Source of the DNA: Anaerotignum sp.
GTDB lineage: Bacteria; Bacteroidota; Bacteroidia; Bacteroidales; UBA932
Assembly (NCBI GenBank): GCA_963600795.1
Contig: CAVCDF010000108.1
Coordinates: 3,971 to 67,970 of the forward strand
Length of the DNA stretch: 64,000 nucleotides
Direction of reading: 5' to 3'
Positions 1 through 64,000 of the stretch are shown one piece after another; within the stretch, counting starts at the first letter, position 1; each line of letters opens with the position of its first letter. The notes under the pieces were generated by a model, which saw only the letters and a program-made list of their open reading frames with translations, did no database searches and was not told the origin of the DNA. A program made the position numbers and the translations under genes.

Positions 1-1407
1 GGCGTCGGCTATAAGTTTCTCGGCCGTACGGGTCTCGCTGAGGTCCTGGCCGGTAGTCACACCGTCGAACTGGCCTCCGGTGTCACCGACATAGCCGCGC
101 TCGTAGACGACCTCGGCGTCAGCGAACCGCTCACGGATTCCCTCAAGAGGAGAGATTTCGTATTTAACTTTCAATGAAGAACTTCCGCCACCGACAGTCA
201 TCATCTTGACTGCGTTCTCGCCCACTACAAGAATCTTCTTCGCATCCTTAATCGGAAGCAGACCGCCCTCGTTCTTGAGAAGGACAATACTCTCAGCTCC
301 GATTTTTCTCGCTGCCGCCTTATGCTCCGGAGACACGAACGAACCGTAAGGACGGTTCCTGTCCATAACCGTGCGGAACATCAGCTTCAGCACCCTGCGG
401 GCCTTGTTGTCCAGTTCCTCGGCACTGTACTTGCCGCTTTGTATGCCTCTGAGATAAGGTCCTGAGAGGTAGTAGTTTGCGTAGGCGTTGGAAGCCGACC
501 AGGTCAGACCGTTGGTGAACGTGCCGAACTCCATGTCAAGTCCGTTGGCGGCGGCCGCATCGGTGTCATGCGCTCCGCCCCAGTCAGTGACGACCACGCC
601 GTCGAAACCCCATTCGCCTTTCAGAATGCCGTTGAGGGTGTACTCGTTGTGGCAGCACCACTGGTTCTTGTACAGGTTGTAGGAACCCATTATGGCCCAG
701 GCTCCGCCTTCCTGGACGGCAGCCTTGAAAGCCGGAAGATAGATTTCGTAAAGAGTCCTGTCGTCGACGCTCACATTGGTCGTGAACCTGTTGATTTCCT
801 GATTGTTCAAAGCATAGTGCTTCACGCAGGAGGCCACTCCGTTGCTCTGCACTCCCTTCACGTACGGCACTACCATCCTGCTGGTCAGGTACGGATCCTC
901 GCCGAAATATTCAAAGCTTCTTCCGTTGAGAGGGGTGCGGCAGATGTTGACTCCAGGTCCGAGCAGAACGTCCTTCTTGCGGTAGCGCGCCTCCTCGCCG
1001 ATGCTCTTGCCGTAAAGTGCTGAAAGTTCGGGATTCCAGGAGGCCGCGAGGGCCGTCAGCGCAGGGAACGCCGTGCAGGAATCGCTTGTCCATCCGGCCT
1101 GGGACCACTTGTCCCACTGCACCTCTGCGCGGATGCCGTGAGGGCCGTCGCTGGTCCAGATCTCAGGGATTCCGAGACGAGGCACACCGGCAGAACTGAA
1201 CTTCGACTGGGCGTGCAGGATAGCCACCTTCTCCTCGGCGGTCATCCTTGACAGAGCGTCTTCGACCCTCTCGTCTATGGTTTTCGTTTCATCAAGAAAG
1301 ACAGGCCCGCCTTTTCCGGCGGCCTGTCTTCCAACATTCTTCTGCTGACCGCAGGCGACCGTTGCGGCCGCCAGGACCAGTCCCAAAAGCATTCTAAATC
1401 TTTTCAT
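1..1407 (-). CDS. Glycoside hydrolase family 3 (beta-glucosidase-like) lipoprotein; 3' end runs off the window
   Basis: Not in the ORF track because it has no stop in the window. Manual translation gives MKRFRMLLGLVLAAATVAC (lipobox), ILKGEWGFDGVVVTDWGG (GH3 nucleophile motif), SIVLLKNEGGLLP and KKILVVGENA. The ATG overlaps the hpf stop (TAATG). Confidence 0.9.
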   Translation of the reverse strand, partial: MKRFRMLLGLVLAAATVACGQQKNVGRQAAGKGGPVFLDETKTIDERVEDALSRMTAEEKVAILHAQSKFSSAGVPRLGIPEIWTSDGPHGIRAEVQWDKWSQAGWTSDSCTAFPALTALAASWNPELSALYGKSIGEEARYRKKDVLLGPGVNICRTPLNGRSFEYFGEDPYLTSRMVVPYVKGVQSNGVASCVKHYALNNQEINRFTTNVSVDDRTLYEIYLPAFKAAVQEGGAWAIMGSYNLYKNQWCCHNEYTLNGILKGEWGFDGVVVTDWGGAHDTDAAAANGLDMEFGTFTNGLTWSASNAYANYYLSGPYLRGIQSGKYSAEELDNKARRVLKLMFRTVMDRNRPYGSFVSPEHKAAARKIGAESIVLLKNEGGLLPIKDAKKILVVGENAVKMMTVGGGSSSLKVKYEISPLEGIRERFADAEVVYERGYVGDTGGQFDGVTTGQDLSETRTAEKLIADA

Positions 1408-1700
1408 TATACTTCAAAAGCCTTTTCCTTTGTTCTTACAATCTTTTCCTTCATCAGATCGACAGCGGCGCTCACGGCATCTTCGAACGAGGTCGAGTTC
1501 CTCTCGATGACAAGATCCTGGCCGTAGGCCCTTGTCTGAATCTTGACATTCTTGTTGTCCGGCTCTTTGAGCAAAGATAAGGTAACGTCAAGTCCTTCAA
1601 GATGGTCGCTGAATCTGGAAAGTTTCGAGACCTTCTTCTCTACATAGTCGAGCAGTTTCTGGTCTGCGTCGAACTTCAGGGATTTTACTCTAATCTCCAT
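1407..1700 (-). CDS. hpf: Ribosome hibernation promoting factor (RaiA/HPF)
   Basis: 97 aa, MEIRVKSLKFDADQKLLDYVEKKVSKL...SFEDAV; lies downstream of xerC as in other Bacteroidota. Confidence 0.88.
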   Translation of the reverse strand: MEIRVKSLKFDADQKLLDYVEKKVSKLSRFSDHLEGLDVTLSLLKEPDNKNVKIQTRAYGQDLVIERNSTSFEDAVSAAVDLMKEKIVRTKEKAFEV

Positions 1701-2745
1701 TTTTACCTCCGCTTTTTGCCCGAGGATGGGCGTTAACATAAACTTTTTTGAGTTTCTCGATGGAATTGTGCGTATAGACCTGCGTCGCCGCCAGCGAGGA
1801 GTGGCCCAGGAGTTCCTTTATGGAATTGAGGTCGGCTCCTTCGTCCAGAAGGCCGGTGGCCAGTGAATGCCTCAATACGTGGGGAGACTTTCTCCCGGTG
1901 ATGCTCCCGACCTGTCCCAGGCTGCTTTTCGTGACCCTTTCAATGAACATCGGATAGAGCTTTGAGCCCTTCGGCGTCACTGCAAGCGGTTCGTCCGCGG
2001 ACCTTTTGCGTCCTTCCATCGTTTCAACCGATTGTAAATATAGGGATATTTCTTTACATAACGAAGAAATCAGCGGAATTTCTCTCACCTTGTCTCCTTT
2101 TCCCCTGACCTTCATCGTGCTGCGGCTGAAATCGACATCCCCTATCCGCAGTCCGATCAGTTCGGCGCGACGGATGCCGGTGTTGTAGAGAATGGAAATG
2201 ATGAGTCTCGAGAGTCTTCTTGAATATGCCTGCTCGGATGTCCGGTCGTGTCCTAAGATGAGGGAGAGAGTTTCTTCGGAAGCGTCGCTTTCCGTCGAGG
2301 AGAAATATTCATTCATCGATTCCTCCCTGCAGAAAGACGGAAGACGCTTTTCGACCTTCGGTCTGGTCAGAATCCTGACCGGGTTGCTCTGCAGCAGGCC
2401 TTCCTTCACCAGCCATCTGCAGAATCCCGAGATCACCGACAGGTGCAGGTTGACTGTCCGAGGACACTCTTTCATTCCGTCCAGAAGCTGCACTTCGTAG
2501 CCTCTTATGACCTGCGGGACCAGCGACTCCAGCAGCAGGGCGTCATCCGCCGCGCCTGTCTTCCGGTTCCGCTCCCGGTCGCCGTCAGCCGCTCCGACAC
2601 TTTCCGCCGCTCCGACGCTTTCCGCCGCTCCGACACTTTCCGCAAAGCGCCGCAGCACGTCCGAATACACCTCCCCTGTCCTCGCAGAATACCTGCGGAC
2701 ATTCTTGACGTAGGAAATATATCTTTCAATCAGCGTCTCCGCCAT
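1690..2745 (-). CDS. xerC: Tyrosine recombinase, XerC-like
   Basis: Catalytic residues present: GIRRAEL, GKG, HVLRHS, LLGH, TQVYTH. Ends with a typical AHPRA tail and is adjacent to hpf. Confidence 0.85.
   Translation of the reverse strand: MAETLIERYISYVKNVRRYSARTGEVYSDVLRRFAESVGAAESVGAAESVGAADGDRERNRKTGAADDALLLESLVPQVIRGYEVQLLDGMKECPRTVNLHLSVISGFCRWLVKEGLLQSNPVRILTRPKVEKRLPSFCREESMNEYFSSTESDASEETLSLILGHDRTSEQAYSRRLSRLIISILYNTGIRRAELIGLRIGDVDFSRSTMKVRGKGDKVREIPLISSLCKEISLYLQSVETMEGRKRSADEPLAVTPKGSKLYPMFIERVTKSSLGQVGSITGRKSPHVLRHSLATGLLDEGADLNSIKELLGHSSLAATQVYTHNSIEKLKKVYVNAHPRAKSGGKNGD
2588..2643. repeat. 18-bp in-frame tandem repeat, 3 copies (AESVGA x3), inside xerC
   Basis: gccgctccgacactttcc / gccgctccgacgctttcc / gccgctccgacactttcc. 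Confidence 0.95.
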
Positions 2746-2837
2746 AGTCTGCAAGAATATTATATGTTCCGGTCACTATCACCTAGTCGAGCTTGTGCCA
2801 AATTACGATACAAGTGTCGAAAATTTATAAAAAATTT

Positions 2838-3212
2838 TCAGCTGCGGCGGAAGGTTTTGCCGAACGGGAGCAGGGAGAGGAGGGCGATCTTGAAATGCTG
2901 GACGCCGAACGGGATGCCGACGATGGTGATGCAGCAGATGAGGCCGAAAACGAGATGGGTCGCGGCAATCTCCCACCACCCGACAAGGATCCAGAGGACG
3001 TTCATACAGATGCTCAGACAACCTGTCGAATTCTCTCCCTCGACGACTTCCGTGCCGAAAGGCCAGAGGGAGAAGACGCCGAATTTCCAAAGCTGACAGC
3101 CGAACGGGATGCCAACGATGGTGATGCAGAAAAGCAGCCCGGTCAGGAAATATCCGAGCGAGACAAGAAGTCCGCCCAACACGAGCCATAGAATGTTGCC
3201 TATTATTTTCAT
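2838..3212 (-). CDS. YccF-domain inner membrane protein
   Basis: Two copies of the N(I/V)LW...CITIVGIPFG...PFG pattern. Confidence 0.88.
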   Translation of the reverse strand: MKIIGNILWLVLGGLLVSLGYFLTGLLFCITIVGIPFGCQLWKFGVFSLWPFGTEVVEGENSTGCLSICMNVLWILVGWWEIAATHLVFGLICCITIVGIPFGVQHFKIALLSLLPFGKTFRRS

Positions 3213-3258
3213 AAAGTCTTGTTTTCTATCGATCAAACAATTATCTATCAATGAATGC

Positions 3259-4434
3259 TCAGACATCAGAACGCTTTGCGCTCAAGAACCTCCAGACACA
3301 TACGGCCGTTGTGGTATGACATTTCCAGAAGCCGGCGCGGTCGTCCACCTTGTTCGGTGTGCCGTCGGCGCGCAGGCTCCAGTACCACTCCCCTTCCGGG
3401 CAGATGATGTGCCTGCGGATGAAATCCCATTCATTCCCGGCGGCTTCCAGCCATTTCTCCTCACCGGTCTTCTGGTACTGGTTCAGGCAGCCGACAACCG
3501 TCTCGGCCTGCACCCACCAGTGCCGGTCGGCATCACGCGCTGAAGTCGCGGGGTCATATTCATAAATCATTCCTCCGCCGGCGGTGAAACCCTCCATTGC
3601 AGCGGCGGCGACTTTGGCGCACACGGCCTTGACCTCCGCGGCCAGAACCTTGTCGCCCAGCACTTCAGCCGCCTCGTCCAGCAGCCACGAAGTCTCGATG
3701 TCGTGCCCGTAGGAAACGGCCGTGGAATGCGGAGTCCAATCGTCGCCGAAGAAGAGCCCCAGATGCCCGTCGGAACGGATGATCCTGTCAATGAATATCC
3801 TGATGAGTCCTCTGAGCCGTTCTCCGAGAGCCTCGTCCTTCCACACCCTGTAAAGGCCCGTGTAGCCCTCCAGGATGTGCAGATGGGTGTTCATCGTCTT
3901 GGAATCGTTCTGGTCCTTGTCGGAAAGACGCATATCCTCAATCACTCCCCACTCACGGGTGCAGGCCTCGATGTACCCCTCGCCGACAGGGTCGTAACTG
4001 TGCTCCTCGATGCAGCGGTAGAACGACTTCGCGAGTTCCAAAGCCTCCCGGCTGCCAGTGGCCCTTGAATATTCAGAAAGCCCGTAGATGGCGAAGGCGA
4101 TGGCGTAGAACTGCTTCTTCGTGTCCTTAGGCTTGCCGTCCGCACCGAGGCTCCAGTACAGGCCGCCGTACTCTTTGTCGGTGAACCGGTCGCGAATCTC
4201 TCTGAAGGCCCTTTCAGCCGTGTCGAGATAGGCTTTCCTGCCGAGAACCCGATAGGCGGAAGAGAATGTCCAGAGAATGCGGGAGTTGAGAATCGCTCCC
4301 TTTTCCGCGCCCGGAACAAGGTTGCCCCCGCCGTCAATCCTTCCGTAGAAGCCGCCCGCATGGTCGGTCATCCTGTCCATCCAGAAAGGGAGTATGTCAC
4401 CCTCCAGTTCTTTGAGAAACGATTGTCTTTCCAT
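3259..4434 (-). CDS. AGE-family cellobiose/mannobiose 2-epimerase with a 1-nt frameshift near the 3' end (pseudogene or sequence error)
   Basis: Motifs NSRILWTFS, KTMNTHLHILE, SYGHDIE and WWVQAE are present. The expected WKCPYHNGR is split by a frameshift at about 3318. Confidence 0.85.
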   Translation of the reverse strand: MERQSFLKELEGDILPFWMDRMTDHAGGFYGRIDGGGNLVPGAEKGAILNSRILWTFSSAYRVLGRKAYLDTAERAFREIRDRFTDKEYGGLYWSLGADGKPKDTKKQFYAIAFAIYGLSEYSRATGSREALELAKSFYRCIEEHSYDPVGEGYIEACTREWGVIEDMRLSDKDQNDSKTMNTHLHILEGYTGLYRVWKDEALGERLRGLIRIFIDRIIRSDGHLGLFFGDDWTPHSTAVSYGHDIETSWLLDEAAEVLGDKVLAAEVKAVCAKVAAAAMEGFTAGGGMIYEYDPATSARDADRHWWVQAETVVGCLNQYQKTGEEKWLEAAGNEWDFIRRHIICPEGEWYWSLRADGTPNKVDDRAGFWKCHTTTAVCVWRFLSAKRSDV

Positions 4435-4450
4435 AGAGAAACTGTCTTGT

Positions 4451-6658
4451 CTATTTCTTCCTGCTCATCTTGAATTCGAGCACACCGCCGTCGATGATGT
4501 CCTGCTGGGTGAACTTCAAATCCTTGATTTCCTTTCCGTTAAGCTTCACCGACTTCACATAGATGGCATCGTCTGACTTCCTCGGAGCCTTCACCGTAAG
4601 CGTCTTGCCGCCCGGCAGATGGATAACGGACTCCGTGAAATGTGGAGAACCGATGACGAACCCGTCACCGCCGGCGTTGAACGGATAGAAGCCCATAGTC
4701 GAGAAGATGTACCACGATGACATCTGTCCGCAGTCGTCGTTGCCGGCATAGCCGTACGGCTTTTCGTTGTAGAACTTCACGCGCACCTCGTTCACGAGTT
4801 CCTGCGTGCGCCACGGCTGACCCGCATAATTGTAGAGATAGACGGTGTGGTGAGAAGGTTCGTTGCCGTGGGCATACTGGCCGATGAATCCGGAGGCGTT
4901 ATGGTTCTGCTTGACGTCCTTGTTCACAACGGTGAAGTTCTCGTTCAGCTTCTTCACGAACCCTTCTTCACCGCCCATAAGGCTGACGAGAGCTTCAGGG
5001 TTCTGCGGCACGAACCACAGATACTGCCAGGCGTTGCCCTCAGTGAAGGCATAACCGCCGTTGGCTCCGTACTTGAATGGATCGAACGGACGCATGAAAT
5101 TGCCGTCCGCGTCCTTCGGAGCGAAGAATCCGACCGTCGGATCCCAAAGATTGCGGTAGAATTCGGAACGCTTGTAGAACCGCTCGGCGTCTGCGGTCTT
5201 GCCGAGTTTCTTTGCGACGGCATACACGCACCAGTCATCGAAAGCCTGTTCGAGAGTGATGGAAACGGACTGAGTCTGGATAGGTTCAGGCATATAGCCG
5301 TATTTCTCCCAGACCTCGAAAGGCGAATTCTTGTGCGAAGTGGTTGAACTTTCCACCATAGCTTTGTAGGCCCTTTCGACATCGATGCCCGGGATTCCGG
5401 TCAGGATGGCGCGGGAAATCACCGGCATAGCGTGGTTGCCCACCATACAGTAGTTGTCCTGCCCCCAGAGATCCCAAATCGGCAGGTAGCCATATTCCTC
5501 CTGATGCAGAATCATGGAGTTTATCATATCGGCGGTGAGTTCGGGGAACAGCAGATTGTACAGAGGATGGGCGGCGCGGAAGGTGTCCCAGAGAGAGAAG
5601 GTGGAGTAATACTTCTTGCCGGCCGGCATCTGCTTGATTTCGAAAGTCGGAGTGACATAGCGTCCGTCGACGTCGCTTATCGCGTTAGGCTGGATCATAG
5701 TGTGGTAAAGACCGGTGTAGAATATCGTCTTGTCCACGTCGCTGCCGGTCACGTCAATCACCGCAAGCTGCTTCTCCCAGATGTCGTGGGCCGCCCTGCG
5801 GTAACCGTCGAAATCCCAGGATGTGCACTCGGCATTGAAGTTACGGCGCGCACCTTCGCTGTCAACCGCAGAAATGGAGACTTTTACCATTATCTGCTGA
5901 CCTTTGCCGTCAAAGTGAAGCATGGCGCGCAGCTTGTCGCCGTTGGCCACCTTGGCTCCGTGCATGTTGAATTCATCATTGAATAGCGTATGGTTGGCGA
6001 AAGGCTTGGAAAACTCTGCACGGAAATACACCCGGCGCATGTTCACCCAACCTTGTATCAGGCGGTAACCCTCGATTGTATGGTCGTCCACGAAGCGTAT
6101 CTGGCTCTGCAGTATGTGGTCGTCATCGTAAATCTGCTTCGTGAGGTCGAAAATGAAGTTCTGGCTCATTCCCGCCGGGAACGTGTAGCGGTGGATTCCG
6201 GTGTGTGCGGTGGCGGTCAGTTCAACCTTGATTCCGGTTTCCTTCAGTTTCACCCAATAGTAGCCGGGTTCCGCTCCTTCTTCAGAATGGGAGAAAGTCT
6301 GTGAATATTCATTGCCCTCGGAGAAGTCCGGGAGACTCTCAAGGTCGGTAGGCATAAGCGACACGTCGATCAGATCCGTGGCGCCGGTACCGCTCAGGTG
6401 GGTATGGGTGAAGCCGAAAATCCTGTCTTTGCTGTAGTCGTAGCCCGAGCATGGATCCCAGGAGACAAAGTACCTTGTGTCGGGACAAAGCTGCACATTG
6501 CCGAACGGCACGCACGCGCCCGGGAATGTCGCGCCGGCAAGCGCTCCGGTGCTGTCGGTCTGAGTGCCGATGAAAGGATTCACATACTTGGTGTGGTCAT
6601 CCGCGGCAAGATTGACGCAGACTGACAGGCAAGCCAAAAGGAAGAAGACTTTTCTCAT
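4451..6658 (-). CDS. GH92 alpha-mannosidase, secreted
   Basis: Signal peptide; YVNPFIGT, GFTHTHLSGTG, SLWDTFR, FTEGNAWQY, HGNEPSHH, GNDDCGQMSSWY. Confidence 0.93.
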   Translation of the reverse strand: MRKVFFLLACLSVCVNLAADDHTKYVNPFIGTQTDSTGALAGATFPGACVPFGNVQLCPDTRYFVSWDPCSGYDYSKDRIFGFTHTHLSGTGATDLIDVSLMPTDLESLPDFSEGNEYSQTFSHSEEGAEPGYYWVKLKETGIKVELTATAHTGIHRYTFPAGMSQNFIFDLTKQIYDDDHILQSQIRFVDDHTIEGYRLIQGWVNMRRVYFRAEFSKPFANHTLFNDEFNMHGAKVANGDKLRAMLHFDGKGQQIMVKVSISAVDSEGARRNFNAECTSWDFDGYRRAAHDIWEKQLAVIDVTGSDVDKTIFYTGLYHTMIQPNAISDVDGRYVTPTFEIKQMPAGKKYYSTFSLWDTFRAAHPLYNLLFPELTADMINSMILHQEEYGYLPIWDLWGQDNYCMVGNHAMPVISRAILTGIPGIDVERAYKAMVESSTTSHKNSPFEVWEKYGYMPEPIQTQSVSITLEQAFDDWCVYAVAKKLGKTADAERFYKRSEFYRNLWDPTVGFFAPKDADGNFMRPFDPFKYGANGGYAFTEGNAWQYLWFVPQNPEALVSLMGGEEGFVKKLNENFTVVNKDVKQNHNASGFIGQYAHGNEPSHHTVYLYNYAGQPWRTQELVNEVRVKFYNEKPYGYAGNDDCGQMSSWYIFSTMGFYPFNAGGDGFVIGSPHFTESVIHLPGGKTLTVKAPRKSDDAIYVKSVKLNGKEIKDLKFTQQDIIDGGVLEFKMSRKK

Positions 6659-6689
6659 TTCGATATCGTGTAAATGGTTATTCAATCCA

Positions 6690-6697
6690 CAAATTTA
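6690..6697 (-). promoter_or_regulatory. Bacteroidota -7 element (TAAATTTG) upstream of GH92
   Basis: Matches TAnnTTTG about 30 nt upstream of the ATG. Confidence 0.55.
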
Positions 6698-6750
6698 AGA
6701 TTATTTGGTTAATAACGCACCGGATTGACGGCAAAAGCGGACGTGAACAC

Positions 6751-6796
6751 AAAAAGAAAGCGGACAAACCGTCATTTCTGACAATTTGTCCGCTTT
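6751..6796 (-). terminator. Intrinsic terminator after tRNA-Asn
   Basis: Inverted repeat aaagcggacaaa / tttgtccgcttt followed by a T-rich tract on the minus strand. Confidence 0.7.
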
Positions 6797-6798
6797 TG

Positions 6799-6872
6799 CT
6801 CCTCAAGTAGGACTTGAACCTACGACCCCCTGATTAACAGTCAGGTGCTCTAACCAACTGAGCTATTGAGGA
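6799..6872 (-). tRNA. tRNA-Asn (GTT), CCA not encoded
   Basis: TCCTCAATAGCTCAGTTGGTTAGAGCACCTGACTGTTAATCAGGGGGTCGTAGGTTCAAGTCCTACTTGAGGAG folds into a cloverleaf with anticodon GTT. Confidence 0.97.
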
Positions 6873-6912
6873 ATTTCCCAACCATCTTAGAGTGGTTGTC
6901 CTTTCGGGATTG

Positions 6913-6943
6913 CAAAGGTACAACAAAAACCCGTCTATGCAAA
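6913..6943 (-). promoter_or_regulatory. Promoter of tRNA-Asn: TTTG-N19-TACCTTTG
   Basis: Full match to the Bacteroides -33/-7 consensus with canonical spacing. Confidence 0.75.
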
Positions 6944-6971
6944 TTTTTTTTGAGGTTTTTTACAAAAAACT

Positions 6972-7610
6972 TTAAATCGACGTTCCCTTGAACACTCTCG
7001 ACTCGGAACGAGGGTAGATCTGGCCGCTGAGAGTGATCCTGTTGGAGTTGAACATCGGCTCGATGACCGCCGTGGCCGTGTTGGTGCCCTTAGGCAAGGT
7101 GATGGTGATGCGCGCGGAAATTGCGGCCCCCTGGACATTCATCGTGTAAGTGATCACCCCCTTCTTGCTGGTGCGGACCTTTATGTTGGATGCGCGGCCG
7201 TCAAGCGTAATGCCTCCGACACCGTTCGGGCCTCCGCCGTTGTAAGGAGCGACCTGCACGACGGCACAGTCATCGTAAAGGGAAATGAAGTTCGTGGTGC
7301 TCTGGACGAATGCCAGATTGCCGTACTTGAACACCAGCTTGTCCGCCTCCAGAACGAAATCCAGAGAATCAAGAGCCTTGACCGCATTGACGTAGGCTAT
7401 CGAGTCCTGCTCCTGCTGAAGCCTTTTCTGGAGCGCCTTCAGAGCCTTGGCGTCAGCCTTGGCATTCACCGCAAGCGTGGAGTCTGTCTTGACACGGGCC
7501 CTTTCGATGGCCACCTTTTCAGATGAAGTGTATATGCGCTTTTCCGTCTGCGCGAATCCTGCGGTCACTGTCAGCAACAACAGGCACAATGATGTAAGCA
7601 GTGATTTCAT
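6972..7610 (-). CDS. Secreted DUF4251-like protein
   Basis: Signal peptide MKSLLTSLCLLLLTVTAGFA; FVLEAD...TNFISL...GPNGVGGITLDG. Confidence 0.7.
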   Translation of the reverse strand: MKSLLTSLCLLLLTVTAGFAQTEKRIYTSSEKVAIERARVKTDSTLAVNAKADAKALKALQKRLQQEQDSIAYVNAVKALDSLDFVLEADKLVFKYGNLAFVQSTTNFISLYDDCAVVQVAPYNGGGPNGVGGITLDGRASNIKVRTSKKGVITYTMNVQGAAISARITITLPKGTNTATAVIEPMFNSNRITLSGQIYPRSESRVFKGTSI

Positions 7611-7650
7611 GACAAATCCGATTAAAAAAACAAACCGGAGAGGACTGGAA

Positions 7651-10236
7651 TCAAAGTATGTGCCATCGGCGCAGGATGCGGCCGACAAGTTTGCCTGACT
7701 CTATCAGAACCGCAGGAGCCACTGACAGCGCAGCGATCCAAAGCCACTGGGAGCCGGTCAGGGCTACAACGTGGAATATGCCTCTGACGCCCGGAATCAG
7801 CATTACGCCCAGCATAAGCACAAGCACGAAAGCGACAGAAATCCAGAGATATTTGTTCGTGAACAGATGATGCACGATCGCATTGTGTCCGGCACGGATG
7901 CAGAAAAGCACGCTAAGCTGTGAAAGAGCTACGACGGCGAACGACATTGTCATCGCGGCATTTTCAGACGTACGCGCACCGATGAAGTAGGCCAGCAGCG
8001 ACAGGCCTGCTATCAGAAATCCGCGCATCATTGCCCCCACCGTGAATGATGCGGTCATTATTCCGGCATCGGGCCTGATAGGCTTGCGGTTCATTATTCC
8101 TTCTTCAGCCGTGTCAAATCCAAGAGCCAGAGCCGGGAGGCTGTCGGTCACCAGATTGATCCAGAGAATGTGTACAGGCAGCAGCGGAGACGGAAGATTG
8201 AACATCACGGCCACGAAAAGCAGCATCAGCTCGCCGAAATTCGTAGAAACCATGAACTTGACCGTCTTGACGACATTGTCGTAGATCCGCCGTCCTTCTT
8301 CCACGGAGGAAACTATGGTGGCGAAATTGTCGTCCGCCAGAACTACGTCCGCCGCTTCCTTGGCCACATCAGTACCGGTCACGCCCATAGCCACACCTAT
8401 GTCCGCCAATTTAAGCGCCGGGGCATCATTCACGCCGTCCCCGGTCATCGCGACGACATTGCCCCTTTCCTTGAAAGCCTTGACGATACGCACCTTGTGT
8501 TCAGGAGACACCCTTGCGAAAACCGAAGCCGATGCAACGGCATCCCTAAGTTCCCCGTCAGTCATTTTCTCCAGTTCGGCGCCGGTCAGTGCAACATCGC
8601 CGTCTCGCATTATTCCAAGGCTCCGGGCTATTGCCATCGCCGTCACCTTGTGGTCGCCGGTAATCATCACCGGACGGATTCCGGCCCCGGCGCATTTTTC
8701 CACGGCAGCCTTCGCTTCCTCCCGGGGCGGATCGATCATTCCCACCATTCCGGCAAAAGCGAGTCCGCTCTCGGTGCATTCCTCTTCAGAAGCCACCTCC
8801 TTGCAAGCCATGCACAACACCCTCAACGCATTTTCAGCCATCTTCACATTGGCTCTTTCAAGACGTTTTCTGTCAGCATCGGTCAGAGGACGGACGGCAC
8901 CGTCTTCGAATATCCTGTCGCACTTTTCCAGCAGTTCGTCAAAGCCGCCTTTGACGGCTACCAGAAAACCTCCGGCAATGGAGTGGACGGTGGTCATCCG
9001 CTTTCTTTCGGAATCAAAAGGAATTTCACCCACACGAGGATATTCCTTCTCGAGAATATCCTTTCTCAGTCCTTTGTCCAGGCCGAACCTGACAAGAGCC
9101 GTTTCGGTAGGATCGCCGATCGCTTCTCCGGAAACGTTGATTTCCGAGTCATTGCAAAGCACGGCCACACGGCACAGGACATCGGAATCAGCCGGAAAGG
9201 ATTCAACGACGGTCATCTTGTTCTGCGTCAGAGTGCCTGTCTTGTCGGAGCATATGACACCGGTGCAGCCGAGCGTCTCGACCGAAGGCATATTCCTGAC
9301 TATGGCATTGCGCTTCGCCAGCCTCTGCACTCCCACTGCAAGGACGATGGTGGACACTGCCGGCAACCCTTCAGGGATGGCCGCCGCCGCAAGGCTGACC
9401 GCCGTCATGAACATCGTTATGACATCGTGACCGTAAACCAGGCCGATGACAAAAATCAATCCGCAAAGAATCAGCGAAGCGTAGCCGAGGACCTTGCCGA
9501 GATGGTCGAGCCTGACCTGCAGAGGAGTCTTGAAATCAGGAACGGACTGTAACATCGCGGCGATTCTGCCCACTTCCGTACCGGTCCCGGTCCCGGTCAC
9601 CACCCCCCTGCCTCGGCCATATGTTACGGAACAGGACTGGAACGCCATGTCAGTCCTGTCACCGACAGGCGCATCAGCCGTGATGCAGGCGGTGGATTTC
9701 TCCGCCGGCAGCGATTCACCGGTCAGAGCCGACTCCTGGATCTTGAGATTGACGGCTTCCGTAAGCCTGATGTCGGCCGGAACCGAGTCCCCGGATTCCA
9801 GTTCCACAATATCTCCAGGAACAAGGAAACGTGATTCGACCATCTGCAGTTTACCGTCCCTCACCACCTTGCAGTGCGGAGCCGACATTCTTTTCAGAGC
9901 GTCCAGCGACTTTTCCGCCTTGGATTCCTGAAATGTTCCTATGGCGGCATTGATCAGCACAATCGCCAGGATGATGATGGCATCGGTGAATCCTTCCCCT
10001 TCTATCATCCCGACCACACCTGAAACGATGCCGGCAAAAATCAACACGACGATGAGGAAACTTTTGAACTGGTTCAGGAATTTGGCCGCCAGACTTGTGT
10101 GCTTCGCCTGTGCGAATTCGTTCAGTCCGTACTCGAGAATTCTCTTCTCCGCTTCGGATGCGGTCAGACCTGTCTCAAGGTCGGTTCCGAGCTCCTTTTC
10201 GACTTCCTTTTCGGATAATTTGTAGTAATCTGCCAT
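7651..10236 (-). CDS. Cation-translocating P-type ATPase (type II, Ca2+-like)
   Basis: TGES, PEGL, CSDKTGT, TGD, GDGVNDAP, LWINLVTD. Confidence 0.93.
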   Translation of the reverse strand: MADYYKLSEKEVEKELGTDLETGLTASEAEKRILEYGLNEFAQAKHTSLAAKFLNQFKSFLIVVLIFAGIVSGVVGMIEGEGFTDAIIILAIVLINAAIGTFQESKAEKSLDALKRMSAPHCKVVRDGKLQMVESRFLVPGDIVELESGDSVPADIRLTEAVNLKIQESALTGESLPAEKSTACITADAPVGDRTDMAFQSCSVTYGRGRGVVTGTGTGTEVGRIAAMLQSVPDFKTPLQVRLDHLGKVLGYASLILCGLIFVIGLVYGHDVITMFMTAVSLAAAAIPEGLPAVSTIVLAVGVQRLAKRNAIVRNMPSVETLGCTGVICSDKTGTLTQNKMTVVESFPADSDVLCRVAVLCNDSEINVSGEAIGDPTETALVRFGLDKGLRKDILEKEYPRVGEIPFDSERKRMTTVHSIAGGFLVAVKGGFDELLEKCDRIFEDGAVRPLTDADRKRLERANVKMAENALRVLCMACKEVASEEECTESGLAFAGMVGMIDPPREEAKAAVEKCAGAGIRPVMITGDHKVTAMAIARSLGIMRDGDVALTGAELEKMTDGELRDAVASASVFARVSPEHKVRIVKAFKERGNVVAMTGDGVNDAPALKLADIGVAMGVTGTDVAKEAADVVLADDNFATIVSSVEEGRRIYDNVVKTVKFMVSTNFGELMLLFVAVMFNLPSPLLPVHILWINLVTDSLPALALGFDTAEEGIMNRKPIRPDAGIMTASFTVGAMMRGFLIAGLSLLAYFIGARTSENAAMTMSFAVVALSQLSVLFCIRAGHNAIVHHLFTNKYLWISVAFVLVLMLGVMLIPGVRGIFHVVALTGSQWLWIAALSVAPAVLIESGKLVGRILRRWHIL

Positions 10237-10321
10237 AACTGTTGAAAATGTCCGGCAAAGATGATGGTTTACCACAAGAAATTCGTTACATTTATCGGCG
10301 AAAATATTTATCAAATGTCGC

Positions 10322-11191
10322 ATGGCGCACAACTCTGACTCAAGCATCGTCAACATAGACATCGCCAACCTCCAGGGCGGTGAGGCGACAGGAGAGTTCT
10401 ATCTGAGCCGGTCAGGACTGAAAGACGCAGCCGGGTACCAAGGCAAATACTTCACCTTAAACGGAATAATGATGATCATCTGCAGGGACGATTCCGGCGG
10501 GACAGTCACGATAGACGGCAAAGCGTATTCATTGAAAAAAGGGAGCGTGGCGATTCTGCCGGAAAACCATATCCTGCGGTTGGGTGAGGATTCAGATCTC
10601 AGCGAAGACGGAGTGCTTGCAGTGACGATGGATTTCATTCTGGACATGCCGTCCCCAATCGACACGAACATATTCATCTATTCCCGATTCTCACCTGTTC
10701 TGAGCGTCAGCGAAGAGAAACTCTCAGACCTGTGGAGCTATTTCGACTTCATCGGAAAGGAACTGCTTGAAAGCGGCAGGCACCGGCAGGCAATAATAAA
10801 GGCTTTGATCTACGCCCTTCTGCTGGAAATCACGGCTGAATACGAGGACCGTTTTCATCTGGGCGGAACCAGGGAGATAAAGTCAGAAAATCTGCCGGAC
10901 AAGTTCTTCCGCCTGCTTGCGGCTAATTTCCGAAGCCAAAGAAGCGTTTCCTGGTACGCCGGACAGCTAAACCTGACGCCTAAGTACCTGTCGACCGCCG
11001 TGAAGGGAATCACAGGAAGGCCGGTGCTGGACTGGATTCACGAGGCTGTGGTCATAGAGGCGAAAATGCTTCTGAAGACCACCGACAGAACTGTTCAGGA
11101 GATTTCCGACCACCTCGGCTTTTCCAGCGCCTCCGCCTTTGTCCAGTTCTTCAGGAAGCACAACGGGACTACGCCGGGCGCAATAAGGTGA
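10322..11191 (+). CDS. AraC-family transcriptional regulator, divergent from the ATPase
   Basis: C-terminal double HTH: SVSWYAGQLNLTPKYLS...EISDHLGFSSASAFVQFFRKHNGTTP. Confidence 0.9.
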   Translation: MAHNSDSSIVNIDIANLQGGEATGEFYLSRSGLKDAAGYQGKYFTLNGIMMIICRDDSGGTVTIDGKAYSLKKGSVAILPENHILRLGEDSDLSEDGVLAVTMDFILDMPSPIDTNIFIYSRFSPVLSVSEEKLSDLWSYFDFIGKELLESGRHRQAIIKALIYALLLEITAEYEDRFHLGGTREIKSENLPDKFFRLLAANFRSQRSVSWYAGQLNLTPKYLSTAVKGITGRPVLDWIHEAVVIEAKMLLKTTDRTVQEISDHLGFSSASAFVQFFRKHNGTTPGAIR

Positions 11192-11193
11192 CG

Positions 11194-12225
11194 CTATTCC
11201 ACTGACTTGGCAGACGGCCTGGCCTTGCTGGCGATGATGGTGATGACAGCGGTGAGAATCAACACGATGCCGACGGCGAGGTTGACCGTCATAGTTTCCT
11301 TGAAGACAGTCAGTCCGATGATCACTGCGGTAAGCGGCTCCAGAGCCCCCATGATTGCAGTCGGGGTGGAACCGATTATCCTCACGGCGATGCCCATCGA
11401 GACGAGGGATATCACGCTCGGCACTATGGCCAGCATCAGGGCGAATCCCCATTCGCGGGCCGTGACAAGCGGCATAAGGTGACGCTCGGGGGAAGTGAAC
11501 GAAAAGGCCACGATCGACAGGGCGCAGACCATCAGCACATAGAGGCTCAGCTTCATCGCTGACATGTTCAGACGGTGGATCGTCGCCCTGTGGGGTACGG
11601 GAATATATTTGGTCAGCCGGTTGTGCGTGTTCTTGAGCTCCGACTCAGGAGCCGACGCCCTGTTGGCGACGATTATGTACAAGGCATAACTCAGAGCGGA
11701 AACCATCACGAGAAGGACGCCGACCGTGCTGAGGACAGTCTCCCCGTCGCCTTTGTAAAGCAGCACCACTCCAATCAGCGAAAGGACTATCGCAACGGCG
11801 GTTGATCCGGTGATCTTTTCTCCGTACAGCACCGCCATCAGAACTGCGGTCATCACAGGATAGACGAACAGCAGCGAACAGGCCACTCCGCTGTCCATAT
11901 ACAGGAAACTGCAGTACAGAGTCAGCGACGAGACCACGAACATCAGTCCAAGCCAGACAAGGGTCACGAGTTCACCCTTGCTGACCCTGAAAGACTCGTA
12001 CCGGGCCGCTTCTCCGGCCGGTTTTCTTTTCGCCAGCCAGACCTTCACCGCCATAATTCCGGCGATTATCACGAACGCAAGCCCGTACCGGTAAAACAGC
12101 ACGGACTCGACATTGAGTCCCTCTTCGTAAAGATATTTCGCACCCAAAGGATTCACACCGTAACTGACCGCGGCCAGAATCCCGAAAAAGAAGCCTTTGG
12201 CTTTGCTCTCCTTTCCAACAGCCAT
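11194..12225 (-). CDS. DMT/EamA-family transporter
   Basis: About 10 TM segments in two EamA repeats; GSTPTAIMGALEPLTA. Confidence 0.88.
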   Translation of the reverse strand: MAVGKESKAKGFFFGILAAVSYGVNPLGAKYLYEEGLNVESVLFYRYGLAFVIIAGIMAVKVWLAKRKPAGEAARYESFRVSKGELVTLVWLGLMFVVSSLTLYCSFLYMDSGVACSLLFVYPVMTAVLMAVLYGEKITGSTAVAIVLSLIGVVLLYKGDGETVLSTVGVLLVMVSALSYALYIIVANRASAPESELKNTHNRLTKYIPVPHRATIHRLNMSAMKLSLYVLMVCALSIVAFSFTSPERHLMPLVTAREWGFALMLAIVPSVISLVSMGIAVRIIGSTPTAIMGALEPLTAVIIGLTVFKETMTVNLAVGIVLILTAVITIIASKARPSAKSVE

Positions 12226-12251
12226 AAATCTGACAATGAATGTTACCGGAA

Positions 12252-13040
12252 TCAGTCTTCCGTTTCCGGATCGGCGATGATGGTCGTACCGCCGGAAAGC
12301 GCCGAGGCAGAGGTGATCACTACCCTGGAGACTCCGGAATTGATGGCCTCGAAGGCGTTCTGAAGTTTCGGGATCATTCCCTCCGAGATCGTTCCGTCAG
12401 CGACCATCGGCTCGAAATCCGAACTTGTGATCGTCGGGATTACGCTCGCTGGGTCGTCAAGGTCTTTCATCACGCCCGGAGTGGACGAGCAGAAAGTCAG
12501 GGTCACATCATAGACAGAGGCCAGGGCGCGGGCGACCGACGAAGCGATCGTGTCGGCGTTGGTGTTCAGCATAGTGCCTTCCTTGTCGTGGGTGAGCGGG
12601 GCCAGCACTGGCACGGCACCGACTTCAAGGAGCGACTCCAAGGCCTTGGCGTTGACGTACTTGACATCGCCGACAAAGCCGAAATTGATCGGCCTGACAG
12701 GCCTGCGGACGCTCATTATGAGATTGAGGTCGGCTCCGGTGAGTCCGACGGCGTTGATTCCGAGAGCCTGGAGACGGGCGACGAGGTTCTTGTTGACAAG
12801 TCCTCCGTAGACCATTGTCACGACCTTGAGCATCTCGGCGCTGGTGATCCTGCGGCCGTCGATCATCTGGGTCTCGACACCCAGTTTCCCGGCCACCTCA
12901 GTGGCGATCTTGCCGCCCCCGTGGACAAGAATCTTCTTGCCCTTTAGAGACGAAAACGACATCAGAAGTGCCTGCAGAGAGTCTTCCTTCTCCACAATGG
13001 CGCCTCCGACCTTGATTATGTTCAGAGATTCCTTTATCAT
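12252..13040 (-). CDS. argB: Acylglutamate kinase
   Basis: IIKVGG, VHGGG, GRRIT, NTNADTIA, GMIPKL; arg operon context. Confidence 0.93.
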   Translation of the reverse strand: MIKESLNIIKVGGAIVEKEDSLQALLMSFSSLKGKKILVHGGGKIATEVAGKLGVETQMIDGRRITSAEMLKVVTMVYGGLVNKNLVARLQALGINAVGLTGADLNLIMSVRRPVRPINFGFVGDVKYVNAKALESLLEVGAVPVLAPLTHDKEGTMLNTNADTIASSVARALASVYDVTLTFCSSTPGVMKDLDDPASVIPTITSSDFEPMVADGTISEGMIPKLQNAFEAINSGVSRVVITSASALSGGTTIIADPETED

Positions 13041-13047
13041 AGATGTC

Positions 13048-13998
13048 CTATTTAAGGTCCTCAAGCATCCTCTTCATCACGACCTGGGCGGAAACCACAC
13101 GGTTGGCGGCCTCCGGAATCACGATGCTGCGAGGCGAATCGATGACCTCGTCGGTCACGATCATATTCCTGCGCACCGGCAGGCAGTGCATGAAGTAAGC
13201 GTTGTTGGTGACGGCCATCTGCCTTGCGCCGACGGTCCAGGCGCGGTCCTGGCTGAGAATCTGGCCATAGTGCGAGACTGAGGACCAGTTCTTCGCGTAG
13301 ATGAAGTCTGCTCCCTCGAAGGCCTTCATCTGGTCGTACTCGACGCAGGCGTTCCCGACGAAGCGAGGGTCCAGCTCATAGCCTTCCGGCTGGGTGATTA
13401 CGAAGTCCACATCGGCGGCGTTCATCCACTCCGCGAAGGAGTTAGGCACGGCCTGAGGCAGCGCGCGAGGATGAGGGGCCCAGGTCAGGACCACCTTCGG
13501 ACGGGCCACGGTCTTATATTCATTGATGGTGATGAGGTCCGCGAAGGCCTGGCAAGGGTGCACAGTGGCCGATTCGAGGCTGATGACAGGCTTGCCGGAG
13601 TACTCGATGAACTGGCGGAGGATCGTCTCGTTGTAGTCGAACTCCTTGTCTTTCAGACCCGCGAACGAGCGGACTCCGATTAGGTCGCAGTAACTGCCGA
13701 TTACAGGGATGGCCTCCCGCAGATGCTCAGGCTTGTCGCCGTCCATTATGACTCCCATCTCGGTCTCGAGTTTCCAGCTGTCACCGTTGACGTTCAGCAC
13801 GATGGAGTTCATCCCGAGGTTCATCGCCGCCTTCTGGCTGCTGAGCCTTGTGCGCAGGCTGCTGTTGAAGAAAATCAGGATGATGGTCTTGTTCCTGCCC
13901 AACTCCTGCCAGGCGAACGGAGTCGCCTTGACCTGCTTAGCCTCTTCGAGCGCCTTTCCAAGGTCGCCTATGTCACTTACGTGGAAAAAACTTCTCAT
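13048..13998 (-). CDS. argF: N-succinylornithine (acyl-ornithine) carbamoyltransferase ArgF'
   Basis: SLRTR, WKLET..GVIMDGDKPEH, HPCQ, HCLPVRRN. Confidence 0.9.
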   Translation of the reverse strand: MRSFFHVSDIGDLGKALEEAKQVKATPFAWQELGRNKTIILIFFNSSLRTRLSSQKAAMNLGMNSIVLNVNGDSWKLETEMGVIMDGDKPEHLREAIPVIGSYCDLIGVRSFAGLKDKEFDYNETILRQFIEYSGKPVISLESATVHPCQAFADLITINEYKTVARPKVVLTWAPHPRALPQAVPNSFAEWMNAADVDFVITQPEGYELDPRFVGNACVEYDQMKAFEGADFIYAKNWSSVSHYGQILSQDRAWTVGARQMAVTNNAYFMHCLPVRRNMIVTDEVIDSPRSIVIPEAANRVVSAQVVMKRMLEDLK

Positions 13999-14000
13999 AA

Positions 14001-15122
14001 CTACAGTACCTCTTTCAATGCGTTGATGAATATGTCGACGTCGGCCTTGGTCAGCGTCAGCGGGGCGAGAAGACGGATCATGTTCTTGCCGGACACGCCG
14101 GTGAACACGTGCTTCTCGTAGAGCAGACGGCCTCTTATTTCGGCGATCGGCTCGTTGAACTCGATGCCGACCATAAGTCCGCGGCCACGCACCTCCTTGA
14201 TCCTCGGCGAAGCCGGAATCGAAGCCTTGAGGTACTCGCCGACCTCATAGGCGTTCTGCACAAGATTCTCTTCCTTGAATATGTCGGCGACCGCGTTGGC
14301 TGCGGCCATCGCAAGGTAGTTGCCGCCGAATGTGGTGCCGAGCATTCCCTTGGTGGCCTCGAACTCAGGCGAGATCAGCACCCCGCCGATCGGGAAGCCG
14401 TTGGCCATTCCCTTAGCCATCGTGACGATGTCAGGCACGATTCCGGCCCACTGGTGGGCGAAGAACCGGCCGCTGCGGCCGTAACCGCTCTGGATCTCGT
14501 CGAGGATAAGCACCACGCCGGCCTCCTTGGTCACCTGACGCAGGTCGCGCAGGAACTGGTCGTCAGGAATAACGATGCCGCCGACTCCCTGGATGCCCTC
14601 GATGATCACCGCTGCCACATCTCCCTTGGAGATTTCAGCCTTCACGGCCTCTATGTCATTGAGAGGCAGGAAGACGACATTGTGGTGCGAGTTGAACGGA
14701 GAGGTGTATTTAGGGTTGTCGGTGACGGCCACGGCTCCGGAGGTTCTTCCGTGGAAGGCTCCCTTGAACGCGATCACCTTGTCCTTGCCGGTGTGGAAGG
14801 AAGCGAGTTTGAGGGCGTTCTCATTGGCCTCGGCTCCAGAGTTGATCAGGAACAGGGAATAGTCCTGCAGACCGGAGAGTTCTCCGATCTTCCTGGCCAG
14901 TTCCACCTGGAGAGGATTCTTCACGCTGTTGGAGTAGAATCCGATCTTGCCGAGCTGGTCGGTTATGGCGGCGACATACTTCGGATGGCAGTGGCCTACC
15001 GAGATCACCGCATGGCCTCCGTAGAGGTCAAGATACTCCTGTCCTTTGTCGTCCCAGATGCGGGTGCCCTTCGCTTTGACCGGAGTCACGTCAAAGAGGG
15101 AATATACGTCGAATAAGTTCAT
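14001..15122 (-). CDS. argD: Acylornithine aminotransferase
   Basis: FHGRT, EGIQGVGG, DEIQSGYGRSG, MAKG, GTTFGGN. Confidence 0.92.
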   Translation of the reverse strand: MNLFDVYSLFDVTPVKAKGTRIWDDKGQEYLDLYGGHAVISVGHCHPKYVAAITDQLGKIGFYSNSVKNPLQVELARKIGELSGLQDYSLFLINSGAEANENALKLASFHTGKDKVIAFKGAFHGRTSGAVAVTDNPKYTSPFNSHHNVVFLPLNDIEAVKAEISKGDVAAVIIEGIQGVGGIVIPDDQFLRDLRQVTKEAGVVLILDEIQSGYGRSGRFFAHQWAGIVPDIVTMAKGMANGFPIGGVLISPEFEATKGMLGTTFGGNYLAMAAANAVADIFKEENLVQNAYEVGEYLKASIPASPRIKEVRGRGLMVGIEFNEPIAEIRGRLLYEKHVFTGVSGKNMIRLLAPLTLTKADVDIFINALKEVL

Positions 15123-15173
15123 TGTCTGTTTTGTTTTTCAGTCACGGTCCCCCGCTGTTCCACAGCCCGGAGA

Positions 15174-16154
15174 CTAGAAACGCGTGGCCTTCAGATGGAG
15201 GCCGGTGTCTTCAGGAAGGCCGAAGACAAGGTTCAGGTTCTCGACCGCCTGGCCGGAAGCTCCCTTGACAAGGTTGTCGATGACGCTGACAACGTGCAGC
15301 TTGCGTCCGTGCTTGCGGACATTCAGCACGCACTTGTTGGTGTTCACCACCATCTTGAGGTCCGGGTTGGTGTCGATTACGTGGACGAAAGGCTCGTCCT
15401 TGTAGTAGTCCTTGTACAAAGCCACAGCCTCCTCTTCGCTGAGGTCGCAGTCGAAATAGACCGAGGCCAGGATGCCGCGGGGGAAGTCGCCCCTCACCGG
15501 AACGAAGTTCAGTTCACCGCCGAAACTCGGGGCGAGAGTGTGCAGGGTCTCCCCTATCTCGCCGAGATGCTGATGGGTGAACGGCTTGTAGACGGAAAGG
15601 TTGTTGGCTCTCCAGCTGAAGTGCGTGGTCTCGGACGGGGCCTGTCCCGCGCCGGTCGAGCCGGTGATTCCGGTCACGTGCACCTCAGGCAGAATGTCAG
15701 CCTTGGCGGCCGGCAGCAAGGCCAGCTGGATGGATGTAGCGAAGCATCCCGGGTTGGCTATGTGCTTGGCCTTCACGATTTTCTCACGGAAGGCCTCCGG
15801 AAGTCCGTAGACGAAATCCTCCGCATCGGCGGCAAGACGGAAGTCATTGCTGAGGTCGATGACCGCTCCTTTGTAGGTCTCCGGAAGCGACTGGACAAAG
15901 CCTTTGGACTTGCCGTGGCCGGAGCAGAGGAAAAGCGCGTCGACCTGCTCCACGGGAGCGTCTGCGCTGAATTTCAGGTCGGTCTCGCCAATCAGGTCCT
16001 GATGGGCGGACCAGACGGGTTCGCCGGCATGGCTGCCGCTCTGGGCGAAGACCACCTTGACGGCCGGATGGTTCACCAGAATCCTCAGGAGCTCGCCGGC
16101 GGTGTAGCCGGCGGCTCCGATGATTCCTACCTTTATAAACTCATTATAATACAT
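15174..16154 (-). CDS. argC: N-acyl-gamma-glutamyl-phosphate reductase
   Basis: GAAGYTAGEL, DLSNDFR, ANPGCFAT, DNLVKGASGQA. Confidence 0.95.
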   Translation of the reverse strand: MYYNEFIKVGIIGAAGYTAGELLRILVNHPAVKVVFAQSGSHAGEPVWSAHQDLIGETDLKFSADAPVEQVDALFLCSGHGKSKGFVQSLPETYKGAVIDLSNDFRLAADAEDFVYGLPEAFREKIVKAKHIANPGCFATSIQLALLPAAKADILPEVHVTGITGSTGAGQAPSETTHFSWRANNLSVYKPFTHQHLGEIGETLHTLAPSFGGELNFVPVRGDFPRGILASVYFDCDLSEEEAVALYKDYYKDEPFVHVIDTNPDLKMVVNTNKCVLNVRKHGRKLHVVSVIDNLVKGASGQAVENLNLVFGLPEDTGLHLKATRF

Positions 16155-16157
16155 TTC

Positions 16158-17384
16158 CTAGAGTTCTTTTTCAAGCTGTTCGCCTTCGTCCTTGTGGGCG
16201 GTGTAGTAAACGCGCAGAGGAGTCGAAGAGACCTTGATGAAGCCCTTCGCGTCCTCGCTGGTCCAGCCTTTCTGCATCTCGCCATACTCGCCGAATTTGG
16301 TCTTGACGAGGTCGCAAGGGGAATCCACGCCGACGGTCGAGAACGACCACGGACGGAGTTCCATCGTCACCTTGCCGGTCACGTTCCTCTGGCTGCTCTC
16401 GAGCATCGCCTCGATGTCCCTCATCACAGGCTCCAGGTACTGGCTCTCGTGCAGGAACATTCCGTACCAGTTGGCCACCTGGTCTTTCCAGTACTGCTGC
16501 CACTTGCTCAGGGTGAATTTCTCGAGGAACTTGTGGGCGGCGATGATCAGCATAGGAGCGGCGGCCTCGAAGCCCACGCGGCCCTTGATGCCGATGATGG
16601 TGTCACCGACGTGCATGTCGCGTCCGATGCCGTAAGGCGCGGCTATGTTCTCGACGGCCTGGATTGCAGCCACCTTGTCTGAATATTCCTTACCGTTGAC
16701 GGCTGCGATCTCGCCGTTTTTGAACTCGATCTCTACGGTCTCGGAACCTTCCTTCGTGATCTGCTTGAGGTAGGCCGACTCAGGAAGTCCCTGCTTGGAG
16801 TCCAGAATCTCGCCGCCGCAGATGGAAGTGCCCCAGAGGCCGACGTTGTAGGAATATTTAAGTTTCTTGAAATCAGCCTTGAAGCCGTGCTGGTTGAGGT
16901 AGTCGACCTCGAACTGGCGTGTGAGCGCCATATCGCGGGTCAGAGTGATGATCTCGATGCCCGGAGCCATCACGAGAAATGTCATGTCGAAGCGGACCTG
17001 GTCGTTGCCCGCTCCCGTGGAGCCGTGGGCGATGGCGTCAGCGCCGATGGACTTGGCGTAGCGGGCGATGGCCATAGCCTGGAATATTCTCTCGGAAGAA
17101 ACCGAAATCGGATAGGTCCCGTTCCTCAGCACATTGCCGTAGATCATGTACTTCAGGCTCTTGTCATAATATTCCTTTGTCACGTCGAGGGTGACATATT
17201 CCTTGGCGCCGAGTTCGTAGGCGTGCTTCTCGTTATCCTTCAGCTGTTCTTCGCTGAATCCGCCGGTGTTCGCGCAGGCTGCGTAAACCTCGTATCCCTT
17301 TTCCCTGGTCAGATACATCACGGTGAATGATGTGTCAAGTCCGCCGCTGAATGCGACGACTACCTTCTTCTTTTCCATATTCAT
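16158..17384 (-). CDS. argG: Argininosuccinate synthase
   Basis: AFSGGLDTS, AHGSTGAGNDQVRF, IIGIKGR; the start overlaps the upstream stop (TGATG). Confidence 0.95.
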   Translation of the reverse strand: MNMEKKKVVVAFSGGLDTSFTVMYLTREKGYEVYAACANTGGFSEEQLKDNEKHAYELGAKEYVTLDVTKEYYDKSLKYMIYGNVLRNGTYPISVSSERIFQAMAIARYAKSIGADAIAHGSTGAGNDQVRFDMTFLVMAPGIEIITLTRDMALTRQFEVDYLNQHGFKADFKKLKYSYNVGLWGTSICGGEILDSKQGLPESAYLKQITKEGSETVEIEFKNGEIAAVNGKEYSDKVAAIQAVENIAAPYGIGRDMHVGDTIIGIKGRVGFEAAAPMLIIAAHKFLEKFTLSKWQQYWKDQVANWYGMFLHESQYLEPVMRDIEAMLESSQRNVTGKVTMELRPWSFSTVGVDSPCDLVKTKFGEYGEMQKGWTSEDAKGFIKVSSTPLRVYYTAHKDEGEQLEKEL

Positions 17385-18004
17385 CAATTGATTTTTTCGT
17401 TTTCCGATGCATCGATTCTTCTGATTCTTTCAAGCACGTCCTGAGGGATCTTGGCCGGCAGATGCTCCTCAGGGTCGAAGAGCATTCCCGTGCAGATGCA
17501 GTACTTCCTGTCCGTGCGCTTCAGCACATCGACGTTGATGCAGCCCTCGCAGCCTTTCCAGAACGCTTCATCAGTGGTCAAATTGGCGAAAGTCACCGGT
17601 TTGTACCCCAGCTGGGTGTTCATCGTCATCACGGCTGCGCCGCTGGTGAGACTGAATATCTTCGCGTGCGGCCATCTGGTGCGCGCAAGCGTGAAAGTCA
17701 GGTCCTTGATGCGTTTTGCCAGACCCAGGCCCCGGAAATCCGGATGCACGATCAGTCCTGAAGTGGTGACATACTGTCTGTGTTCCCAGGTTTCGATGTA
17801 GCTGAAACCGGCGAACCGCTTGCCTTTGAGAGCGATCACAGCCTTGGCCTCCTTCATTTTCTGGGCCACGTACTCCGGCTTTCTCTTCGCGATGCCGGTG
17901 CCTCTCACCTTGGCTGCGTCTTCAATTGTCTTAAGAATCTCATCGACGTAAATGAGGTGCTCCTCCGAAGCCACCTCGACTGTCAACTCATCCTGTTGCG
18001 TCAT
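17384..18004 (-). CDS. GNAT acyltransferase, probable Bacteroidota-type N-acyl(succinyl)glutamate synthase (ArgA function)
   Basis: RGTGIAKR, SGLIVHPDFRGLGLAK, FWKGCEGC...CICT; lies between argR and argG. Confidence 0.8.
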   Translation of the reverse strand: MTQQDELTVEVASEEHLIYVDEILKTIEDAAKVRGTGIAKRKPEYVAQKMKEAKAVIALKGKRFAGFSYIETWEHRQYVTTSGLIVHPDFRGLGLAKRIKDLTFTLARTRWPHAKIFSLTSGAAVMTMNTQLGYKPVTFANLTTDEAFWKGCEGCINVDVLKRTDRKYCICTGMLFDPEEHLPAKIPQDVLERIRRIDASENEKIN

Positions 18005-18040
18005 TTCTTGTAAAGTCCGTTTGTTTTGGGAAACTGTCCC

Positions 18041-18517
18041 TTAGTTTACTCTTTTCTTGTCGAGTCCTTTGAATATGGCTCCGAGTGAAGATGACGCGTC
18101 ATCGCGTGTAAAACCGTCACGAAGCACCAGCAGTACCGTGTCGTCGCCGGCAAGCGTTCCTATCACCTCGCGCAGATGGGCTCCGTCAACGACGGAGGCG
18201 ATCATTGCGGCGTGTCCGGGACGTGTCTTGAGAACTGCAAGGACACCGGAAAACTCCAGGCTTTCAATGCTGTCCGAAGTCATCGATGTGTCGAGCGCGA
18301 CATTGCGGAGCATTCCCGGCTGAGGGAGACTGTAGCAATAGCTGCTGCCGTCGTGAATCTTGGTGATCATCAATTCACGGATGTCCCTGGAAAGGGTTGC
18401 CTGGGCCACGTGAAGGCCACGCTCCTCCAGATACTTGGAGAGTTCCTCCTGATTCGCCACCTTGCGGTCTCTGATTATTTCCCTGATGACCTTGTGCCTT
18501 TCAGTCTTATCTTTCAT
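18041..18517 (-). CDS. argR: Arginine repressor
   Basis: NQEEL, QATLSRDI, KTRPG, GTLAGDDT. Confidence 0.95.
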   Translation of the reverse strand: MKDKTERHKVIREIIRDRKVANQEELSKYLEERGLHVAQATLSRDIRELMITKIHDGSSYCYSLPQPGMLRNVALDTSMTSDSIESLEFSGVLAVLKTRPGHAAMIASVVDGAHLREVIGTLAGDDTVLLVLRDGFTRDDASSSLGAIFKGLDKKRVN

Positions 18518-18522
18518 TTTCG

Positions 18523-18599
18523 AGCATATTTATTCAAAAACCTCGCAAATATATGTATAATTTTTCAATATACGCAAGATTTTCGCGAATATGTTTGCA
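18523..18599. promoter_or_regulatory. Three ARG-box-like sites around the argR promoter (-7 TATATTTG at 18546-18553)
   Basis: AGCATatttATTCA (18523), TGTATaattTTTCA (18554) and CGAATatgtTTGCA (18586), compared with the TGnATnnnnATnCA consensus. Confidence 0.6.
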
Positions 18600-18688
18600 A
18601 AATAAGCAGTAAACCGGTGATGAGGAGCGATTGACAGCTGACATCGCCGTCAATGTACGGAATTGTCCGCAAGGAACTCCGACAATCG

Positions 18689-18717
18689 AAAAAGGGATGG
18701 CCGGCCGGCCATCCCTT
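18689..18717 (-). terminator. Intrinsic terminator of the nfeD-flotillin-XRE unit
   Basis: Palindrome aagggatggccggccggccatccctt followed by a T tract on the minus strand. Confidence 0.75.
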
Positions 18718-18723
18718 CAACAA

Positions 18724-18936
18724 TCAATCGACGCTTTCCCTGTACTCTAGCAAATCTCCAGGCTGGCAGTCAAACGCCTTGCATAGAGCGTCGAGTGTGC
18801 TGAACCGGATTCCCTTCGCCTTGCCCGTCTTGAGAATCGACAGATTCACAGGCGAAAGCCCGATCTTTTCCGCCAGCTCGGAGGAAGTCATCTTCCTCCG
18901 GGCGAGCATCACATCGACATTTACAACTATAGGCAT
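18724..18936 (-). CDS. XRE/Cro HTH regulator, YozG-like (paralog 1)
   Basis: 70 aa; NLSILKTGKAKGIRFSTLDALC...CQPGDLLEY. Confidence 0.9.
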   Translation of the reverse strand: MPIVVNVDVMLARRKMTSSELAEKIGLSPVNLSILKTGKAKGIRFSTLDALCKAFDCQPGDLLEYRESVD

Positions 18937-18940
18937 AATC

Positions 18941-20359
18941 CTAATTTTCTACGGTTTCTTCTTCCGGCTTCTTGGCCTCCGCCTTACCCTTGAGGTACTC
19001 AGGAAGGTTCATGCCGGCCATATTGAAAAGGTCCTGGAGAGGAGGTACGGAACCCATCAGACCTGAGATGAAGTTCGCGGTCGAAGTCTTGCCGTCCTTT
19101 CCGCCGTTGCCGTCCCAGACGGTAACCTTGTCAATCTTGATGCCCTTGACAGCCTCCACCTGTGTCTTGACGAGTTCAGGCAGCTTGTCAGCGATCAGCA
19201 TAAGCACGGCCTGCTGAGGATCTCCGCCGGCGGCGCGCACCATCTCGTTGAAACCTTCGGCCTGCTTGGACAGAATCTCCAGCGTACCGCGGGCCTGGGC
19301 GTCCATCTTTGCGAATATTGCATCGGCCTCTCCCTTCGCTGTCCTGCGGAGTTTCTCGGCCTCGGCCTCGGCTTCGATGATGAGTTTCTCCTTGTCGATC
19401 TGGGCAGGAACGACGATGTTGGCCTGCTGGGTGGCCTTCTCTCTTTCGGCACGGGCAAGCTCGGCGTCCCGCTCGCTCTGGTAGGCCTCCTGGAGGGCTT
19501 TCGCGGCCTGAACCTTCTCTGCTGCAACCGCTATGCGGGCGGCCTCTGCCTCTTTTTCACGACGTGCGGCGTCTGAATTGGCGATGTCAATCTTGGAGGT
19601 GTTTTCACCCTGTACGGCGAGAGCGTTTGCTGCGGCCGTCTTGATACGGGTGTCCCTCTGAGTCTCGGCGATACGGATGTCCTTGTCCCTGTCGGCCTCG
19701 GCCTTACCGATCTCACCGTAGCGGTTCTGCTCGGCGACGCTCTTCTTGGCGTCGTTGATCGCCTTGGCTGCGGCTTCCTTACCGAGGGCCTCGATGTAGC
19801 CTGACTCGTCACGGATGTCGGTAACGTTCACGTTGATGAGCTTCAGACCGATCTTGCGGAGCTCAGCCTCGACGTTCTGGCTGACGGCCACGAGGAACTT
19901 GTCTCGGTCGGAGTTGATCTCCTCGATCTCCATCGTGGCGATCACCAGACGGAGCTGACCGAACAGGATGTCGGTGGCGATGCTCTGGATGTTGTCGATG
20001 GACAGTCCGAGAAGACGCTCTGCGGCGTTGGTCATGCTATCCGGCTCGGTGGAGATGCCGACCGTGAAGCGGCAAGGCACATCCACGCGGATGTTCTGCT
20101 TGGAAAGCGCGTTCGTAAGGTTGCACTCGATGGAGATAGGCTTGAGGTCAAGGAACGCATAGTCCTGGAACACAGGCCAGATGAAGGCCGCGCCTCCGTG
20201 GATGCAGCGGGCAGATGAGATCGAGCCGCTCTTGTTCTTGCCGGTCTTACCGTAGATGACCATCACCTTGTCGGACGGGCAGCGGCGGTAGCGCTTCAGA
20301 ATCGCCGAGAAGGTCACGAAGATGACGGCGACGATGATAAGGATCAATGAAAGTTCCAT
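18941..20359 (-). CDS. Flotillin (SPFH/band-7) protein
   Basis: N-terminal TM segment, an SPFH core (GGAAFIWPVFQ...GLKLINVNVTDIRD) and an Ala/Glu-rich coiled coil. Confidence 0.92.
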   Translation of the reverse strand: MELSLILIIVAVIFVTFSAILKRYRRCPSDKVMVIYGKTGKNKSGSISSARCIHGGAAFIWPVFQDYAFLDLKPISIECNLTNALSKQNIRVDVPCRFTVGISTEPDSMTNAAERLLGLSIDNIQSIATDILFGQLRLVIATMEIEEINSDRDKFLVAVSQNVEAELRKIGLKLINVNVTDIRDESGYIEALGKEAAAKAINDAKKSVAEQNRYGEIGKAEADRDKDIRIAETQRDTRIKTAAANALAVQGENTSKIDIANSDAARREKEAEAARIAVAAEKVQAAKALQEAYQSERDAELARAEREKATQQANIVVPAQIDKEKLIIEAEAEAEKLRRTAKGEADAIFAKMDAQARGTLEILSKQAEGFNEMVRAAGGDPQQAVLMLIADKLPELVKTQVEAVKGIKIDKVTVWDGNGGKDGKTSTANFISGLMGSVPPLQDLFNMAGMNLPEYLKGKAEAKKPEEETVEN

Positions 20360-20389
20360 AAAACAAATGGTTTATTGTGAATATATTCG

Positions 20390-20998
20390 TCAGATGATCG
20401 TCGGGTTGAGTTCCTCTACAAGAAGCGTGTAGTCATTGATGACTTCAGTGACTCTGATAGGCCTGCCGGTCGGAATCGTATCCCCGTCGGTGACGGCGTC
20501 ATATTCCCTGACGGCGTTGTTGATGCTGATCTGGACCTTGCCCTCGCCTTCGCGGCCCCCGGGGACGGTGAGATAGACCCGGCCTTCGCAGCCGACCGCT
20601 GATTTGTGCACATCTATGTTGCCGGTCTGCTGCATTCCGCTGAGCCACTTGAAGATCCACATCACCGCTGCGACAAGCAGCACGCCCACGATGACGGAAA
20701 CGATGATCAGAAGGCCGGTAGACTTGATCCTTTCATTGAGAAGTATCGCCGTCCATCCGAAACCCAGGCAGAAGTTGACCAGGTTGCGGAAGGTCAGGAG
20801 ACTCATCGAAGGATCCGCGTCGAACGCGCCGTCATTGAAACTGCTGTCGAAACCTCCGTCGACGTCGGTGTCGAAGTCCTGTCCGCCGATGCCCAGAAAG
20901 GTCATTATCGTCTGAATGACGAAAATCAATGATGCAGAGAGGGTGATAGCCCACAGAACCTGCATGATAGTACTAAGTGATGTCCACCAGGTAATCAT
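20390..20998 (-). CDS. NfeD-like membrane protein (flotillin partner)
   Basis: 3 TM segments plus an OB-fold-type tail GRVYLTVP...GKVQI...YDAVT; directly upstream of flotillin. Confidence 0.8.
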   Translation of the reverse strand: MITWWTSLSTIMQVLWAITLSASLIFVIQTIMTFLGIGGQDFDTDVDGGFDSSFNDGAFDADPSMSLLTFRNLVNFCLGFGWTAILLNERIKSTGLLIIVSVIVGVLLVAAVMWIFKWLSGMQQTGNIDVHKSAVGCEGRVYLTVPGGREGEGKVQISINNAVREYDAVTDGDTIPTGRPIRVTEVINDYTLLVEELNPTII

Positions 20999-21036
20999 AT
21001 GCTGTTATGTTTATTATTCGCAAATATATTAATTAA

Positions 21037-21074
21037 TTTATGAAAAACAATAAATAATCTAAAGAAAACGTAAA
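21037..21074. promoter_or_regulatory. Putative XRE operator pair next to the nfeD promoter (-7 TATATTTG at 21021-21028)
   Basis: tttatg-aaaaa-caataa and tctaaa-gaaaa-cgtaaa, 21 bp apart; similar to the sites at 33008-33066. Confidence 0.45.
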
Positions 21075-21085
21075 ATTATTAAATT

Positions 21086-22930
21086 TTATTCCTGGTAGTC
21101 GATCCAGACATCCATCTTGCCCGAGGTGCGGTTGTCCCAAACGAAGTATGGAATCAGGCGCAGCGGTTTGCCGCCGGCGAGAGCACTGGATGCATCAATG
21201 ACCTGTACGCCTCCCAGCAGGTCAGGCATGAACTTCGTTGAATATGCCGTTCCGGCTCCGAGTCTGGCTTTATCCACAGTTCCACCGTTGTCGGCTTCTT
21301 CAGCGCAATAGACTATCGGACCGCGCTCAATGGCCCGCTTGCCTTCATCGGCCTTTACGCGGGGATCTGCAGCCGTGACTCTGATTTCCATCGGCAGGGA
21401 GAGCGTGATTTCATCGCCTTTGCGGAGCTTCTTTTTGATGACTGCATAGCCTTTGTCGCTGAATGTCTTGACCGGCTTTCCGTTGAGTCTCAAATCATAG
21501 GATGATTCCGCCCATGATGGTATGCGCATGCGAAGCTGGCTGACGGGCAGGTCTTCTCCCAATGTGAGTTTAACATCGCCCTGCCAAGGATAGCCAGTCT
21601 CTTGGGTTATATTGACGGTCTTCTCTCCGCATGCGATGCTTGCCTTGCCGGAGATGAAGAGGTTGACCCAGATCGCGTCGGAAGAAACTGCATAGATGTA
21701 GTTACCGACTGAAGGAAGAAAACGGCAGATCTGGCTGGGGCAGCAGGCGCATCCGAACCATGGCTGGCGATGATGTCCTCCGGTGGATGAGAGCGGATTG
21801 ACGTAGAAGAACCGGTCGCCGGAAAAGGAAATTCCTGCAAGAACGCCATTGTAGAGGGAACGTTCCAGGACATCAATGTACTTTGCATCGCCGCTCATCA
21901 GATTCATCCTCCAGTTCCATAGCACCATCCCGACAGAAGCGCAGGTCTCGCAGTAGGCTTCTTTGTTCGGAAGATCGTAGTCTTTGGTGAATCCCTCGTT
22001 ATGAAGAGAGGAACCGATGCCGCCGGTTATGTACATGTTTCTGTAAACCACATCGTTCCAAAGACTGTCAAGGGCTGTGACATACTCCTTGTCGTGTGTC
22101 AGCGCAGCGACGTCTGCCATTCCGCAGAAGAGATACATTGCACGCACGGCGTGTCCTGCTATGCTGTAAAGCTGCTTGACGGGTACAGCGCTCTGGTCAT
22201 ATTCCTTCCTTGGGTCTGCATTCCCACGCTCCTCGATCAACCAATGGGAAAAGTCGAGGTAGCGACGGTCTCCTGTCTCGTCGAACAGTTTCACCAGTGC
22301 AAGTTCGATCTCTTCATGTCCTGGCACCCAGTCGCGTTTCCCCGGTCCGAACACGTCCATCAGATGGTCAACCACCCGTATGGCCGTGTCAAGAAATTTG
22401 GTTTTGCCGGTAGCCCGCTTGTAGGCCACGGCGGCTTCAATCATGTGGCCTGCGCAGTACATTTCATGCATGTTTGTGTCAGTCCATCGGTCCTTGAGTC
22501 CATTGATGGTGTAAAAGGTGTAGAGATAGCCGTCAGGCTGCTGTGCCGCGCAGATTTTGTCAATCCATTCGTCAGCCTTTGCCTCAAGTTCAGGATCACG
22601 GTTGTTCTGCAAGGCATAGGCGAAACCTTCGATGGCCTTGTACACATCGCTGTCATCGAAGAATATCCCGCTATGTCCTCCGCTGTGGTTCGCAGCATTG
22701 ACGAAGTTCTGCATTCTTCCGGTTTTGTTCTCAATCTGATCTATGCAGACAGGAACTGTGGATTTGATGTGTTTGGTCAGCATCGGTGACCAGAATGAGT
22801 CGTTGATGCTTACATTGGAGAAACTTACTGCGTTCATTCTCCGCATTTCGTTCTGTGCCGGCTTTTTGTCCTGTGCCGGCAGCACGGCCGCGATCAGCAT
22901 GGCCGCGACAGCGATTGCACACCTTTTCAT
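21086..22930 (-). CDS. GH127-like beta-L-arabinofuranosidase, secreted
   Basis: Signal peptide; FDDSDVYK, HEMYCAGH, GHAVRAMY, YCETCAS, CACCP. Confidence 0.9.
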   Translation of the reverse strand: MKRCAIAVAAMLIAAVLPAQDKKPAQNEMRRMNAVSFSNVSINDSFWSPMLTKHIKSTVPVCIDQIENKTGRMQNFVNAANHSGGHSGIFFDDSDVYKAIEGFAYALQNNRDPELEAKADEWIDKICAAQQPDGYLYTFYTINGLKDRWTDTNMHEMYCAGHMIEAAVAYKRATGKTKFLDTAIRVVDHLMDVFGPGKRDWVPGHEEIELALVKLFDETGDRRYLDFSHWLIEERGNADPRKEYDQSAVPVKQLYSIAGHAVRAMYLFCGMADVAALTHDKEYVTALDSLWNDVVYRNMYITGGIGSSLHNEGFTKDYDLPNKEAYCETCASVGMVLWNWRMNLMSGDAKYIDVLERSLYNGVLAGISFSGDRFFYVNPLSSTGGHHRQPWFGCACCPSQICRFLPSVGNYIYAVSSDAIWVNLFISGKASIACGEKTVNITQETGYPWQGDVKLTLGEDLPVSQLRMRIPSWAESSYDLRLNGKPVKTFSDKGYAVIKKKLRKGDEITLSLPMEIRVTAADPRVKADEGKRAIERGPIVYCAEEADNGGTVDKARLGAGTAYSTKFMPDLLGGVQVIDASSALAGGKPLRLIPYFVWDNRTSGKMDVWIDYQE

Positions 22931-22954
22931 CTATTTGTGTTATTGTGTTATCCA

Positions 22955-23023
22955 TTATGTGTTCTTTCCGAGTACCGTCATGTCCCGGTGGCTCTTGTAC
23001 GGAGACCCCAGCTGCAGGTCCTG
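22955..23023 (-). pseudogene. Possible 3' remnant of a lost gene (QDLQLGSPYKSHRDMTVLGKNT*)
   Basis: 18 of 22 codons end in G/C; the stop is 24 nt before the GH127 start. No convincing start codon. Confidence 0.35.
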
Positions 23024-23060
23024 ATGATGTAAATGAAACCGTTTCCCTGTTGACGGTTTG

Positions 23061-23714
23061 TCAACGGTTTGAGTACAGAACCATTCTGTGGTAGGGGTGA
23101 CCGAAGAAGAGCAGTTCGCTTTCCGTGCGGAAACCGAGCGAGGCGTAGTAACGTTCAAGTCTTGATTTGGACACGTCAACTATGAGACTTGTGCGGGTGA
23201 ATCCTTTGGCTCGACCTGCAAGAATGCCATCGGTGAGCAACAGATGGCCCAGACGACCGGAAGAACCGGCATATTCAAAGGACATTCCGCGGAATTCCGG
23301 GAGCACCGCCAAACTGTCGAGGTAATATTCGTCCGCCTTGCACTCGGCCGGCGCATTTTTTATGAATTCCGACGAGGCGGGGAAGTCAGGATCTCCGGCG
23401 GCCGCCATTGCAAGTCCCCATGTTTTCTCCCGCAGACGTGCGTTCTCTTCGCCAGGGTATGAAACCAGCACACCGGCGGCCAGGCCGTCAAGTTCTGCGA
23501 CCTTTGCGCGCGTGTAGGAATATAATGTATCTTCCCTCGCACAGATCTGTGCGAATATGTCCAGCGCGTCAGAGACTTCAATGGCAGTGTCACCAAGTTC
23601 GAGAGTCTCATTTTCCCCTTCTTTTGAGTACACGTCGTACCCGATCGCAGACAGAACGCAACCGGCGACAATTCTTGCGTCCTCAATTCTTGCATTTCTG
23701 ATGATCAGTGTCAT
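23061..23714 (-). CDS. GNAT N-acetyltransferase
   Basis: TLYSY, EYYLDSLAVLPEFRG, YYASLGF. Confidence 0.82.
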   Translation of the reverse strand: MTLIIRNARIEDARIVAGCVLSAIGYDVYSKEGENETLELGDTAIEVSDALDIFAQICAREDTLYSYTRAKVAELDGLAAGVLVSYPGEENARLREKTWGLAMAAAGDPDFPASSEFIKNAPAECKADEYYLDSLAVLPEFRGMSFEYAGSSGRLGHLLLTDGILAGRAKGFTRTSLIVDVSKSRLERYYASLGFRTESELLFFGHPYHRMVLYSNR

Positions 23715-23909
23715 GGTATGTCAGTTCTAATGTATCCCGTACCGTACAAATTTACAACTTTTTTCCAATCTTATATGGCAGCGGTAGTATCAAGCCACAT
23801 TGAGCAATAGGGCATATTTCGCTGCCCTTCCGAAAACAGATCTGCAGAAAGGGCGTTATATCTCACTTTGAGTAACGGATTACATAGATGACCTCGATGC
23901 TGCATCCGG

Positions 23910-25214
23910 CTACAAACCGAAGACAAGCCAGACGGTGAGGGCGGAGAGCGCCAGAGTGCAGGCTGAGACCTTCAGCCAGAGAGGCAGCCGCTGTTCCCCC
24001 TTGAGCCAGATTCTCTTGAGCCAGTCCCGCACAGGCTCGTCGTAAATCTTCATCACGCCAAGAGCGAGGATGACGGAGATGACCACCACACCGGCCGATG
24101 CCAGAACGTGGACCCAGGCAGGAGCGTCCGCATGAGCCTTGATGAAGGACATATGGGCGTAGATGATCGGGAAGTGGGTGATGTAGATCGGGTAGGATAT
24201 GTCTCCAAGGAACTTGCACACCTTGGTGCTGAATGCGTGCGTGGTCCGGCTGCCGGCTCCGATCAGGACTATGACCGGAAACATCACAAGCACAGCCACG
24301 GCCTGGTAAACGCCGTTGGCCACGCACGGTCTGCCGCCGATGCAAGGTATGCTGAACACGATGACAAGCAGCAGAGAAGCCCACCAGAAACCTCCCTTGG
24401 CGTGGAGCGGACTGCCGCTCGGATTCTCCTCGGTGCGATGGTTCGGGAGTATTCTTGAAATTATCAGACCGCAGAGGAACGGGTACAGCAGACGGCCGAA
24501 TCCGATGTAGATCTGCTGAGCCGTGAGACTCCATCCGCCTATGAGGCTGTACTGCGGACCGCCTGCGGTCACGATGCTGCCGTCATGTGCCGTGAACTCC
24601 TGCACAGGGAACAAGCCGAAGATGTCCCAGCCCATCGTAAGGTCAAGGGTGAACACGGCCGACACAGCGGCAAGGATGCAGAGCGCTATGGTCGGAAGTC
24701 TGCGGAATATGAAGGCGTACAGGATGTTGCCGACATATTCAAGAGTCAGCGACCAGTTCGGACCGTTGAACGAGTTGGTCTCTCCCCAGCCGCGGATGTC
24801 CATCTTCGGTCCGGCCGGAATCATGAATAGGGCCATCACGAAGCAGACGAACACCTTCCACCCCGGAGCCTGGAGGATGTCTGGGAAAGCCGTCGCCCCG
24901 TGCCAGAACAAAGCGAGTCCGATCACCGTGCCTGCCACAACCATAGGATGGAGACGGGCCAGACGGCGTTTGAAGAAGCTCCAGGTCGTCATCTTCCCCC
25001 AGCGGTCATCGTAGGCGTAGCCGATGACGAATCCCGATAGGACGAAGAAGAAATCCACCGCGAGATAGCCGTGGTTGATGTGCTGCTGCGCTCCCGGCGG
25101 ACAATATACCTCGAACAGATGGAAAAGAATCACCATAAAGGCGGCCACGCCGCGCAGTCCGTCCAGGATTTCGTATCTGGGCTTTGATTCAAGATAGACG
25201 TTTTCTTTTGCCAT
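23910..25214 (-). CDS. Acyltransferase family 3 (OafA-like) membrane protein
   Basis: LDGLRGVAA, AVDFFFVLSGF, RRLARLHP, WSLTLEY, GDISYPIYITH. Confidence 0.92.
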   Translation of the reverse strand: MAKENVYLESKPRYEILDGLRGVAAFMVILFHLFEVYCPPGAQQHINHGYLAVDFFFVLSGFVIGYAYDDRWGKMTTWSFFKRRLARLHPMVVAGTVIGLALFWHGATAFPDILQAPGWKVFVCFVMALFMIPAGPKMDIRGWGETNSFNGPNWSLTLEYVGNILYAFIFRRLPTIALCILAAVSAVFTLDLTMGWDIFGLFPVQEFTAHDGSIVTAGGPQYSLIGGWSLTAQQIYIGFGRLLYPFLCGLIISRILPNHRTEENPSGSPLHAKGGFWWASLLLVIVFSIPCIGGRPCVANGVYQAVAVLVMFPVIVLIGAGSRTTHAFSTKVCKFLGDISYPIYITHFPIIYAHMSFIKAHADAPAWVHVLASAGVVVISVILALGVMKIYDEPVRDWLKRIWLKGEQRLPLWLKVSACTLALSALTVWLVFGL

Positions 25215-25340
25215 TGCTTTGCTGTGTTCTTGTCATGGCGGTGCGGTTTTTCCGTCACCGGACATCCGGATGCGAAGGTAGCGGTTATTTCATCTCGTCA
25301 TTTGACCGATTTTTATAAATATTTGTCTTATTTTTGCATT

Positions 25341-26195
25341 ATGGTTGTATATTCAAAATCCGGGTCATTCACCTATGACTATGTGCGTCTGAAGCCTTGC
25401 AGGCAGATCGACCTGCATACGCAGAAGACCTGGGAACTGGACTACATCCAGACCGGGAGCGGAGTCCGCACCATCGGAGACCGGCAGGAGACCTTCCGGG
25501 AAGGAGAAGTCGTGCTTGTTCCTCCTGAAATTCCGCACTGCTGGAACTTCGACCCGGCCGGAGCCGACCCTGATGGGAACATCGTCAACATCACCCTGAC
25601 CTTCGACGACCTTATGCTTGACTCCATCCTGAGGGTGTTCCCCCAGATGCGGGAAGTCGTCGACAGACTGCTTGAAATGCGTGACACGGCATTGTTCTAC
25701 AGCGGAAAGACAAGGGCGAGCCTTGCCGCGGCGCTGACTGCGATGCGCACGGAACGACCGTCCGCACAGGCGGCGGAATTTATGAATATCCTGAATCTGC
25801 TCGGTGACACTGCCGGCATATCCCGGTCGGAGGTCTACCGGAGGATGAGCGTCGAGCAGACGAGGGAGATGCAGGTGCGGGTCTTCGTCTCCTCCAATCT
25901 CTCCCGCAGAATAACCCTCAACGAAATGGCCGCATATGTGGGAATGAACGAGGCCGCTTTCTGCGTCTTCTTCAAGAGGCATTACGGCCAGACCTTCATT
26001 GAATATCTTAATTCGCGGCGTCTTGAACATGCCCGATATCTTCTGGAGAAAGGCGGTCTGTCGGTTGCGGAGGTATGTTATGCCAGCGGCTTCGAATCCC
26101 CGGCCTATTTCTCCCGCCTTTTCCGGAAGTCGACAGGAACGTCACCCAGCGCCTACGCCAAGTCCGTGGCAGATAACCACTTGACAATCAAGTAA
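25341..26195 (+). CDS. AraC-family regulator with N-terminal cupin, divergent from the acyltransferase
   Basis: Cupin LHTQKTWEL...IPHCW; HTH EVCYASGFESPAYFSRLFRKSTG. Confidence 0.9.
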   Translation: MVVYSKSGSFTYDYVRLKPCRQIDLHTQKTWELDYIQTGSGVRTIGDRQETFREGEVVLVPPEIPHCWNFDPAGADPDGNIVNITLTFDDLMLDSILRVFPQMREVVDRLLEMRDTALFYSGKTRASLAAALTAMRTERPSAQAAEFMNILNLLGDTAGISRSEVYRRMSVEQTREMQVRVFVSSNLSRRITLNEMAAYVGMNEAAFCVFFKRHYGQTFIEYLNSRRLEHARYLLEKGGLSVAEVCYASGFESPAYFSRLFRKSTGTSPSAYAKSVADNHLTIK

Positions 26196-26202
26196 AACAA
26201 TA

Positions 26203-26234
26203 ATGGTCTGGTCGTGAAATCACGACCAGACCAT
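26203..26234. terminator. Hairpin between convergent genes, probable bidirectional terminator
   Basis: 15-bp perfect arms atggtctggtcgtga / tcacgaccagaccat. Confidence 0.75.
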
Positions 26235-26277
26235 CGTTTAATCCATTCATTTACAGCGGCTTAACTGCCACGGATAC

Positions 26278-28398
26278 CTACAGTTCTTTGAGGAAGCGGG
26301 CCATCGCGGCGAGGAAGTCGGCACGATATTCATAAAGCGGGTCGTCGCGGTACTTCAGGTTGCTGAAGCCGTAGCCGTGGACACCGCCCGGGAAGGCGTG
26401 CATCTCGCAAGGCACCCCGCTGCTGACAAGCGCGTTGAAGTAGCGTATCTCGTTCTCCGGAGGGACACCGTGGTCGTTGGAACTGAACACGATGAAGGTC
26501 TTCGGCGTGTCGGCGCTGACCTGCTTGTCCAATGAATATCTTTCCAGAAGGGATGCGTAGGTCTTCTTGTCGGCGGTCCAGGTCTCGAAGTCTTTTCCCT
26601 TCCTGTCGTTCCATCTGCCGTAGGTGCCGATGAGGTTGTTGAAACTGCCTTCGTGCCCGACGCCAGGCTCGGATGAGATGACAGGATAGACAAGGACGGA
26701 GAAGTCAGGCTTGGTGATATCATCGACATACTGGGTCGAAACCGTGGCGGCGAGATGTCCGCCGGCGGAGAAGCCCATCACTCCGATCTGCTTCACGCCC
26801 CATTCCTCAGCGTAGTGGCGGCAGTAGCGGAACACGTTCTGGATGTCGGTCAGAGGCACGTTCCAGTGACCGTAAGGAAGTCTGTAATGCACGACGGCCG
26901 CGCTGATGCCCTGCGAGTTGAGCCACTCGGCGGCGTAACGGCCCTCCTGCGTGTAGGCGGTGACCCAGTACGAACCGCCCGGGCAGATGATGACCATCTT
27001 GCCGTTAGGGTTCTTCGCCAGATACAGTTCGAAGCGAGCGCTGTCACCGGTGAACTTGAGTTCTCTGCCGTTGTCCTGCTCCGGCTTGTTGATGCCGTTG
27101 GATTCGCCGGGACCGAGGGTTATGCCTTCGATGCCTTTGTCGACATTCTGTCCTTCAGGGTAGAGGTACACGACCTTGTCAGGTGTGAGCGGGAACTTCT
27201 CGCTGCCGCCCTTAGGGGCCTCCTTCTTGCCGTCAAGGCTGGCCAGCTGCTGGCCGAGCCATCTTTCAAGAGCCGCCGAGAACTCGGCCCTGCAGGAGCC
27301 GAGGTTGTCCTTGCAGACTTTCGGATCCAATCCTATGCCGAGGTCGGTGAAACCCCAGCCGTGGCCGCCCTTAGGGTAGACGTGGAGTTCGGAAGAGACT
27401 TTGTTCCTGACGAGAGCCTGGTAGAACTTTATTGAACTTATCACGGGCACGGTCTTGTCGTAGGTGCTGACTCCGATGAAGGTCGGCGGAGTCGTCGGAG
27501 TGACGCTGCGCCAGGTGGTGTACTCGCGGCACAGGTCCGAATATTCAGAAAGTCCGTCGTACCACTCCTGGAACGGCTTGCTCTCCCTTTCTTTCCACGA
27601 AGCCTCGCTGCCCAGGAGATTCTCCACCGTGCCTTTGTGCGTGGCGCTTTCGTCCATCAGGATGACAGGATAGATCAGAACCGAGAAATCCGGGCGGGTG
27701 AGCGAGTCCGTGTACATCGTGGTCACAGTGCTGGCAAGGTGTCCGCCGGCGGAGAAGCCGATGACTCCGATCTGCTTCACGCCCCAGTCCGAGGCGTGGT
27801 GGCGGCAGTAACGGAAGGCGTTCTGCACGTCCTGAAGCGGCACTTCGCGGTGACCGTTAGGAAGGCGGTACTTCACCACGGCGCAGGCTATACCCCTGTC
27901 GTTCATCCATTTGGCGAGGTAAGTGCCTTCGTTCCAGACTGAAAGTCCGCCGTATCCGCCGCCGGGACAGGAGACGATCATCTGGCCGTTCGGATGCTCC
28001 GGAAGGAATATGTCGACTCTGGCGCTGTCGGTGACATTGTTGACGAAGCCCCACTTGGCGGCCTGCTCCGGACCTTCCAGCCCGTTGGACACTTTCGGTC
28101 CCTGGGTGACGGCCACGCCGTTCTCGATGATGCCCTGGTCCACGTTCTGGCCCATCGGGTAGAGGTAGACGGTCTTTGTCGGTGAATATTCAAGGCCTGG
28201 TGTGGTCAGTGTCTTGAGTTTCTCTTCGACCGGGACAGCCTTCGCCCCCGGATTGACGTTCACCGCCGTGCCGTCAAGCACAGCGGCAGCCTGTTTTCCT
28301 TTGCTTTTCTTCTGGGCATCCGCCGCAGGTGCGGCCACCGCTGCCGCCATCACGGCCACGGCTCCGGCCAGAAGAACCCTTCTGATTGATGTTGACAT
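26278..28398 (-). CDS. Secreted esterase with two tandem alpha/beta-hydrolase (BD-FAE-like) domains
   Basis: Signal peptide; two sets of CPGG, GFSAGG, D..VP and H-G-(W/Y)-G. Confidence 0.88.
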   Translation of the reverse strand: MSTSIRRVLLAGAVAVMAAAVAAPAADAQKKSKGKQAAAVLDGTAVNVNPGAKAVPVEEKLKTLTTPGLEYSPTKTVYLYPMGQNVDQGIIENGVAVTQGPKVSNGLEGPEQAAKWGFVNNVTDSARVDIFLPEHPNGQMIVSCPGGGYGGLSVWNEGTYLAKWMNDRGIACAVVKYRLPNGHREVPLQDVQNAFRYCRHHASDWGVKQIGVIGFSAGGHLASTVTTMYTDSLTRPDFSVLIYPVILMDESATHKGTVENLLGSEASWKERESKPFQEWYDGLSEYSDLCREYTTWRSVTPTTPPTFIGVSTYDKTVPVISSIKFYQALVRNKVSSELHVYPKGGHGWGFTDLGIGLDPKVCKDNLGSCRAEFSAALERWLGQQLASLDGKKEAPKGGSEKFPLTPDKVVYLYPEGQNVDKGIEGITLGPGESNGINKPEQDNGRELKFTGDSARFELYLAKNPNGKMVIICPGGSYWVTAYTQEGRYAAEWLNSQGISAAVVHYRLPYGHWNVPLTDIQNVFRYCRHYAEEWGVKQIGVMGFSAGGHLAATVSTQYVDDITKPDFSVLVYPVISSEPGVGHEGSFNNLIGTYGRWNDRKGKDFETWTADKKTYASLLERYSLDKQVSADTPKTFIVFSSNDHGVPPENEIRYFNALVSSGVPCEMHAFPGGVHGYGFSNLKYRDDPLYEYRADFLAAMARFLKEL

Positions 28399-28632
28399 AT
28401 CGTTGGTGTTTCTGTGTGTCTTTTGTGTTTTTGTGTCTTTTCAATCCGCAAATATAAAATATAAATCGGAATTCCGCAGCCCCGAAATTGTCCGCTTCGT
28501 CCCCGGGGAACAGAATTGCAGAGAATGCCGATTCCGTCAACGCGACGTTCGGCTTGAACTGAATTTTGCCGTAGACGGCAAAGAGAAAGTGCGGTGCGTG
28601 ATTTTTCAGACAATAACCGATTCCCTGAACCG

Positions 28633-28669
28633 AAAAGGAGGGTGTGGCCGGAATCCGGTCACACCCTCC
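28633..28669 (-). terminator. Intrinsic terminator after the M16 peptidase
   Basis: ggagggtgtggccgga / tccggtcacaccctcc stem followed by TTTT on the minus strand. Confidence 0.75.
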
Positions 28670-28714
28670 CCTATCATTTTTCCGGACGGAAAGTCCGGGA
28701 ATATATTCACGAAA

Positions 28715-31537
28715 CTACTCCGCCTCCGTGGTCTCGCCCGGCATCATCACTACCTCGGCGAAGTTGCCGGAATTGTAGAGTCTGGCAGCGGCCTCGCGGA
28801 TGGCGTCCTTGGTCAGGGCGTTGACAGCCTCCTCCCATTCCTTGTCGTAATCGCTTCCGTAGCGGTACCATCCCATGATGTCACTGAGCCAGTGAGAGTT
28901 GTTGATTCTGCTCTCAGGGATGTTCTTCTTGAAGTTCTCGACGGTTCTCGTGAACTGCTCATCGGTCGGACCTTCTTCGGCAAGTTTTCTCACACCCTCC
29001 TTGGCGAGAGCGCGGAGCTTCTCGGCGAGAGCAGGCTTGCAGTTGAAAACGACCTGGAGAAGATACCTTCCGTCAGGCTCCCTGCGGGCATCGGCGACAG
29101 TCGAAGCGCCATAGGTACCGCCTTCATCTTCACGGAGAGTCTCGACATAGATCTGGTCGAGAATGTAGCTGACGGCGCTGGCAAGAGTCTGATCCTTGAC
29201 CGTGAACGGACTGTAGTCACTGTAGACGTGGAGAACGGTGGTCAGAGGGGTTTCCATCTTCTGGTCGAAGACATCGGAAACCACGCCCTTCACAAGCTCC
29301 GGCTGCACATTCTGCCACTTTGTGGCCTTCTTGCCCTTCGGAAGCGAACCGACATATTTCTCGACAAGAGGCTGGAGAGTCTCAAGATTGACGTCGCCGA
29401 CAATCACCATCACAGCTCCCGCCGCATCGGCGAAGAGTTTGCGGTAGTTCTTCTCGATAGCCTGGAGGCTGGCCTTCTCCACCTTTGCCATCGAGATGAC
29501 TTCGTTCCTCGGGTGGTTGTTGTACAGAGCCTTGACCAACTCCTTCTGGAGAGCGAAGTTAGGAGTGTTCTCGACGTTAGGGAGAACGGCCTTGATCTGC
29601 GCAATCGCATTGTCGTACTCCTCCTGGTCGAAACGAGGATCGACAAATTCAAGATAGAGAAGCTGGAAAGCTGTCTCGAGGTCCTTCACTGAAGAATTGC
29701 CGCCGATGCCGTGATAGAGTTCATCGATGTAAGGGTTGACGCTCACCATCTTGCCTGAAAGCATTTTGGTGACCTCGGTGTTCTTGAACTTGGAAACGCC
29801 CTGCATCGCCTGGAACGAACCGTAGATGCTGCTGTCGAACGAAGCGAGGTCCTCGTCGGAAATCAGGCTCTCGCCGCCGGCCTTGTAGAGATTGAACAGA
29901 ATCTGGTCCTTCTTGTACTCGGTAGGAAGCACGACGACCTTCACTCCGTTGGCAAGAGTCCACTGGGTGGCACCATAAATGGTGGTTGCCGTCTTCTTGA
30001 CCTTCGCTCCCTTGAGTGCGGACGGATCCATCAGCGGCTCGGAGGCGGTCTCCTGTGCAGGAGCCTCGATCTCGGAGTTCTTCACTTCATTCACAGCCTG
30101 AAGAAGCTGGTCGGCGGTAGGAGTGGCGACACCCTCCTTTTCTGCACCGTTGTAAAGGATGACAAGGTTACCTTCATCGGTAAACATCTGAGAGATGACC
30201 TGGTTCATGACCTGGGCGTTGATGTTGCCGAGAATGGTCTTGACGAGTTCGTATTTGACAGAAGGCTCCATATAGGCCTTGTTGTCGAAGAAATGGCTGA
30301 TCAGAGGCCTGACATATTCAGAATTCTTGCGGGTGTCGGCCTGGTTGGCGGCTCTCTCGTAGGAGGCGAGCAGGTTGTCCTTCGCCCTTGTGACCTCGCC
30401 CTCGGTCAGGCCGTATCTCTTGAACCTCTCGACCTCGGTCAGGAAGGCCTTGTAGCCTCCGAGGATGTTGTCCTCCTTAAGCGAAACGCCTGCATCCGTC
30501 GCCTCGAAAGCCTCGCAAAGCTTGCCGAAGCCGAAGCTGCCGCCAAGGAAAGGAGCGTCAGCCTTGGATGTGATGTCGTTGAATCTTTCGCTCATAGCGA
30601 CCTGGATGATATCTTCGATAAGGTCGACCATCAGACCTGATGCAGTAGAGTTGATGGCTTCGTCGCGGGCCTCGCTCTCCCAAAGCATCTCGATGGATGA
30701 TGATGTCGTCTCAGGGTCCGTGATGACGGCCACCCTCGGCTCGGTGAAAGGCTTGAACTCAATCTTGTCCTTCGCCTTAGGGTTCACCGCGGCCGGGATG
30801 TCGGCGAAGATGGACTTGATCTTGCCCTCAACGGAATCGACATCGACATCTCCCACCACTACCACGGCCTGCATGTCAGGACGGTACCACGTATGGTAGA
30901 AGTTCTCAAGGCTCTCCGGTTTGAACGACTCGAGGTTCTCCTTGCTGCCGATCAGGGTGCAGGTGGCGTACTTGGAGTCACCGTAAAGGTACGGAAGAGA
31001 CTTCTCGAACGTTCTCCAGCTGGCGTTTCTGCGGGAACGCCTCTCCTCGATGATGACCGGACGCTCCTTGTCGATCTCTTCCGGATCGTTGGTCACGAAA
31101 TGTGAATAGTCGTGGAGAATGAGAAGGCAGGAGTCGATGACTGTCTCCCTGACAAGAGGAATATTGTTGAGCATATACTGCGTCTGGTCGATCCCGGTCG
31201 AAGCGTTGACGTTGCCGCCGAAGGAAGCTCCGATGCTCTGCAGCCAGTTAAGGATTCCCTTGCCGGGGAAGTTCTTCGTGCCGTTGAAGCACATATGCTC
31301 GAGGAAGTGGGCGAGCCCGTCCTGGTCAGGAGTTTCCTGAATGGCTCCCACATTGGTCGCAAGGTAGAATTCGGCGCGGCCGGCCGGCTTGTCGTTGTGC
31401 CTGATGTAGTAGGTCAGGCCGTTTTCCAGCTTGCCGACCTTGACGGCCGGGTCGTTGGGCAGATCCATCTGCGCGTGAGCCTGAAACGCCGTAAGGGCGA
31501 ACAGGGATGCGGTGATAATCGCTAAAATTTTCTTCAT
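28715..31537 (-). CDS. M16 zinc peptidase (PqqL-like), secreted
   Basis: Signal peptide; GKLENGLTYYI, HFLEH inverted zincin motif, WYRPD, LREDEGGTY. Confidence 0.93.
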   Translation of the reverse strand: MKKILAIITASLFALTAFQAHAQMDLPNDPAVKVGKLENGLTYYIRHNDKPAGRAEFYLATNVGAIQETPDQDGLAHFLEHMCFNGTKNFPGKGILNWLQSIGASFGGNVNASTGIDQTQYMLNNIPLVRETVIDSCLLILHDYSHFVTNDPEEIDKERPVIIEERRSRRNASWRTFEKSLPYLYGDSKYATCTLIGSKENLESFKPESLENFYHTWYRPDMQAVVVVGDVDVDSVEGKIKSIFADIPAAVNPKAKDKIEFKPFTEPRVAVITDPETTSSSIEMLWESEARDEAINSTASGLMVDLIEDIIQVAMSERFNDITSKADAPFLGGSFGFGKLCEAFEATDAGVSLKEDNILGGYKAFLTEVERFKRYGLTEGEVTRAKDNLLASYERAANQADTRKNSEYVRPLISHFFDNKAYMEPSVKYELVKTILGNINAQVMNQVISQMFTDEGNLVILYNGAEKEGVATPTADQLLQAVNEVKNSEIEAPAQETASEPLMDPSALKGAKVKKTATTIYGATQWTLANGVKVVVLPTEYKKDQILFNLYKAGGESLISDEDLASFDSSIYGSFQAMQGVSKFKNTEVTKMLSGKMVSVNPYIDELYHGIGGNSSVKDLETAFQLLYLEFVDPRFDQEEYDNAIAQIKAVLPNVENTPNFALQKELVKALYNNHPRNEVISMAKVEKASLQAIEKNYRKLFADAAGAVMVIVGDVNLETLQPLVEKYVGSLPKGKKATKWQNVQPELVKGVVSDVFDQKMETPLTTVLHVYSDYSPFTVKDQTLASAVSYILDQIYVETLREDEGGTYGASTVADARREPDGRYLLQVVFNCKPALAEKLRALAKEGVRKLAEEGPTDEQFTRTVENFKKNIPESRINNSHWLSDIMGWYRYGSDYDKEWEEAVNALTKDAIREAAARLYNSGNFAEVVMMPGETTEAE

Positions 31538-31561
31538 GATTGAAAACTGATTGAATATAAC

Positions 31562-32182
31562 TTATGATTCTTTGATTTCTTCTATCTGGGCTATGATGCC
31601 GTTGATGCGTTTCTTCGAGTCCCTGCAGTAGATGATGCCGCAAACGGCTCCGATGATGCCGCCGATGGCACCTCCTATGACCATCGCCTGTGCCATTTCA
31701 CCTCCGCCGCGGAGTATAAGCCAGAAGAACACAGCGCACCAGACCACGACGACCGGGATGCTGAAGAAGGCCAGGGTACGGTTGTCGAACCGTTTGCAGT
31801 CCGCCATATTCCTGGCGACGGTCAGGACATCGCCGTTCATCACGTCATCCGACACATAGCGGCGGGTCCTGTAGACTGTAATCCCGACGCTGGCAAGGAG
31901 GAAAACTCCGGTCATCAAGAGGAACCACACGGGGAAAACTCCCGTGACGGCGGCCAGGAATATGATCAGAGGAATCGCGACCACGCCGATCGCCACGACC
32001 GTCCACTGGGTTTTCCTTTCCTTGGAATAATCCTTCTGCATCGCTCTGCGCATCATCTTTTCATTGAATATCTTCTGCTGTCTGAGCTGAGACCTGAAGC
32101 CGTCAAGTTCAGTACGCATCTGCTCGAGTTCTTCGATACCTATCTTCTCTTCCATAATCTTACGTTTTTGATAATCAGACAT
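31562..32182 (-). CDS. 4-TM membrane protein, candidate anti-sigma factor
   Basis: Overlaps the ECF sigma stop; short cytoplasmic N-terminus plus 4 hydrophobic segments. Alternative start at 32155. Confidence 0.6.
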   Translation of the reverse strand: MSDYQKRKIMEEKIGIEELEQMRTELDGFRSQLRQQKIFNEKMMRRAMQKDYSKERKTQWTVVAIGVVAIPLIIFLAAVTGVFPVWFLLMTGVFLLASVGITVYRTRRYVSDDVMNGDVLTVARNMADCKRFDNRTLAFFSIPVVVVWCAVFFWLILRGGGEMAQAMVIGGAIGGIIGAVCGIIYCRDSKKRINGIIAQIEEIKES

Positions 32183-32648
32183 TTTTCAACTGTTCCTTAA
32201 TCCTGACAAGGCGGACTGAAACGGCCTTTGACGAGATGCCGAGGATCTTTCCGATCTCATCGTAGCTGATGTCCTCCAGCCAGAGCAGCACGATGGCGCG
32301 GTCGAAAGGCTGCAGACGTCCGATACGTTCGTGGATCAGGTTCACCTGCCTGTTCTTCACGTCCGAGTCATCGAACGGAGAGATGTCCATAGTCAGCTGT
32401 TCGTGTCTGTGCCTTTTGTTCTTGCGCTCCTGCGAGATGCAGGTGTTTAGGCAGACTCTGTACACCCAGCCTCTCACATTGTCGGGCTCTATCCCGGAGT
32501 ACCCTTTCCAAAGATTGACGAGAGACTCCTGAAAGAGGTCGGCCACCTCGTCCTCATCTTTGGAAAACATGTAGCACACGGTGTAGATCGTGTCCTTGTT
32601 CTCCTCTACAAGCAGTTCAAATTGCCGTTTTGTCGATTCCATTGTCAT
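32175..32648 (-). CDS. ECF sigma-70 factor
   Basis: DLFQE..VNLWKG, WVYRVCLN, SYDEIGKILGIS...VRLVRIKEQL. Confidence 0.93.
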   Translation of the reverse strand: MTMESTKRQFELLVEENKDTIYTVCYMFSKDEDEVADLFQESLVNLWKGYSGIEPDNVRGWVYRVCLNTCISQERKNKRHRHEQLTMDISPFDDSDVKNRQVNLIHERIGRLQPFDRAIVLLWLEDISYDEIGKILGISSKAVSVRLVRIKEQLKNV

Positions 32649-32678
32649 TCTTGTTTTTTAGAAACGCTTCTGACATAC

Positions 32679-32706
32679 AAACGCAAGCAATGCCGGTTTT
32701 ACTACA
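32679..32706 (-). promoter_or_regulatory. Putative ECF-type autoregulatory promoter TGTAGT-N17-CGTTT
   Basis: ECF-like -35/-10 layout about 30 nt upstream of the sigma ATG. Confidence 0.45.
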
Positions 32707-32740
32707 AAAAAAGTAAGTTTTTTCGCAGCCGGGGCGGAAA

Positions 32741-32971
32741 TCACTGCCGCGGGACGGCGGGAACTGTCTCTTCTGAATATTCAAGGATGTCTCCAGGCTG
32801 GCAGTCGAGTGCCTTGCAGATCGCGTCCAAGGTGCTGAAACGCACTGCCTTGGCCTTGCCGGTCTTCAGGATTGACAGGTTCGCCGGAGTGATCCCCACC
32901 TTTTCAGCGAGCGCCGAGGAGGACATCTTCCTCTTCGCCAGCATCACATCCACATTGACAATTATCGGCAT
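32741..32971 (-). CDS. XRE/Cro HTH regulator, YozG-like (paralog 2)
   Basis: 76 aa, MPIIVNVDVMLAKRKM...NLSILKTGKAKAVRFSTL...CQPGDILEY. Confidence 0.9.
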   Translation of the reverse strand: MPIIVNVDVMLAKRKMSSSALAEKVGITPANLSILKTGKAKAVRFSTLDAICKALDCQPGDILEYSEETVPAVPRQ

Positions 32972-32991
32972 AAAGATTATGAATTTGGTTG

Positions 32992-33067
32992 CGAACTTAA
33001 GCCTATTTTCTCGTTTCACCAAATATTTTTCTCGTTTTTCAATAAAATCTTATTGAATATATTCAAT
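32992..33067. promoter_or_regulatory. XRE promoter (TTTG-N20-TAAGTTCG, minus strand) overlapped by 21-bp-phased operator-like sites and a 16-bp palindrome
   Basis: Sites start at 33008, 33029 and 33050; ATTGAATATATTCAAT at 33052-33067. Confidence 0.5.
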
Positions 33068-33171
33068 TCTCAGAAGGTTGAACATTCTGCTTCAGCCACT
33101 TCCGACTTTTCCGGAAATCTTTCGCACCCTCACTTGCATTTTCAGTCAAGGCTCGCTAACTTCGCGGGAGC

Positions 33172-33186
33172 ATAAGAAACGCTTAT
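33172..33186 (+). promoter_or_regulatory. LysR-type box ATAAG-N5-CTTAT
   Basis: T-N11-A inverted repeat between the -7 element (TAACTTCG, 33157) and the lysR ATG. Confidence 0.6.
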
Positions 33187-33190
33187 ACAC

Positions 33191-34015
33191 ATGTTGGAGG
33201 ATTTCAAACTGAAGGTTTTCCTGTCCGTGGCGGAAAAAGGCAACTTCACACTTGCGGCAAAAAGTCTGGGAATATCCCAACCTGCCGTCAGCCAGAACAT
33301 CGCCGAACTGGAACGCCTGACCGGAGCACAGCTGCTCGCCCGCAACCGGGGATCGGCGACCCTTACCGCGGCAGGCACGGCTTTCAAGGAATATGCGGAA
33401 AAGATTCTGTACTGGTGTTCAGCCACAGAGCGGATGTTCGGGCCTGAAGGGAAACTGACGGCAGCGCACCCTGTCACGATTGCGGCTGACGACTTCACCG
33501 CAAGTTCCCTCCTGCCGGACCTTCTTGCCAGAATCCTGGCGGCGAATCCGGCACTGGCGTTCAAGGTCGCGGACTGTGGAGAAGAAGCCGGACTGCGCCT
33601 TTACCACAAGGCGAACGCAGGGGAACTTTCGTTCGATGAAAGCGGGTCTTTTCTGACGAGCATACCGGCTATGGCGGTGGGATCCGACCAGACATATTCA
33701 CAGGCCGGGGACCTGCGCCTGCTGCCAGGGCGCGTCTCGCTGGCAGTCCACCGGGCATATTCAAGGATGCTCCCGACCGACCTGACCGCCCGCGTGGCCG
33801 TTGTGGCGGATTCGGCCACCGTTGCCTCCCTCGCTCTCCGGTCGCCTGACATAGTGGCCGTCCTGCCATCGTCCGCCGTTCCGGCAGGGCTGGTCAGACT
33901 GCCCGTCCTGCTTCCGGAACTGTCTATGGACATTCATCTGGAGGCAGGTCCCGATCCGGCCACGCAAGCAATGGCCGAGCGGATCCGAAGCCTCGCCGCA
34001 GAGAATAAACAGTAG
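33191..34015 (+). CDS. LysR-family regulator with divergent C-terminal domain
   Basis: HTH NFTLAAKSLGISQPAVSQNIAELE...LTAAG. Confidence 0.85.
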   Translation: MLEDFKLKVFLSVAEKGNFTLAAKSLGISQPAVSQNIAELERLTGAQLLARNRGSATLTAAGTAFKEYAEKILYWCSATERMFGPEGKLTAAHPVTIAADDFTASSLLPDLLARILAANPALAFKVADCGEEAGLRLYHKANAGELSFDESGSFLTSIPAMAVGSDQTYSQAGDLRLLPGRVSLAVHRAYSRMLPTDLTARVAVVADSATVASLALRSPDIVAVLPSSAVPAGLVRLPVLLPELSMDIHLEAGPDPATQAMAERIRSLAAENKQ

Positions 34016-34049
34016 AAGGCGGAAAATCCTGCCGGACTTCCCGCCTTCT
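34014..34049. terminator. Hairpin between convergent lysR and ferredoxin
   Basis: agaaggcgg...ccgccttct. Confidence 0.55.
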
Positions 34050-34070
34050 GTCACTGTCGTCTTGAAATGA

Positions 34071-34244
34071 CTACTCGGCCGGATGGATGGCACCCATAGG
34101 GCAAGCGTCAGCGCACGTGCCGCAGTCAACGCAGGCATCCGGGTCAATGGTGTAAACGTCACCTTCGTGGATAGCGCCCTGAGGGCACTCGCCTGCGCAA
34201 GTTCCGCAAGCTACGCAATCGGTTTCTGAAATCTTGTAAGCCAT
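34071..34244 (-). CDS. 2x[4Fe-4S] ferredoxin, 57 aa (missing from the ORF track)
   Basis: MAYKISETDCVACGTCAGECPQGAIHEGDVYTIDPDACVDCGTCADACPMGAIHPAE contains two CxxCxxCxxxCP motifs. Confidence 0.96.
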   Translation of the reverse strand: MAYKISETDCVACGTCAGECPQGAIHEGDVYTIDPDACVDCGTCADACPMGAIHPAE

Positions 34245-34333
34245 AATGCAAATTAAATTAATGTTCCTGTACCAATGCGGTTCCGCAGCCGTGCGCGGAA
34301 CCGTCTGACAAAGATAGATGATTTAACGAGAAA

Positions 34334-35440
34334 TCAAAAATAATTCAGGAGGGAACTGACGAGAAGCACCACGAGGGCGATGCATACCTTCACTGCCTTG
34401 GCCTTGATGAAGGAAGACTTGCTGTCCGCAAGCAGAGGCAATGAAGCGTGTCCGTCCTGCACGATGGAGTTGGCCAGCAGCACCTGGAACGGAATCACTC
34501 CGCCGGCGAAAAGGGTCACGAACACAAGATGCGGACCGGATTCCGGAACAAGGCCCACGAGAATGGCCAGAAGAATCATCAGAGCGGTGTTGTCGTTCAC
34601 CCACGCGGTAAGGTCGATGAAGCGGAACAGGATTCCTATGACAAGCAGAACGCCGAAGGTCCACGCGAATATGCTCGGGAGATGCCGCCGGACTATATGG
34701 TCCCAGAGATGCTCCTCCACAAAGTGGTCGGAGCCGAAAAGCAGCGCCGCCAGCACAACGAGGCTCAAGGCTCCGAACATCCAGAACATCCAGTCTTCGC
34801 TCAGAAGGTTCAGCCCGTCCGTTTCCACTTCCTCCCCTTCCTCAAGGACGCCAGACACGAGCGCGGCTATGAATATGGCCACGCCGGCGAACATCAGGAT
34901 CCTCTTCTTTCCGAAATGCCGAGTCCTGCGGAGTTCCCGGGGCTGTCCGGATGAATGGCTGTGGTCGTGTCCGTGGAGTTCAAAGGAATCCTCAAGTCTG
35001 GTCGGCAACGGTTTCCCTCCCTTCGAGAACCTGTCCACCAGCAGTCCGGTCACCACAGCGAGACAGAACAGAATCAGGAAAAGCCAGGCGGCCTTTCCGG
35101 GGAACAACGCGAGCATCATGAAGGATTCGTCTCCGGCCGTCGCGACCATCATCGCGACAAGGGCGCCGAAACTCAGCATACGGTGAGTGTACAGCGAGAC
35201 TGCGGCGAAACCGCCGACGCAGCCTGGGATGGAGCCGAGCAGCGCGGACACGAGCACCTGCACGAAACCGGATTTCTTGAGAGGTCTGAATATCCTTCCG
35301 TCAGACTCGACGTTGAAAGACTCGATGAGCATCATCATCACGACCACGAGACCGGATATGAGCACAGCCCCGCGGAAAGCCTCGAAAATGACCTGCAGGC
35401 TGTCCGTAAAAATATTCACCGGCATATTCAGATTATCCAT
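34334..35440 (-). CDS. Putative metal (Mn) transporter, DUF2899/ArsP_2-like permease
   Basis: Multi-TM; LGSIPGCVGGF, ATAGDE, VPESGPHL, QDGHASLPL; His-rich loop HGHDHSH. Confidence 0.72.
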   Translation of the reverse strand: MDNLNMPVNIFTDSLQVIFEAFRGAVLISGLVVVMMMLIESFNVESDGRIFRPLKKSGFVQVLVSALLGSIPGCVGGFAAVSLYTHRMLSFGALVAMMVATAGDESFMMLALFPGKAAWLFLILFCLAVVTGLLVDRFSKGGKPLPTRLEDSFELHGHDHSHSSGQPRELRRTRHFGKKRILMFAGVAIFIAALVSGVLEEGEEVETDGLNLLSEDWMFWMFGALSLVVLAALLFGSDHFVEEHLWDHIVRRHLPSIFAWTFGVLLVIGILFRFIDLTAWVNDNTALMILLAILVGLVPESGPHLVFVTLFAGGVIPFQVLLANSIVQDGHASLPLLADSKSSFIKAKAVKVCIALVVLLVSSLLNYF

Positions 35441-36627
35441 CCCGTGACGAAAAGGTTTATTATCGGACGCAGAGGGGAATTGGTGATGACCGTCATCACG
35501 ACAAGGCACTCCCCTTCCGGAAGACCGGCAGTGTCGAACGTGAAATCAAGGCTTCCCTTCCCTCCCGCCGGCACGTCGCTGAAGGCGGCCGTCCTGAGCT
35601 TGGAATTTTCGGAATCGACCTTATAGATGTGGAAAGGTGACTTTCCCGAGTTCTTGAAGGTGAAGGAGCCGCTGACCTTGGTCCCAGCCTTGACCTTGCC
35701 GAAAGAGACCGTGCTCTCGTCGGCCATCGGGCTGGCGGCGTTGTCGGTCTGTTCTTTCGTCCAGGACGTGAAATTCTCCTTCGTGTAGGCGAATATTCCT
35801 ATGCGGGGCTTGCCGGCGCCGAGTTCGGGATTCGGCTCCGTCGCGACTGCCTCAGCGCCCGCCGGCTTGCTTTCCTTTGCCGCCGCCGGGGAGGACACGG
35901 CTTTGTAGGACCGGCCGTTTACCACAGGAGTGGCGTAGTACCAGTTCTTTCCCCACCGGCTTCTGTCGGCGGTGACCGTGAAGGCCAGCCTGGCCGTGCT
36001 TCCCGCCGGGACAGGGTTCGGAGTCACCTTGAGGGACAGTCCGTCGCTGACATCCGAGAATCGGACATCGATCGGAGCGGTGCCGAGATTCGCCACCGTT
36101 GCCTCTCCGCTCTTCTGCTGTCCCTGGGACAGGTTTCCGCCCTTGACCTCAACCTTCTTGAAGCCCAGATTCCCGAAACGGAACGGATACATTTCCTTCA
36201 GGCTCAATTTCTTCTCGTGACTTTCGCCCCTGAGGCGGAGCACAACCGGCTTCTTCACGTCGGAAAAATAGACGGTGAGCGTCTTGTCGAAAGGATAGCC
36301 GCCCTCATCATTCTTGTAGGTGGCCTTTATGACGCCCTTCTCTCCCGGCTTCACGGGCTGTCTGGTCCACTCGACGGAAGTACAGCCGCAGGAAGTAAGG
36401 ACATTGTAGATCAGCAGCGGCTTCTTGCCGATGTTGGTGGCCGTGAACGTCGCCCTCACGGGGCCGTCGGAGACGAGTATGTCACCGAAATCATAGACGA
36501 GCCTGTCCATCATCACCACGCCGCCGAACGTGTTTGCAGGGCCGGAGCCCTGGGCGGAAGACCGGACTGAAGGAGCCAGGAACGACAGAACAGAAAGGAC
36601 CGATATGATTTTAAGGAATTTCTTCAT
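35428..36627 (-). CDS. Secreted DUF1573 (Ig-like repeat) protein
   Basis: YDFGDI...N.GKKPL.I..V.TSCGCT; three related repeats. Confidence 0.8.
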   Translation of the reverse strand: MKKFLKIISVLSVLSFLAPSVRSSAQGSGPANTFGGVVMMDRLVYDFGDILVSDGPVRATFTATNIGKKPLLIYNVLTSCGCTSVEWTRQPVKPGEKGVIKATYKNDEGGYPFDKTLTVYFSDVKKPVVLRLRGESHEKKLSLKEMYPFRFGNLGFKKVEVKGGNLSQGQQKSGEATVANLGTAPIDVRFSDVSDGLSLKVTPNPVPAGSTARLAFTVTADRSRWGKNWYYATPVVNGRSYKAVSSPAAAKESKPAGAEAVATEPNPELGAGKPRIGIFAYTKENFTSWTKEQTDNAASPMADESTVSFGKVKAGTKVSGSFTFKNSGKSPFHIYKVDSENSKLRTAAFSDVPAGGKGSLDFTFDTAGLPEGECLVVMTVITNSPLRPIINLFVTGWII

Positions 36628-36789
36628 TTCCGTCAAAACTTGTTGAAAATTCTTGTCAGGTCACAAATTTAGTCATTATCAGGGACACTTCGGCACTCCG
36701 GCGAAAAAAACAGGGCGCTCAGTTTCGCAGGACACTTTCAAATAACAACCGAATTTTGTAAATTTGTACGATTTCGCGACTAATCGGAA

Positions 36790-38730
36790 ATGGCAGACAT
36801 ACAAAATCAGAACTTTGACTACACGGACGACAACATCAAGACTCTTGAAGGTGTCGAACACATCAGGAGGCGTCCGGGAATGTACATCGGAAGGCTGGGC
36901 AACGGCTCGAACCCCGGTGACGGCATCTACGTGCTCCTGAAGGAAATCGTGGACAACTGCATCGACGAATTCTCAGCTGGATTCGGCAGGCAGGTGATCA
37001 TCAGGATAGAGGACAGGCAGGTGAGCGTCAGGGATTTCGGACGTGGAATCCCTCTCAACTCCGTCATCAAGGCCACAAGCCGGCTGAACACCGGCGGCAA
37101 ATTCGACGACAAGGTCTTCAAGAAGTCGGTCGGGCTGAACGGTGTCGGCACAAAGGCCGTCAACGCCCTGTCGGAAAACTTCTACGTCGAGTCGTTCAGA
37201 AACGGCGAGAGTTCCTGGGCGCAGTACAACAGAGGCGAACTCAAGGACAGCGGCCACAAGGACAAGGTCAGCGAAAAGAACGGCACCCTGGTGGTTTTCA
37301 CGCCGGACAGCGAGATGTTCGGCAACTTCGAGTTCCATTCCGACATCGTGGAGACGATGGTCAAGAACTACTCCTACCTCAAGAAAGGTCTGGCGCTAGT
37401 GCTCAACGGAGTGACCTACAAATCCGAGAACGGACTTCTCGACCTCGTGAGGGAGAGCCTTTCGGAGACTCCTCTGTACGAGCCAATCCATCTCCAGGAC
37501 GAGGACATCGAAGTGGTGCTGACTCACGGCAGTTCCTACGGAGAGAACATCTCTTCGTTCGTGAACGGTCAGAACACGAGGGACGGAGGCACGCACCTCG
37601 CTGCATTCAGAGAGGCCGTAGCAAAGACTCTCAAGGAATTCTACAAGAAGGACTACAAGCCGGAGGACTGCCGTCAGGGCATCATCGGAGCCATCAGCAT
37701 CCAGATCCAGGAGCCGAACTTCGAGGGCCAGACCAAGACCAAGCTCGGTTCGACCTATATGTGGGAGAAGTACAAGACCGACGAGAACGGCAAGAAGATC
37801 CAGAATCCGGACGGTTCCCTTGAAATCGACCGCGGCCCGACCATACGTTCGTTCGTCAACGACTTCATCGCCAAGCACCTGGACAACTATTTGAGAATCC
37901 ACAAGGACATAGTCCCGGTCATCGAGAACAAGATAAAGGACTCGCAGGCCGAGCGCGAGCAGATAGCCGGCATCCAGAAGAAGACACGCGAGAGGAACAA
38001 GAAGGCCAACGTCTACAACCGCAAGCTGCGCGACTGCCGCTACCATTTCGGAGACAAGGCTCCGAAGGACAAGCCGGACATCACGGAGAAGACGAGCATA
38101 TTCATCACTGAGGGAGATTCCGCGAGCGGAACCATCACCAAGGTCCGCGACGCAAACTGCCAGGCCGTGTTCAGCCTTCGCGGAAAGCCTATCAACTGCT
38201 ACAAGGAAAGCCACAAGAAGGTGGCCGAAAACGAGGAGCTGAACCTTCTGATTTCGGCGCTCGGCGTGGAGGACGACCTCGACAACCTGCGCTACAACAA
38301 CATAATCGTGGCGACGGATGCCGATGACGACGGAATGCACATCAGGATGCTTGTCCTCACCTTCTTCATGAAATATTATCCTGACCTCATCCGCCGCGGA
38401 CACGTGCATATTCTTCAGACCCCTCTCTTCAGGGTGGCGAACAAGAAGGAGAGGCGCTACTGCTACTCCGTCGAGGAGAAGGACGCGGCGGTCAAGGCGA
38501 TGAAGACCGCCGTGCAGATAACCAGGTTCAAAGGTCTGGGAGAGATTTCCTCCAACGAATTCGTGGACTTCATCGGAGAGAACATGAGACTTGACCTTGT
38601 CAAACTTTCCGACGAGGAGTCGATCGCCGACATCATGGAGTTCTACATGGGCGACAACACCATAGACCGCCAGAACTTCATCAGGGCGAACCTGCGCTCC
38701 GAAGAGGAGCTTGAAGACGTAAACATCTAA
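36790..38730 (+). CDS. parE: DNA topoisomerase IV subunit B
   Basis: EHIRRRPGMYIG, DNCIDE, DFGRGIP, EGDSA, SLRGKP, RFKGLGE. The SLRGK and GLNGVG variants fit Bacteroidota ParE better than GyrB. Confidence 0.85.
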   Translation: MADIQNQNFDYTDDNIKTLEGVEHIRRRPGMYIGRLGNGSNPGDGIYVLLKEIVDNCIDEFSAGFGRQVIIRIEDRQVSVRDFGRGIPLNSVIKATSRLNTGGKFDDKVFKKSVGLNGVGTKAVNALSENFYVESFRNGESSWAQYNRGELKDSGHKDKVSEKNGTLVVFTPDSEMFGNFEFHSDIVETMVKNYSYLKKGLALVLNGVTYKSENGLLDLVRESLSETPLYEPIHLQDEDIEVVLTHGSSYGENISSFVNGQNTRDGGTHLAAFREAVAKTLKEFYKKDYKPEDCRQGIIGAISIQIQEPNFEGQTKTKLGSTYMWEKYKTDENGKKIQNPDGSLEIDRGPTIRSFVNDFIAKHLDNYLRIHKDIVPVIENKIKDSQAEREQIAGIQKKTRERNKKANVYNRKLRDCRYHFGDKAPKDKPDITEKTSIFITEGDSASGTITKVRDANCQAVFSLRGKPINCYKESHKKVAENEELNLLISALGVEDDLDNLRYNNIIVATDADDDGMHIRMLVLTFFMKYYPDLIRRGHVHILQTPLFRVANKKERRYCYSVEEKDAAVKAMKTAVQITRFKGLGEISSNEFVDFIGENMRLDLVKLSDEESIADIMEFYMGDNTIDRQNFIRANLRSEEELEDVNI

Positions 38731-38737
38731 ATGTTCA

Positions 38738-39301
38738 ATGAATATGACAAAGTGGGCTGAATTCTGCGGCTGGCTGCTGAAAAAGATGGGATGGACCACC
38801 GTCGGCGGGCCGATACCTGAAAAGAAAGGCATAGTGCTGGGCGTACCCCACACCTCGGCGTGGGACTTCGTCATCTCGTACCTGTTCTACACGCAGTTCG
38901 ACAGGAAGGCGCACGTGATGATCAAGAAGGAATTCTTCTTCTGGCCTGTGGGCGTGTTCCTCCGCAAGGTGGGATGCATCCCAGTGGACAGGAGCAGCGC
39001 CTCCGCGATGGTAAAGAGCCTGATCGAGGAGATGGAGAAAGTGGACGCGTTCCACCTCGCCATCGCTCCGGAGGGCACCAGGAAGCCGGTGAAGAAGTGG
39101 AAGACCGGCTATCACCTCATTGCGAGGACAGTCGGTTGTCCTGTCTATCTGGGCTACTTCGACTGGAAGACCAAATGCGTAGGCATCGGCGACAAGTTCG
39201 AACTGACCGATGACGCGAGGGCGGACACCGACAGGATCCAGGCGATCTACGAGGCCAAAGGTTTCGTGGGCAAGCATCCGGAGGGTTACATCACTCACTA
39301 G
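38738..39301 (+). CDS. PlsC-like phospholipid acyltransferase
   Basis: PHTSAWD (HX4D) and APEGTR. Confidence 0.88.
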   Translation: MNMTKWAEFCGWLLKKMGWTTVGGPIPEKKGIVLGVPHTSAWDFVISYLFYTQFDRKAHVMIKKEFFFWPVGVFLRKVGCIPVDRSSASAMVKSLIEEMEKVDAFHLAIAPEGTRKPVKKWKTGYHLIARTVGCPVYLGYFDWKTKCVGIGDKFELTDDARADTDRIQAIYEAKGFVGKHPEGYITH

Positions 39302-39320
39302 AAACGTAAACAAGGACCTT

Positions 39321-41027
39321 ATGGCAAGCAGAAGCAAAGAGAATTACCTGACAACGCTGGCTAAGCTTTTCGAATATGCGACCGACAAGTTCGCCAAAAG
39401 ACCTCTTTCGCGCTTTGTGGAAGGCGGGCAGGAGTACACCTACGAGAGTTTCAAGCACACCTGCCTGCAGCTTTCCCACCGCTTCAACCGCTTCGGAATC
39501 AGCGCCAGGGACAAGGTGGCCATACTTTCCAACAATATGCCCAACTGGACAGTGGCGATGTTCTCCTGCGTACCGTTCGGCAGGGTGACGGTGCCGATCC
39601 TCCCGGATTCGTCCGAAAGCGAGATCACCAACATCATCAACCATTCCGAATGCAAGGCCATCTTCGTGTCCAAAAGGCTGCTGAAGAAACTGAGCCAGGA
39701 GGTCATCGACAAACTGACCCTGGTCATAGACATCGAGACTTTCGATTTCATCAAGAAGGACGACAAGGCTTTCACCTGCGAAGGGCACGGCGTGGACCCG
39801 CAGGCCGATGACCTCGCATCCATCATCTACACCTCCGGAACTTCCGGCAAGGCCAAGGGCGTGATGCTCAGCCACCGCAATTTCTGCCAGAACATCATCG
39901 CCGCCTACCACGCCCACAAGGCCGGCAAGCACGACCGCTGGCTTTCGATCCTGCCGATGTCGCACACCTACGAGATGGCGTTCAGCGTCCTCTACCCGCT
40001 ATACGTGGGAGGCTGCGTCTATTATATTCAGAAGCCGCCTACCCCGAGCATCCTGATGAGCGCGATGAAGAAAATCCGCCCGACAATAATGTGTGCCGTA
40101 CCGCTGATCATAGAGAAGGTCTACAAGAGCAGCGTGGCACCCACCATCGAGAAGAGCCGTGTGCTTTCGTGGATGAAAGTCCACACGCCGTGGCTCCTTT
40201 ACTGGATGATCGGGAAAAGGCTCTACAAGAAGTTCGGAGGAAAACTGAAGTTCTTCGGCATCGGCGGATCCAAACTGGACGGCACCGTGGAGGACTTCCT
40301 GCACAAGGCCAGGTTCCCTTACGCCATCGGCTACGGGCTGACCGAGACCGCTCCTCTGATCACGAACGCCTGCGTGGGCAAGACGGCGGTAGGCTCGATA
40401 GGCGTGCCGGCCTACAATGTGGAAGTCAAACTGATGAACGTCAACCCTGAGACCGGCGAAGGCGAGATAGTGGCGAAAGGCGACAACGTGATGCTCGGCT
40501 ACTACCGCGACCCGGAAAGGACCCGCGCCGTGCTGAACGATGACGGCTGGTTCCGCACCAGCGACCTGGCCTGCAAGGACTCCAAAGGCCGCTACTACAT
40601 CAAAGGAAGGCTTGGGAATATGATTGTGGGACCTTCGGGCGAGAACATCTACCCGGAGGAGATAGAACAGGTGATCAACACCATCTCAGGCGTGAATGAA
40701 TCACTCGTCGTTGAAAGGAACGGCAAGCTTGTCGCCCTTGTGAAGTTCGATGACAACGTGCTGGACTGGAACCAGGAACGGGAGGACAAGTTCTTCGAGA
40801 TTCTGCAGGCCAAGAAGCAGGCGGTTCTTGAATATGTCAACAAGCACGTCAGCAAGCAGTCCAAGATCGGCGAGGTGGAAGCGATGAAGGAGAACTTCGA
40901 AAAGACCGCCACGCAGAAAATCCGCCGCTTCAAGTACAAGGAAGGCGAAGAGAATGGCAGTGAGAATGACGGAGAGGACAAGGAGGAGGATCAGTCCCTG
41001 CCGAAGCGGGACCGCAACGATTCGTAA
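39321..41027 (+). CDS. Long-chain fatty acyl-CoA synthetase (AMP-binding)
   Basis: IYTSGTSGKAKG, GYGLTE, GENIYPEEIE, KTATQKIRR. Confidence 0.9.
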   Translation: MASRSKENYLTTLAKLFEYATDKFAKRPLSRFVEGGQEYTYESFKHTCLQLSHRFNRFGISARDKVAILSNNMPNWTVAMFSCVPFGRVTVPILPDSSESEITNIINHSECKAIFVSKRLLKKLSQEVIDKLTLVIDIETFDFIKKDDKAFTCEGHGVDPQADDLASIIYTSGTSGKAKGVMLSHRNFCQNIIAAYHAHKAGKHDRWLSILPMSHTYEMAFSVLYPLYVGGCVYYIQKPPTPSILMSAMKKIRPTIMCAVPLIIEKVYKSSVAPTIEKSRVLSWMKVHTPWLLYWMIGKRLYKKFGGKLKFFGIGGSKLDGTVEDFLHKARFPYAIGYGLTETAPLITNACVGKTAVGSIGVPAYNVEVKLMNVNPETGEGEIVAKGDNVMLGYYRDPERTRAVLNDDGWFRTSDLACKDSKGRYYIKGRLGNMIVGPSGENIYPEEIEQVINTISGVNESLVVERNGKLVALVKFDDNVLDWNQEREDKFFEILQAKKQAVLEYVNKHVSKQSKIGEVEAMKENFEKTATQKIRRFKYKEGEENGSENDGEDKEEDQSLPKRDRNDS

Positions 41028-41947
41028 AGCCGCAGCGCAGCCTTGTTGTCTCCCGTAACCAGCGCCAGCGCGACGTAGCCTTCTATTTTCTTCATCCTGA
41101 ATATGTTCCTACAGACGTAGCGCAGGTTGATTTCCCTGTAGAGCCTGCGGAACTCCTCGGGTTCAAGGGCGTGGAACGCCTTGACCTTGGCTATTGACTT
41201 CAGATTGAAAAGGGCCAGCCTTCTGGCTTTGGCATCTCCAGGAGCGTTCTCCAGCAGGGAGACACATTCGACGATGGAGTCGAGGCTCCGTCTGTACTTG
41301 GACCTCGTGAGCGAAGATCCGCTGATGAATCGGTCGTAGTAGTAATACGTCCCCTCGCAGAACGCGCAGTCCACTCCCCGGATGAAAAGGGACAGGCAGA
41401 TGAAGGCATCCTCGGCTGTCGCAAGATTTTCAGGAAACGAAAGTCCGCACGCATCATAGGTGGTTCGCCTGATGAGCTTGTTCCAGAGAGAATGCGCCAT
41501 ACGGCCTCCGCACACGGCTTCCGCTATCCGCTTCCGGGAATATCCCGGATGGCACTGGCGTGAAATCTCGCGCCTGTCCTTATAGACCTGGCAGAAATCG
41601 CAGCAGACCACGTCGGCTCCCGTGCGCTCGGCTTCCGCGAACATCTTCTCAAGCAGGTCAGAGTCCATCCAGTCGTCAGAATCCAGATGGATGAAATACT
41701 TTCCGGACGCCGCCTCCATACCGGCCTGCCTAGCCGAAGACACTCCCCCGTTGCTCTTGTGGATGACCTTGACCCTGGGGTCACGGGCAGCATATTCATC
41801 GCAGATTCCGCCGCTCGAATCAGTGCTGCCGTCGTCCACAAGGACAAGTTCCCAACCGGCGAAAGTCTGCGACAGGACACTGTCGACGCTCCGGCGCAGG
41901 AAACGCTCGGCATTGTAAACCGGACATATTACCGAAACCTCAGACAT
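40991..41947 (-). CDS. Glycosyltransferase family 2
   Basis: VSVICPVYN, VDDGSTD, NGGVSSAR, LDSDD, AED. Confidence 0.92.
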   Translation of the reverse strand: MSEVSVICPVYNAERFLRRSVDSVLSQTFAGWELVLVDDGSTDSSGGICDEYAARDPRVKVIHKSNGGVSSARQAGMEAASGKYFIHLDSDDWMDSDLLEKMFAEAERTGADVVCCDFCQVYKDRREISRQCHPGYSRKRIAEAVCGGRMAHSLWNKLIRRTTYDACGLSFPENLATAEDAFICLSLFIRGVDCAFCEGTYYYYDRFISGSSLTRSKYRRSLDSIVECVSLLENAPGDAKARRLALFNLKSIAKVKAFHALEPEEFRRLYREINLRYVCRNIFRMKKIEGYVALALVTGDNKAALRLYESLRSRFGRD

Positions 41948-43151
41948 ACGCAGTTATGCTTTCGATTATCTCCTTCTCGCGACGGGCGGTACGCTCCCAG
42001 TCGAACCGCTCCTTCAATGGCTGGCCGCAAGGCTGGCAAAGGTACAGGACGATCTTCTCGGCCATGGCTGCCTCGAATCCGGGGCCGGGTTCAACGGTAT
42101 ATTCATCGTCAAGGATTTCCGGAACGCCCCCCACTCTGGCAGCCACGACCGCCGCTCCGCAGCCGGCCGCTTCGGCCACCACAAGAGGCAGACCCTCATT
42201 TCTGCTCGGCAGCACCAGCACATCGGTGCAGTTGAAGATCTCAGGCATCCTTTCAGGAGGCAGATTGCCCCAGAAACGGCACGAAACCGACTCGACCGAT
42301 TTCATAGCCGCCTCGACCTTTGACCTTGATTTGCCGTCGCCTACCACCCAGAATTCCACTTTCTGCGACATCCTTTCCTGCACCGTTCTGAATATCTCCG
42401 GAAGGCTCTCAGGATTCTTGACCGGCATGAGATTGCCGGCGAAAGTCACCACCTTGCGCCCTTCCACGCCGAAACTGCTTCTCAAGGCCTTGCGGCGCTG
42501 CTCGTCGAAACGGATGAAGGCTTCGCCGCAACCGTTGTGCAGCACAGTCTTGCTGCCTCCGCCTATCCTGTCCGAAATGGACATCAGTCCGGCGCTGACA
42601 AAGCAGTTGACCTTTGCCTCAATCATCAGTTCGGCGGTAAGTTCCTTGATCTGAGGATGCCGGAACGGTGTCGAATGGATGTCGGAACCGTGCCAGGTTA
42701 TGTAATATGGAATTCCGTACCTTCTTTTCGCCTCACGCGCGATGTAGGCGCCGACGAACGAATGCGCGGCGACCGCATCGTAACCTTCCAGGAGACTGAC
42801 GTTTCTTTCGAGAAACCTGGGATAGGCGGCAGGCCTGAGATGCAGTTTGTAGAAGAGCAGATGGTCCAGAACTGAATAATCCTTCCAGACAAGATTCAGT
42901 TCCAGCCCGTCAAGAGTTATGCTCTTTCTTCCCCGTAGATCCTTCTCGGCCACAAGGCCTTCTCCCGGAATCCGGATGGAGCGGCGCCCGAGGACCGAAC
43001 TGACAAAAGCATTCTGGTAGAGCTGGATGCAGTAAACGTCAATCTTCCATCCGGTCAGGTCGGCGAGGTGCTTCACTCTGGCGCACTTCGCGTTGAAAGC
43101 CCCCTTCCTGTCAAAGACGTTTTCTTCGAATATTACCGCTATCTTTTTCAT
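41940..43151 (-). CDS. Glycosyltransferase family 4
   Basis: TWHGSD, LPSRNEGLPLVVAEA (EX7E), VGGVPE. Confidence 0.9.
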   Translation of the reverse strand: MKKIAVIFEENVFDRKGAFNAKCARVKHLADLTGWKIDVYCIQLYQNAFVSSVLGRRSIRIPGEGLVAEKDLRGRKSITLDGLELNLVWKDYSVLDHLLFYKLHLRPAAYPRFLERNVSLLEGYDAVAAHSFVGAYIAREAKRRYGIPYYITWHGSDIHSTPFRHPQIKELTAELMIEAKVNCFVSAGLMSISDRIGGGSKTVLHNGCGEAFIRFDEQRRKALRSSFGVEGRKVVTFAGNLMPVKNPESLPEIFRTVQERMSQKVEFWVVGDGKSRSKVEAAMKSVESVSCRFWGNLPPERMPEIFNCTDVLVLPSRNEGLPLVVAEAAGCGAAVVAARVGGVPEILDDEYTVEPGPGFEAAMAEKIVLYLCQPCGQPLKERFDWERTARREKEIIESITAYV

Positions 43152-43175
43152 CGAAGCAAAGATAGCGATTCTTTG

Positions 43176-43640
43176 TCAATATCCGGCAAGCTTGAGCCTG
43201 AACTTAAGGCTGCGGCTTCCGTCGGGGAAAGTCTTGGACTGCTCCTGAGTGAATCCGAGCTTGCGGTACACGTCGCCGTCCGACCAGGAGGCGTCGGCAT
43301 AGCTCATCACGTCGTCGGGATGCACTTCTTCAATGAAAGCATTGAGCAGCTTGCCCATCCCGCCGTTGACTCCAAGACCTTCGGCGGAAGCATAGCGCAC
43401 CCACTCGTACGAACAGACGACCGAACCTTCCTTCGTCCATTTCCTTGGGCCTGAAAAGCCGGCGACGGCGACCATGGTGCCGGGAGGGATGTTCTCTCCC
43501 CTCCTGACGAAAAGCCCGTAGAGATAGCGGCAGCGCGTGTAGCCGAGACGATGAAAGGATTGAAGGAACGGTTCAGCGACCGTCCTGTCAATCCTTTTCA
43601 CCTCGCAGTTTCTTGCGTATATGCGTTTGAGTCCGTCCAC
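43176..43640 (-). CDS. Stand-alone Mom/Hef-like GNAT-fold protein
   Basis: GTG start; RIYARNCEV...FL..FH..G...YGLF...MVAVAGFS...YEWVRYAS...GGMGKLL..F...MSYADASWSDGDVYRKLGF. Family recalled from memory. Confidence 0.6.
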   Translation of the reverse strand: MDGLKRIYARNCEVKRIDRTVAEPFLQSFHRLGYTRCRYLYGLFVRRGENIPPGTMVAVAGFSGPRKWTKEGSVVCSYEWVRYASAEGLGVNGGMGKLLNAFIEEVHPDDVMSYADASWSDGDVYRKLGFTQEQSKTFPDGSRSLKFRLKLAGY

Positions 43641-43698
43641 TTCAAGTCAGATAAGCAGCCGTCCTGAAAATGGCGCTGAAGGACGCGCCGGCGGCCGG

Positions 43699-44640
43699 CT
43701 ACCTCAGTCCTTCAAGGCAGGCCTTCACGTTCGCCTCGATGGACGACGCGGAATATTCAGCCTTTTCAAAAGCCTCTCCGGTGATGTGCTCGTAAAGTTC
43801 GATGTAACGGTCGGAAATTCCGCCGACAACTTCCGGAGTCATCTGAGGGATCTTCTGTCCGTCCTGTCCCTGGAAACCGTTGGCCATCAGCCACTCGCGC
43901 ACGAATTCCTTGGAAAGCTGCTTCTGGTGCTCTCCTTTCGCGAGCCTCTCCTCGTAACCGTCGGCATAGAAATAGCGTGAAGAGTCCGGGGTGTGGACCT
44001 CGTCCATCAGATAGATCTGACCGTCCTTCTTTCCGAACTCGTACTTCGTGTCAACCAGGATCAGACCCTGCTTCGCGGCGATTTCGCAGCCTCTGGCATA
44101 GATGGCTCTGGTGTAGGCCTCCAGCTTCTCGTAATCCTCGCGTCCTACCAGACCCTGCGCGATGATCTCCTCCTTGGAGATGTCCTCGTCGTGTCCTTCG
44201 GCCGCCTTTGACGTCGGAGTCACGAGCGGCTCCGGGAATTTCTGGTTCTCCACCATCCCGTCCGGCATCCGAACTCCGCAGATGGTGCGCTTCCCTGCCT
44301 TGTACTCTCTCCAGGCGTGGCCGGCGAGGTAACCGCGGATGACCATCTCGACTTTGAAAGGTTCGCATTTGTAGCCTACTGTCACTGACGGGTCGGGAAC
44401 GGCTATTTTCCAGTTGGGCAGAATGTCCGACGTGGCGTCAAGGAACTTGGCCGCTATTCTGTTCAGCACCTGTCCCTTGAAAGGAATACCTTCAGGCAGG
44501 ACGACATCGAAGGCGGAGATCCTGTCGGTCACCACCATGACGAGATACTTCCCGTCAATGTCATACACGTCACGGACCTTGCCGGTGTACTTTCCGACCT
44601 GTCCCGGCAGATTGAAGCCGGTCTTTACAATTGCTTCCAT
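43699..44640 (-). CDS. purC: SAICAR synthase
   Basis: [33 protein letters not shown]. Confidence 0.95.
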
Positions 44641-44679
44641 ATCAAGATAAATTTGTTCGAAATTTTCAAGGCCGCAAAT

Positions 44680-45144
44680 TTAATCATTCTTCTTCAAAAT
44701 CTCTTCAACCGCGGGAGCCAATATGTCATATTCATACCCCCTGGAAAGGCCGAACCGCAGAAGTTTGAATTTTTCCTGAGGGTCCCCTCGGAGCGTCCTG
44801 TACTTGGCCTCAAGCACGGCCCTCATCCGCCTGACGGCTTCATCCCGATCTATCTCCTTAAGCGCCGAAGCGATTACCGGCCTTTCTATTCCTTTGACCA
44901 TCAGGGAGGAAGAAATCTTTGCCGGTCCCCAGCCGGTAAGCCTGGACTTCTCCCTCGCAAAGGCCGAGGCATAGCGCAGGTCATCGACGAACCTATCCTC
45001 CACCAGCGAATCAAGAAGCCTTCCGGCCTGTTCCCTGTCGCCTTCGAAAGCGGCTAGAGCCTTTCTGAATATGTCCGAGCGGCAATATTCCCTCTTCGCG
45101 CACTGGCCCTGAAGCCGTGACAGAACCTTTCCGTACTCCTCCAT
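44680..45144 (-). CDS. recX: Regulatory protein RecX
   Basis: CAKREYC...FVDDLRYA...GWGPAKI...KGI...FGLSRGY. Confidence 0.85.
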   Translation of the reverse strand: MEEYGKVLSRLQGQCAKREYCRSDIFRKALAAFEGDREQAGRLLDSLVEDRFVDDLRYASAFAREKSRLTGWGPAKISSSLMVKGIERPVIASALKEIDRDEAVRRMRAVLEAKYRTLRGDPQEKFKLLRFGLSRGYEYDILAPAVEEILKKND

Positions 45145-45176
45145 ATTCCAGTCTTTCGATGTTCTCCTGAATATTC

Positions 45177-47594
45177 CTAGAAATCGAATCCGACGCTCAG
45201 ATAGATGCCCACGTTGTTCGTGAAATCCGACCAGTGGACATTGGCGCTGACAGGGCCGATGATCGAGTTGTACGTGTACTGGAGACCGGCGCCGAAATAT
45301 TCGGTCACGTCTGAACCCCAGTTCTCGAATGCCGAGATTTCATTGCAGGTGAAGGATCCGTTCGCGGTGGCTGTCAGGTAGTTGTTCTTGAAGAGCCTGA
45401 AGCGGAGGTCGGTCCTGACCACGCCGAGAATCTTCTGCATCGCGGCAGCATTGTCGATTCCGATGAACGGAATCTGCTGGTCAAGATAGCGCCCGGTCAT
45501 GCTTCCGCCCATAGTGTTGGTGAACGGGACCGGAACTTCCTCTCCGATGAGATAACGGACATTCAGCGAAGGGATGAACGCAATGCGGTCCCCGCCGAGG
45601 ACACCCTTGGCATCGAACTGGACAGCGTGGAAATTGTTGAAGCTCTTCGGGCCGCCGCCGAAGACCCAGTCGTACGATATTCCGATCGACTTGCCGCGCG
45701 TCGGAATGTAGGAATTGTCGAACGAATCGTTCCTGCCGTTCACGAAGAACGAGACGTAGTCATTTGACAGCTGATTGACGTCATAGTCTCCGACGACCTG
45801 TTCTGCCATAAGGGAACTGACGTTGTAGTAGTCGTTCCTGATGCCGGTCTTGAAGAAGAACTTCGACCACCTGATGTTCGAGAGGTAGATTTCCTGCCGC
45901 ACGTCCAGAAAATTGATCCTGAACCTGTTGTCGCCTATGCTGAAAGTATTTCTGTCAGTGTAGCGTATTCCGGCCATCGCGTTGACCGTCATACCGCTCG
46001 GAGCGACGTAGGAGTAGACGAGGCTGGCTTTCGGATTGGACCCGACCCTGCCGGTGAAATCAAGGGAGGAACCCTGGATCTTGTGGACTCCCCAACCGAG
46101 GTTGACAAGGACGGAAACGATCTCTTCCGTGTCGAATCTGGCGCCGAGCCCCAGCTGGCAGACCGGTCCCTTCTTGCAGTTGAACTTCAGCCTGTAAGGT
46201 TCCTCATCGCCGAGAAGTTCATAGTTGACGTAGTCGAACGATCCGGTGCCGAATATGGTGGCGACTGCACTCTCTATGTCCTCGTTGCCCATCCTGGCAC
46301 CTGCACCGATTCCGATCTTGTTCATCAGATATAGGCTTTCCTTGTCATCGACACCGCTTATCTCCACTCCCGACACAAGCACTTTCCTCAGCCTGATGTC
46401 ATCGGCGGGATCATTGCGGACCTTATGCTTCACATTCCCGACGACGCCTTTTAGCGAGTCAAGCTGGGCGGAAACGGCGAGTGCGGCCTGATAGCCTCTG
46501 TGAATGATCGTGTCTATGCTCCTGTCATCGAAACTGAGCATATTGTACTCGTGCAGGTCCGGCTGGATGTTCACGTCAGGAATGTCGATGTTGGACTCGA
46601 AGGAGGTCCTTCCGAGCATATCGATTCCGGTGTTGATGATGTCGGCCAGGTTGTTGATCTGAGTGTAGTTCTTGTAGCCTTCAGACAGGTTCACCCCTAT
46701 CACTATGTCGGCCCCGACCTTCTTGGCCAGATCCGTAGGATAGTTGTTCCTCATTCCTCCGTCCACCAGCACCATACCGTCCACCCTCACGGGAGCGAAA
46801 AGGCCGGGGATGGACATCGTCGAGCGCAGGGCCGTGTTCAGCTTGCCCTTCGTCCAGATTTTGGCGGTGCCTGACACGAGGTCGGTGGCGACACAGAGAA
46901 AAGGAATCGGAAGGTCGTAGAAATCCGTCTCGTCCTGATAGCCTACCGAAAGGGAACTGAGAATGTTGTTGACATTCTGCCCGTACACCATTCCGGAAGG
47001 GAGGCTGCCCAGAAGATTGTCCTTGACCATATTGGTCGCATCGGAATTCCCTGCACCGAAATGCAGGTCGTCCGACCTGCGGACATAGCTGTCGCCGTCC
47101 TTCACCATATCGATGAAATCTTTCCTGTCATAGAAGAACGGAAATGACAGGGCATATTTCTCCTTGTACTTGATTGTCGAATATGACAGATGCTCGCGCG
47201 GGACCTTGTCGCTGAGCGCAAGGTTCCAGTCTATGCTCCTGAGCAGCGAGTCCATCTGGTCGGAATTGTAGCCGAGAGCGTATATTCCTCCGACCAGACC
47301 GCCCATGCTCGTGCCCATCACGATGTCGACAGGCATCCCGATGGATTCAAGGTACCTTATCACGCCGACGTGCGCGGCGCCTTTGGCACCGCCCCCGCTC
47401 AGCACCAGGGCCACCGTCGGACGGTGTTCCTTTCTACGGATGGAGTCAAGTTTCGCCTTTATCTTCCAGACCCGCAGGTCACGCGCCTCACGTCCCTCGT
47501 CGATCCGGGCGTGGCGTGACTGGGAATATGCGGGGAATATGGAAGCAATGACCAGAAGCGATGAAGCGATCAGTTTTGTCAATGCCGTTTTCAT
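45177..47594 (-). CDS. Patatin-like phospholipase with POTRA and beta-barrel (PlpD/type Vd-like)
   Basis: Signal peptide; GGGAKG, GTSMG and DGG; C-terminal barrel signature YLSVGFDF. Confidence 0.85.
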   Translation of the reverse strand: MKTALTKLIASSLLVIASIFPAYSQSRHARIDEGREARDLRVWKIKAKLDSIRRKEHRPTVALVLSGGGAKGAAHVGVIRYLESIGMPVDIVMGTSMGGLVGGIYALGYNSDQMDSLLRSIDWNLALSDKVPREHLSYSTIKYKEKYALSFPFFYDRKDFIDMVKDGDSYVRRSDDLHFGAGNSDATNMVKDNLLGSLPSGMVYGQNVNNILSSLSVGYQDETDFYDLPIPFLCVATDLVSGTAKIWTKGKLNTALRSTMSIPGLFAPVRVDGMVLVDGGMRNNYPTDLAKKVGADIVIGVNLSEGYKNYTQINNLADIINTGIDMLGRTSFESNIDIPDVNIQPDLHEYNMLSFDDRSIDTIIHRGYQAALAVSAQLDSLKGVVGNVKHKVRNDPADDIRLRKVLVSGVEISGVDDKESLYLMNKIGIGAGARMGNEDIESAVATIFGTGSFDYVNYELLGDEEPYRLKFNCKKGPVCQLGLGARFDTEEIVSVLVNLGWGVHKIQGSSLDFTGRVGSNPKASLVYSYVAPSGMTVNAMAGIRYTDRNTFSIGDNRFRINFLDVRQEIYLSNIRWSKFFFKTGIRNDYYNVSSLMAEQVVGDYDVNQLSNDYVSFFVNGRNDSFDNSYIPTRGKSIGISYDWVFGGGPKSFNNFHAVQFDAKGVLGGDRIAFIPSLNVRYLIGEEVPVPFTNTMGGSMTGRYLDQQIPFIGIDNAAAMQKILGVVRTDLRFRLFKNNYLTATANGSFTCNEISAFENWGSDVTEYFGAGLQYTYNSIIGPVSANVHWSDFTNNVGIYLSVGFDF

Positions 47595-47610
47595 AGCCGG
47601 ATGTTTGTTC

Positions 47611-48639
47611 TCAGATGTTGATTGTTTTCTTGTGTTCGCCGGCAAGCAGGCCGCAGGCCGCCAGTATGTCCTCGCCCCTGGAGGCCCTTATGGTGCAGGT
47701 GATGCCGTTGGAAGACAGCCTGTCGCGGAATTTTTCCATAACGACCTGCGGCGAGGTGCGGTACGGAGCGTCCGGGATGCTGTGGAACCGGATCAGGTTT
47801 ACCCTGCATTCCAGTCCGCGCAGGAGCCTGATCACGGCGTCCGCGTGCTTCTTGTCGTCATTCAGCCCCGCGAACATTATGTACTCGAAGCTGACGCGGC
47901 GCTGTCCCGTGAAATCATATTCACGGAGAATGTCGATGGTCTCCTCCACCGGCCAGGCTTTCTGGACCGGCATAAGTTCCGCCCTCTCTTCAGGGAAAGG
48001 GCTGTGGAGGCTGACCGCTACGTGGCAGCGTGTGCCGTCAAGATATCTCCTCAGGTTCGGGATGTGTCCGATGGTGGAAAGCGTTATCCTCTTCGGACTC
48101 CAGGCGAAACCCCAGTCCGCGGTAAGCACGTCTATCGCGCGCATCACGTTGTCCAGGTTGTCCAGCGGTTCGCCCATCCCCATAAAGACGGCGTTGGTCA
48201 GTTCAGGGGCTTCATCGACGGCTATGAACTGCGAAAGGATCTGCGCCGCCGTGAGGTTGCCGTGGAATCCCTGGCGTCCGGTCATGCAGAATCTGCAGCC
48301 CATTCTGCAACCTGCCTGCGAAGACACGCAGAGGGTCTTCCTGTCCTCGCCGGGGATCATCACCGCCTCGACAGATTCAGTCTCGCCGACAGGGAAAAGG
48401 TACTTCCTGGTGCCGTCGACGGATGTCTGGCTGCCTGAAGGAAGCGTGACTCCGAGGCTGAAAACCTGTGAAAGCTTCTCCCTTCCGGCCTTGGAGATGT
48501 TCGTCATCCCGTCGAATGTGCGGACTTTTTTCCCGTAGAGCCATTGAGCGAGCTGTTTGCCGGCAAAAGCCGGCAGACCTGCGGACAATGCCGCCGCCTT
48601 GAGTTCTTCAGGAGTCTTTCCGAGCAGTTCTTCACGCAT
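47611..48639 (-). CDS. rlmN: 23S rRNA m2A2503 radical-SAM methyltransferase
   Basis: CVSSQAGCRMGCRFC, FMGMGEP, RGEDILAACG. Confidence 0.95.
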   Translation of the reverse strand: MREELLGKTPEELKAAALSAGLPAFAGKQLAQWLYGKKVRTFDGMTNISKAGREKLSQVFSLGVTLPSGSQTSVDGTRKYLFPVGETESVEAVMIPGEDRKTLCVSSQAGCRMGCRFCMTGRQGFHGNLTAAQILSQFIAVDEAPELTNAVFMGMGEPLDNLDNVMRAIDVLTADWGFAWSPKRITLSTIGHIPNLRRYLDGTRCHVAVSLHSPFPEERAELMPVQKAWPVEETIDILREYDFTGQRRVSFEYIMFAGLNDDKKHADAVIRLLRGLECRVNLIRFHSIPDAPYRTSPQVVMEKFRDRLSSNGITCTIRASRGEDILAACGLLAGEHKKTINI

Positions 48640-48773
48640 AGCAACCAAGTTTTTCTACCGCCCGCAAAATTAGTGAAAAATAATGTCAGAATAGCGGAAG
48701 ATTTAATATCTTTGCGACAAAGGCGACATCTTTTTCGCCACGATAACATTATATTCTATATTCTTTAAACATT

Positions 48774-49790
48774 ATGGCAAAAGAGGCAGAGGCAAAGGCC
48801 GCAGACATCAACGCCGCCAAACTCAAGGCGCTGCAGGCCACGATCGACAAGATTGAGAAAGATTATGGGAAAGGGACGATCATGAAGCTGGGAGAGCAGC
48901 CACAATGGGACGTGCAGGTCATTCCGAGCGGTTCCGTAGCGCTTGACCACGCTCTCGGAATCGGGGGATATCCTCGTGGAAGAATCGTTGAAATCTACGG
49001 TCCGGAATCCAGCGGCAAGACCACGCTGGCGATCCACGCGATAGCGGAAGCCCAGAAGCAGGGCGGAATCGCTGCGATGATCGATGCTGAACACGCATTC
49101 GACAGGACTTACGCAAAAGCGCTGGGAGTCAATCTAGAGACACTCCTCATTTCACAGCCGGACAACGGCGAGCAGGCTCTTGAGATAGCCGACAACCTGA
49201 TCCGCTCCGGCGCGATCGACATCGTGGTCGTCGACTCTGTGGCCGCGCTGACTCCTAAGGGAGAAATGGGAGACAACAAGGTCGGACTTCAGGCAAGGCT
49301 GATGAGCCAGGCTCTGAGAAAGCTGACCGCCAACATCTCGAAGACCAACACCTGCTGCATATTCATCAACCAGCTGCGCGAGAAGATCGGCGTGATGTTC
49401 GGCAATCCGGAGACTACGACCGGAGGCAACGCCCTCAAGTTCTATGCGTCTGTCCGCATCGACGTGCGCAAGACAACCCAGCTGAAGGACGGCGAAGAAG
49501 CCCTCGGCAACCGCACCAGAGTCAAGGTGGTCAAGAACAAGATGGCCCCTCCTTTCAAGAAGGCCGAGTTCGACATCGTGTTCGGTGAAGGAATATCCCA
49601 CGCTGGAGAAGTCGTAGATCTCGGTGTCGAGTACGGAATCGTGGGCAAGAGCGGTTCCTGGTTCAGCTACGGCGACCAGAAGCTTGCGCAGGGGCGTGAA
49701 GCCACCAAGCAACTCCTAAAAGACAACCCGGAACTCTGCGACGAAATCGAAGCTAAGATCCGGGAAGCTCTCAAGAACGTGAAGGACTAG
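48774..49790 (+). CDS. recA: Recombinase RecA with a 4-aa deletion at loop L1
   Basis: [41 protein letters not shown]. Promoter -7 TATCTTTG at 48707. Confidence 0.97.
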
Positions 49791-50365
49791 CGCTCCTTTC
49801 CCTCAGACACGGCTTTGTTGTAGCATTCACGGCACAAGGGCTCGTAGGCATCCTTTTCACCGAGGACTACGAGTTCCGTGCTGTGTGAAAGCCTGTGGGA
49901 ATGGTTGGCGAGACTGCCGCACCTCACGCAGATCGCGTGGACCTTCCTGACCTCCTCGGCGACGGCCATCAGATAAGGCATAGGGCCGAACGGCTTGCCG
50001 AGATAATCGGTGTCAAGTCCGGCGATGATCACCCGTACTCCCCTGTCGGCAAGTTCCTGCGCTACATCGACAAGCGACATGTCGTAGAACTGCGCCTCGT
50101 CGATTCCGACGACCTGGACATCCGGTCCCACGGCAAGCATTTCCTTCGGATCCTTCACGGCGTGGCAGGGAATCTTGTGGAAGTCGTGCGAAACCACATC
50201 GTCCTCGGCATATCTGGTGTCAATAGTAGGCTTGAATATCTCTATCCTGAGATTGGCGAACTTCGCCCTTCTGATCCTGCGGATGAGTTCTTCGGTCTTT
50301 CCCGAGAACATCGAACCGCAGATGACCTCAATACATCCGGTTTTTTTTATGTTTTCTGAAAACAT
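49787..50365 (-). CDS. tdk: Thymidine kinase
   Basis: [25 protein letters not shown]...YEPLCREC. Confidence 0.95.
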
Positions 50366-50416
50366 TTCGTTAGATTTGTTGAATTAAAACATTTCTCTCA
50401 CAAAGATAGAGTTTTT

Positions 50417-51283
50417 ATGGGAAATATCGATGAAAAGGCGATTGCCGCTCTGCTCGGAAAGATCGCCGGAATAAGAGCCGGACTGGAAGCTCTTGAAAAT
50501 GAAATAAAGGCTCTCGGTTCAGCCGTTTCCGCCCCGGAGACGGACGTTCCGGCACAGGAATATCCTCAGGCAGGACCTGCGGCAGCCGCTACGGAAACAT
50601 CAGAACCGGCAGTCGAAGAGATCGTTGCTGAAGAACCGGAGGACGAGACACCTATCGACATTTCAATTTCCGATTCCGACCTGACGTCCGGTGCATATGA
50701 AATGCCGGCAGAAGAGCCTGTCACCGTGGAAAACGGAGATTCCGTCGTTTCCGAAACCGGAGAGCAGGAGCAGGAACAGGAGCAGGAACAGCCGGAAGCC
50801 GCAGAGGAACCGGACTGGACGGAAGAGCCTCAGCCTGAAGCGGCACAGCCTTCCGAAGTCCAGCCGCAGGTGCAGGCGGAAGACGACCTGCCGTTCGGCG
50901 ATGATGACCTACCGGACGAGTCTGCCGCCCCGGCAGCGAAACCGGAACCGAAGCAGAAAAGGCGCAAGGCCGTTCTGGACAGCGCCAAGGCTGAAACTGC
51001 GGTTATGGACGTGCTGGCCGACAAACAGGCCTGGCGCACCGACCGTCCCGGTTCCACAGTCAAGAATGTCATCAGCGCCATCTCACTCAACGACAGGGTG
51101 CTTCTCATCAACGTGCTCTTCCGTGAGGATCCGGTTCTCTTTCAGAACACGATAGCCGCTTTCAACGCGATGTCCTCCCTGGATGAAGCGGTCGGACACA
51201 TCCGCACCAACTTCCCTGAATGGGACCTGAATTCCGAGCCGGTCTACAGGCTTATGATGGCGGTCCGCAGGAAACTCGGCTGA
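50417..51283 (+). CDS. Hypothetical protein: N-terminal coiled coil, acidic Pro/Glu linker, helical C-terminal domain
   Basis: Composition; C-terminal ISLNDR...LF...WD...VRRK; (EQ)n microrepeat at 50762-50791. Confidence 0.75.
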   Translation: MGNIDEKAIAALLGKIAGIRAGLEALENEIKALGSAVSAPETDVPAQEYPQAGPAAAATETSEPAVEEIVAEEPEDETPIDISISDSDLTSGAYEMPAEEPVTVENGDSVVSETGEQEQEQEQEQPEAAEEPDWTEEPQPEAAQPSEVQPQVQAEDDLPFGDDDLPDESAAPAAKPEPKQKRRKAVLDSAKAETAVMDVLADKQAWRTDRPGSTVKNVISAISLNDRVLLINVLFREDPVLFQNTIAAFNAMSSLDEAVGHIRTNFPEWDLNSEPVYRLMMAVRRKLG

Positions 51284-51301
51284 AACTGACGGCACCGGTC
51301 T

Positions 51302-52018
51302 ATGGCAGGAATCCTGTACATCGTGCCGACCCCGGTCGGCAATCTTGACGATATGACTTTCAGGGCCGTCCAGGTCCTGAAAGACGCCGACCTGATTCTC
51401 GCGGAAGACACCCGGACAAGCAGCGTGCTCCTGCACCGCTACGACATCCGCGGCAAACTCCAGTCGCACCACAAGTTCAACGAACACCAGACGGTGGAAG
51501 TCATCAAGGAAAGAATCCTCGGAGGCCTGAACGTCGCTCTTATCAGCGATGCCGGCACTCCGGGAATATCCGACCCCGGCTTCCTGCTCGTGAGGACCTG
51601 CGCTGCCGAAGGAATTGAGGTCCAGACACTTCCCGGAGCCACCGCCTGCATTCCGGCGATAGTCTCTTCGGGACTTCCCTGCGACAGGTTCTGTTTCGAA
51701 GGATTTCTTCCGGTCAAGAAAGGAAGGCAGACTATGCTCAGGAGCCTTGCCCTCGAACCAAGGACGATGGTCTTCTACGAATCCCCCTACCGGCTCGTGA
51801 AGACGCTGGAACAGTTCGCGGAATATTTCGGGCCTCAGAGGGAATGCTCCGTAGCCCGGGAAATCTCCAAGATCCACGAAGAGCACAAGCGCGGGACTCT
51901 TGAGGAAGTCACGCTCTGGTACAAAGAGCACGAGCCCAAGGGGGAGATCGTCATAGTCGTGGCAGGAGCCCCTCCGGAGAAAAAGAAGCAGGAGAATGAA
52001 GCCGACGGGCAACCCTGA
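51302..52018 (+). CDS. rsmI: 16S rRNA C1402 2'-O-methyltransferase
   Basis: PTPVGNLDD, AEDTR, SDAGTPGISDPG, FEGFLP, YESPYR, REISK. Confidence 0.95.
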   Translation: MAGILYIVPTPVGNLDDMTFRAVQVLKDADLILAEDTRTSSVLLHRYDIRGKLQSHHKFNEHQTVEVIKERILGGLNVALISDAGTPGISDPGFLLVRTCAAEGIEVQTLPGATACIPAIVSSGLPCDRFCFEGFLPVKKGRQTMLRSLALEPRTMVFYESPYRLVKTLEQFAEYFGPQRECSVAREISKIHEEHKRGTLEEVTLWYKEHEPKGEIVIVVAGAPPEKKKQENEADGQP

Positions 52019-52049
52019 ACAATAACTGACAACCCTGAACAATCAATGA
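52010..52049. repeat. 20-bp tandem duplication spanning the rsmI stop
   Basis: caaccctgaacaataactga / caaccctgaacaatcaatga. Confidence 0.85.
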
Positions 52050-52053
52050 ATAT

Positions 52054-53025
52054 ATGGAAAACTCAAAGAAGAAGGACGGAAAACCGTCCGCATCGTTCGT
52101 CATCGGGGCGGTCGCCCTGCTGTTTCTCATCATAGGCTACCAGGCGGCCCTTTTCATCCACAAGGCCGCAGTCGCACGCATCATCGCGAATCACGACAGC
52201 CCGGACACCGTCTTTGTCCGGCAGACGGACACTGAATCCGCCGGCCGGACAGCGCACGGCGGCACCGCACGCTTCCCTGCCGGGAACGCGGCGGGAGGAG
52301 TCGCGAAGAAACAACCTGGCAGACCCGAAGCCAGAGAAAACGCAGGACAGGCCGTAACACGAAGGAATTCAGAGCATTCTGTAGAAGCGACGGCAATCAG
52401 GCGCAGCAACGCTCCGAGACGGTACGAATGCTTCAGGTTTGACCCCAACACCGCAGGGATCGATGACCTTATGCGCCTGGGATTTTCCCTCAAGCAGGCC
52501 GAGTCGATTGACAACTACAGGAAGAAAGGCGGAAGATTCCGGCGCAAAAGCGATTTCGCGAAATCCTACGTGGTCGAGGATTCCGTCTATGCAAGGCTTG
52601 AAAAGTACATAGACATTCCCAGGCTGGACATCAATTCCGCCGACTCGGTCCAGTTCCTGTCCCTTCCGGGAATCGGAAAGTTCTTCGCCGGGAAAATGGT
52701 GGAACAGCGGGAAAAGCTTGGAGGATATTCATCCATCGAGCAGCTGATGGACATCTGGCACTTCGACCAGGAGAAGTTCGACGGGCTGAAGGACCTTATC
52801 GAAGCGGACACGACAGGAGTGCAGGCATATTCATTATGGACACTCCCCGAGAAGGAACTCGCCAAGCACCCCTACATAGGCTGGCGGGCGGCTAAAGGTA
52901 TCGTGCTTTTCCGGGAGAACTCGCCTAAGGAGGACTGGACAGTCGAAAATCTTGTGAAAGCTGGGATTCTTGAGCCGGGGAAAGGGGAAAAGCTCAGCCG
53001 CTGCCGGATAAGAAAGCCTGAATGA
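52054..53025 (+). CDS. Membrane-anchored multi-HhH DNA-binding protein (ComEA-like)
   Basis: N-terminal TM segment; FDPNTA...LG, LDINSADS..LSLPGIG...REKLGGY, HPYIG. Confidence 0.82.
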   Translation: MENSKKKDGKPSASFVIGAVALLFLIIGYQAALFIHKAAVARIIANHDSPDTVFVRQTDTESAGRTAHGGTARFPAGNAAGGVAKKQPGRPEARENAGQAVTRRNSEHSVEATAIRRSNAPRRYECFRFDPNTAGIDDLMRLGFSLKQAESIDNYRKKGGRFRRKSDFAKSYVVEDSVYARLEKYIDIPRLDINSADSVQFLSLPGIGKFFAGKMVEQREKLGGYSSIEQLMDIWHFDQEKFDGLKDLIEADTTGVQAYSLWTLPEKELAKHPYIGWRAAKGIVLFRENSPKEDWTVENLVKAGILEPGKGEKLSRCRIRKPE

Positions 53026-53056
53026 ACTTCCGCCGACACGTCCTGCTCTCTCACCT

Positions 53057-53575
53057 TCAAGACTGTGGCCGGCTCCGTTGTTCTGAGGATTCCGGAAGGC
53101 CGTCGTAAGAGCCTGCGGAGCGGAGTAGGGCTTCGCAGGCGGAGAGGATGTCCTGGAAGGTTTTCTCGAAATCACCTGTGTACCAAGGATCCGCGACATC
53201 GCGGCCGGAGCCTGTGCAGGACATCAGCAGATGGATTTTGTCCTCCGGATCGGCTGCGATTATGCGGCGGATCCAGCGCAAGTTGCCGCTGTCCATACAG
53301 AAGATGCGGTCGAAGCGGTCATAGTCGGAGGCCGTGACGGTGCGGGCGGTCTTTGCTGAATCGAAGCGGACACCGTGCTGGGTCAGGCATCTTTTTGCCG
53401 GCGGGTAGATGGGGTTCCCGTATTCCTCGTCGGAGACGGCGGCCGACTCGATGTAGTACCGGTCCGACTCTCCCCTCGCCTGCACAAGGGCTTTCATTAT
53501 GAATTCTGCCATCGGACTCCTGCAGATGTTCCCGTGGCAGACAAAAAGAATTTTTCTTATCTCGTTATCAATCAT
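53057..53575 (-). CDS. Low-molecular-weight protein-tyrosine phosphatase
   Basis: FVCHGNICRSPMAE and VADPWY. Confidence 0.93.
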   Translation of the reverse strand: MIDNEIRKILFVCHGNICRSPMAEFIMKALVQARGESDRYYIESAAVSDEEYGNPIYPPAKRCLTQHGVRFDSAKTARTVTASDYDRFDRIFCMDSGNLRWIRRIIAADPEDKIHLLMSCTGSGRDVADPWYTGDFEKTFQDILSACEALLRSAGSYDGLPESSEQRSRPQS

Positions 53576-53874
53576 ATTCTTACAATTGCCTCAAAAATAT
53601 CGGTTGACATTGTGGTTGACATTTATGATGTCGTTTCTTCCCCACTTTTCCCGACAAAAATAGTCATTCCAATCGACTTACAGAACTTTTCGGACTTTTA
53701 GAGAGATACAACAGAACTGCCCAGTGGGAAGTGTCCAAGGACGGGTTTCCTGGACTGTAGCTGAACTTTGTGGCGGCAGGAAGCACGAATTTAGCGGCTA
53801 TTTTGTAATTTTACATTTTTCATCCCGAATCTATCCTGACCAAAGGCAAGGATGATATATTGAAATTACTCTAT

Positions 53875-56800
53875 ATGAATAAGTTGCTATACAAATCACT
53901 TGGATGTTGGCTCATCTTGGCAGCGGCTTTTCTGCCGGCACGGATGTCGGCGGAAGCACAAAAAGCCCCTGCCGCGGCGCAGCCGGCCACCGCAGCGCTG
54001 ACGACAGCAATGCAGCATGCCTCAACAGCACAATCGATGCCAACGGAACAGGGGATCCTGCTCACCGGAAGGGTGGTGGACACGGATGGCGAGCCGGTGA
54101 TCGGAGCCGGAATCGTGTCGGCGGAGAAGAAATCGGTCGGAACGACCAGCGACCTAGGCGGCAGGTTCAGCCTCAGGCTTCCGGAAGGGGCCAAGTCCGT
54201 CATCTTCTCCTCTGTCGGGATGAAAGAGGTTGTCTACAAGATAGTTCCGGGAAAGACCGAAGGCATCACCATCGTGATGGAATGGGAGGACAACCAGCTC
54301 GACCAAGTGGTCGTGACGGGATACGCCCAGACGACAGTCAAGAGGATCACCGGATCCGTGGCCGTGCTGGATTCCGACAAGTTCACCGCCAAAGCCATCT
54401 CATCGGTGGACGCCCTGATGCAGGGAGAGGTCGCCGGTGTGACCGTCTCGGCGACATCCGGACAGCCAGGCACCCAATCCACAATAAGAATCAGAGGAGC
54501 GAACAACATAAGCGGAAGCAGCCAGCCGCTCTGGGTGGTTGACGGAGTGCCGCTCCAGAGCGAATCCCCTTCCCTGACTTCCGAAGAGCTCGCCACCGGA
54601 GGCTTCGACAACATATTCGTGAACGGCATCGGCAACATCAATCCGAATGACATCGAGAGCATCACGATCCTGAAGGACGCGGCCGCGGCGGCCATTTACG
54701 GCTCGAGGGCGGCGAACGGAGTCATAGTCGTGACTACTAAGAAAGGCGAAGCCGGAAAGATGAGGGTCAGCTACAACAACACCTTCACCCTTTCGATCAA
54801 GCCGCAGCGTTCCCTGAACCTGATGGACTCCGCCGAGAAACTTGCCTGGGAGCAGGAACTCTGGGACGAGTTCTCGGCAGACAAGTACGCCGCCTCCCTG
54901 AAGGACAACACGGTGATCTACCCGGTCGTCGGCATTGTCGGCCAGATCAGGGCCGGAGTAGGGCCATTCGCCTCGATGAAGGGCGACACCGCCGCCCAGG
55001 ACGCCTGCATCACCTCCCTGCGGGATGTAGACACAGACTGGTACGGCCTGCTTTTCCGCAACGCCTTCTCGCAGGGGCACCACCTTTCGCTGAGCGGCGG
55101 CACCGAGAAGAACACCTACTATGTCGCGCTCGGAGTCAACGACGAGGACGGAATGCTGGTCCACAACGACTACAGGCGCTACAACGTCAACACCAAGATG
55201 ACCCTCAAGCCGACGGACTGGCTCAGGCTGGACCTCGGGATGGAGGCCGCCAGGCAGGAATCCAAGATGCCTACCTCGACCGTGGACCCGTTCCTCTACG
55301 CCTACTTTTCGAACCCTTACGAGAAGGCCTACAACGAGGACGGATCCTACGCGGCGGACAACACTTGGTTCACCCTGGGCTACTACAACGGACGCGGAAT
55401 TCAGGAGGTGATGCCTGAGAACGGCTTCAGCATCCTCCGCGAACTGGACTCCAACTACAGCGAGACCCGCAACACCAACGGCACCGTCAGGGCGCAGGCC
55501 GACTTCAGGATAGCCGAGCCTCTGCACTTCGTCGGACTCGCATCCTACTCCTTCGCCAACAACGCCACCGACAAGGTGGTGGACAAGTACACCTACACAG
55601 CCTTCAAGGACAGGCTCGGCAACGACGACCGTTCCACGACCAACCTCTACGGCAGCATAGCCCAGAACCGCACCAACCGCGACAGCTACGTGGTCCGTGG
55701 CCATTTCGCCTTCAACAGGACCTTCGGCGATAAGCACACTGTCAACGTGCTGGCGGGAGCTGAACTCCGCGGCGCCAACTCCAACACGATCTTCACGAAG
55801 CGCTACAACTACGACCCGAAGACCGGCACGACCTCCCTGCCCGCCATCAGCGGCACCACGGACGACTGGGTCTCCGACGTCGAGAAGCTGAACGGTGAAT
55901 ATTACAGCAAATCCCGCTACGCGTCTTTCTACGCCTCGGCGGACTACTACCTCGGAAAGACAATCGTCCTGAACGCTTCGTTCAGGACCGACGGAAGTTC
56001 CTACTTCGGAAGCAACCGTCAGTTCAACCCGACCTGGAGCGCCGGAGCGGCCTGGCACCTGGGCGAGGAGGACTGGATGAAACGGTCGCTGCCGGCCGTC
56101 TCCCACGCCACGCTCAGAACCGCCTACGGCTTCACCGGCGACATCAACACAAGCACCTCCCACCTGCTCGTGATGGAATATCTCCAGCAGCAGTACCGCT
56201 ACTTCGGGGACAACACCTACAGCCTCGGCACGGTCACCTCGGCCCCGAACCCGGACCTCGGCTGGGAAAAGACCCGGGACGCCAAAATCGGGCTTGACTT
56301 CGGACTGTGGAAAGACAGGCTGACCGTCAACTCCGAGTACTACTACAGGCTCAGCACCGACGTGGTGGCCTCATCCTATGTGCAGAGCACGACCGGGTTC
56401 AGCTATGTCTATTTCAATTCGGCCGACATAATGAACAGCGGAGCGGAGGTCACGGTGAACGGGAAGTTCCTCCAGACGAAGGACTGGAGCCTCGGAGCGG
56501 CCGTGAACTTCGCCTGGAACTACAACAAGGTCCTCAAATACACCCCTTCCTCAAGCAGCGGAATATCCTCGAAGGACCGCTACGTGGAGGGTTATCCGAC
56601 GGGAGCGATCATCAGCGGAAAATATGCAGGAATAGCCTCGGACACAGGACTTTATCAGTTCAAGCTCCGTCCCGACGCAGAGATTTCCTCGGCCACCGAC
56701 CTCAACAAGGCCGACAACTACAGGTACTATCTCGGCACGACCATAGCCCCGTACACCGGAGGCTTCAACCTGACGGCCTCCTGGAAACAGCTCAAGCTGA

Positions 56801-57303
56801 GCGTCAACGGAGTGGTCTCTCTCGGCTCGAAGACCTACGAGAAGATGCGCTTCCCGGCCGGCTACTCGAGCTGCTCGCATTCGGGAGTCAGCACCGAGAC
56901 CGTCCAGTCGCAGTTCAGCGACCTCTACGGCAACCATCTCAATGTCGAGAAGGACAGAACTTCCAGATGGACGGCCGAACACACGACCGGGGTCAAATAC
57001 CCACGCATCTACGACTACTTTGACGCGAAGTACAACTTCTCGTCCTACTATCCGATGGACTACAAGATCGTCGACGCCGTGTACCTGAAGAACAATTCCT
57101 ATGTCCGCATAAAGTCCATCATCCTGACATATTCCCTGCCCGGCGATGCGGTCAAGAAACTCAGGATGAGGGGCCTCAGCTTCAACCTTTCACTGAACAA
57201 CTTCTTCACGTTCACTGAATATGACGGGATGGACCCGGAGGTTCCGGGGGCCACCTACCCTACAACAAGAAGCATGTCCGGAGGCATAAACGTAGAATTC
57301 TAA
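53875..57303 (+). CDS. SusC/RagA TonB-dependent transporter
   Basis: Signal peptide, N-terminal extension (GRVVDTDGEPVIGA), TonB box LDQVVVTGY, plug motif LKDAAAAAIYGSRAANGVIVVTTKKG, terminal Phe. Confidence 0.95.
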   Translation: MNKLLYKSLGCWLILAAAFLPARMSAEAQKAPAAAQPATAALTTAMQHASTAQSMPTEQGILLTGRVVDTDGEPVIGAGIVSAEKKSVGTTSDLGGRFSLRLPEGAKSVIFSSVGMKEVVYKIVPGKTEGITIVMEWEDNQLDQVVVTGYAQTTVKRITGSVAVLDSDKFTAKAISSVDALMQGEVAGVTVSATSGQPGTQSTIRIRGANNISGSSQPLWVVDGVPLQSESPSLTSEELATGGFDNIFVNGIGNINPNDIESITILKDAAAAAIYGSRAANGVIVVTTKKGEAGKMRVSYNNTFTLSIKPQRSLNLMDSAEKLAWEQELWDEFSADKYAASLKDNTVIYPVVGIVGQIRAGVGPFASMKGDTAAQDACITSLRDVDTDWYGLLFRNAFSQGHHLSLSGGTEKNTYYVALGVNDEDGMLVHNDYRRYNVNTKMTLKPTDWLRLDLGMEAARQESKMPTSTVDPFLYAYFSNPYEKAYNEDGSYAADNTWFTLGYYNGRGIQEVMPENGFSILRELDSNYSETRNTNGTVRAQADFRIAEPLHFVGLASYSFANNATDKVVDKYTYTAFKDRLGNDDRSTTNLYGSIAQNRTNRDSYVVRGHFAFNRTFGDKHTVNVLAGAELRGANSNTIFTKRYNYDPKTGTTSLPAISGTTDDWVSDVEKLNGEYYSKSRYASFYASADYYLGKTIVLNASFRTDGSSYFGSNRQFNPTWSAGAAWHLGEEDWMKRSLPAVSHATLRTAYGFTGDINTSTSHLLVMEYLQQQYRYFGDNTYSLGTVTSAPNPDLGWEKTRDAKIGLDFGLWKDRLTVNSEYYYRLSTDVVASSYVQSTTGFSYVYFNSADIMNSGAEVTVNGKFLQTKDWSLGAAVNFAWNYNKVLKYTPSSSSGISSKDRYVEGYPTGAIISGKYAGIASDTGLYQFKLRPDAEISSATDLNKADNYRYYLGTTIAPYTGGFNLTASWKQLKLSVNGVVSLGSKTYEKMRFPAGYSSCSHSGVSTETVQSQFSDLYGNHLNVEKDRTSRWTAEHTTGVKYPRIYDYFDAKYNFSSYYPMDYKIVDAVYLKNNSYVRIKSIILTYSLPGDAVKKLRMRGLSFNLSLNNFFTFTEYDGMDPEVPGATYPTTRSMSGGINVEF

Positions 57304-57319
57304 AGAGCCAGGAAAATCC

Positions 57320-58717
57320 ATGAAAAGAACAAGAATATTCATAAAGCCAGTCGCTTGGGCGGCGCTACTTCTAGCCGCCGCAGGCTGCTCCGGCTACCTC
57401 AGCGTCAAGCCGCAGGGCGAAGTGATTCCTGAGACTGACGACGAGTTCGCATCCATCATCCACTACCGCCTGAGGCAGATCGAGGGCGGTGAGGATGAAT
57501 ATGTGGTCGGCAACATCGAGGCGATAGTGCATTTCGACGGGGTGGCCGACGACCTCGACGCCAACATCCGCAACAATGCCAACCTCCCGTCCTTCGCCGG
57601 CGACGAGATCAACAGCCGCCAGCTGGCCTACGAGAACGCCTGGGAGGTCGTCAAGGACTGCAACATCGTGATAGAGAACCTTGAGGGACGGGACACCGAT
57701 GTCGCCAGAGGGGCCCTCGCGGCGGCATATTCAATGAAAGCCATCATCTACTGCAACCTGCTGAGGGAGTACTGCCAGCCGTGGTCCGACTCGCAGGCTG
57801 ACGAACTGCCGGGCATCCCGATAGTGGACAAGTTCGACATCAGCGCCACCCCGGCCCGCGGCACGATGCGCCAGACCTACGACTATGCCAGGTCGCTCTT
57901 CTCTTCGGCGCTCGCCCTGGACCCGCAGGACCCGACCTACGTGTTCACCGAATGGATAATCAAGGGCTTCCAGGCGCGTCTCGAGTTCTGGTGCGGCCAG
58001 TGGGACAACGTCATCACCCTCTGCGAGGACATCCTCTCCGGCAGCGGCTACACCCTCACCCCAATTTCTGAATATGCCGACGTGATCAACGCCGAATATG
58101 ACACGAAGGGCGAGGTGATGGTCCGCTCGTACATCAACAACTCCTGCGACATGGCGTGGTACATCAACTATCTGAAGTCCTATATCGGCGCGCGCCCGGC
58201 CTGCGCCAGACTCATAAAGCTTTTCGGCGACGAACCGGAGAAGGATGTCCGCTATTCCTGCAGTTTCGACAAGAAGAGGATGAACGTCAAGAATCCTGTC
58301 TGCAGGCTCCGGCTTTCGGAGATAGTGCTGATGCTCTCAGAAGCATATTACCACAAGGGCGATGACGCATCCGCACTTAAACTGCTGAACGAATTGAGAC
58401 GCAACAGGATAGAAGGTGTGACCGACCTGACGGTGGATTCCCTGCCGGAAGTGCGGACCGGGGACAGGATCACGGTGGACTGCTACGGACAGCCGCTCAC
58501 TCCCCTTCTCCAGGCCATCTTCGACGAAAGGCGCAAGGAACTCTACCTTGAGAGAGACCGCTGGTTCGAGCTGAAGCGGAACGGAAGGCCGGAATGGTGG
58601 ATCATCAGCAACGGACTGAAATACACCACGAAAGAGTACCTCTACACCTCTCCGATCTCCAAGTCGGATGTGGACAGGAATCCGGAACTGGTACAGAATC
58701 CGGGCTACGTGTATTAA
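57320..58717 (+). CDS. SusD/RagB lipoprotein
   Basis: Lipobox AAGC; RLSEIVLMLSEA, LNELRRNR, ERRKELYLE..RWFELKR, QNPGY. Confidence 0.93.
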   Translation: MKRTRIFIKPVAWAALLLAAAGCSGYLSVKPQGEVIPETDDEFASIIHYRLRQIEGGEDEYVVGNIEAIVHFDGVADDLDANIRNNANLPSFAGDEINSRQLAYENAWEVVKDCNIVIENLEGRDTDVARGALAAAYSMKAIIYCNLLREYCQPWSDSQADELPGIPIVDKFDISATPARGTMRQTYDYARSLFSSALALDPQDPTYVFTEWIIKGFQARLEFWCGQWDNVITLCEDILSGSGYTLTPISEYADVINAEYDTKGEVMVRSYINNSCDMAWYINYLKSYIGARPACARLIKLFGDEPEKDVRYSCSFDKKRMNVKNPVCRLRLSEIVLMLSEAYYHKGDDASALKLLNELRRNRIEGVTDLTVDSLPEVRTGDRITVDCYGQPLTPLLQAIFDERRKELYLERDRWFELKRNGRPEWWIISNGLKYTTKEYLYTSPISKSDVDRNPELVQNPGYVY

Positions 58718-58742
58718 AATTTAATTACGGACTGTTAACAAA

Positions 58743-58958
58743 ATGAGTACAAAATCCAGGATAATTGCTATATTAGCGGCTGTGTTAGCTAGTGTAAACC
58801 TTTGTGGGTGTTCGTACAACGAACTTCCTCCAAAGACAAAGGACGCGGAAAGCTCCTATATCAAACCTAAAGGAGAGATTCCGACCGATGCGGAAAGAGA
58901 GGAAGTCAAGGCAATCAAAGCCGAGTACGAAGCGGCAATCAAGGATGCGGACAAGTAG
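58743..58958 (+). CDS. Small 71-aa lipoprotein in the SusC/D locus
   Basis: Basic N-terminus, hydrophobic core and LCG-C lipobox; A-rich start context 25 nt after susD. Confidence 0.75.
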   Translation: MSTKSRIIAILAAVLASVNLCGCSYNELPPKTKDAESSYIKPKGEIPTDAEREEVKAIKAEYEAAIKDADK

Positions 58959-59047
58959 TTCAGCTTACAATCTGAAACTAAAAAGCCCTTATTCAAGAAA
59001 ACAAGGCTGACAGAAGAACGGAAGAAACGTTAATTAGTAGTAAAACT

Positions 59048-60328
59048 ATGGTTAAAAGATTCATTGCTTTCGTGGCCGCGGCGATAGCGGCGGCCTCCGC
59101 TTTCTCTTCCTGCGACAAGGAGGACAAACCGGCCGTCGAGTTCGAGAAGAGCTTCTACACCGTCCACGCCCAGCGCAGCGTCGACGTGACCGTCGTGCTG
59201 AGCGAACCTGCCGCCGCCGACATCTCAGTCGGAATCACGGCGACCGGAGCCGCTTCAAGTTCCGACTATGAACTCTCAGGAGTTCCAGTCACCGTGAAGG
59301 CCGGTCAGACCACCGGGACCTTCAGCGTGAAGAACCTCGGCCTCACCGAAGAGAAACAGCTCAAACTCAGCATCGTGGCTCCTTCAGGCTATGAGGCGGG
59401 AGCGAAGGAGATCACCGTCATCACTCCGGACCCGGAGGAGACGCTGGTATATTCATTCAAAGCCACCAAAGCCGAGGTGCTCGGCTCATACATCGCACAG
59501 ATGACGGTCACAGGCGTCGAGTCAGGCGAGGATCTCTCGCTGGGCAGCGATGTCGTCATTCCTATGTCCATCACCGGTGATGCCGCCAAATACATCGTGT
59601 ACGACACGACTCTCGGCGACGGGCCTTGCGCCGTGCTGCCTGCAGGAAAGCGCACCGCCAGCTTCAGTTTCTCGCTTTCCGAGGGGTTCACAGACGGTGA
59701 TGCAGTCAGCATAAGTGTGGATCTCGACAAGGCCGAAAGGTTCATTCCGGGTGACAACGAGACGCTTGCTCTCACGCTCTTCTCCGTCAACGTTCCTGAC
59801 AATCTCCTCGGCACCTGGACCTTCGACAAGGTCTTCGACGCCGACGAACTTATGATGTGGTTCGAGGAGATGGAGGACGATTCCGCCCTTCTTCCGTTGA
59901 ACAACACCGGCTTCACCCTGACCTTCACCAAGGACGCCGCAGGAGTCGTGACGGTCACGCCTAACGACAAGGGGGATTTCGCCAACTATTTCAGGGAGGC
60001 CACCGTCACCCCGACCGAGCCTAAGAACTACTCGTCCGAGGGCAAGGTCGTAGGCAAGAACGCTGTCGAGGAATGCACGATGTTTATGGCAGAGGCAGGC
60101 TTCGACGTGCACACCAACAGGTACTACAAGCTGTCGTCAGCCAACAGGGCGTTCAGCAAGACGAAGGAAAGCCTCGGCGAGGCCGTGGTGGTGTTCACCG
60201 TCATCGACGGCAACCTTGTGGTCGAGCTGCGCGACTACGACACCCCTCCGTTCGGAGAGAACTGGTGGAACGACGCGAAATTCGACGCGGACATGTTCGG
60301 TTTCGCTTCGCAGTTCAAGAAACAATAG
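59048..60328 (+). CDS. Surface lipoprotein with Ig/Calx-beta-like N-terminal domains
   Basis: Lipobox FSS-C followed by the acidic export-like signal DKED; V.LSEPA...A.SSDY...VTVKAG pattern. Confidence 0.75.
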   Translation: MVKRFIAFVAAAIAAASAFSSCDKEDKPAVEFEKSFYTVHAQRSVDVTVVLSEPAAADISVGITATGAASSSDYELSGVPVTVKAGQTTGTFSVKNLGLTEEKQLKLSIVAPSGYEAGAKEITVITPDPEETLVYSFKATKAEVLGSYIAQMTVTGVESGEDLSLGSDVVIPMSITGDAAKYIVYDTTLGDGPCAVLPAGKRTASFSFSLSEGFTDGDAVSISVDLDKAERFIPGDNETLALTLFSVNVPDNLLGTWTFDKVFDADELMMWFEEMEDDSALLPLNNTGFTLTFTKDAAGVVTVTPNDKGDFANYFREATVTPTEPKNYSSEGKVVGKNAVEECTMFMAEAGFDVHTNRYYKLSSANRAFSKTKESLGEAVVVFTVIDGNLVVELRDYDTPPFGENWWNDAKFDADMFGFASQFKKQ

Positions 60329-60376
60329 CATAATTTTCGCAGTCAAACGCATTCTTGCGAACATAATTGAACAGGA

Positions 60377-62635
60377 ATGTCTGAAGAATTGAATCTGGTT
60401 TCCGACCTGGCCGTTATACTCGTGGCGGCCGGGATTTTCACCATCATATCCAAAGCGCTCAAGCAGCCGCTTATCCTGGGCTACATCATAGCCGGTTTCA
60501 TCGTAGGGCCGCATCTCGGCCTGTTTCCGAAACTGACAAGCATGGAATCGGTGGAGCAGTGGTCGGAAATCGGCATCATATTCCTTCTCTTCGCTCTTGG
60601 ACTCGAATTCAGCTTCAAGAAGCTGCTGAAGGTCGGAAGCAGCGCCCTGATAATGGCCGGGGCCAAGTTCATAGGGATGTTCGTGCTGGGTATGATAACC
60701 GGCTACGCGCTCAGATGGAGCACGATGGAATGCATATTCCTCGGAGGCCTGCTCTCAATGTCTTCCACGACCATAATCATCAAGGCATACGATGAGATGG
60801 GGCTCAAGAAGAGTCCCCACGCTCCGCTTGTGTTCGGAACCCTGGTGGTGGAGGACCTGATAGCCATCCTGCTTCTCGTCCTGCTTTCCACGCTGGCCGT
60901 GTCCAACAAGTTCGCCGGCGGAGAAATGCTCTGGGGCATCTGCAAGCTTGTTTTCTTCCTTGTCCTGTGGTTCCTTGTCGGAATCTACATCATTCCTACC
61001 GTACTGAGAAAGGCGCACAAGTTTCTCAACGATGAAATCCTGCTCATAGTCAGCATAGGGCTCTGTTTCGCGATGGTTACGATAGCCAGCCTTGCCGGCT
61101 TTTCGTCGGCTCTCGGGGCTTTCGTAATGGGCTCAATACTGTCAGAAACAATCGAAGGGGAACACATAGAGCATCTTGTCAAGACCATCAAGGATCTCTT
61201 CGGAGCCGTGTTCTTCGTGTCAGTCGGAATGATGATGGACCCTGCTGTCATCATCGAGCACTGGGGGACGGTGCTGGTCATCACCCTTGTCACCATCATA
61301 GGCATAGTGATCTTCTCGTCAAGCGGAGTCCTGCTTGCCGGACAGGGACTGAAAAACGCGATACATTCCGGTTTCAGTCTTGCCCAGCTGGGCGAATTCG
61401 CCTTCATCATCGCAGGCCTCGGATGCTCGCTAGGAGTGATGCGTGAATTCATCTACCCGGTGATCATCGCAGTTTCAGTCATAACGACTTTCACGACACC
61501 TTACATGATCAAGGCAGCAGATCCTGTCACGGAATTCCTTGAAAAGAAACTGCCGAAACACATACTGGACAGGATCAATCCGGACCCGGCGGACAGAGCC
61601 GGAAAAAGTTCGGCCGCCGAAGAAAGCGAATGGAAGAGGCTTCTCAAAGCATATTTCCTCAGAATCGGCCTATACGGAATCCTCCTGCTTGCCATACTGA
61701 TCGGCTCGAAACTCTATCTTGAACCTCTGGTCACCAAGATTTTTCCGAAACTGGAAAACACTGTCGCCGACTGCCTTATTGTAGGCATAACCCTGGCGGT
61801 GATGGCTCCGTTCATCTACGGACTCAGTGTCAGCAGCGGCTCGATAAACGCCCCCGCCCGGAAGCTGCTTGGGGAGAAACCTTCCAACTTCTGGCCAATC
61901 CTCTTCCTGATGCTCATCAGAAGTTTCCTTTCCATCGCCTGCGTTCTTGAGGTGTTCATGACACATTTCAAGGTTTCAGGATGGTTCATCATCATTGTCA
62001 CGGCGGCGGGAATAATATTCTTCTACCTTGCAAGACGGTCGGCGCACCGATATTCCTCGATCGAGATGCGGTTCATGAACAACCTCAACCAGAAAGAGGA
62101 GATAGCGAGAAGCCAGGCCCCGGTCACGTCATCGATCCAGGACAAGCTGTCCGGCTACAATGTGCATCTCGCCCCGCTTGAAGTGTCGCCTGACTCAGAA
62201 TTCATAGGCAGGGAACTGCAGTTCATCCCGACAATCAGGGAAAGCGGCGTGAACATCATAAAGATCCAGAGAGGAACGCACAACATACTCATTCCGCAGG
62301 GCAAGGAACACATCTACCCTAACGACAGGCTGCTGGCCGTAGGCACAGACGAGCAGATAGCCTCGTTCGAGGAAGCGATGAACTCCTCGGTAAAAGCTGC
62401 GGACAACAGGGCGGACGACGAGTTCTCCGTGGAGAAGGTGGTTCTCGGCCCGGAATCCTACCTCACCGGCAAAGTTCTGAAGGAAATGAATATGCGCGCA
62501 GCCGGATGCATGGTCATCAGCGTCCTGAGAAACGGGAAGTTCGACACCAACCCGAAGGCTGACACAAGGTTCAGGGAGAACGATGTCGTCTGGCTGGCCG
62601 GAACCAAGGAAAGCTGCCGCTGGTTCGGCAAATGA
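60377..62635 (+). CDS. CPA2 cation:proton antiporter with two TrkA-C domains
   Basis: QPLILGYIIAG, LGLEFS, MSSTT, VVEDL, FFVSVG, QLGEFAF; two RCK-C-like repeats. Confidence 0.9.
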   Translation: MSEELNLVSDLAVILVAAGIFTIISKALKQPLILGYIIAGFIVGPHLGLFPKLTSMESVEQWSEIGIIFLLFALGLEFSFKKLLKVGSSALIMAGAKFIGMFVLGMITGYALRWSTMECIFLGGLLSMSSTTIIIKAYDEMGLKKSPHAPLVFGTLVVEDLIAILLLVLLSTLAVSNKFAGGEMLWGICKLVFFLVLWFLVGIYIIPTVLRKAHKFLNDEILLIVSIGLCFAMVTIASLAGFSSALGAFVMGSILSETIEGEHIEHLVKTIKDLFGAVFFVSVGMMMDPAVIIEHWGTVLVITLVTIIGIVIFSSSGVLLAGQGLKNAIHSGFSLAQLGEFAFIIAGLGCSLGVMREFIYPVIIAVSVITTFTTPYMIKAADPVTEFLEKKLPKHILDRINPDPADRAGKSSAAEESEWKRLLKAYFLRIGLYGILLLAILIGSKLYLEPLVTKIFPKLENTVADCLIVGITLAVMAPFIYGLSVSSGSINAPARKLLGEKPSNFWPILFLMLIRSFLSIACVLEVFMTHFKVSGWFIIIVTAAGIIFFYLARRSAHRYSSIEMRFMNNLNQKEEIARSQAPVTSSIQDKLSGYNVHLAPLEVSPDSEFIGRELQFIPTIRESGVNIIKIQRGTHNILIPQGKEHIYPNDRLLAVGTDEQIASFEEAMNSSVKAADNRADDEFSVEKVVLGPESYLTGKVLKEMNMRAAGCMVISVLRNGKFDTNPKADTRFRENDVVWLAGTKESCRWFGK

Positions 62636-62651
62636 TGTCCAGGCCAAGCGG

Positions 62652-64000
62652 CTATCTCACGCCCCATTCAGAAGGCTGAGGTCCCATTTCAAGTTCGAGG
62701 GTTCCACCTGCCGCAATATCCTTGTAATCGATGAAGCATTCGTCCAGCGCCTTCCCGTTGAGGGTGGCGCTTTGGATGTAGATGTTCTCCGGACTGTTCC
62801 CGCGCGCAATGACAGTGAAGTTCTTGCCGGAAGCATAGACCGGATCCGTCTTTATCACTATCCTGTCAAAGACAGGACTCGTGATCTCCATCCGGGTGTC
62901 GCCCGGGCAGGAAGGATGAAGGCCGGAAGCGGAAAGCACATACCAGGCTGACATCTGGCCTACGTCGTCGTTGCCCACCAGACCTGTCATCATGTCGTCC
63001 GAATAGGCGTGGCTGCAGATGAAACGTGTCCATTTCTGGGTGTTCCACGGCTCGCCCAGGCGATTGAACAGGAACGGCACAAGATGCACCGGTTCGTTGG
63101 CGTGGTTGTAATAGTCGTTCCACATCATATTGTCCGGAGTCTTCTCGAAGAACTCCGTCAGGTCGGCAAGAGTCCTTTCGCGGCCGCCCATCAGTTCCGC
63201 CATACCTTCCGGATCGTGAGGCACGAACCAGCCCTGCTGATAGGGGTTGCTCTCGATGCAGCCGTAGCCGTGCCTGGTCCTGGCGCTGTCCGGCCATTCG
63301 CCCCAGGAACCGTCGGCGCGGCGCAGCCTGAACCAGCCCTTCCCGCCATCGAATATGTTCCGGTACGCCTGTCCCCTCTCCCGATAGAGAGCCGCGTCCT
63401 CCGTCTTGCCCAGAGCGTCGGCCAGTCTTGAGATGCACCAGTCAAAGTAGGCATATTCAAGGGTCTCGGAGATGCCGTTGGAAGACGGCGACCACCCGAG
63501 AGGCCAGTTGCCGAACTTCGCGTCGGAATTGACGGCATAGCGGTAAGCCTCCTGCACATCGTAATTCCTGCAGATGCCTTTAAGGTAGGCGTCTGCAAGC
63601 ACGGAGACTGCAGGATTCCCTATCATGCATCCTGAATATGCATTCAGAAACTCCCACCTTTCATAATATTCTCTTCCGCTCTCCCTTGCCAGAGAGACAA
63701 GCGACTCGAGGACATCGTCGACAACCCCCGGATTGATGATGGTCTGCAGAGGCATCTCGCTCCTGAAGACATCCCAGCCGCTGAATATGGTCCTTTTGAC
63801 GAATTTTCCTGAAGCCTCGTGAGGTTTCAGGTCACCGCCGACATAGCGGCCGTCCACGTCGGCATAGATTCTCGGATCGATCATCGAATGGTAAAGAGCC
63901 GTGTAGAAAGTGGTCTTTTCGGCATCGGAACCTCCGGCTATGCCGATCTTGGAAAGCTCCGAGTTCCAGCTGTCATAGGCTTCAGCCTTGATCCGGTCGA
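62652..64000 (-). CDS. GH92 alpha-mannosidase; 5' end outside the window
   Basis: Frame is open to the window edge; FYTALYH, FSGWDVFR, ESNPYQQ, NHANEP, GNDDVGQMSAWY. Confidence 0.92.
   Translation of the reverse strand, partial: DRIKAEAYDSWNSELSKIGIAGGSDAEKTTFYTALYHSMIDPRIYADVDGRYVGGDLKPHEASGKFVKRTIFSGWDVFRSEMPLQTIINPGVVDDVLESLVSLARESGREYYERWEFLNAYSGCMIGNPAVSVLADAYLKGICRNYDVQEAYRYAVNSDAKFGNWPLGWSPSSNGISETLEYAYFDWCISRLADALGKTEDAALYRERGQAYRNIFDGGKGWFRLRRADGSWGEWPDSARTRHGYGCIESNPYQQGWFVPHDPEGMAELMGGRERTLADLTEFFEKTPDNMMWNDYYNHANEPVHLVPFLFNRLGEPWNTQKWTRFICSHAYSDDMMTGLVGNDDVGQMSAWYVLSASGLHPSCPGDTRMEITSPVFDRIVIKTDPVYASGKNFTVIARGNSPENIYIQSATLNGKALDECFIDYKDIAAGGTLELEMGPQPSEWGVR

Follow-up and report, generated by a model that had tools for sequence, protein, structure and literature searches.

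The 64,000-nt window analysed here (the whole stretch of DNA, 55.4% GC) raises the question of why the hexamer GAATAT and its reverse complement ATATTC recur throughout it, and what keeps them there. Exact counting yielded 78 GAATAT and 67 ATATTC against 9.7 and 9.9 expected from composition (O/E 8.0 and 6.8), the two top O/E values among all hexamers of the window, closely reproducing the hand count of the original prediction (about 77 and 67 versus about 20 expected in total). Its finer details were recovered as well, i.e. all 11 GAATATTC copies at the same coordinates, GAATATATTC in three gaps between called genes, four exact examples of the word in different frames, and the scarcity of GAATAC/GTATTC, put at about 8 and counted as 4 plus 4; Tyr had been described as mostly TAC, and TAC makes up 65% of Tyr codons genome-wide. 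The features are listed below, with a strand only where one applies.

1..64000: hexamer field, 145 sites (78 GAATAT, 67 ATATTC), 126 of the 145 within called genes
1..64000: extended 8-mer, 33 sites (16 TGAATATG, 17 CATATTCA) versus 1.2 expected
4067..4074: GAATATTC, within TGAATATTCA at 4066
6303..6310: GAATATTC, within TGAATATTCA at 6302
16681..16688: GAATATTC, exact match
17082..17089: GAATATTC, exact match
27539..27546: GAATATTC, exact match
28184..28191: GAATATTC, within TGAATATTCA at 28183
32775..32782: GAATATTC, within TGAATATTCA at 32774
35791..35798: GAATATTC, exact match
43751..43758: GAATATTC, exact match
45169..45176: GAATATTC, exact match
57333..57340: GAATATTC, exact match
20379..20388: GAATATATTC, gap between genes 18941-20359 and 20390-20998
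28699..28708: GAATATATTC, gap between genes 26278-28398 and 28715-31537
33055..33064: GAATATATTC, divergent gap between genes 32175-32648 (-) and 33191-34015 (+)
52054..53025, + strand: ComEA-like protein, 323 aa, two HHH_3 domains (Pfam); a candidate DNA receptor only if the word serves uptake
54613..54618, + strand: ATATTC as ATA-TTC (Ile-Phe), frame 0, SusC-like gene 53875-57303
56176..56181, + strand: GAATAT as GAA-TAT (Glu-Tyr), frame 0, same SusC-like gene
56561..56566, + strand: GAATAT as xGA-ATA-Txx, same SusC-like gene
57727..57732, + strand: ATATTC as xxA-TAT-TCx, SusD-like gene 57320-58717, within CATATTCA at 57726

The word is abundant genome-wide and acts at the DNA level

The source genome (G000; 2.56 Mb in 216 contigs, 100% complete by markers) holds 5,135 sites, about one per 500 bases in genic and intergenic DNA alike, and GAATAT ranks first among its hexamers (O/E 5.9). 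The excess withstood the codon-shuffle control (60 replicates of a per-gene synonymous shuffle): the 48 genes of the window have 120 sites versus 35.8±4.8 after shuffling (z 17.5), and the whole genome has 3,995 versus 1,330±33 (z 80). Under genome-wide Markov models it stayed above 1 at every order from 1 to 4 (O/E 6.5, 3.0, 2.25 and 1.3), declining at high order because the motif's own sub-words hold the excess. Other AT-rich hexamers were not equally enriched: the next-ranked ones, TGAATA, TATTCA, CATATT, AATATG and AATATT, are shifted forms of the same word, and all one-mismatch neighbours had first-order O/E values of at most 2.5 (0.82 to 2.48) versus 6.5 for GAATAT.

All six frames of G000 are enriched (O/E 1.8 to 9.5), and GAATAT is also the top hexamer of noncoding DNA (first-order O/E 3.5). 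The sense strands of coding sequences carry 2,046 GAATAT, the largest class being GAA-TAT (1,331 of the 2,046), and 1,949 copies of the reverse complement. Between adjacent Glu and Tyr codons a 13.8-fold interaction of the third positions was found, the three other spellings of Glu-Tyr all being lowered together. Orientation counts per contig showed no over-dispersion (hexamer: chi-square 67.4, 93 contigs; 8-mer: 39.3, 46 contigs), bearing out the earlier remark that, unlike Chi and KOPS, the word has no clear strand bias. All 38 contigs of at least 20 kb are covered evenly, with densities between 1.5 and 3.0 sites per kb, and spacing is near-Poisson, slightly over-dispersed (CV 1.12, variance/mean 1.3). 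The enrichment in six frames and noncoding DNA, the strand symmetry, the Glu-Tyr third-position interaction and the codon shuffle thus support a signal that works at the DNA level, not the codon level.

The word is asymmetric, T-N3-TGAATAT-G/T with GAATAT as its core. These flanks recur at noncoding sites, 49% of which have T at -5 and 44% T at -1, with G/T at +6; a protein reading the word would cover about 12 bp. In G000 the hexamer is enriched 6-fold and the 8-mer 23-fold. The palindrome GAATATTC, which had been singled out as over-abundant, consists of two overlapping half-sites; its 11 copies are there, but at maximal Markov order its O/E is 1.07, a frequency for which the overlapping halves account. 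The asymmetric TGAATATG, rather than this palindrome, is the unit.

The trait is confined to one subclade

Among 151 sampled genomes of the genus, which comprises uncultured gut Bacteroidales and has Candidatus Cryptobacteroides as its named relatives, 22 have the trait (14 at high density, 8 intermediate). They are the genomes closest to G000 by marker, and rankings by ComEC and by the ComEA-like protein recover the same set; 21 of the 22 form one clade (SH-aLRT 100). Glu-Tyr is spelled GAA-TAT in 68% of cases in high, 43% in intermediate and 37% in outgroup genomes, and GAATAT ranks 1, 5 and 29, respectively, among the 2,080 hexamers. No comparable density was found among 300 other genomes of the order, so the suspected lineage specificity narrows to one subclade of one genus. 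The roughly 7-fold excess first reported is real, but about 2.5-fold over composition is a baseline common to the whole genus and already present in the outgroups, so that the trait may exaggerate a general compositional tendency. Our literature search found no account of a GAATAT word and no uptake sequence for the phylum, in keeping with the earlier statement that none was known in Bacteroidales.

Sites are preserved, turn over and are scarce in mobile DNA

In 391 kb aligned between G000 and its sister genome G011 (92.7% identity), 686 of 757 motif sites were conserved (90.6%) versus 2,129 of 3,009 one-mismatch neighbours (70.8%; odds ratio 4.0, p 7e-34), and the higher conservation was seen in each frame and in noncoding DNA, where 100 of 110 sites were kept. 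The loss ratio rose from 0.41 in high pairs through 0.73 in intermediate ones to 0.87 in outgroup pairs. Two-state estimates, which assume stationarity and draw on small numbers of discordant sites (between 2 and 16 in each class), put the loss rate at 0.09 to 0.50 times and the gain rate at 0.9 to 4.4 times that in other contexts. The subclade actively preserves GAATAT. Site positions nevertheless turn over, only 1 of 80 aligned columns being common to at least 90% of the clade's genomes. Replacements of Asp-Tyr by Glu-Tyr produce new sites, and the Glu-Tyr dipeptide has an O/E of 1.29 in G000 versus 0.85 in outgroup loci.

Conjugative, plasmid-like and phage-like contigs of G000 are motif-poor, as is a low-GC polysaccharide locus. 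Newly arrived mobile DNA is without the word.

A possible self word for uptake and recombination

We tentatively read T-N3-TGAATAT-G/T as the subclade's protein-read 'self' word, serving perhaps DNA uptake and recombination, and give this reading a probability of roughly 35%. The abundance of the word, its action at the DNA level, its restriction to one clade, its conservation and turnover and its lack in mobile elements are observed; that a protein reads it, and that the pathway is uptake or recombination, we infer. The reader would be a sequence-specific protein covering about 12 bp that recognises the word on double-stranded DNA in either orientation, and a weak genome-wide directional force would maintain the word's abundance. 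Existing sites disappear 2 to 10 times more slowly than do matched sequences, new ones are gained at least as fast, and the word therefore spreads to all frames, noncoding DNA and amino-acid choices. It would label resident DNA as 'self' for a pathway of DNA uptake and recombination, like DUS and USS, and might accumulate through biased uptake with homologous recombination, weak selection, or both.

In favour of uptake, the properties of the word match those of uptake sequences as stated in parts of PMC2817400. Against it stand the short core and modest enrichment, a spacing that is not regular, the 2.5-fold outgroup baseline, and gain and loss estimates resting on stationarity and few discordant sites. 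G000 has intact copies of ComEC, DprA and a ComEA-like gene, in line with the suggestion to look for co-occurring competence genes; ComEC is found in 146 and the ComEA-like gene in 143 of the 151 genus genomes, so that no competence gene tracks the trait and their presence is non-discriminating. A secretin and a type IV pilus ATPase were looked for in G000 and not found, which also counts against uptake.

Alternative explanations

A sequence-specific mutation or repair bias, in which a clade-specific repair or replication factor shields a functionless word or corrects near-matches to it, is possible though on the unlikely side. A biased mismatch-repair model of this kind has been proposed for HIP1 in the available part of PMC4390886. 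The trait is quantitative and graded over lineages from the outgroup baseline, the commonest one-step alternatives are the transition neighbours GAATAC, GAACAT and GAGTAT, several two-state classes fit suppressed loss with unchanged gain about as well as fixation bias, and, by arithmetic on the computed values, enrichment over outgroups is about the inverse of the loss ratio. However, no one-mismatch precursor is depleted, and the bias must act at six core positions and at -5, -1 and +6 simultaneously, while amino-acid replacements also create sites. Loss suppression alone predicts, by arithmetic, about 7 discordant sites for TAC/TAT after GAA, the largest class, against 16 counted. A Vsr-type partner would have nothing to act on, because the methyltransferase searches found no C5 enzyme in G000; such a bias would itself require a sequence-specific protein.

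A further reading, which we consider unlikely, follows what the authors of PMC5861425 propose for HIP1 in the portion available: an abundant nucleoid-associated or chromosome-organising protein would occupy the sites, and weak selection would retain them for their local function. Conservation in each frame and in noncoding DNA, the footprint, the even coverage of the large contigs and the lack of the word in mobile DNA would all suit such a protein, but positions are not kept across the clade, spacing is irregular, and a clade-specific DNA-binding protein was not identified.

An orphan DNA methyltransferase that targets GAATAT and escaped our searches, with methylation-dependent repair, replication or transformation keeping the word abundant, is improbable. 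Enzymes of Type IIG, Type III and Type I typically recognise asymmetric words of 6 to 8 bp, HIP1 sets a precedent with its two methylases (DmtA, DmtC), and the gene could be missing from G000 because the assembly is in 216 contigs. Six-frame family searches of this genome, 100% complete by markers, nevertheless returned no match to MethyltransfD12, N6_N4_Mtase or DNA_methylase, hence no methyltransferase of the Dam, beta-class N6/N4 or C5 type; N6_Mtase had just two matches. One is the C49 Eco57I/MmeI-type (Type IIG) gene, which occurs in 13 of the 151 genus genomes, is missing from the sister genome G011 and is distributed without relation to the trait; the second, an N6_Mtase-HATPase_c fusion, lies on a motif-poor 3.2-kb contig. 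A catalytic-motif regex for amino-methyltransferases over 1,811 called genes gave 15 matches and no further DNA methyltransferase. The search suggested for a co-occurring methyltransferase thus turned up no trait-linked one, the Mom-like gene that had been named is not present in the window, and with no Dam-type, beta-class or C5 enzyme and a Type IIG gene that does not track the trait, the modification reading has lost ground.

That the avoidance of other words, such as CATG, CTAG or TA at large, funnels synonymous choices into GAATAT is very improbable and largely refuted. CATG is strongly avoided in G000 (O/E 0.28), which accounts for some of the AATATG/CATATT excess (465 of 712 Asn-Met pairs are AAT-ATG), but high-density genomes tolerating CATG keep the word (CATG O/E 1.13 at the G045 locus and 0.95 at the G004 locus, with hexamer O/E of 5.6 and 5.7), GAATAT ranks 1 of 2,080 in pooled high loci outside the G000/G011 lineage, the other Glu-Tyr spellings are lowered jointly, and noncoding DNA is enriched too. 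A codon-pair or translational preference for GAA-TAT, without DNA-level meaning, would fit the prominence of that class but is refuted by the equal enrichment of the reverse complement on the sense strand, by that of all six frames and noncoding DNA, and by noncoding conservation.

Comparison with known systems

The avoidance of CATG and CTAG in G000, a case of restriction-site avoidance, is likewise lineage-specific, frame-independent and patchy among close relatives; it has the opposite sign, GAATAT being enriched, and whether a genome avoids CATG is independent of whether it has the GAATAT trait. Chi and KOPS/AIMS are also over-represented short chromosomal words, read by DNA-processing proteins and strand-skewed with replication, whereas GAATAT orientations are balanced per contig, with equal sense and antisense counts.

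HIP1 (GCGATCGC) of cyanobacteria resembles the GAATAT word as a hyper-abundant short word whose function was long obscure, kept between genomes within and between genes, as argued in the part of PMC5861425 available, and variable or missing in some lineages. Excerpts of PMC5861425 and PMC13756078 discuss it as a nucleoid element and possible uptake sequence, and the latter describes recognition by two methylases, whereas no trait-linked methylase was found for GAATAT. HIP1 has a 10 to 90 kb periodicity. It is a GC-rich palindrome, whereas the GAATAT word is AT-rich and asymmetric, its palindromic form without extra excess.

DUS of Neisseriaceae and USS of Pasteurellaceae differ from the GAATAT word, whose core spans just 6 bp, or 8 to 12 bp once flanks are included, and whose 6- to 23-fold enrichment is far below the 100-fold or more of DUS and USS. 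The type IV pilus ATPase and secretin were not found in G000, and the hosts of the word are uncultured Bacteroidales, of a phylum for which our literature search turned up no uptake sequence. The likeness is nonetheless extensive: a short lineage-specific word, about one per 0.5 to 2 kb, in either orientation and in coding and noncoding DNA, with all frames used and some preferred, peptide frequencies shifted, and recently acquired genes without it, as parts of PMC2817400 describe for uptake sequences, and with a density and flanking 'dialect' that vary between related lineages, as in the DUS dialects covered by the available part of PMC3630211.

Over-representation of GAATAT in the window and genome-wide

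Exact counting in the window (GC 55.4%) yielded 78 GAATAT and 67 of its reverse complement ATATTC, against 9.7 and 9.9 expected from base composition. The two were the most over-represented of all hexamers, bearing out the excess that the original prediction had estimated by hand. The positions it had assigned to 11 copies of GAATATTC, a palindrome of two overlapping half-sites, and to three intergenic copies of GAATATATTC were all correct, as were its four codon-frame examples; GAATAC and GTATTC together occurred eight times, the scarcity it had remarked on. The gene content is that of an ordinary chromosome, i.e. an arginine-biosynthesis cluster with argR, recA, a GyrB/ParE-type gene, SusC/D-like genes, glycoside hydrolases and a ComEA-like gene; a phage-integrase-family gene lies close to the window start (1690-2745, minus strand).

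The assembly holding the window (G000; 2,562,860 bases, 216 contigs, GC 54.2%, the window being C108:3971-67970) carries 2,564 GAATAT (observed/expected, O/E, 5.9) and 2,571 ATATTC (O/E 5.8), 5,135 sites in all, with GAAGAA as the runner-up hexamer (O/E 4.0). The density was 1.5 to 3.0 sites per kb on each of the 38 contigs of at least 20 kb, placement along genes was even and spacing was near Poisson (CV 1.12), with no clear excess of inverted-pair or terminator-like layouts at short spacings except the overlapping palindrome. Orientations were balanced contig by contig, both for the hexamer (chi-square 67.4 on 93 contigs, p 0.98) and for the extended 8-mer TGAATATG (chi-square 39.3 on 46 contigs); across the contigs, site orientation showed no correlation with gene orientation and a weak one with GC skew (rho 0.29). 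Because of this balance GAATAT is not polar like Chi or KOPS, and a polar replication word was excluded. The densest motif window of the genome (41 sites in 6 kb) is a CRISPR-like array (C71:1-2400, locus L166) in which a 37-nt repeat recurs about 33 times at a period of 73 to 75 nt; every repeat contains CATATTC, hence the density.

The excess persists when codon effects are controlled

The genes called for this analysis (1,811 genes, 83% of G000) contain 2,046 GAATAT and 1,949 ATATTC on the sense strand, and the intergenic sequence adds 492 and 533, where its own composition predicts about 142 and 145. Under a model fixing the protein sequences and the genome codon usage, the O/E was 3.0 for GAATAT and 3.7 for ATATTC, six of six frames were enriched (O/E 1.8 to 9.5), and the two words took z ranks 1 and 2 among hexamers with an expectation >20. 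The excess also survived the codon shuffle proposed with the original prediction: per-gene synonymous shuffling left 3,995 observed sites genome-wide against 1,330±33 (60 replicates), and 120 in the window against 35.8±4.8. Glu-Tyr was spelled GAA-TAT in 1,331 of 2,342 cases versus 373 expected, with an interaction odds ratio of 13.8 between the Glu and Tyr third codon positions, four bases apart; the Ile codon ATA rose from 20% overall to 48% ahead of TTC, and TAT made up 91% of Tyr ahead of TCA. Since none of the one-mismatch neighbours of GAATAT was depleted and none exceeded an O/E1 of 2.5 (versus 6.5 for the word), all six core positions matter. Codon-pair bias, which acts in one frame and on the sense strand only, was rejected because six frames are enriched and noncoding sites are both enriched and conserved; a translational cause was excluded as well.

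An extended, asymmetric word

In G000, TGAATATG is present in 1,255 copies where about 55 would be expected (23-fold), and T at -1 and G at +6 act independently (O/E 1.06, maximal order). At the 914 noncoding-only sites, where codon effects are removed, T occupies -5 in 49% and -1 in 44% of cases, and +6 is G or T in 69% (background 27% and 23% per base); in noncoding DNA, moreover, no hexamer ranks above GAATAT against an order-1 Markov null. Because the flanks persist in noncoding sites, the unit of the word reads T-N3-TGAATAT-G/T, a span of about one helical turn, from which we infer a protein footprint. Relative to their sub-words, the palindrome GAATATTC (416 sites) had an O/E of 1.07, matching the prediction from its halves, and AATATT one of 0.74.

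In 104 of the 1,542 genes with a called start, the first base of GAATAT falls at -4 of the start codon, because the start ATG doubles as the ATG of GAATATG. This start-site frequency is about 10-fold, the same as the 7-mer excess everywhere, so a special role at gene boundaries was dismissed. A further 42 genes open with ATGAATAT; with GAATATG supplying the ATG in the 104 others, the true start is ambiguous in genes opening ATGAATATG. The ArgR box (TGAAT-N4-ATTCA) occurs once in the window and, genome-wide, 14 times with N4 and once with W4, numbers irrelevant to the 5,135 sites.

The trait is concentrated in one subclade of Candidatus Cryptobacteroides

The genus, named Candidatus Cryptobacteroides in the records of related loci, comprises uncultured genomes from gut and rumen, and to our knowledge has no cultured member. 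With density taken as the TGAATATG count over the rounded genome size, 14 of 151 genus genomes stood at about 340 to 670 per Mb, G000 among them with 490. About a dozen fell between 115 and 240, and all remaining ones between 15 and 115. A 646-aa GyrB/ParE-type marker protein was matched in 143 of the 151; the 22 genomes with at least 85% marker identity to G000 (itself and three partial matches included) took in every one of the 14 high-density genomes, plus 8 intermediate. A quick maximum-likelihood single-gene tree of this marker (41 rows; G017 omitted because of its partial match) placed 21 of the 22 in one clade (SH-aLRT 100), comprising a basal high lineage (G045), the pair of G000 and its sister genome G011, and two subclades of nine rows each, one of high density and the other, nested, at 151 to 340 per Mb; ranking by ComEC or by the ComEA-like protein put the same genomes closest to G000. 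In a sample of 300 further genomes of the order, covering >140 families, the maximum was about 183 TGAATATG per Mb versus 490 for G000, and the maximum ratio to the reversed-word control about 10 versus about 125. Thus, in the genomes searched, the trait was not found beyond the subclade.

A gradient through the three density classes was evident when loci of about 20 kb surrounding the marker were pooled:

Motif measures in pooled marker loci, by density class
Measure	High	Intermediate	Outgroup
Glu-Tyr as GAA-TAT	68%	43%	37%
Ratio to independent codon choice	5.8	3.4	1.8
Ile-Phe as ATA-TTC	59%	48%	24%
Hexamer rank out of 2,080	1	5	29
T at -1	51%	30%	25%

In high genomes outside the G000/G011 lineage the hexamer likewise ranked 1 of 2,080, with CATATTCA as the top 8-mer. 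The O/E was 4.5 for the hexamer and 15.5 for the 8-mer in 50 clade loci. As the 30 outgroup loci already reached 2.5 and 3.6, a modest excess is general in the genus and has been amplified and sharpened by the clade. Five loci (L099, L100, L122, L132 and L133) bear record titles of unrelated taxa (Gastranaerophilales, Treponemataceae, a Methanomethylophilaceae archaeon, Bulleidia and Eggerthellaceae), yet encode the GyrB/ParE-type Bacteroidales marker with an identity of 71 to 91% and are in some cases motif-enriched; these titles look mislabelled.

Sites are conserved between close relatives and turn over at depth

Over 391 kb aligned between G000 and G011 (92.7% identity; divergence 15.6% at third codon positions and 7.5% in noncoding sequence), motif hexamers were 87 to 93% conserved in each frame class and both orientations, and 91% in noncoding sequence, compared with a same-class hexamer median of about 70%; the word held percentile ranks of 0.97 to 1.00, noncoding included. 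Against the strictest control, the 18 hexamers one mismatch away and matched by class, 686 of 757 versus 2,129 of 3,009 occurrences were conserved (odds ratio 4.0, p 7e-34), and gains and losses were balanced (71 sites in G000 only, 89 in G011 only). In independent close pairs, at marker-region loci, the loss ratio of the motif to AT-rich control hexamers was 0.41 in 10 high pairs, 0.73 in 9 intermediate and 0.87 in 5 outgroup pairs. A two-state equilibrium model of synonymous make-or-break switches, which assumes stationarity and draws on 2 to 16 discordant sites in each class, put motif-context loss at 0.09 to 0.50 times, and gain at 0.9 to 4.4 times, that of other contexts.

Across deeper divergence the positions of the word turn over: seven orthologous genes supplied 80 aligned site columns, of which 15 were outgroup-only, 27 were occupied in <10% of clade genomes and one in at least 90%. 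Some gains change amino acids, e.g. GACTAT (Asp-Tyr) to GAATAT (Glu-Tyr), and the Glu-Tyr dipeptide had an O/E of 1.29 in G000 versus 0.85 in outgroup loci.

Motif-poor DNA and CATG avoidance

Four mobile-type contigs and one polysaccharide locus of G000 were motif-poor. The motif-poor regions were as follows:

C187: TraG P-loop domain, DUF3875, Phd/YoeB pair and SSB; reads as a conjugative element
C190: Rep3 initiator; Rep3 plasmid-like
C196: WYL/WCX and YqaJ recombinase; phage-like
C133 (3.2 kb contig): at 653-3106 (L056:238-2691), minus strand, an 817-aa N6_Mtase/Eco57I-type methylase with a C-terminal GHKL (HATPase_c) ATPase
C75: polysaccharide-synthesis locus of low GC

The C133 methylase-ATPase fusion could belong to a defence system carried by a mobile element. 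C187, C190 and C196, at 55 to 61% GC, are either mobile elements of the host or mis-binned contigs.

The tetramer CATG is strongly avoided in G000 (O/E 0.28), contributing to the AATATG signal there, and CTAG has an O/E of 0.06. CATG was nearly absent (O/E 0.04 to 0.12) from loci of 6 to 20 kb (L003, L005, L020, L032, L033 and L038) in G151, G059, G052, G053, G163 and G020, and other relatives were normal. Such patchiness is the usual mark of a restriction system specific for CATG, but the G000 assembly showed no Dam-class methylase. CATG avoidance, patchy among relatives and distributed independently, is separate from the GAATAT trait, and restriction-site avoidance was rejected as its cause.

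Search for a reader of the word

Candidate genes relevant to methylation and competence were located as follows:

C49:9243-11687: Eco57I/MmeI-type Type IIG restriction-methylase, truncated at the contig end
C129:14381-15514: ComEC, 377 aa
Window 17384-18004, minus strand: weak GNAT acetyltransferase in the arginine cluster

Six-frame family searches of G000 gave no match to MethyltransfD12, N6_N4_Mtase or DNA_methylase, and two N6_Mtase matches only, the C49 gene and the C133 fusion. Screening all called genes with a regular expression for the amino-methyltransferase catalytic motif plus Pfam added no further DNA methyltransferase; one regex match without a Pfam family was discarded as a membrane protein with a signal peptide. 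The C49 methylase was rejected as driver, being matched in 13 of 151 genus genomes and absent from G011; its homologs, at no more than 65% identity, are scattered over high, intermediate and low genomes, and the high-identity copy is confined to G000. The methyltransferase that the original prediction had suggested might co-occur with the word was thus not recovered as a trait-linked gene, nor was its Mom-like gene found in the window; the nearest candidate, and probably the gene meant, is the weak GNAT of the arg operon.

The competence set of G000 consists of an intact short ComEC, DprA and a ComEA-like protein carrying a pair of HHH_3 domains. In the G000 family search secretin (PF00263) was not found, and the pilus ATPase T2SSE (PF00437) gave a sub-threshold match only; the Bacteroides thetaiotaomicron control showed the same complement. 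ComEC throughout the genus is short, about 360 to 420 aa in length and consisting of the channel domain alone, and no metallo-beta-lactamase domain was seen in the 377-aa G000 protein. Co-occurrence of ComEC and ComEA-like genes, also proposed for checking, proved non-discriminating, since they are genus-wide (146 and 143 of 151 genomes), and their presence was discarded as a trait correlate. Both proteins diverge far faster than the GyrB/ParE-type marker (G045 ComEC 50% identical versus 88% for the marker).

Discussion

These results argue that GAATAT is a real, lineage-specific and actively maintained signal at the DNA level, to which we assign a probability of about 0.9. All readings left standing require a sequence-specific reader. 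Tentatively, the word might serve as a self-DNA tag in uptake or recombination, resembling the DUS and USS uptake sequences of Neisseriaceae and Pasteurellaceae. One published account describes uptake sequences as occurring in all frames, shifting peptide frequencies and being absent from genes without homologs (PMC2817400), and the cyanobacterial palindrome HIP1 has itself recently been proposed as a possible uptake sequence (PMC13756078); these parallels favour a role in uptake or recombination. The case for it loses strength from how short the core is, from the modest enrichment and from the lack of pilus genes and of a trait-linked competence gene. It is rather doubtful that a sequence-specific repair or protection bias produces the word, and unlikely that the sites bind a chromosomal protein and are kept by weak selection. 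A methylation system targeting the word that escaped detection is improbable.

Taking the self-DNA tag further, the word could, speculatively and with the odds against it, be the first uptake or self-recognition sequence of Bacteroidota, read without type IV pili, with dialects recording the gain and decay of its reader. T-N3-TGAATAT-G would then bias transformation and recombination toward conspecific DNA in gut and rumen Cryptobacteroides; the reader would perhaps be a fast-evolving periplasmic ComEA-like double-HHH protein or a surface DNA-binding protein, and its gain and partial decay would be recorded in the graded strength and in the dialects that separate subclades (at -1, T in 51% of high versus 30% of intermediate sites). 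If the tag holds, natural transformation would shape gut Bacteroidales genomes, and placing the word on donor DNA could aid genetic tractability; were repair bias true, it would be an unusually sharp example of its kind.

Hyper-abundant conserved short words are known in very few groups, namely Neisseriaceae, Pasteurellaceae and cyanobacteria, and each has raised questions on transformation, self-recognition or chromosome organisation; in open-access papers and preprints we found no description of this word, or of any uptake- or HIP-type word, in Bacteroidetes or Cryptobacteroides. The present setting is one of abundant yet uncultured gut and rumen Bacteroidales, where a strong, weak and absent series within one genus suits phylogenetic profiling for the reader protein, an approach already applied to HIP1 (PMC13756078), and where the word offers a simple signature for the clade's chromosomal DNA in metagenomes, distinguishing it from the clade's own mobile elements.

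Compared with known systems, GAATAT lacks the strand skew with replication of Chi and KOPS. It shares with HIP the conservation of sites between relatives above background. However, HIP1-type words are palindromic, whereas its core is asymmetric and its palindromic form has no excess of its own; a HIP-type word would also be expected to have cognate orphan methyltransferases wherever it is abundant, whereas the G000 searches gave no D12, N6_N4 or C5 match. DUS and USS are more strongly enriched than GAATAT (O/E 5.9; 8-mer 23-fold), and they go with competence machinery that includes a type IV pilus or secretin for outer-membrane passage, whereas the G000 family search gave no secretin and only a sub-threshold pilus-ATPase match. 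Like DUS and USS, GAATAT is in genome-wide excess in both orientations and in genic and intergenic DNA alike, is missing from recently acquired DNA and shifts a peptide frequency, that of Glu-Tyr.
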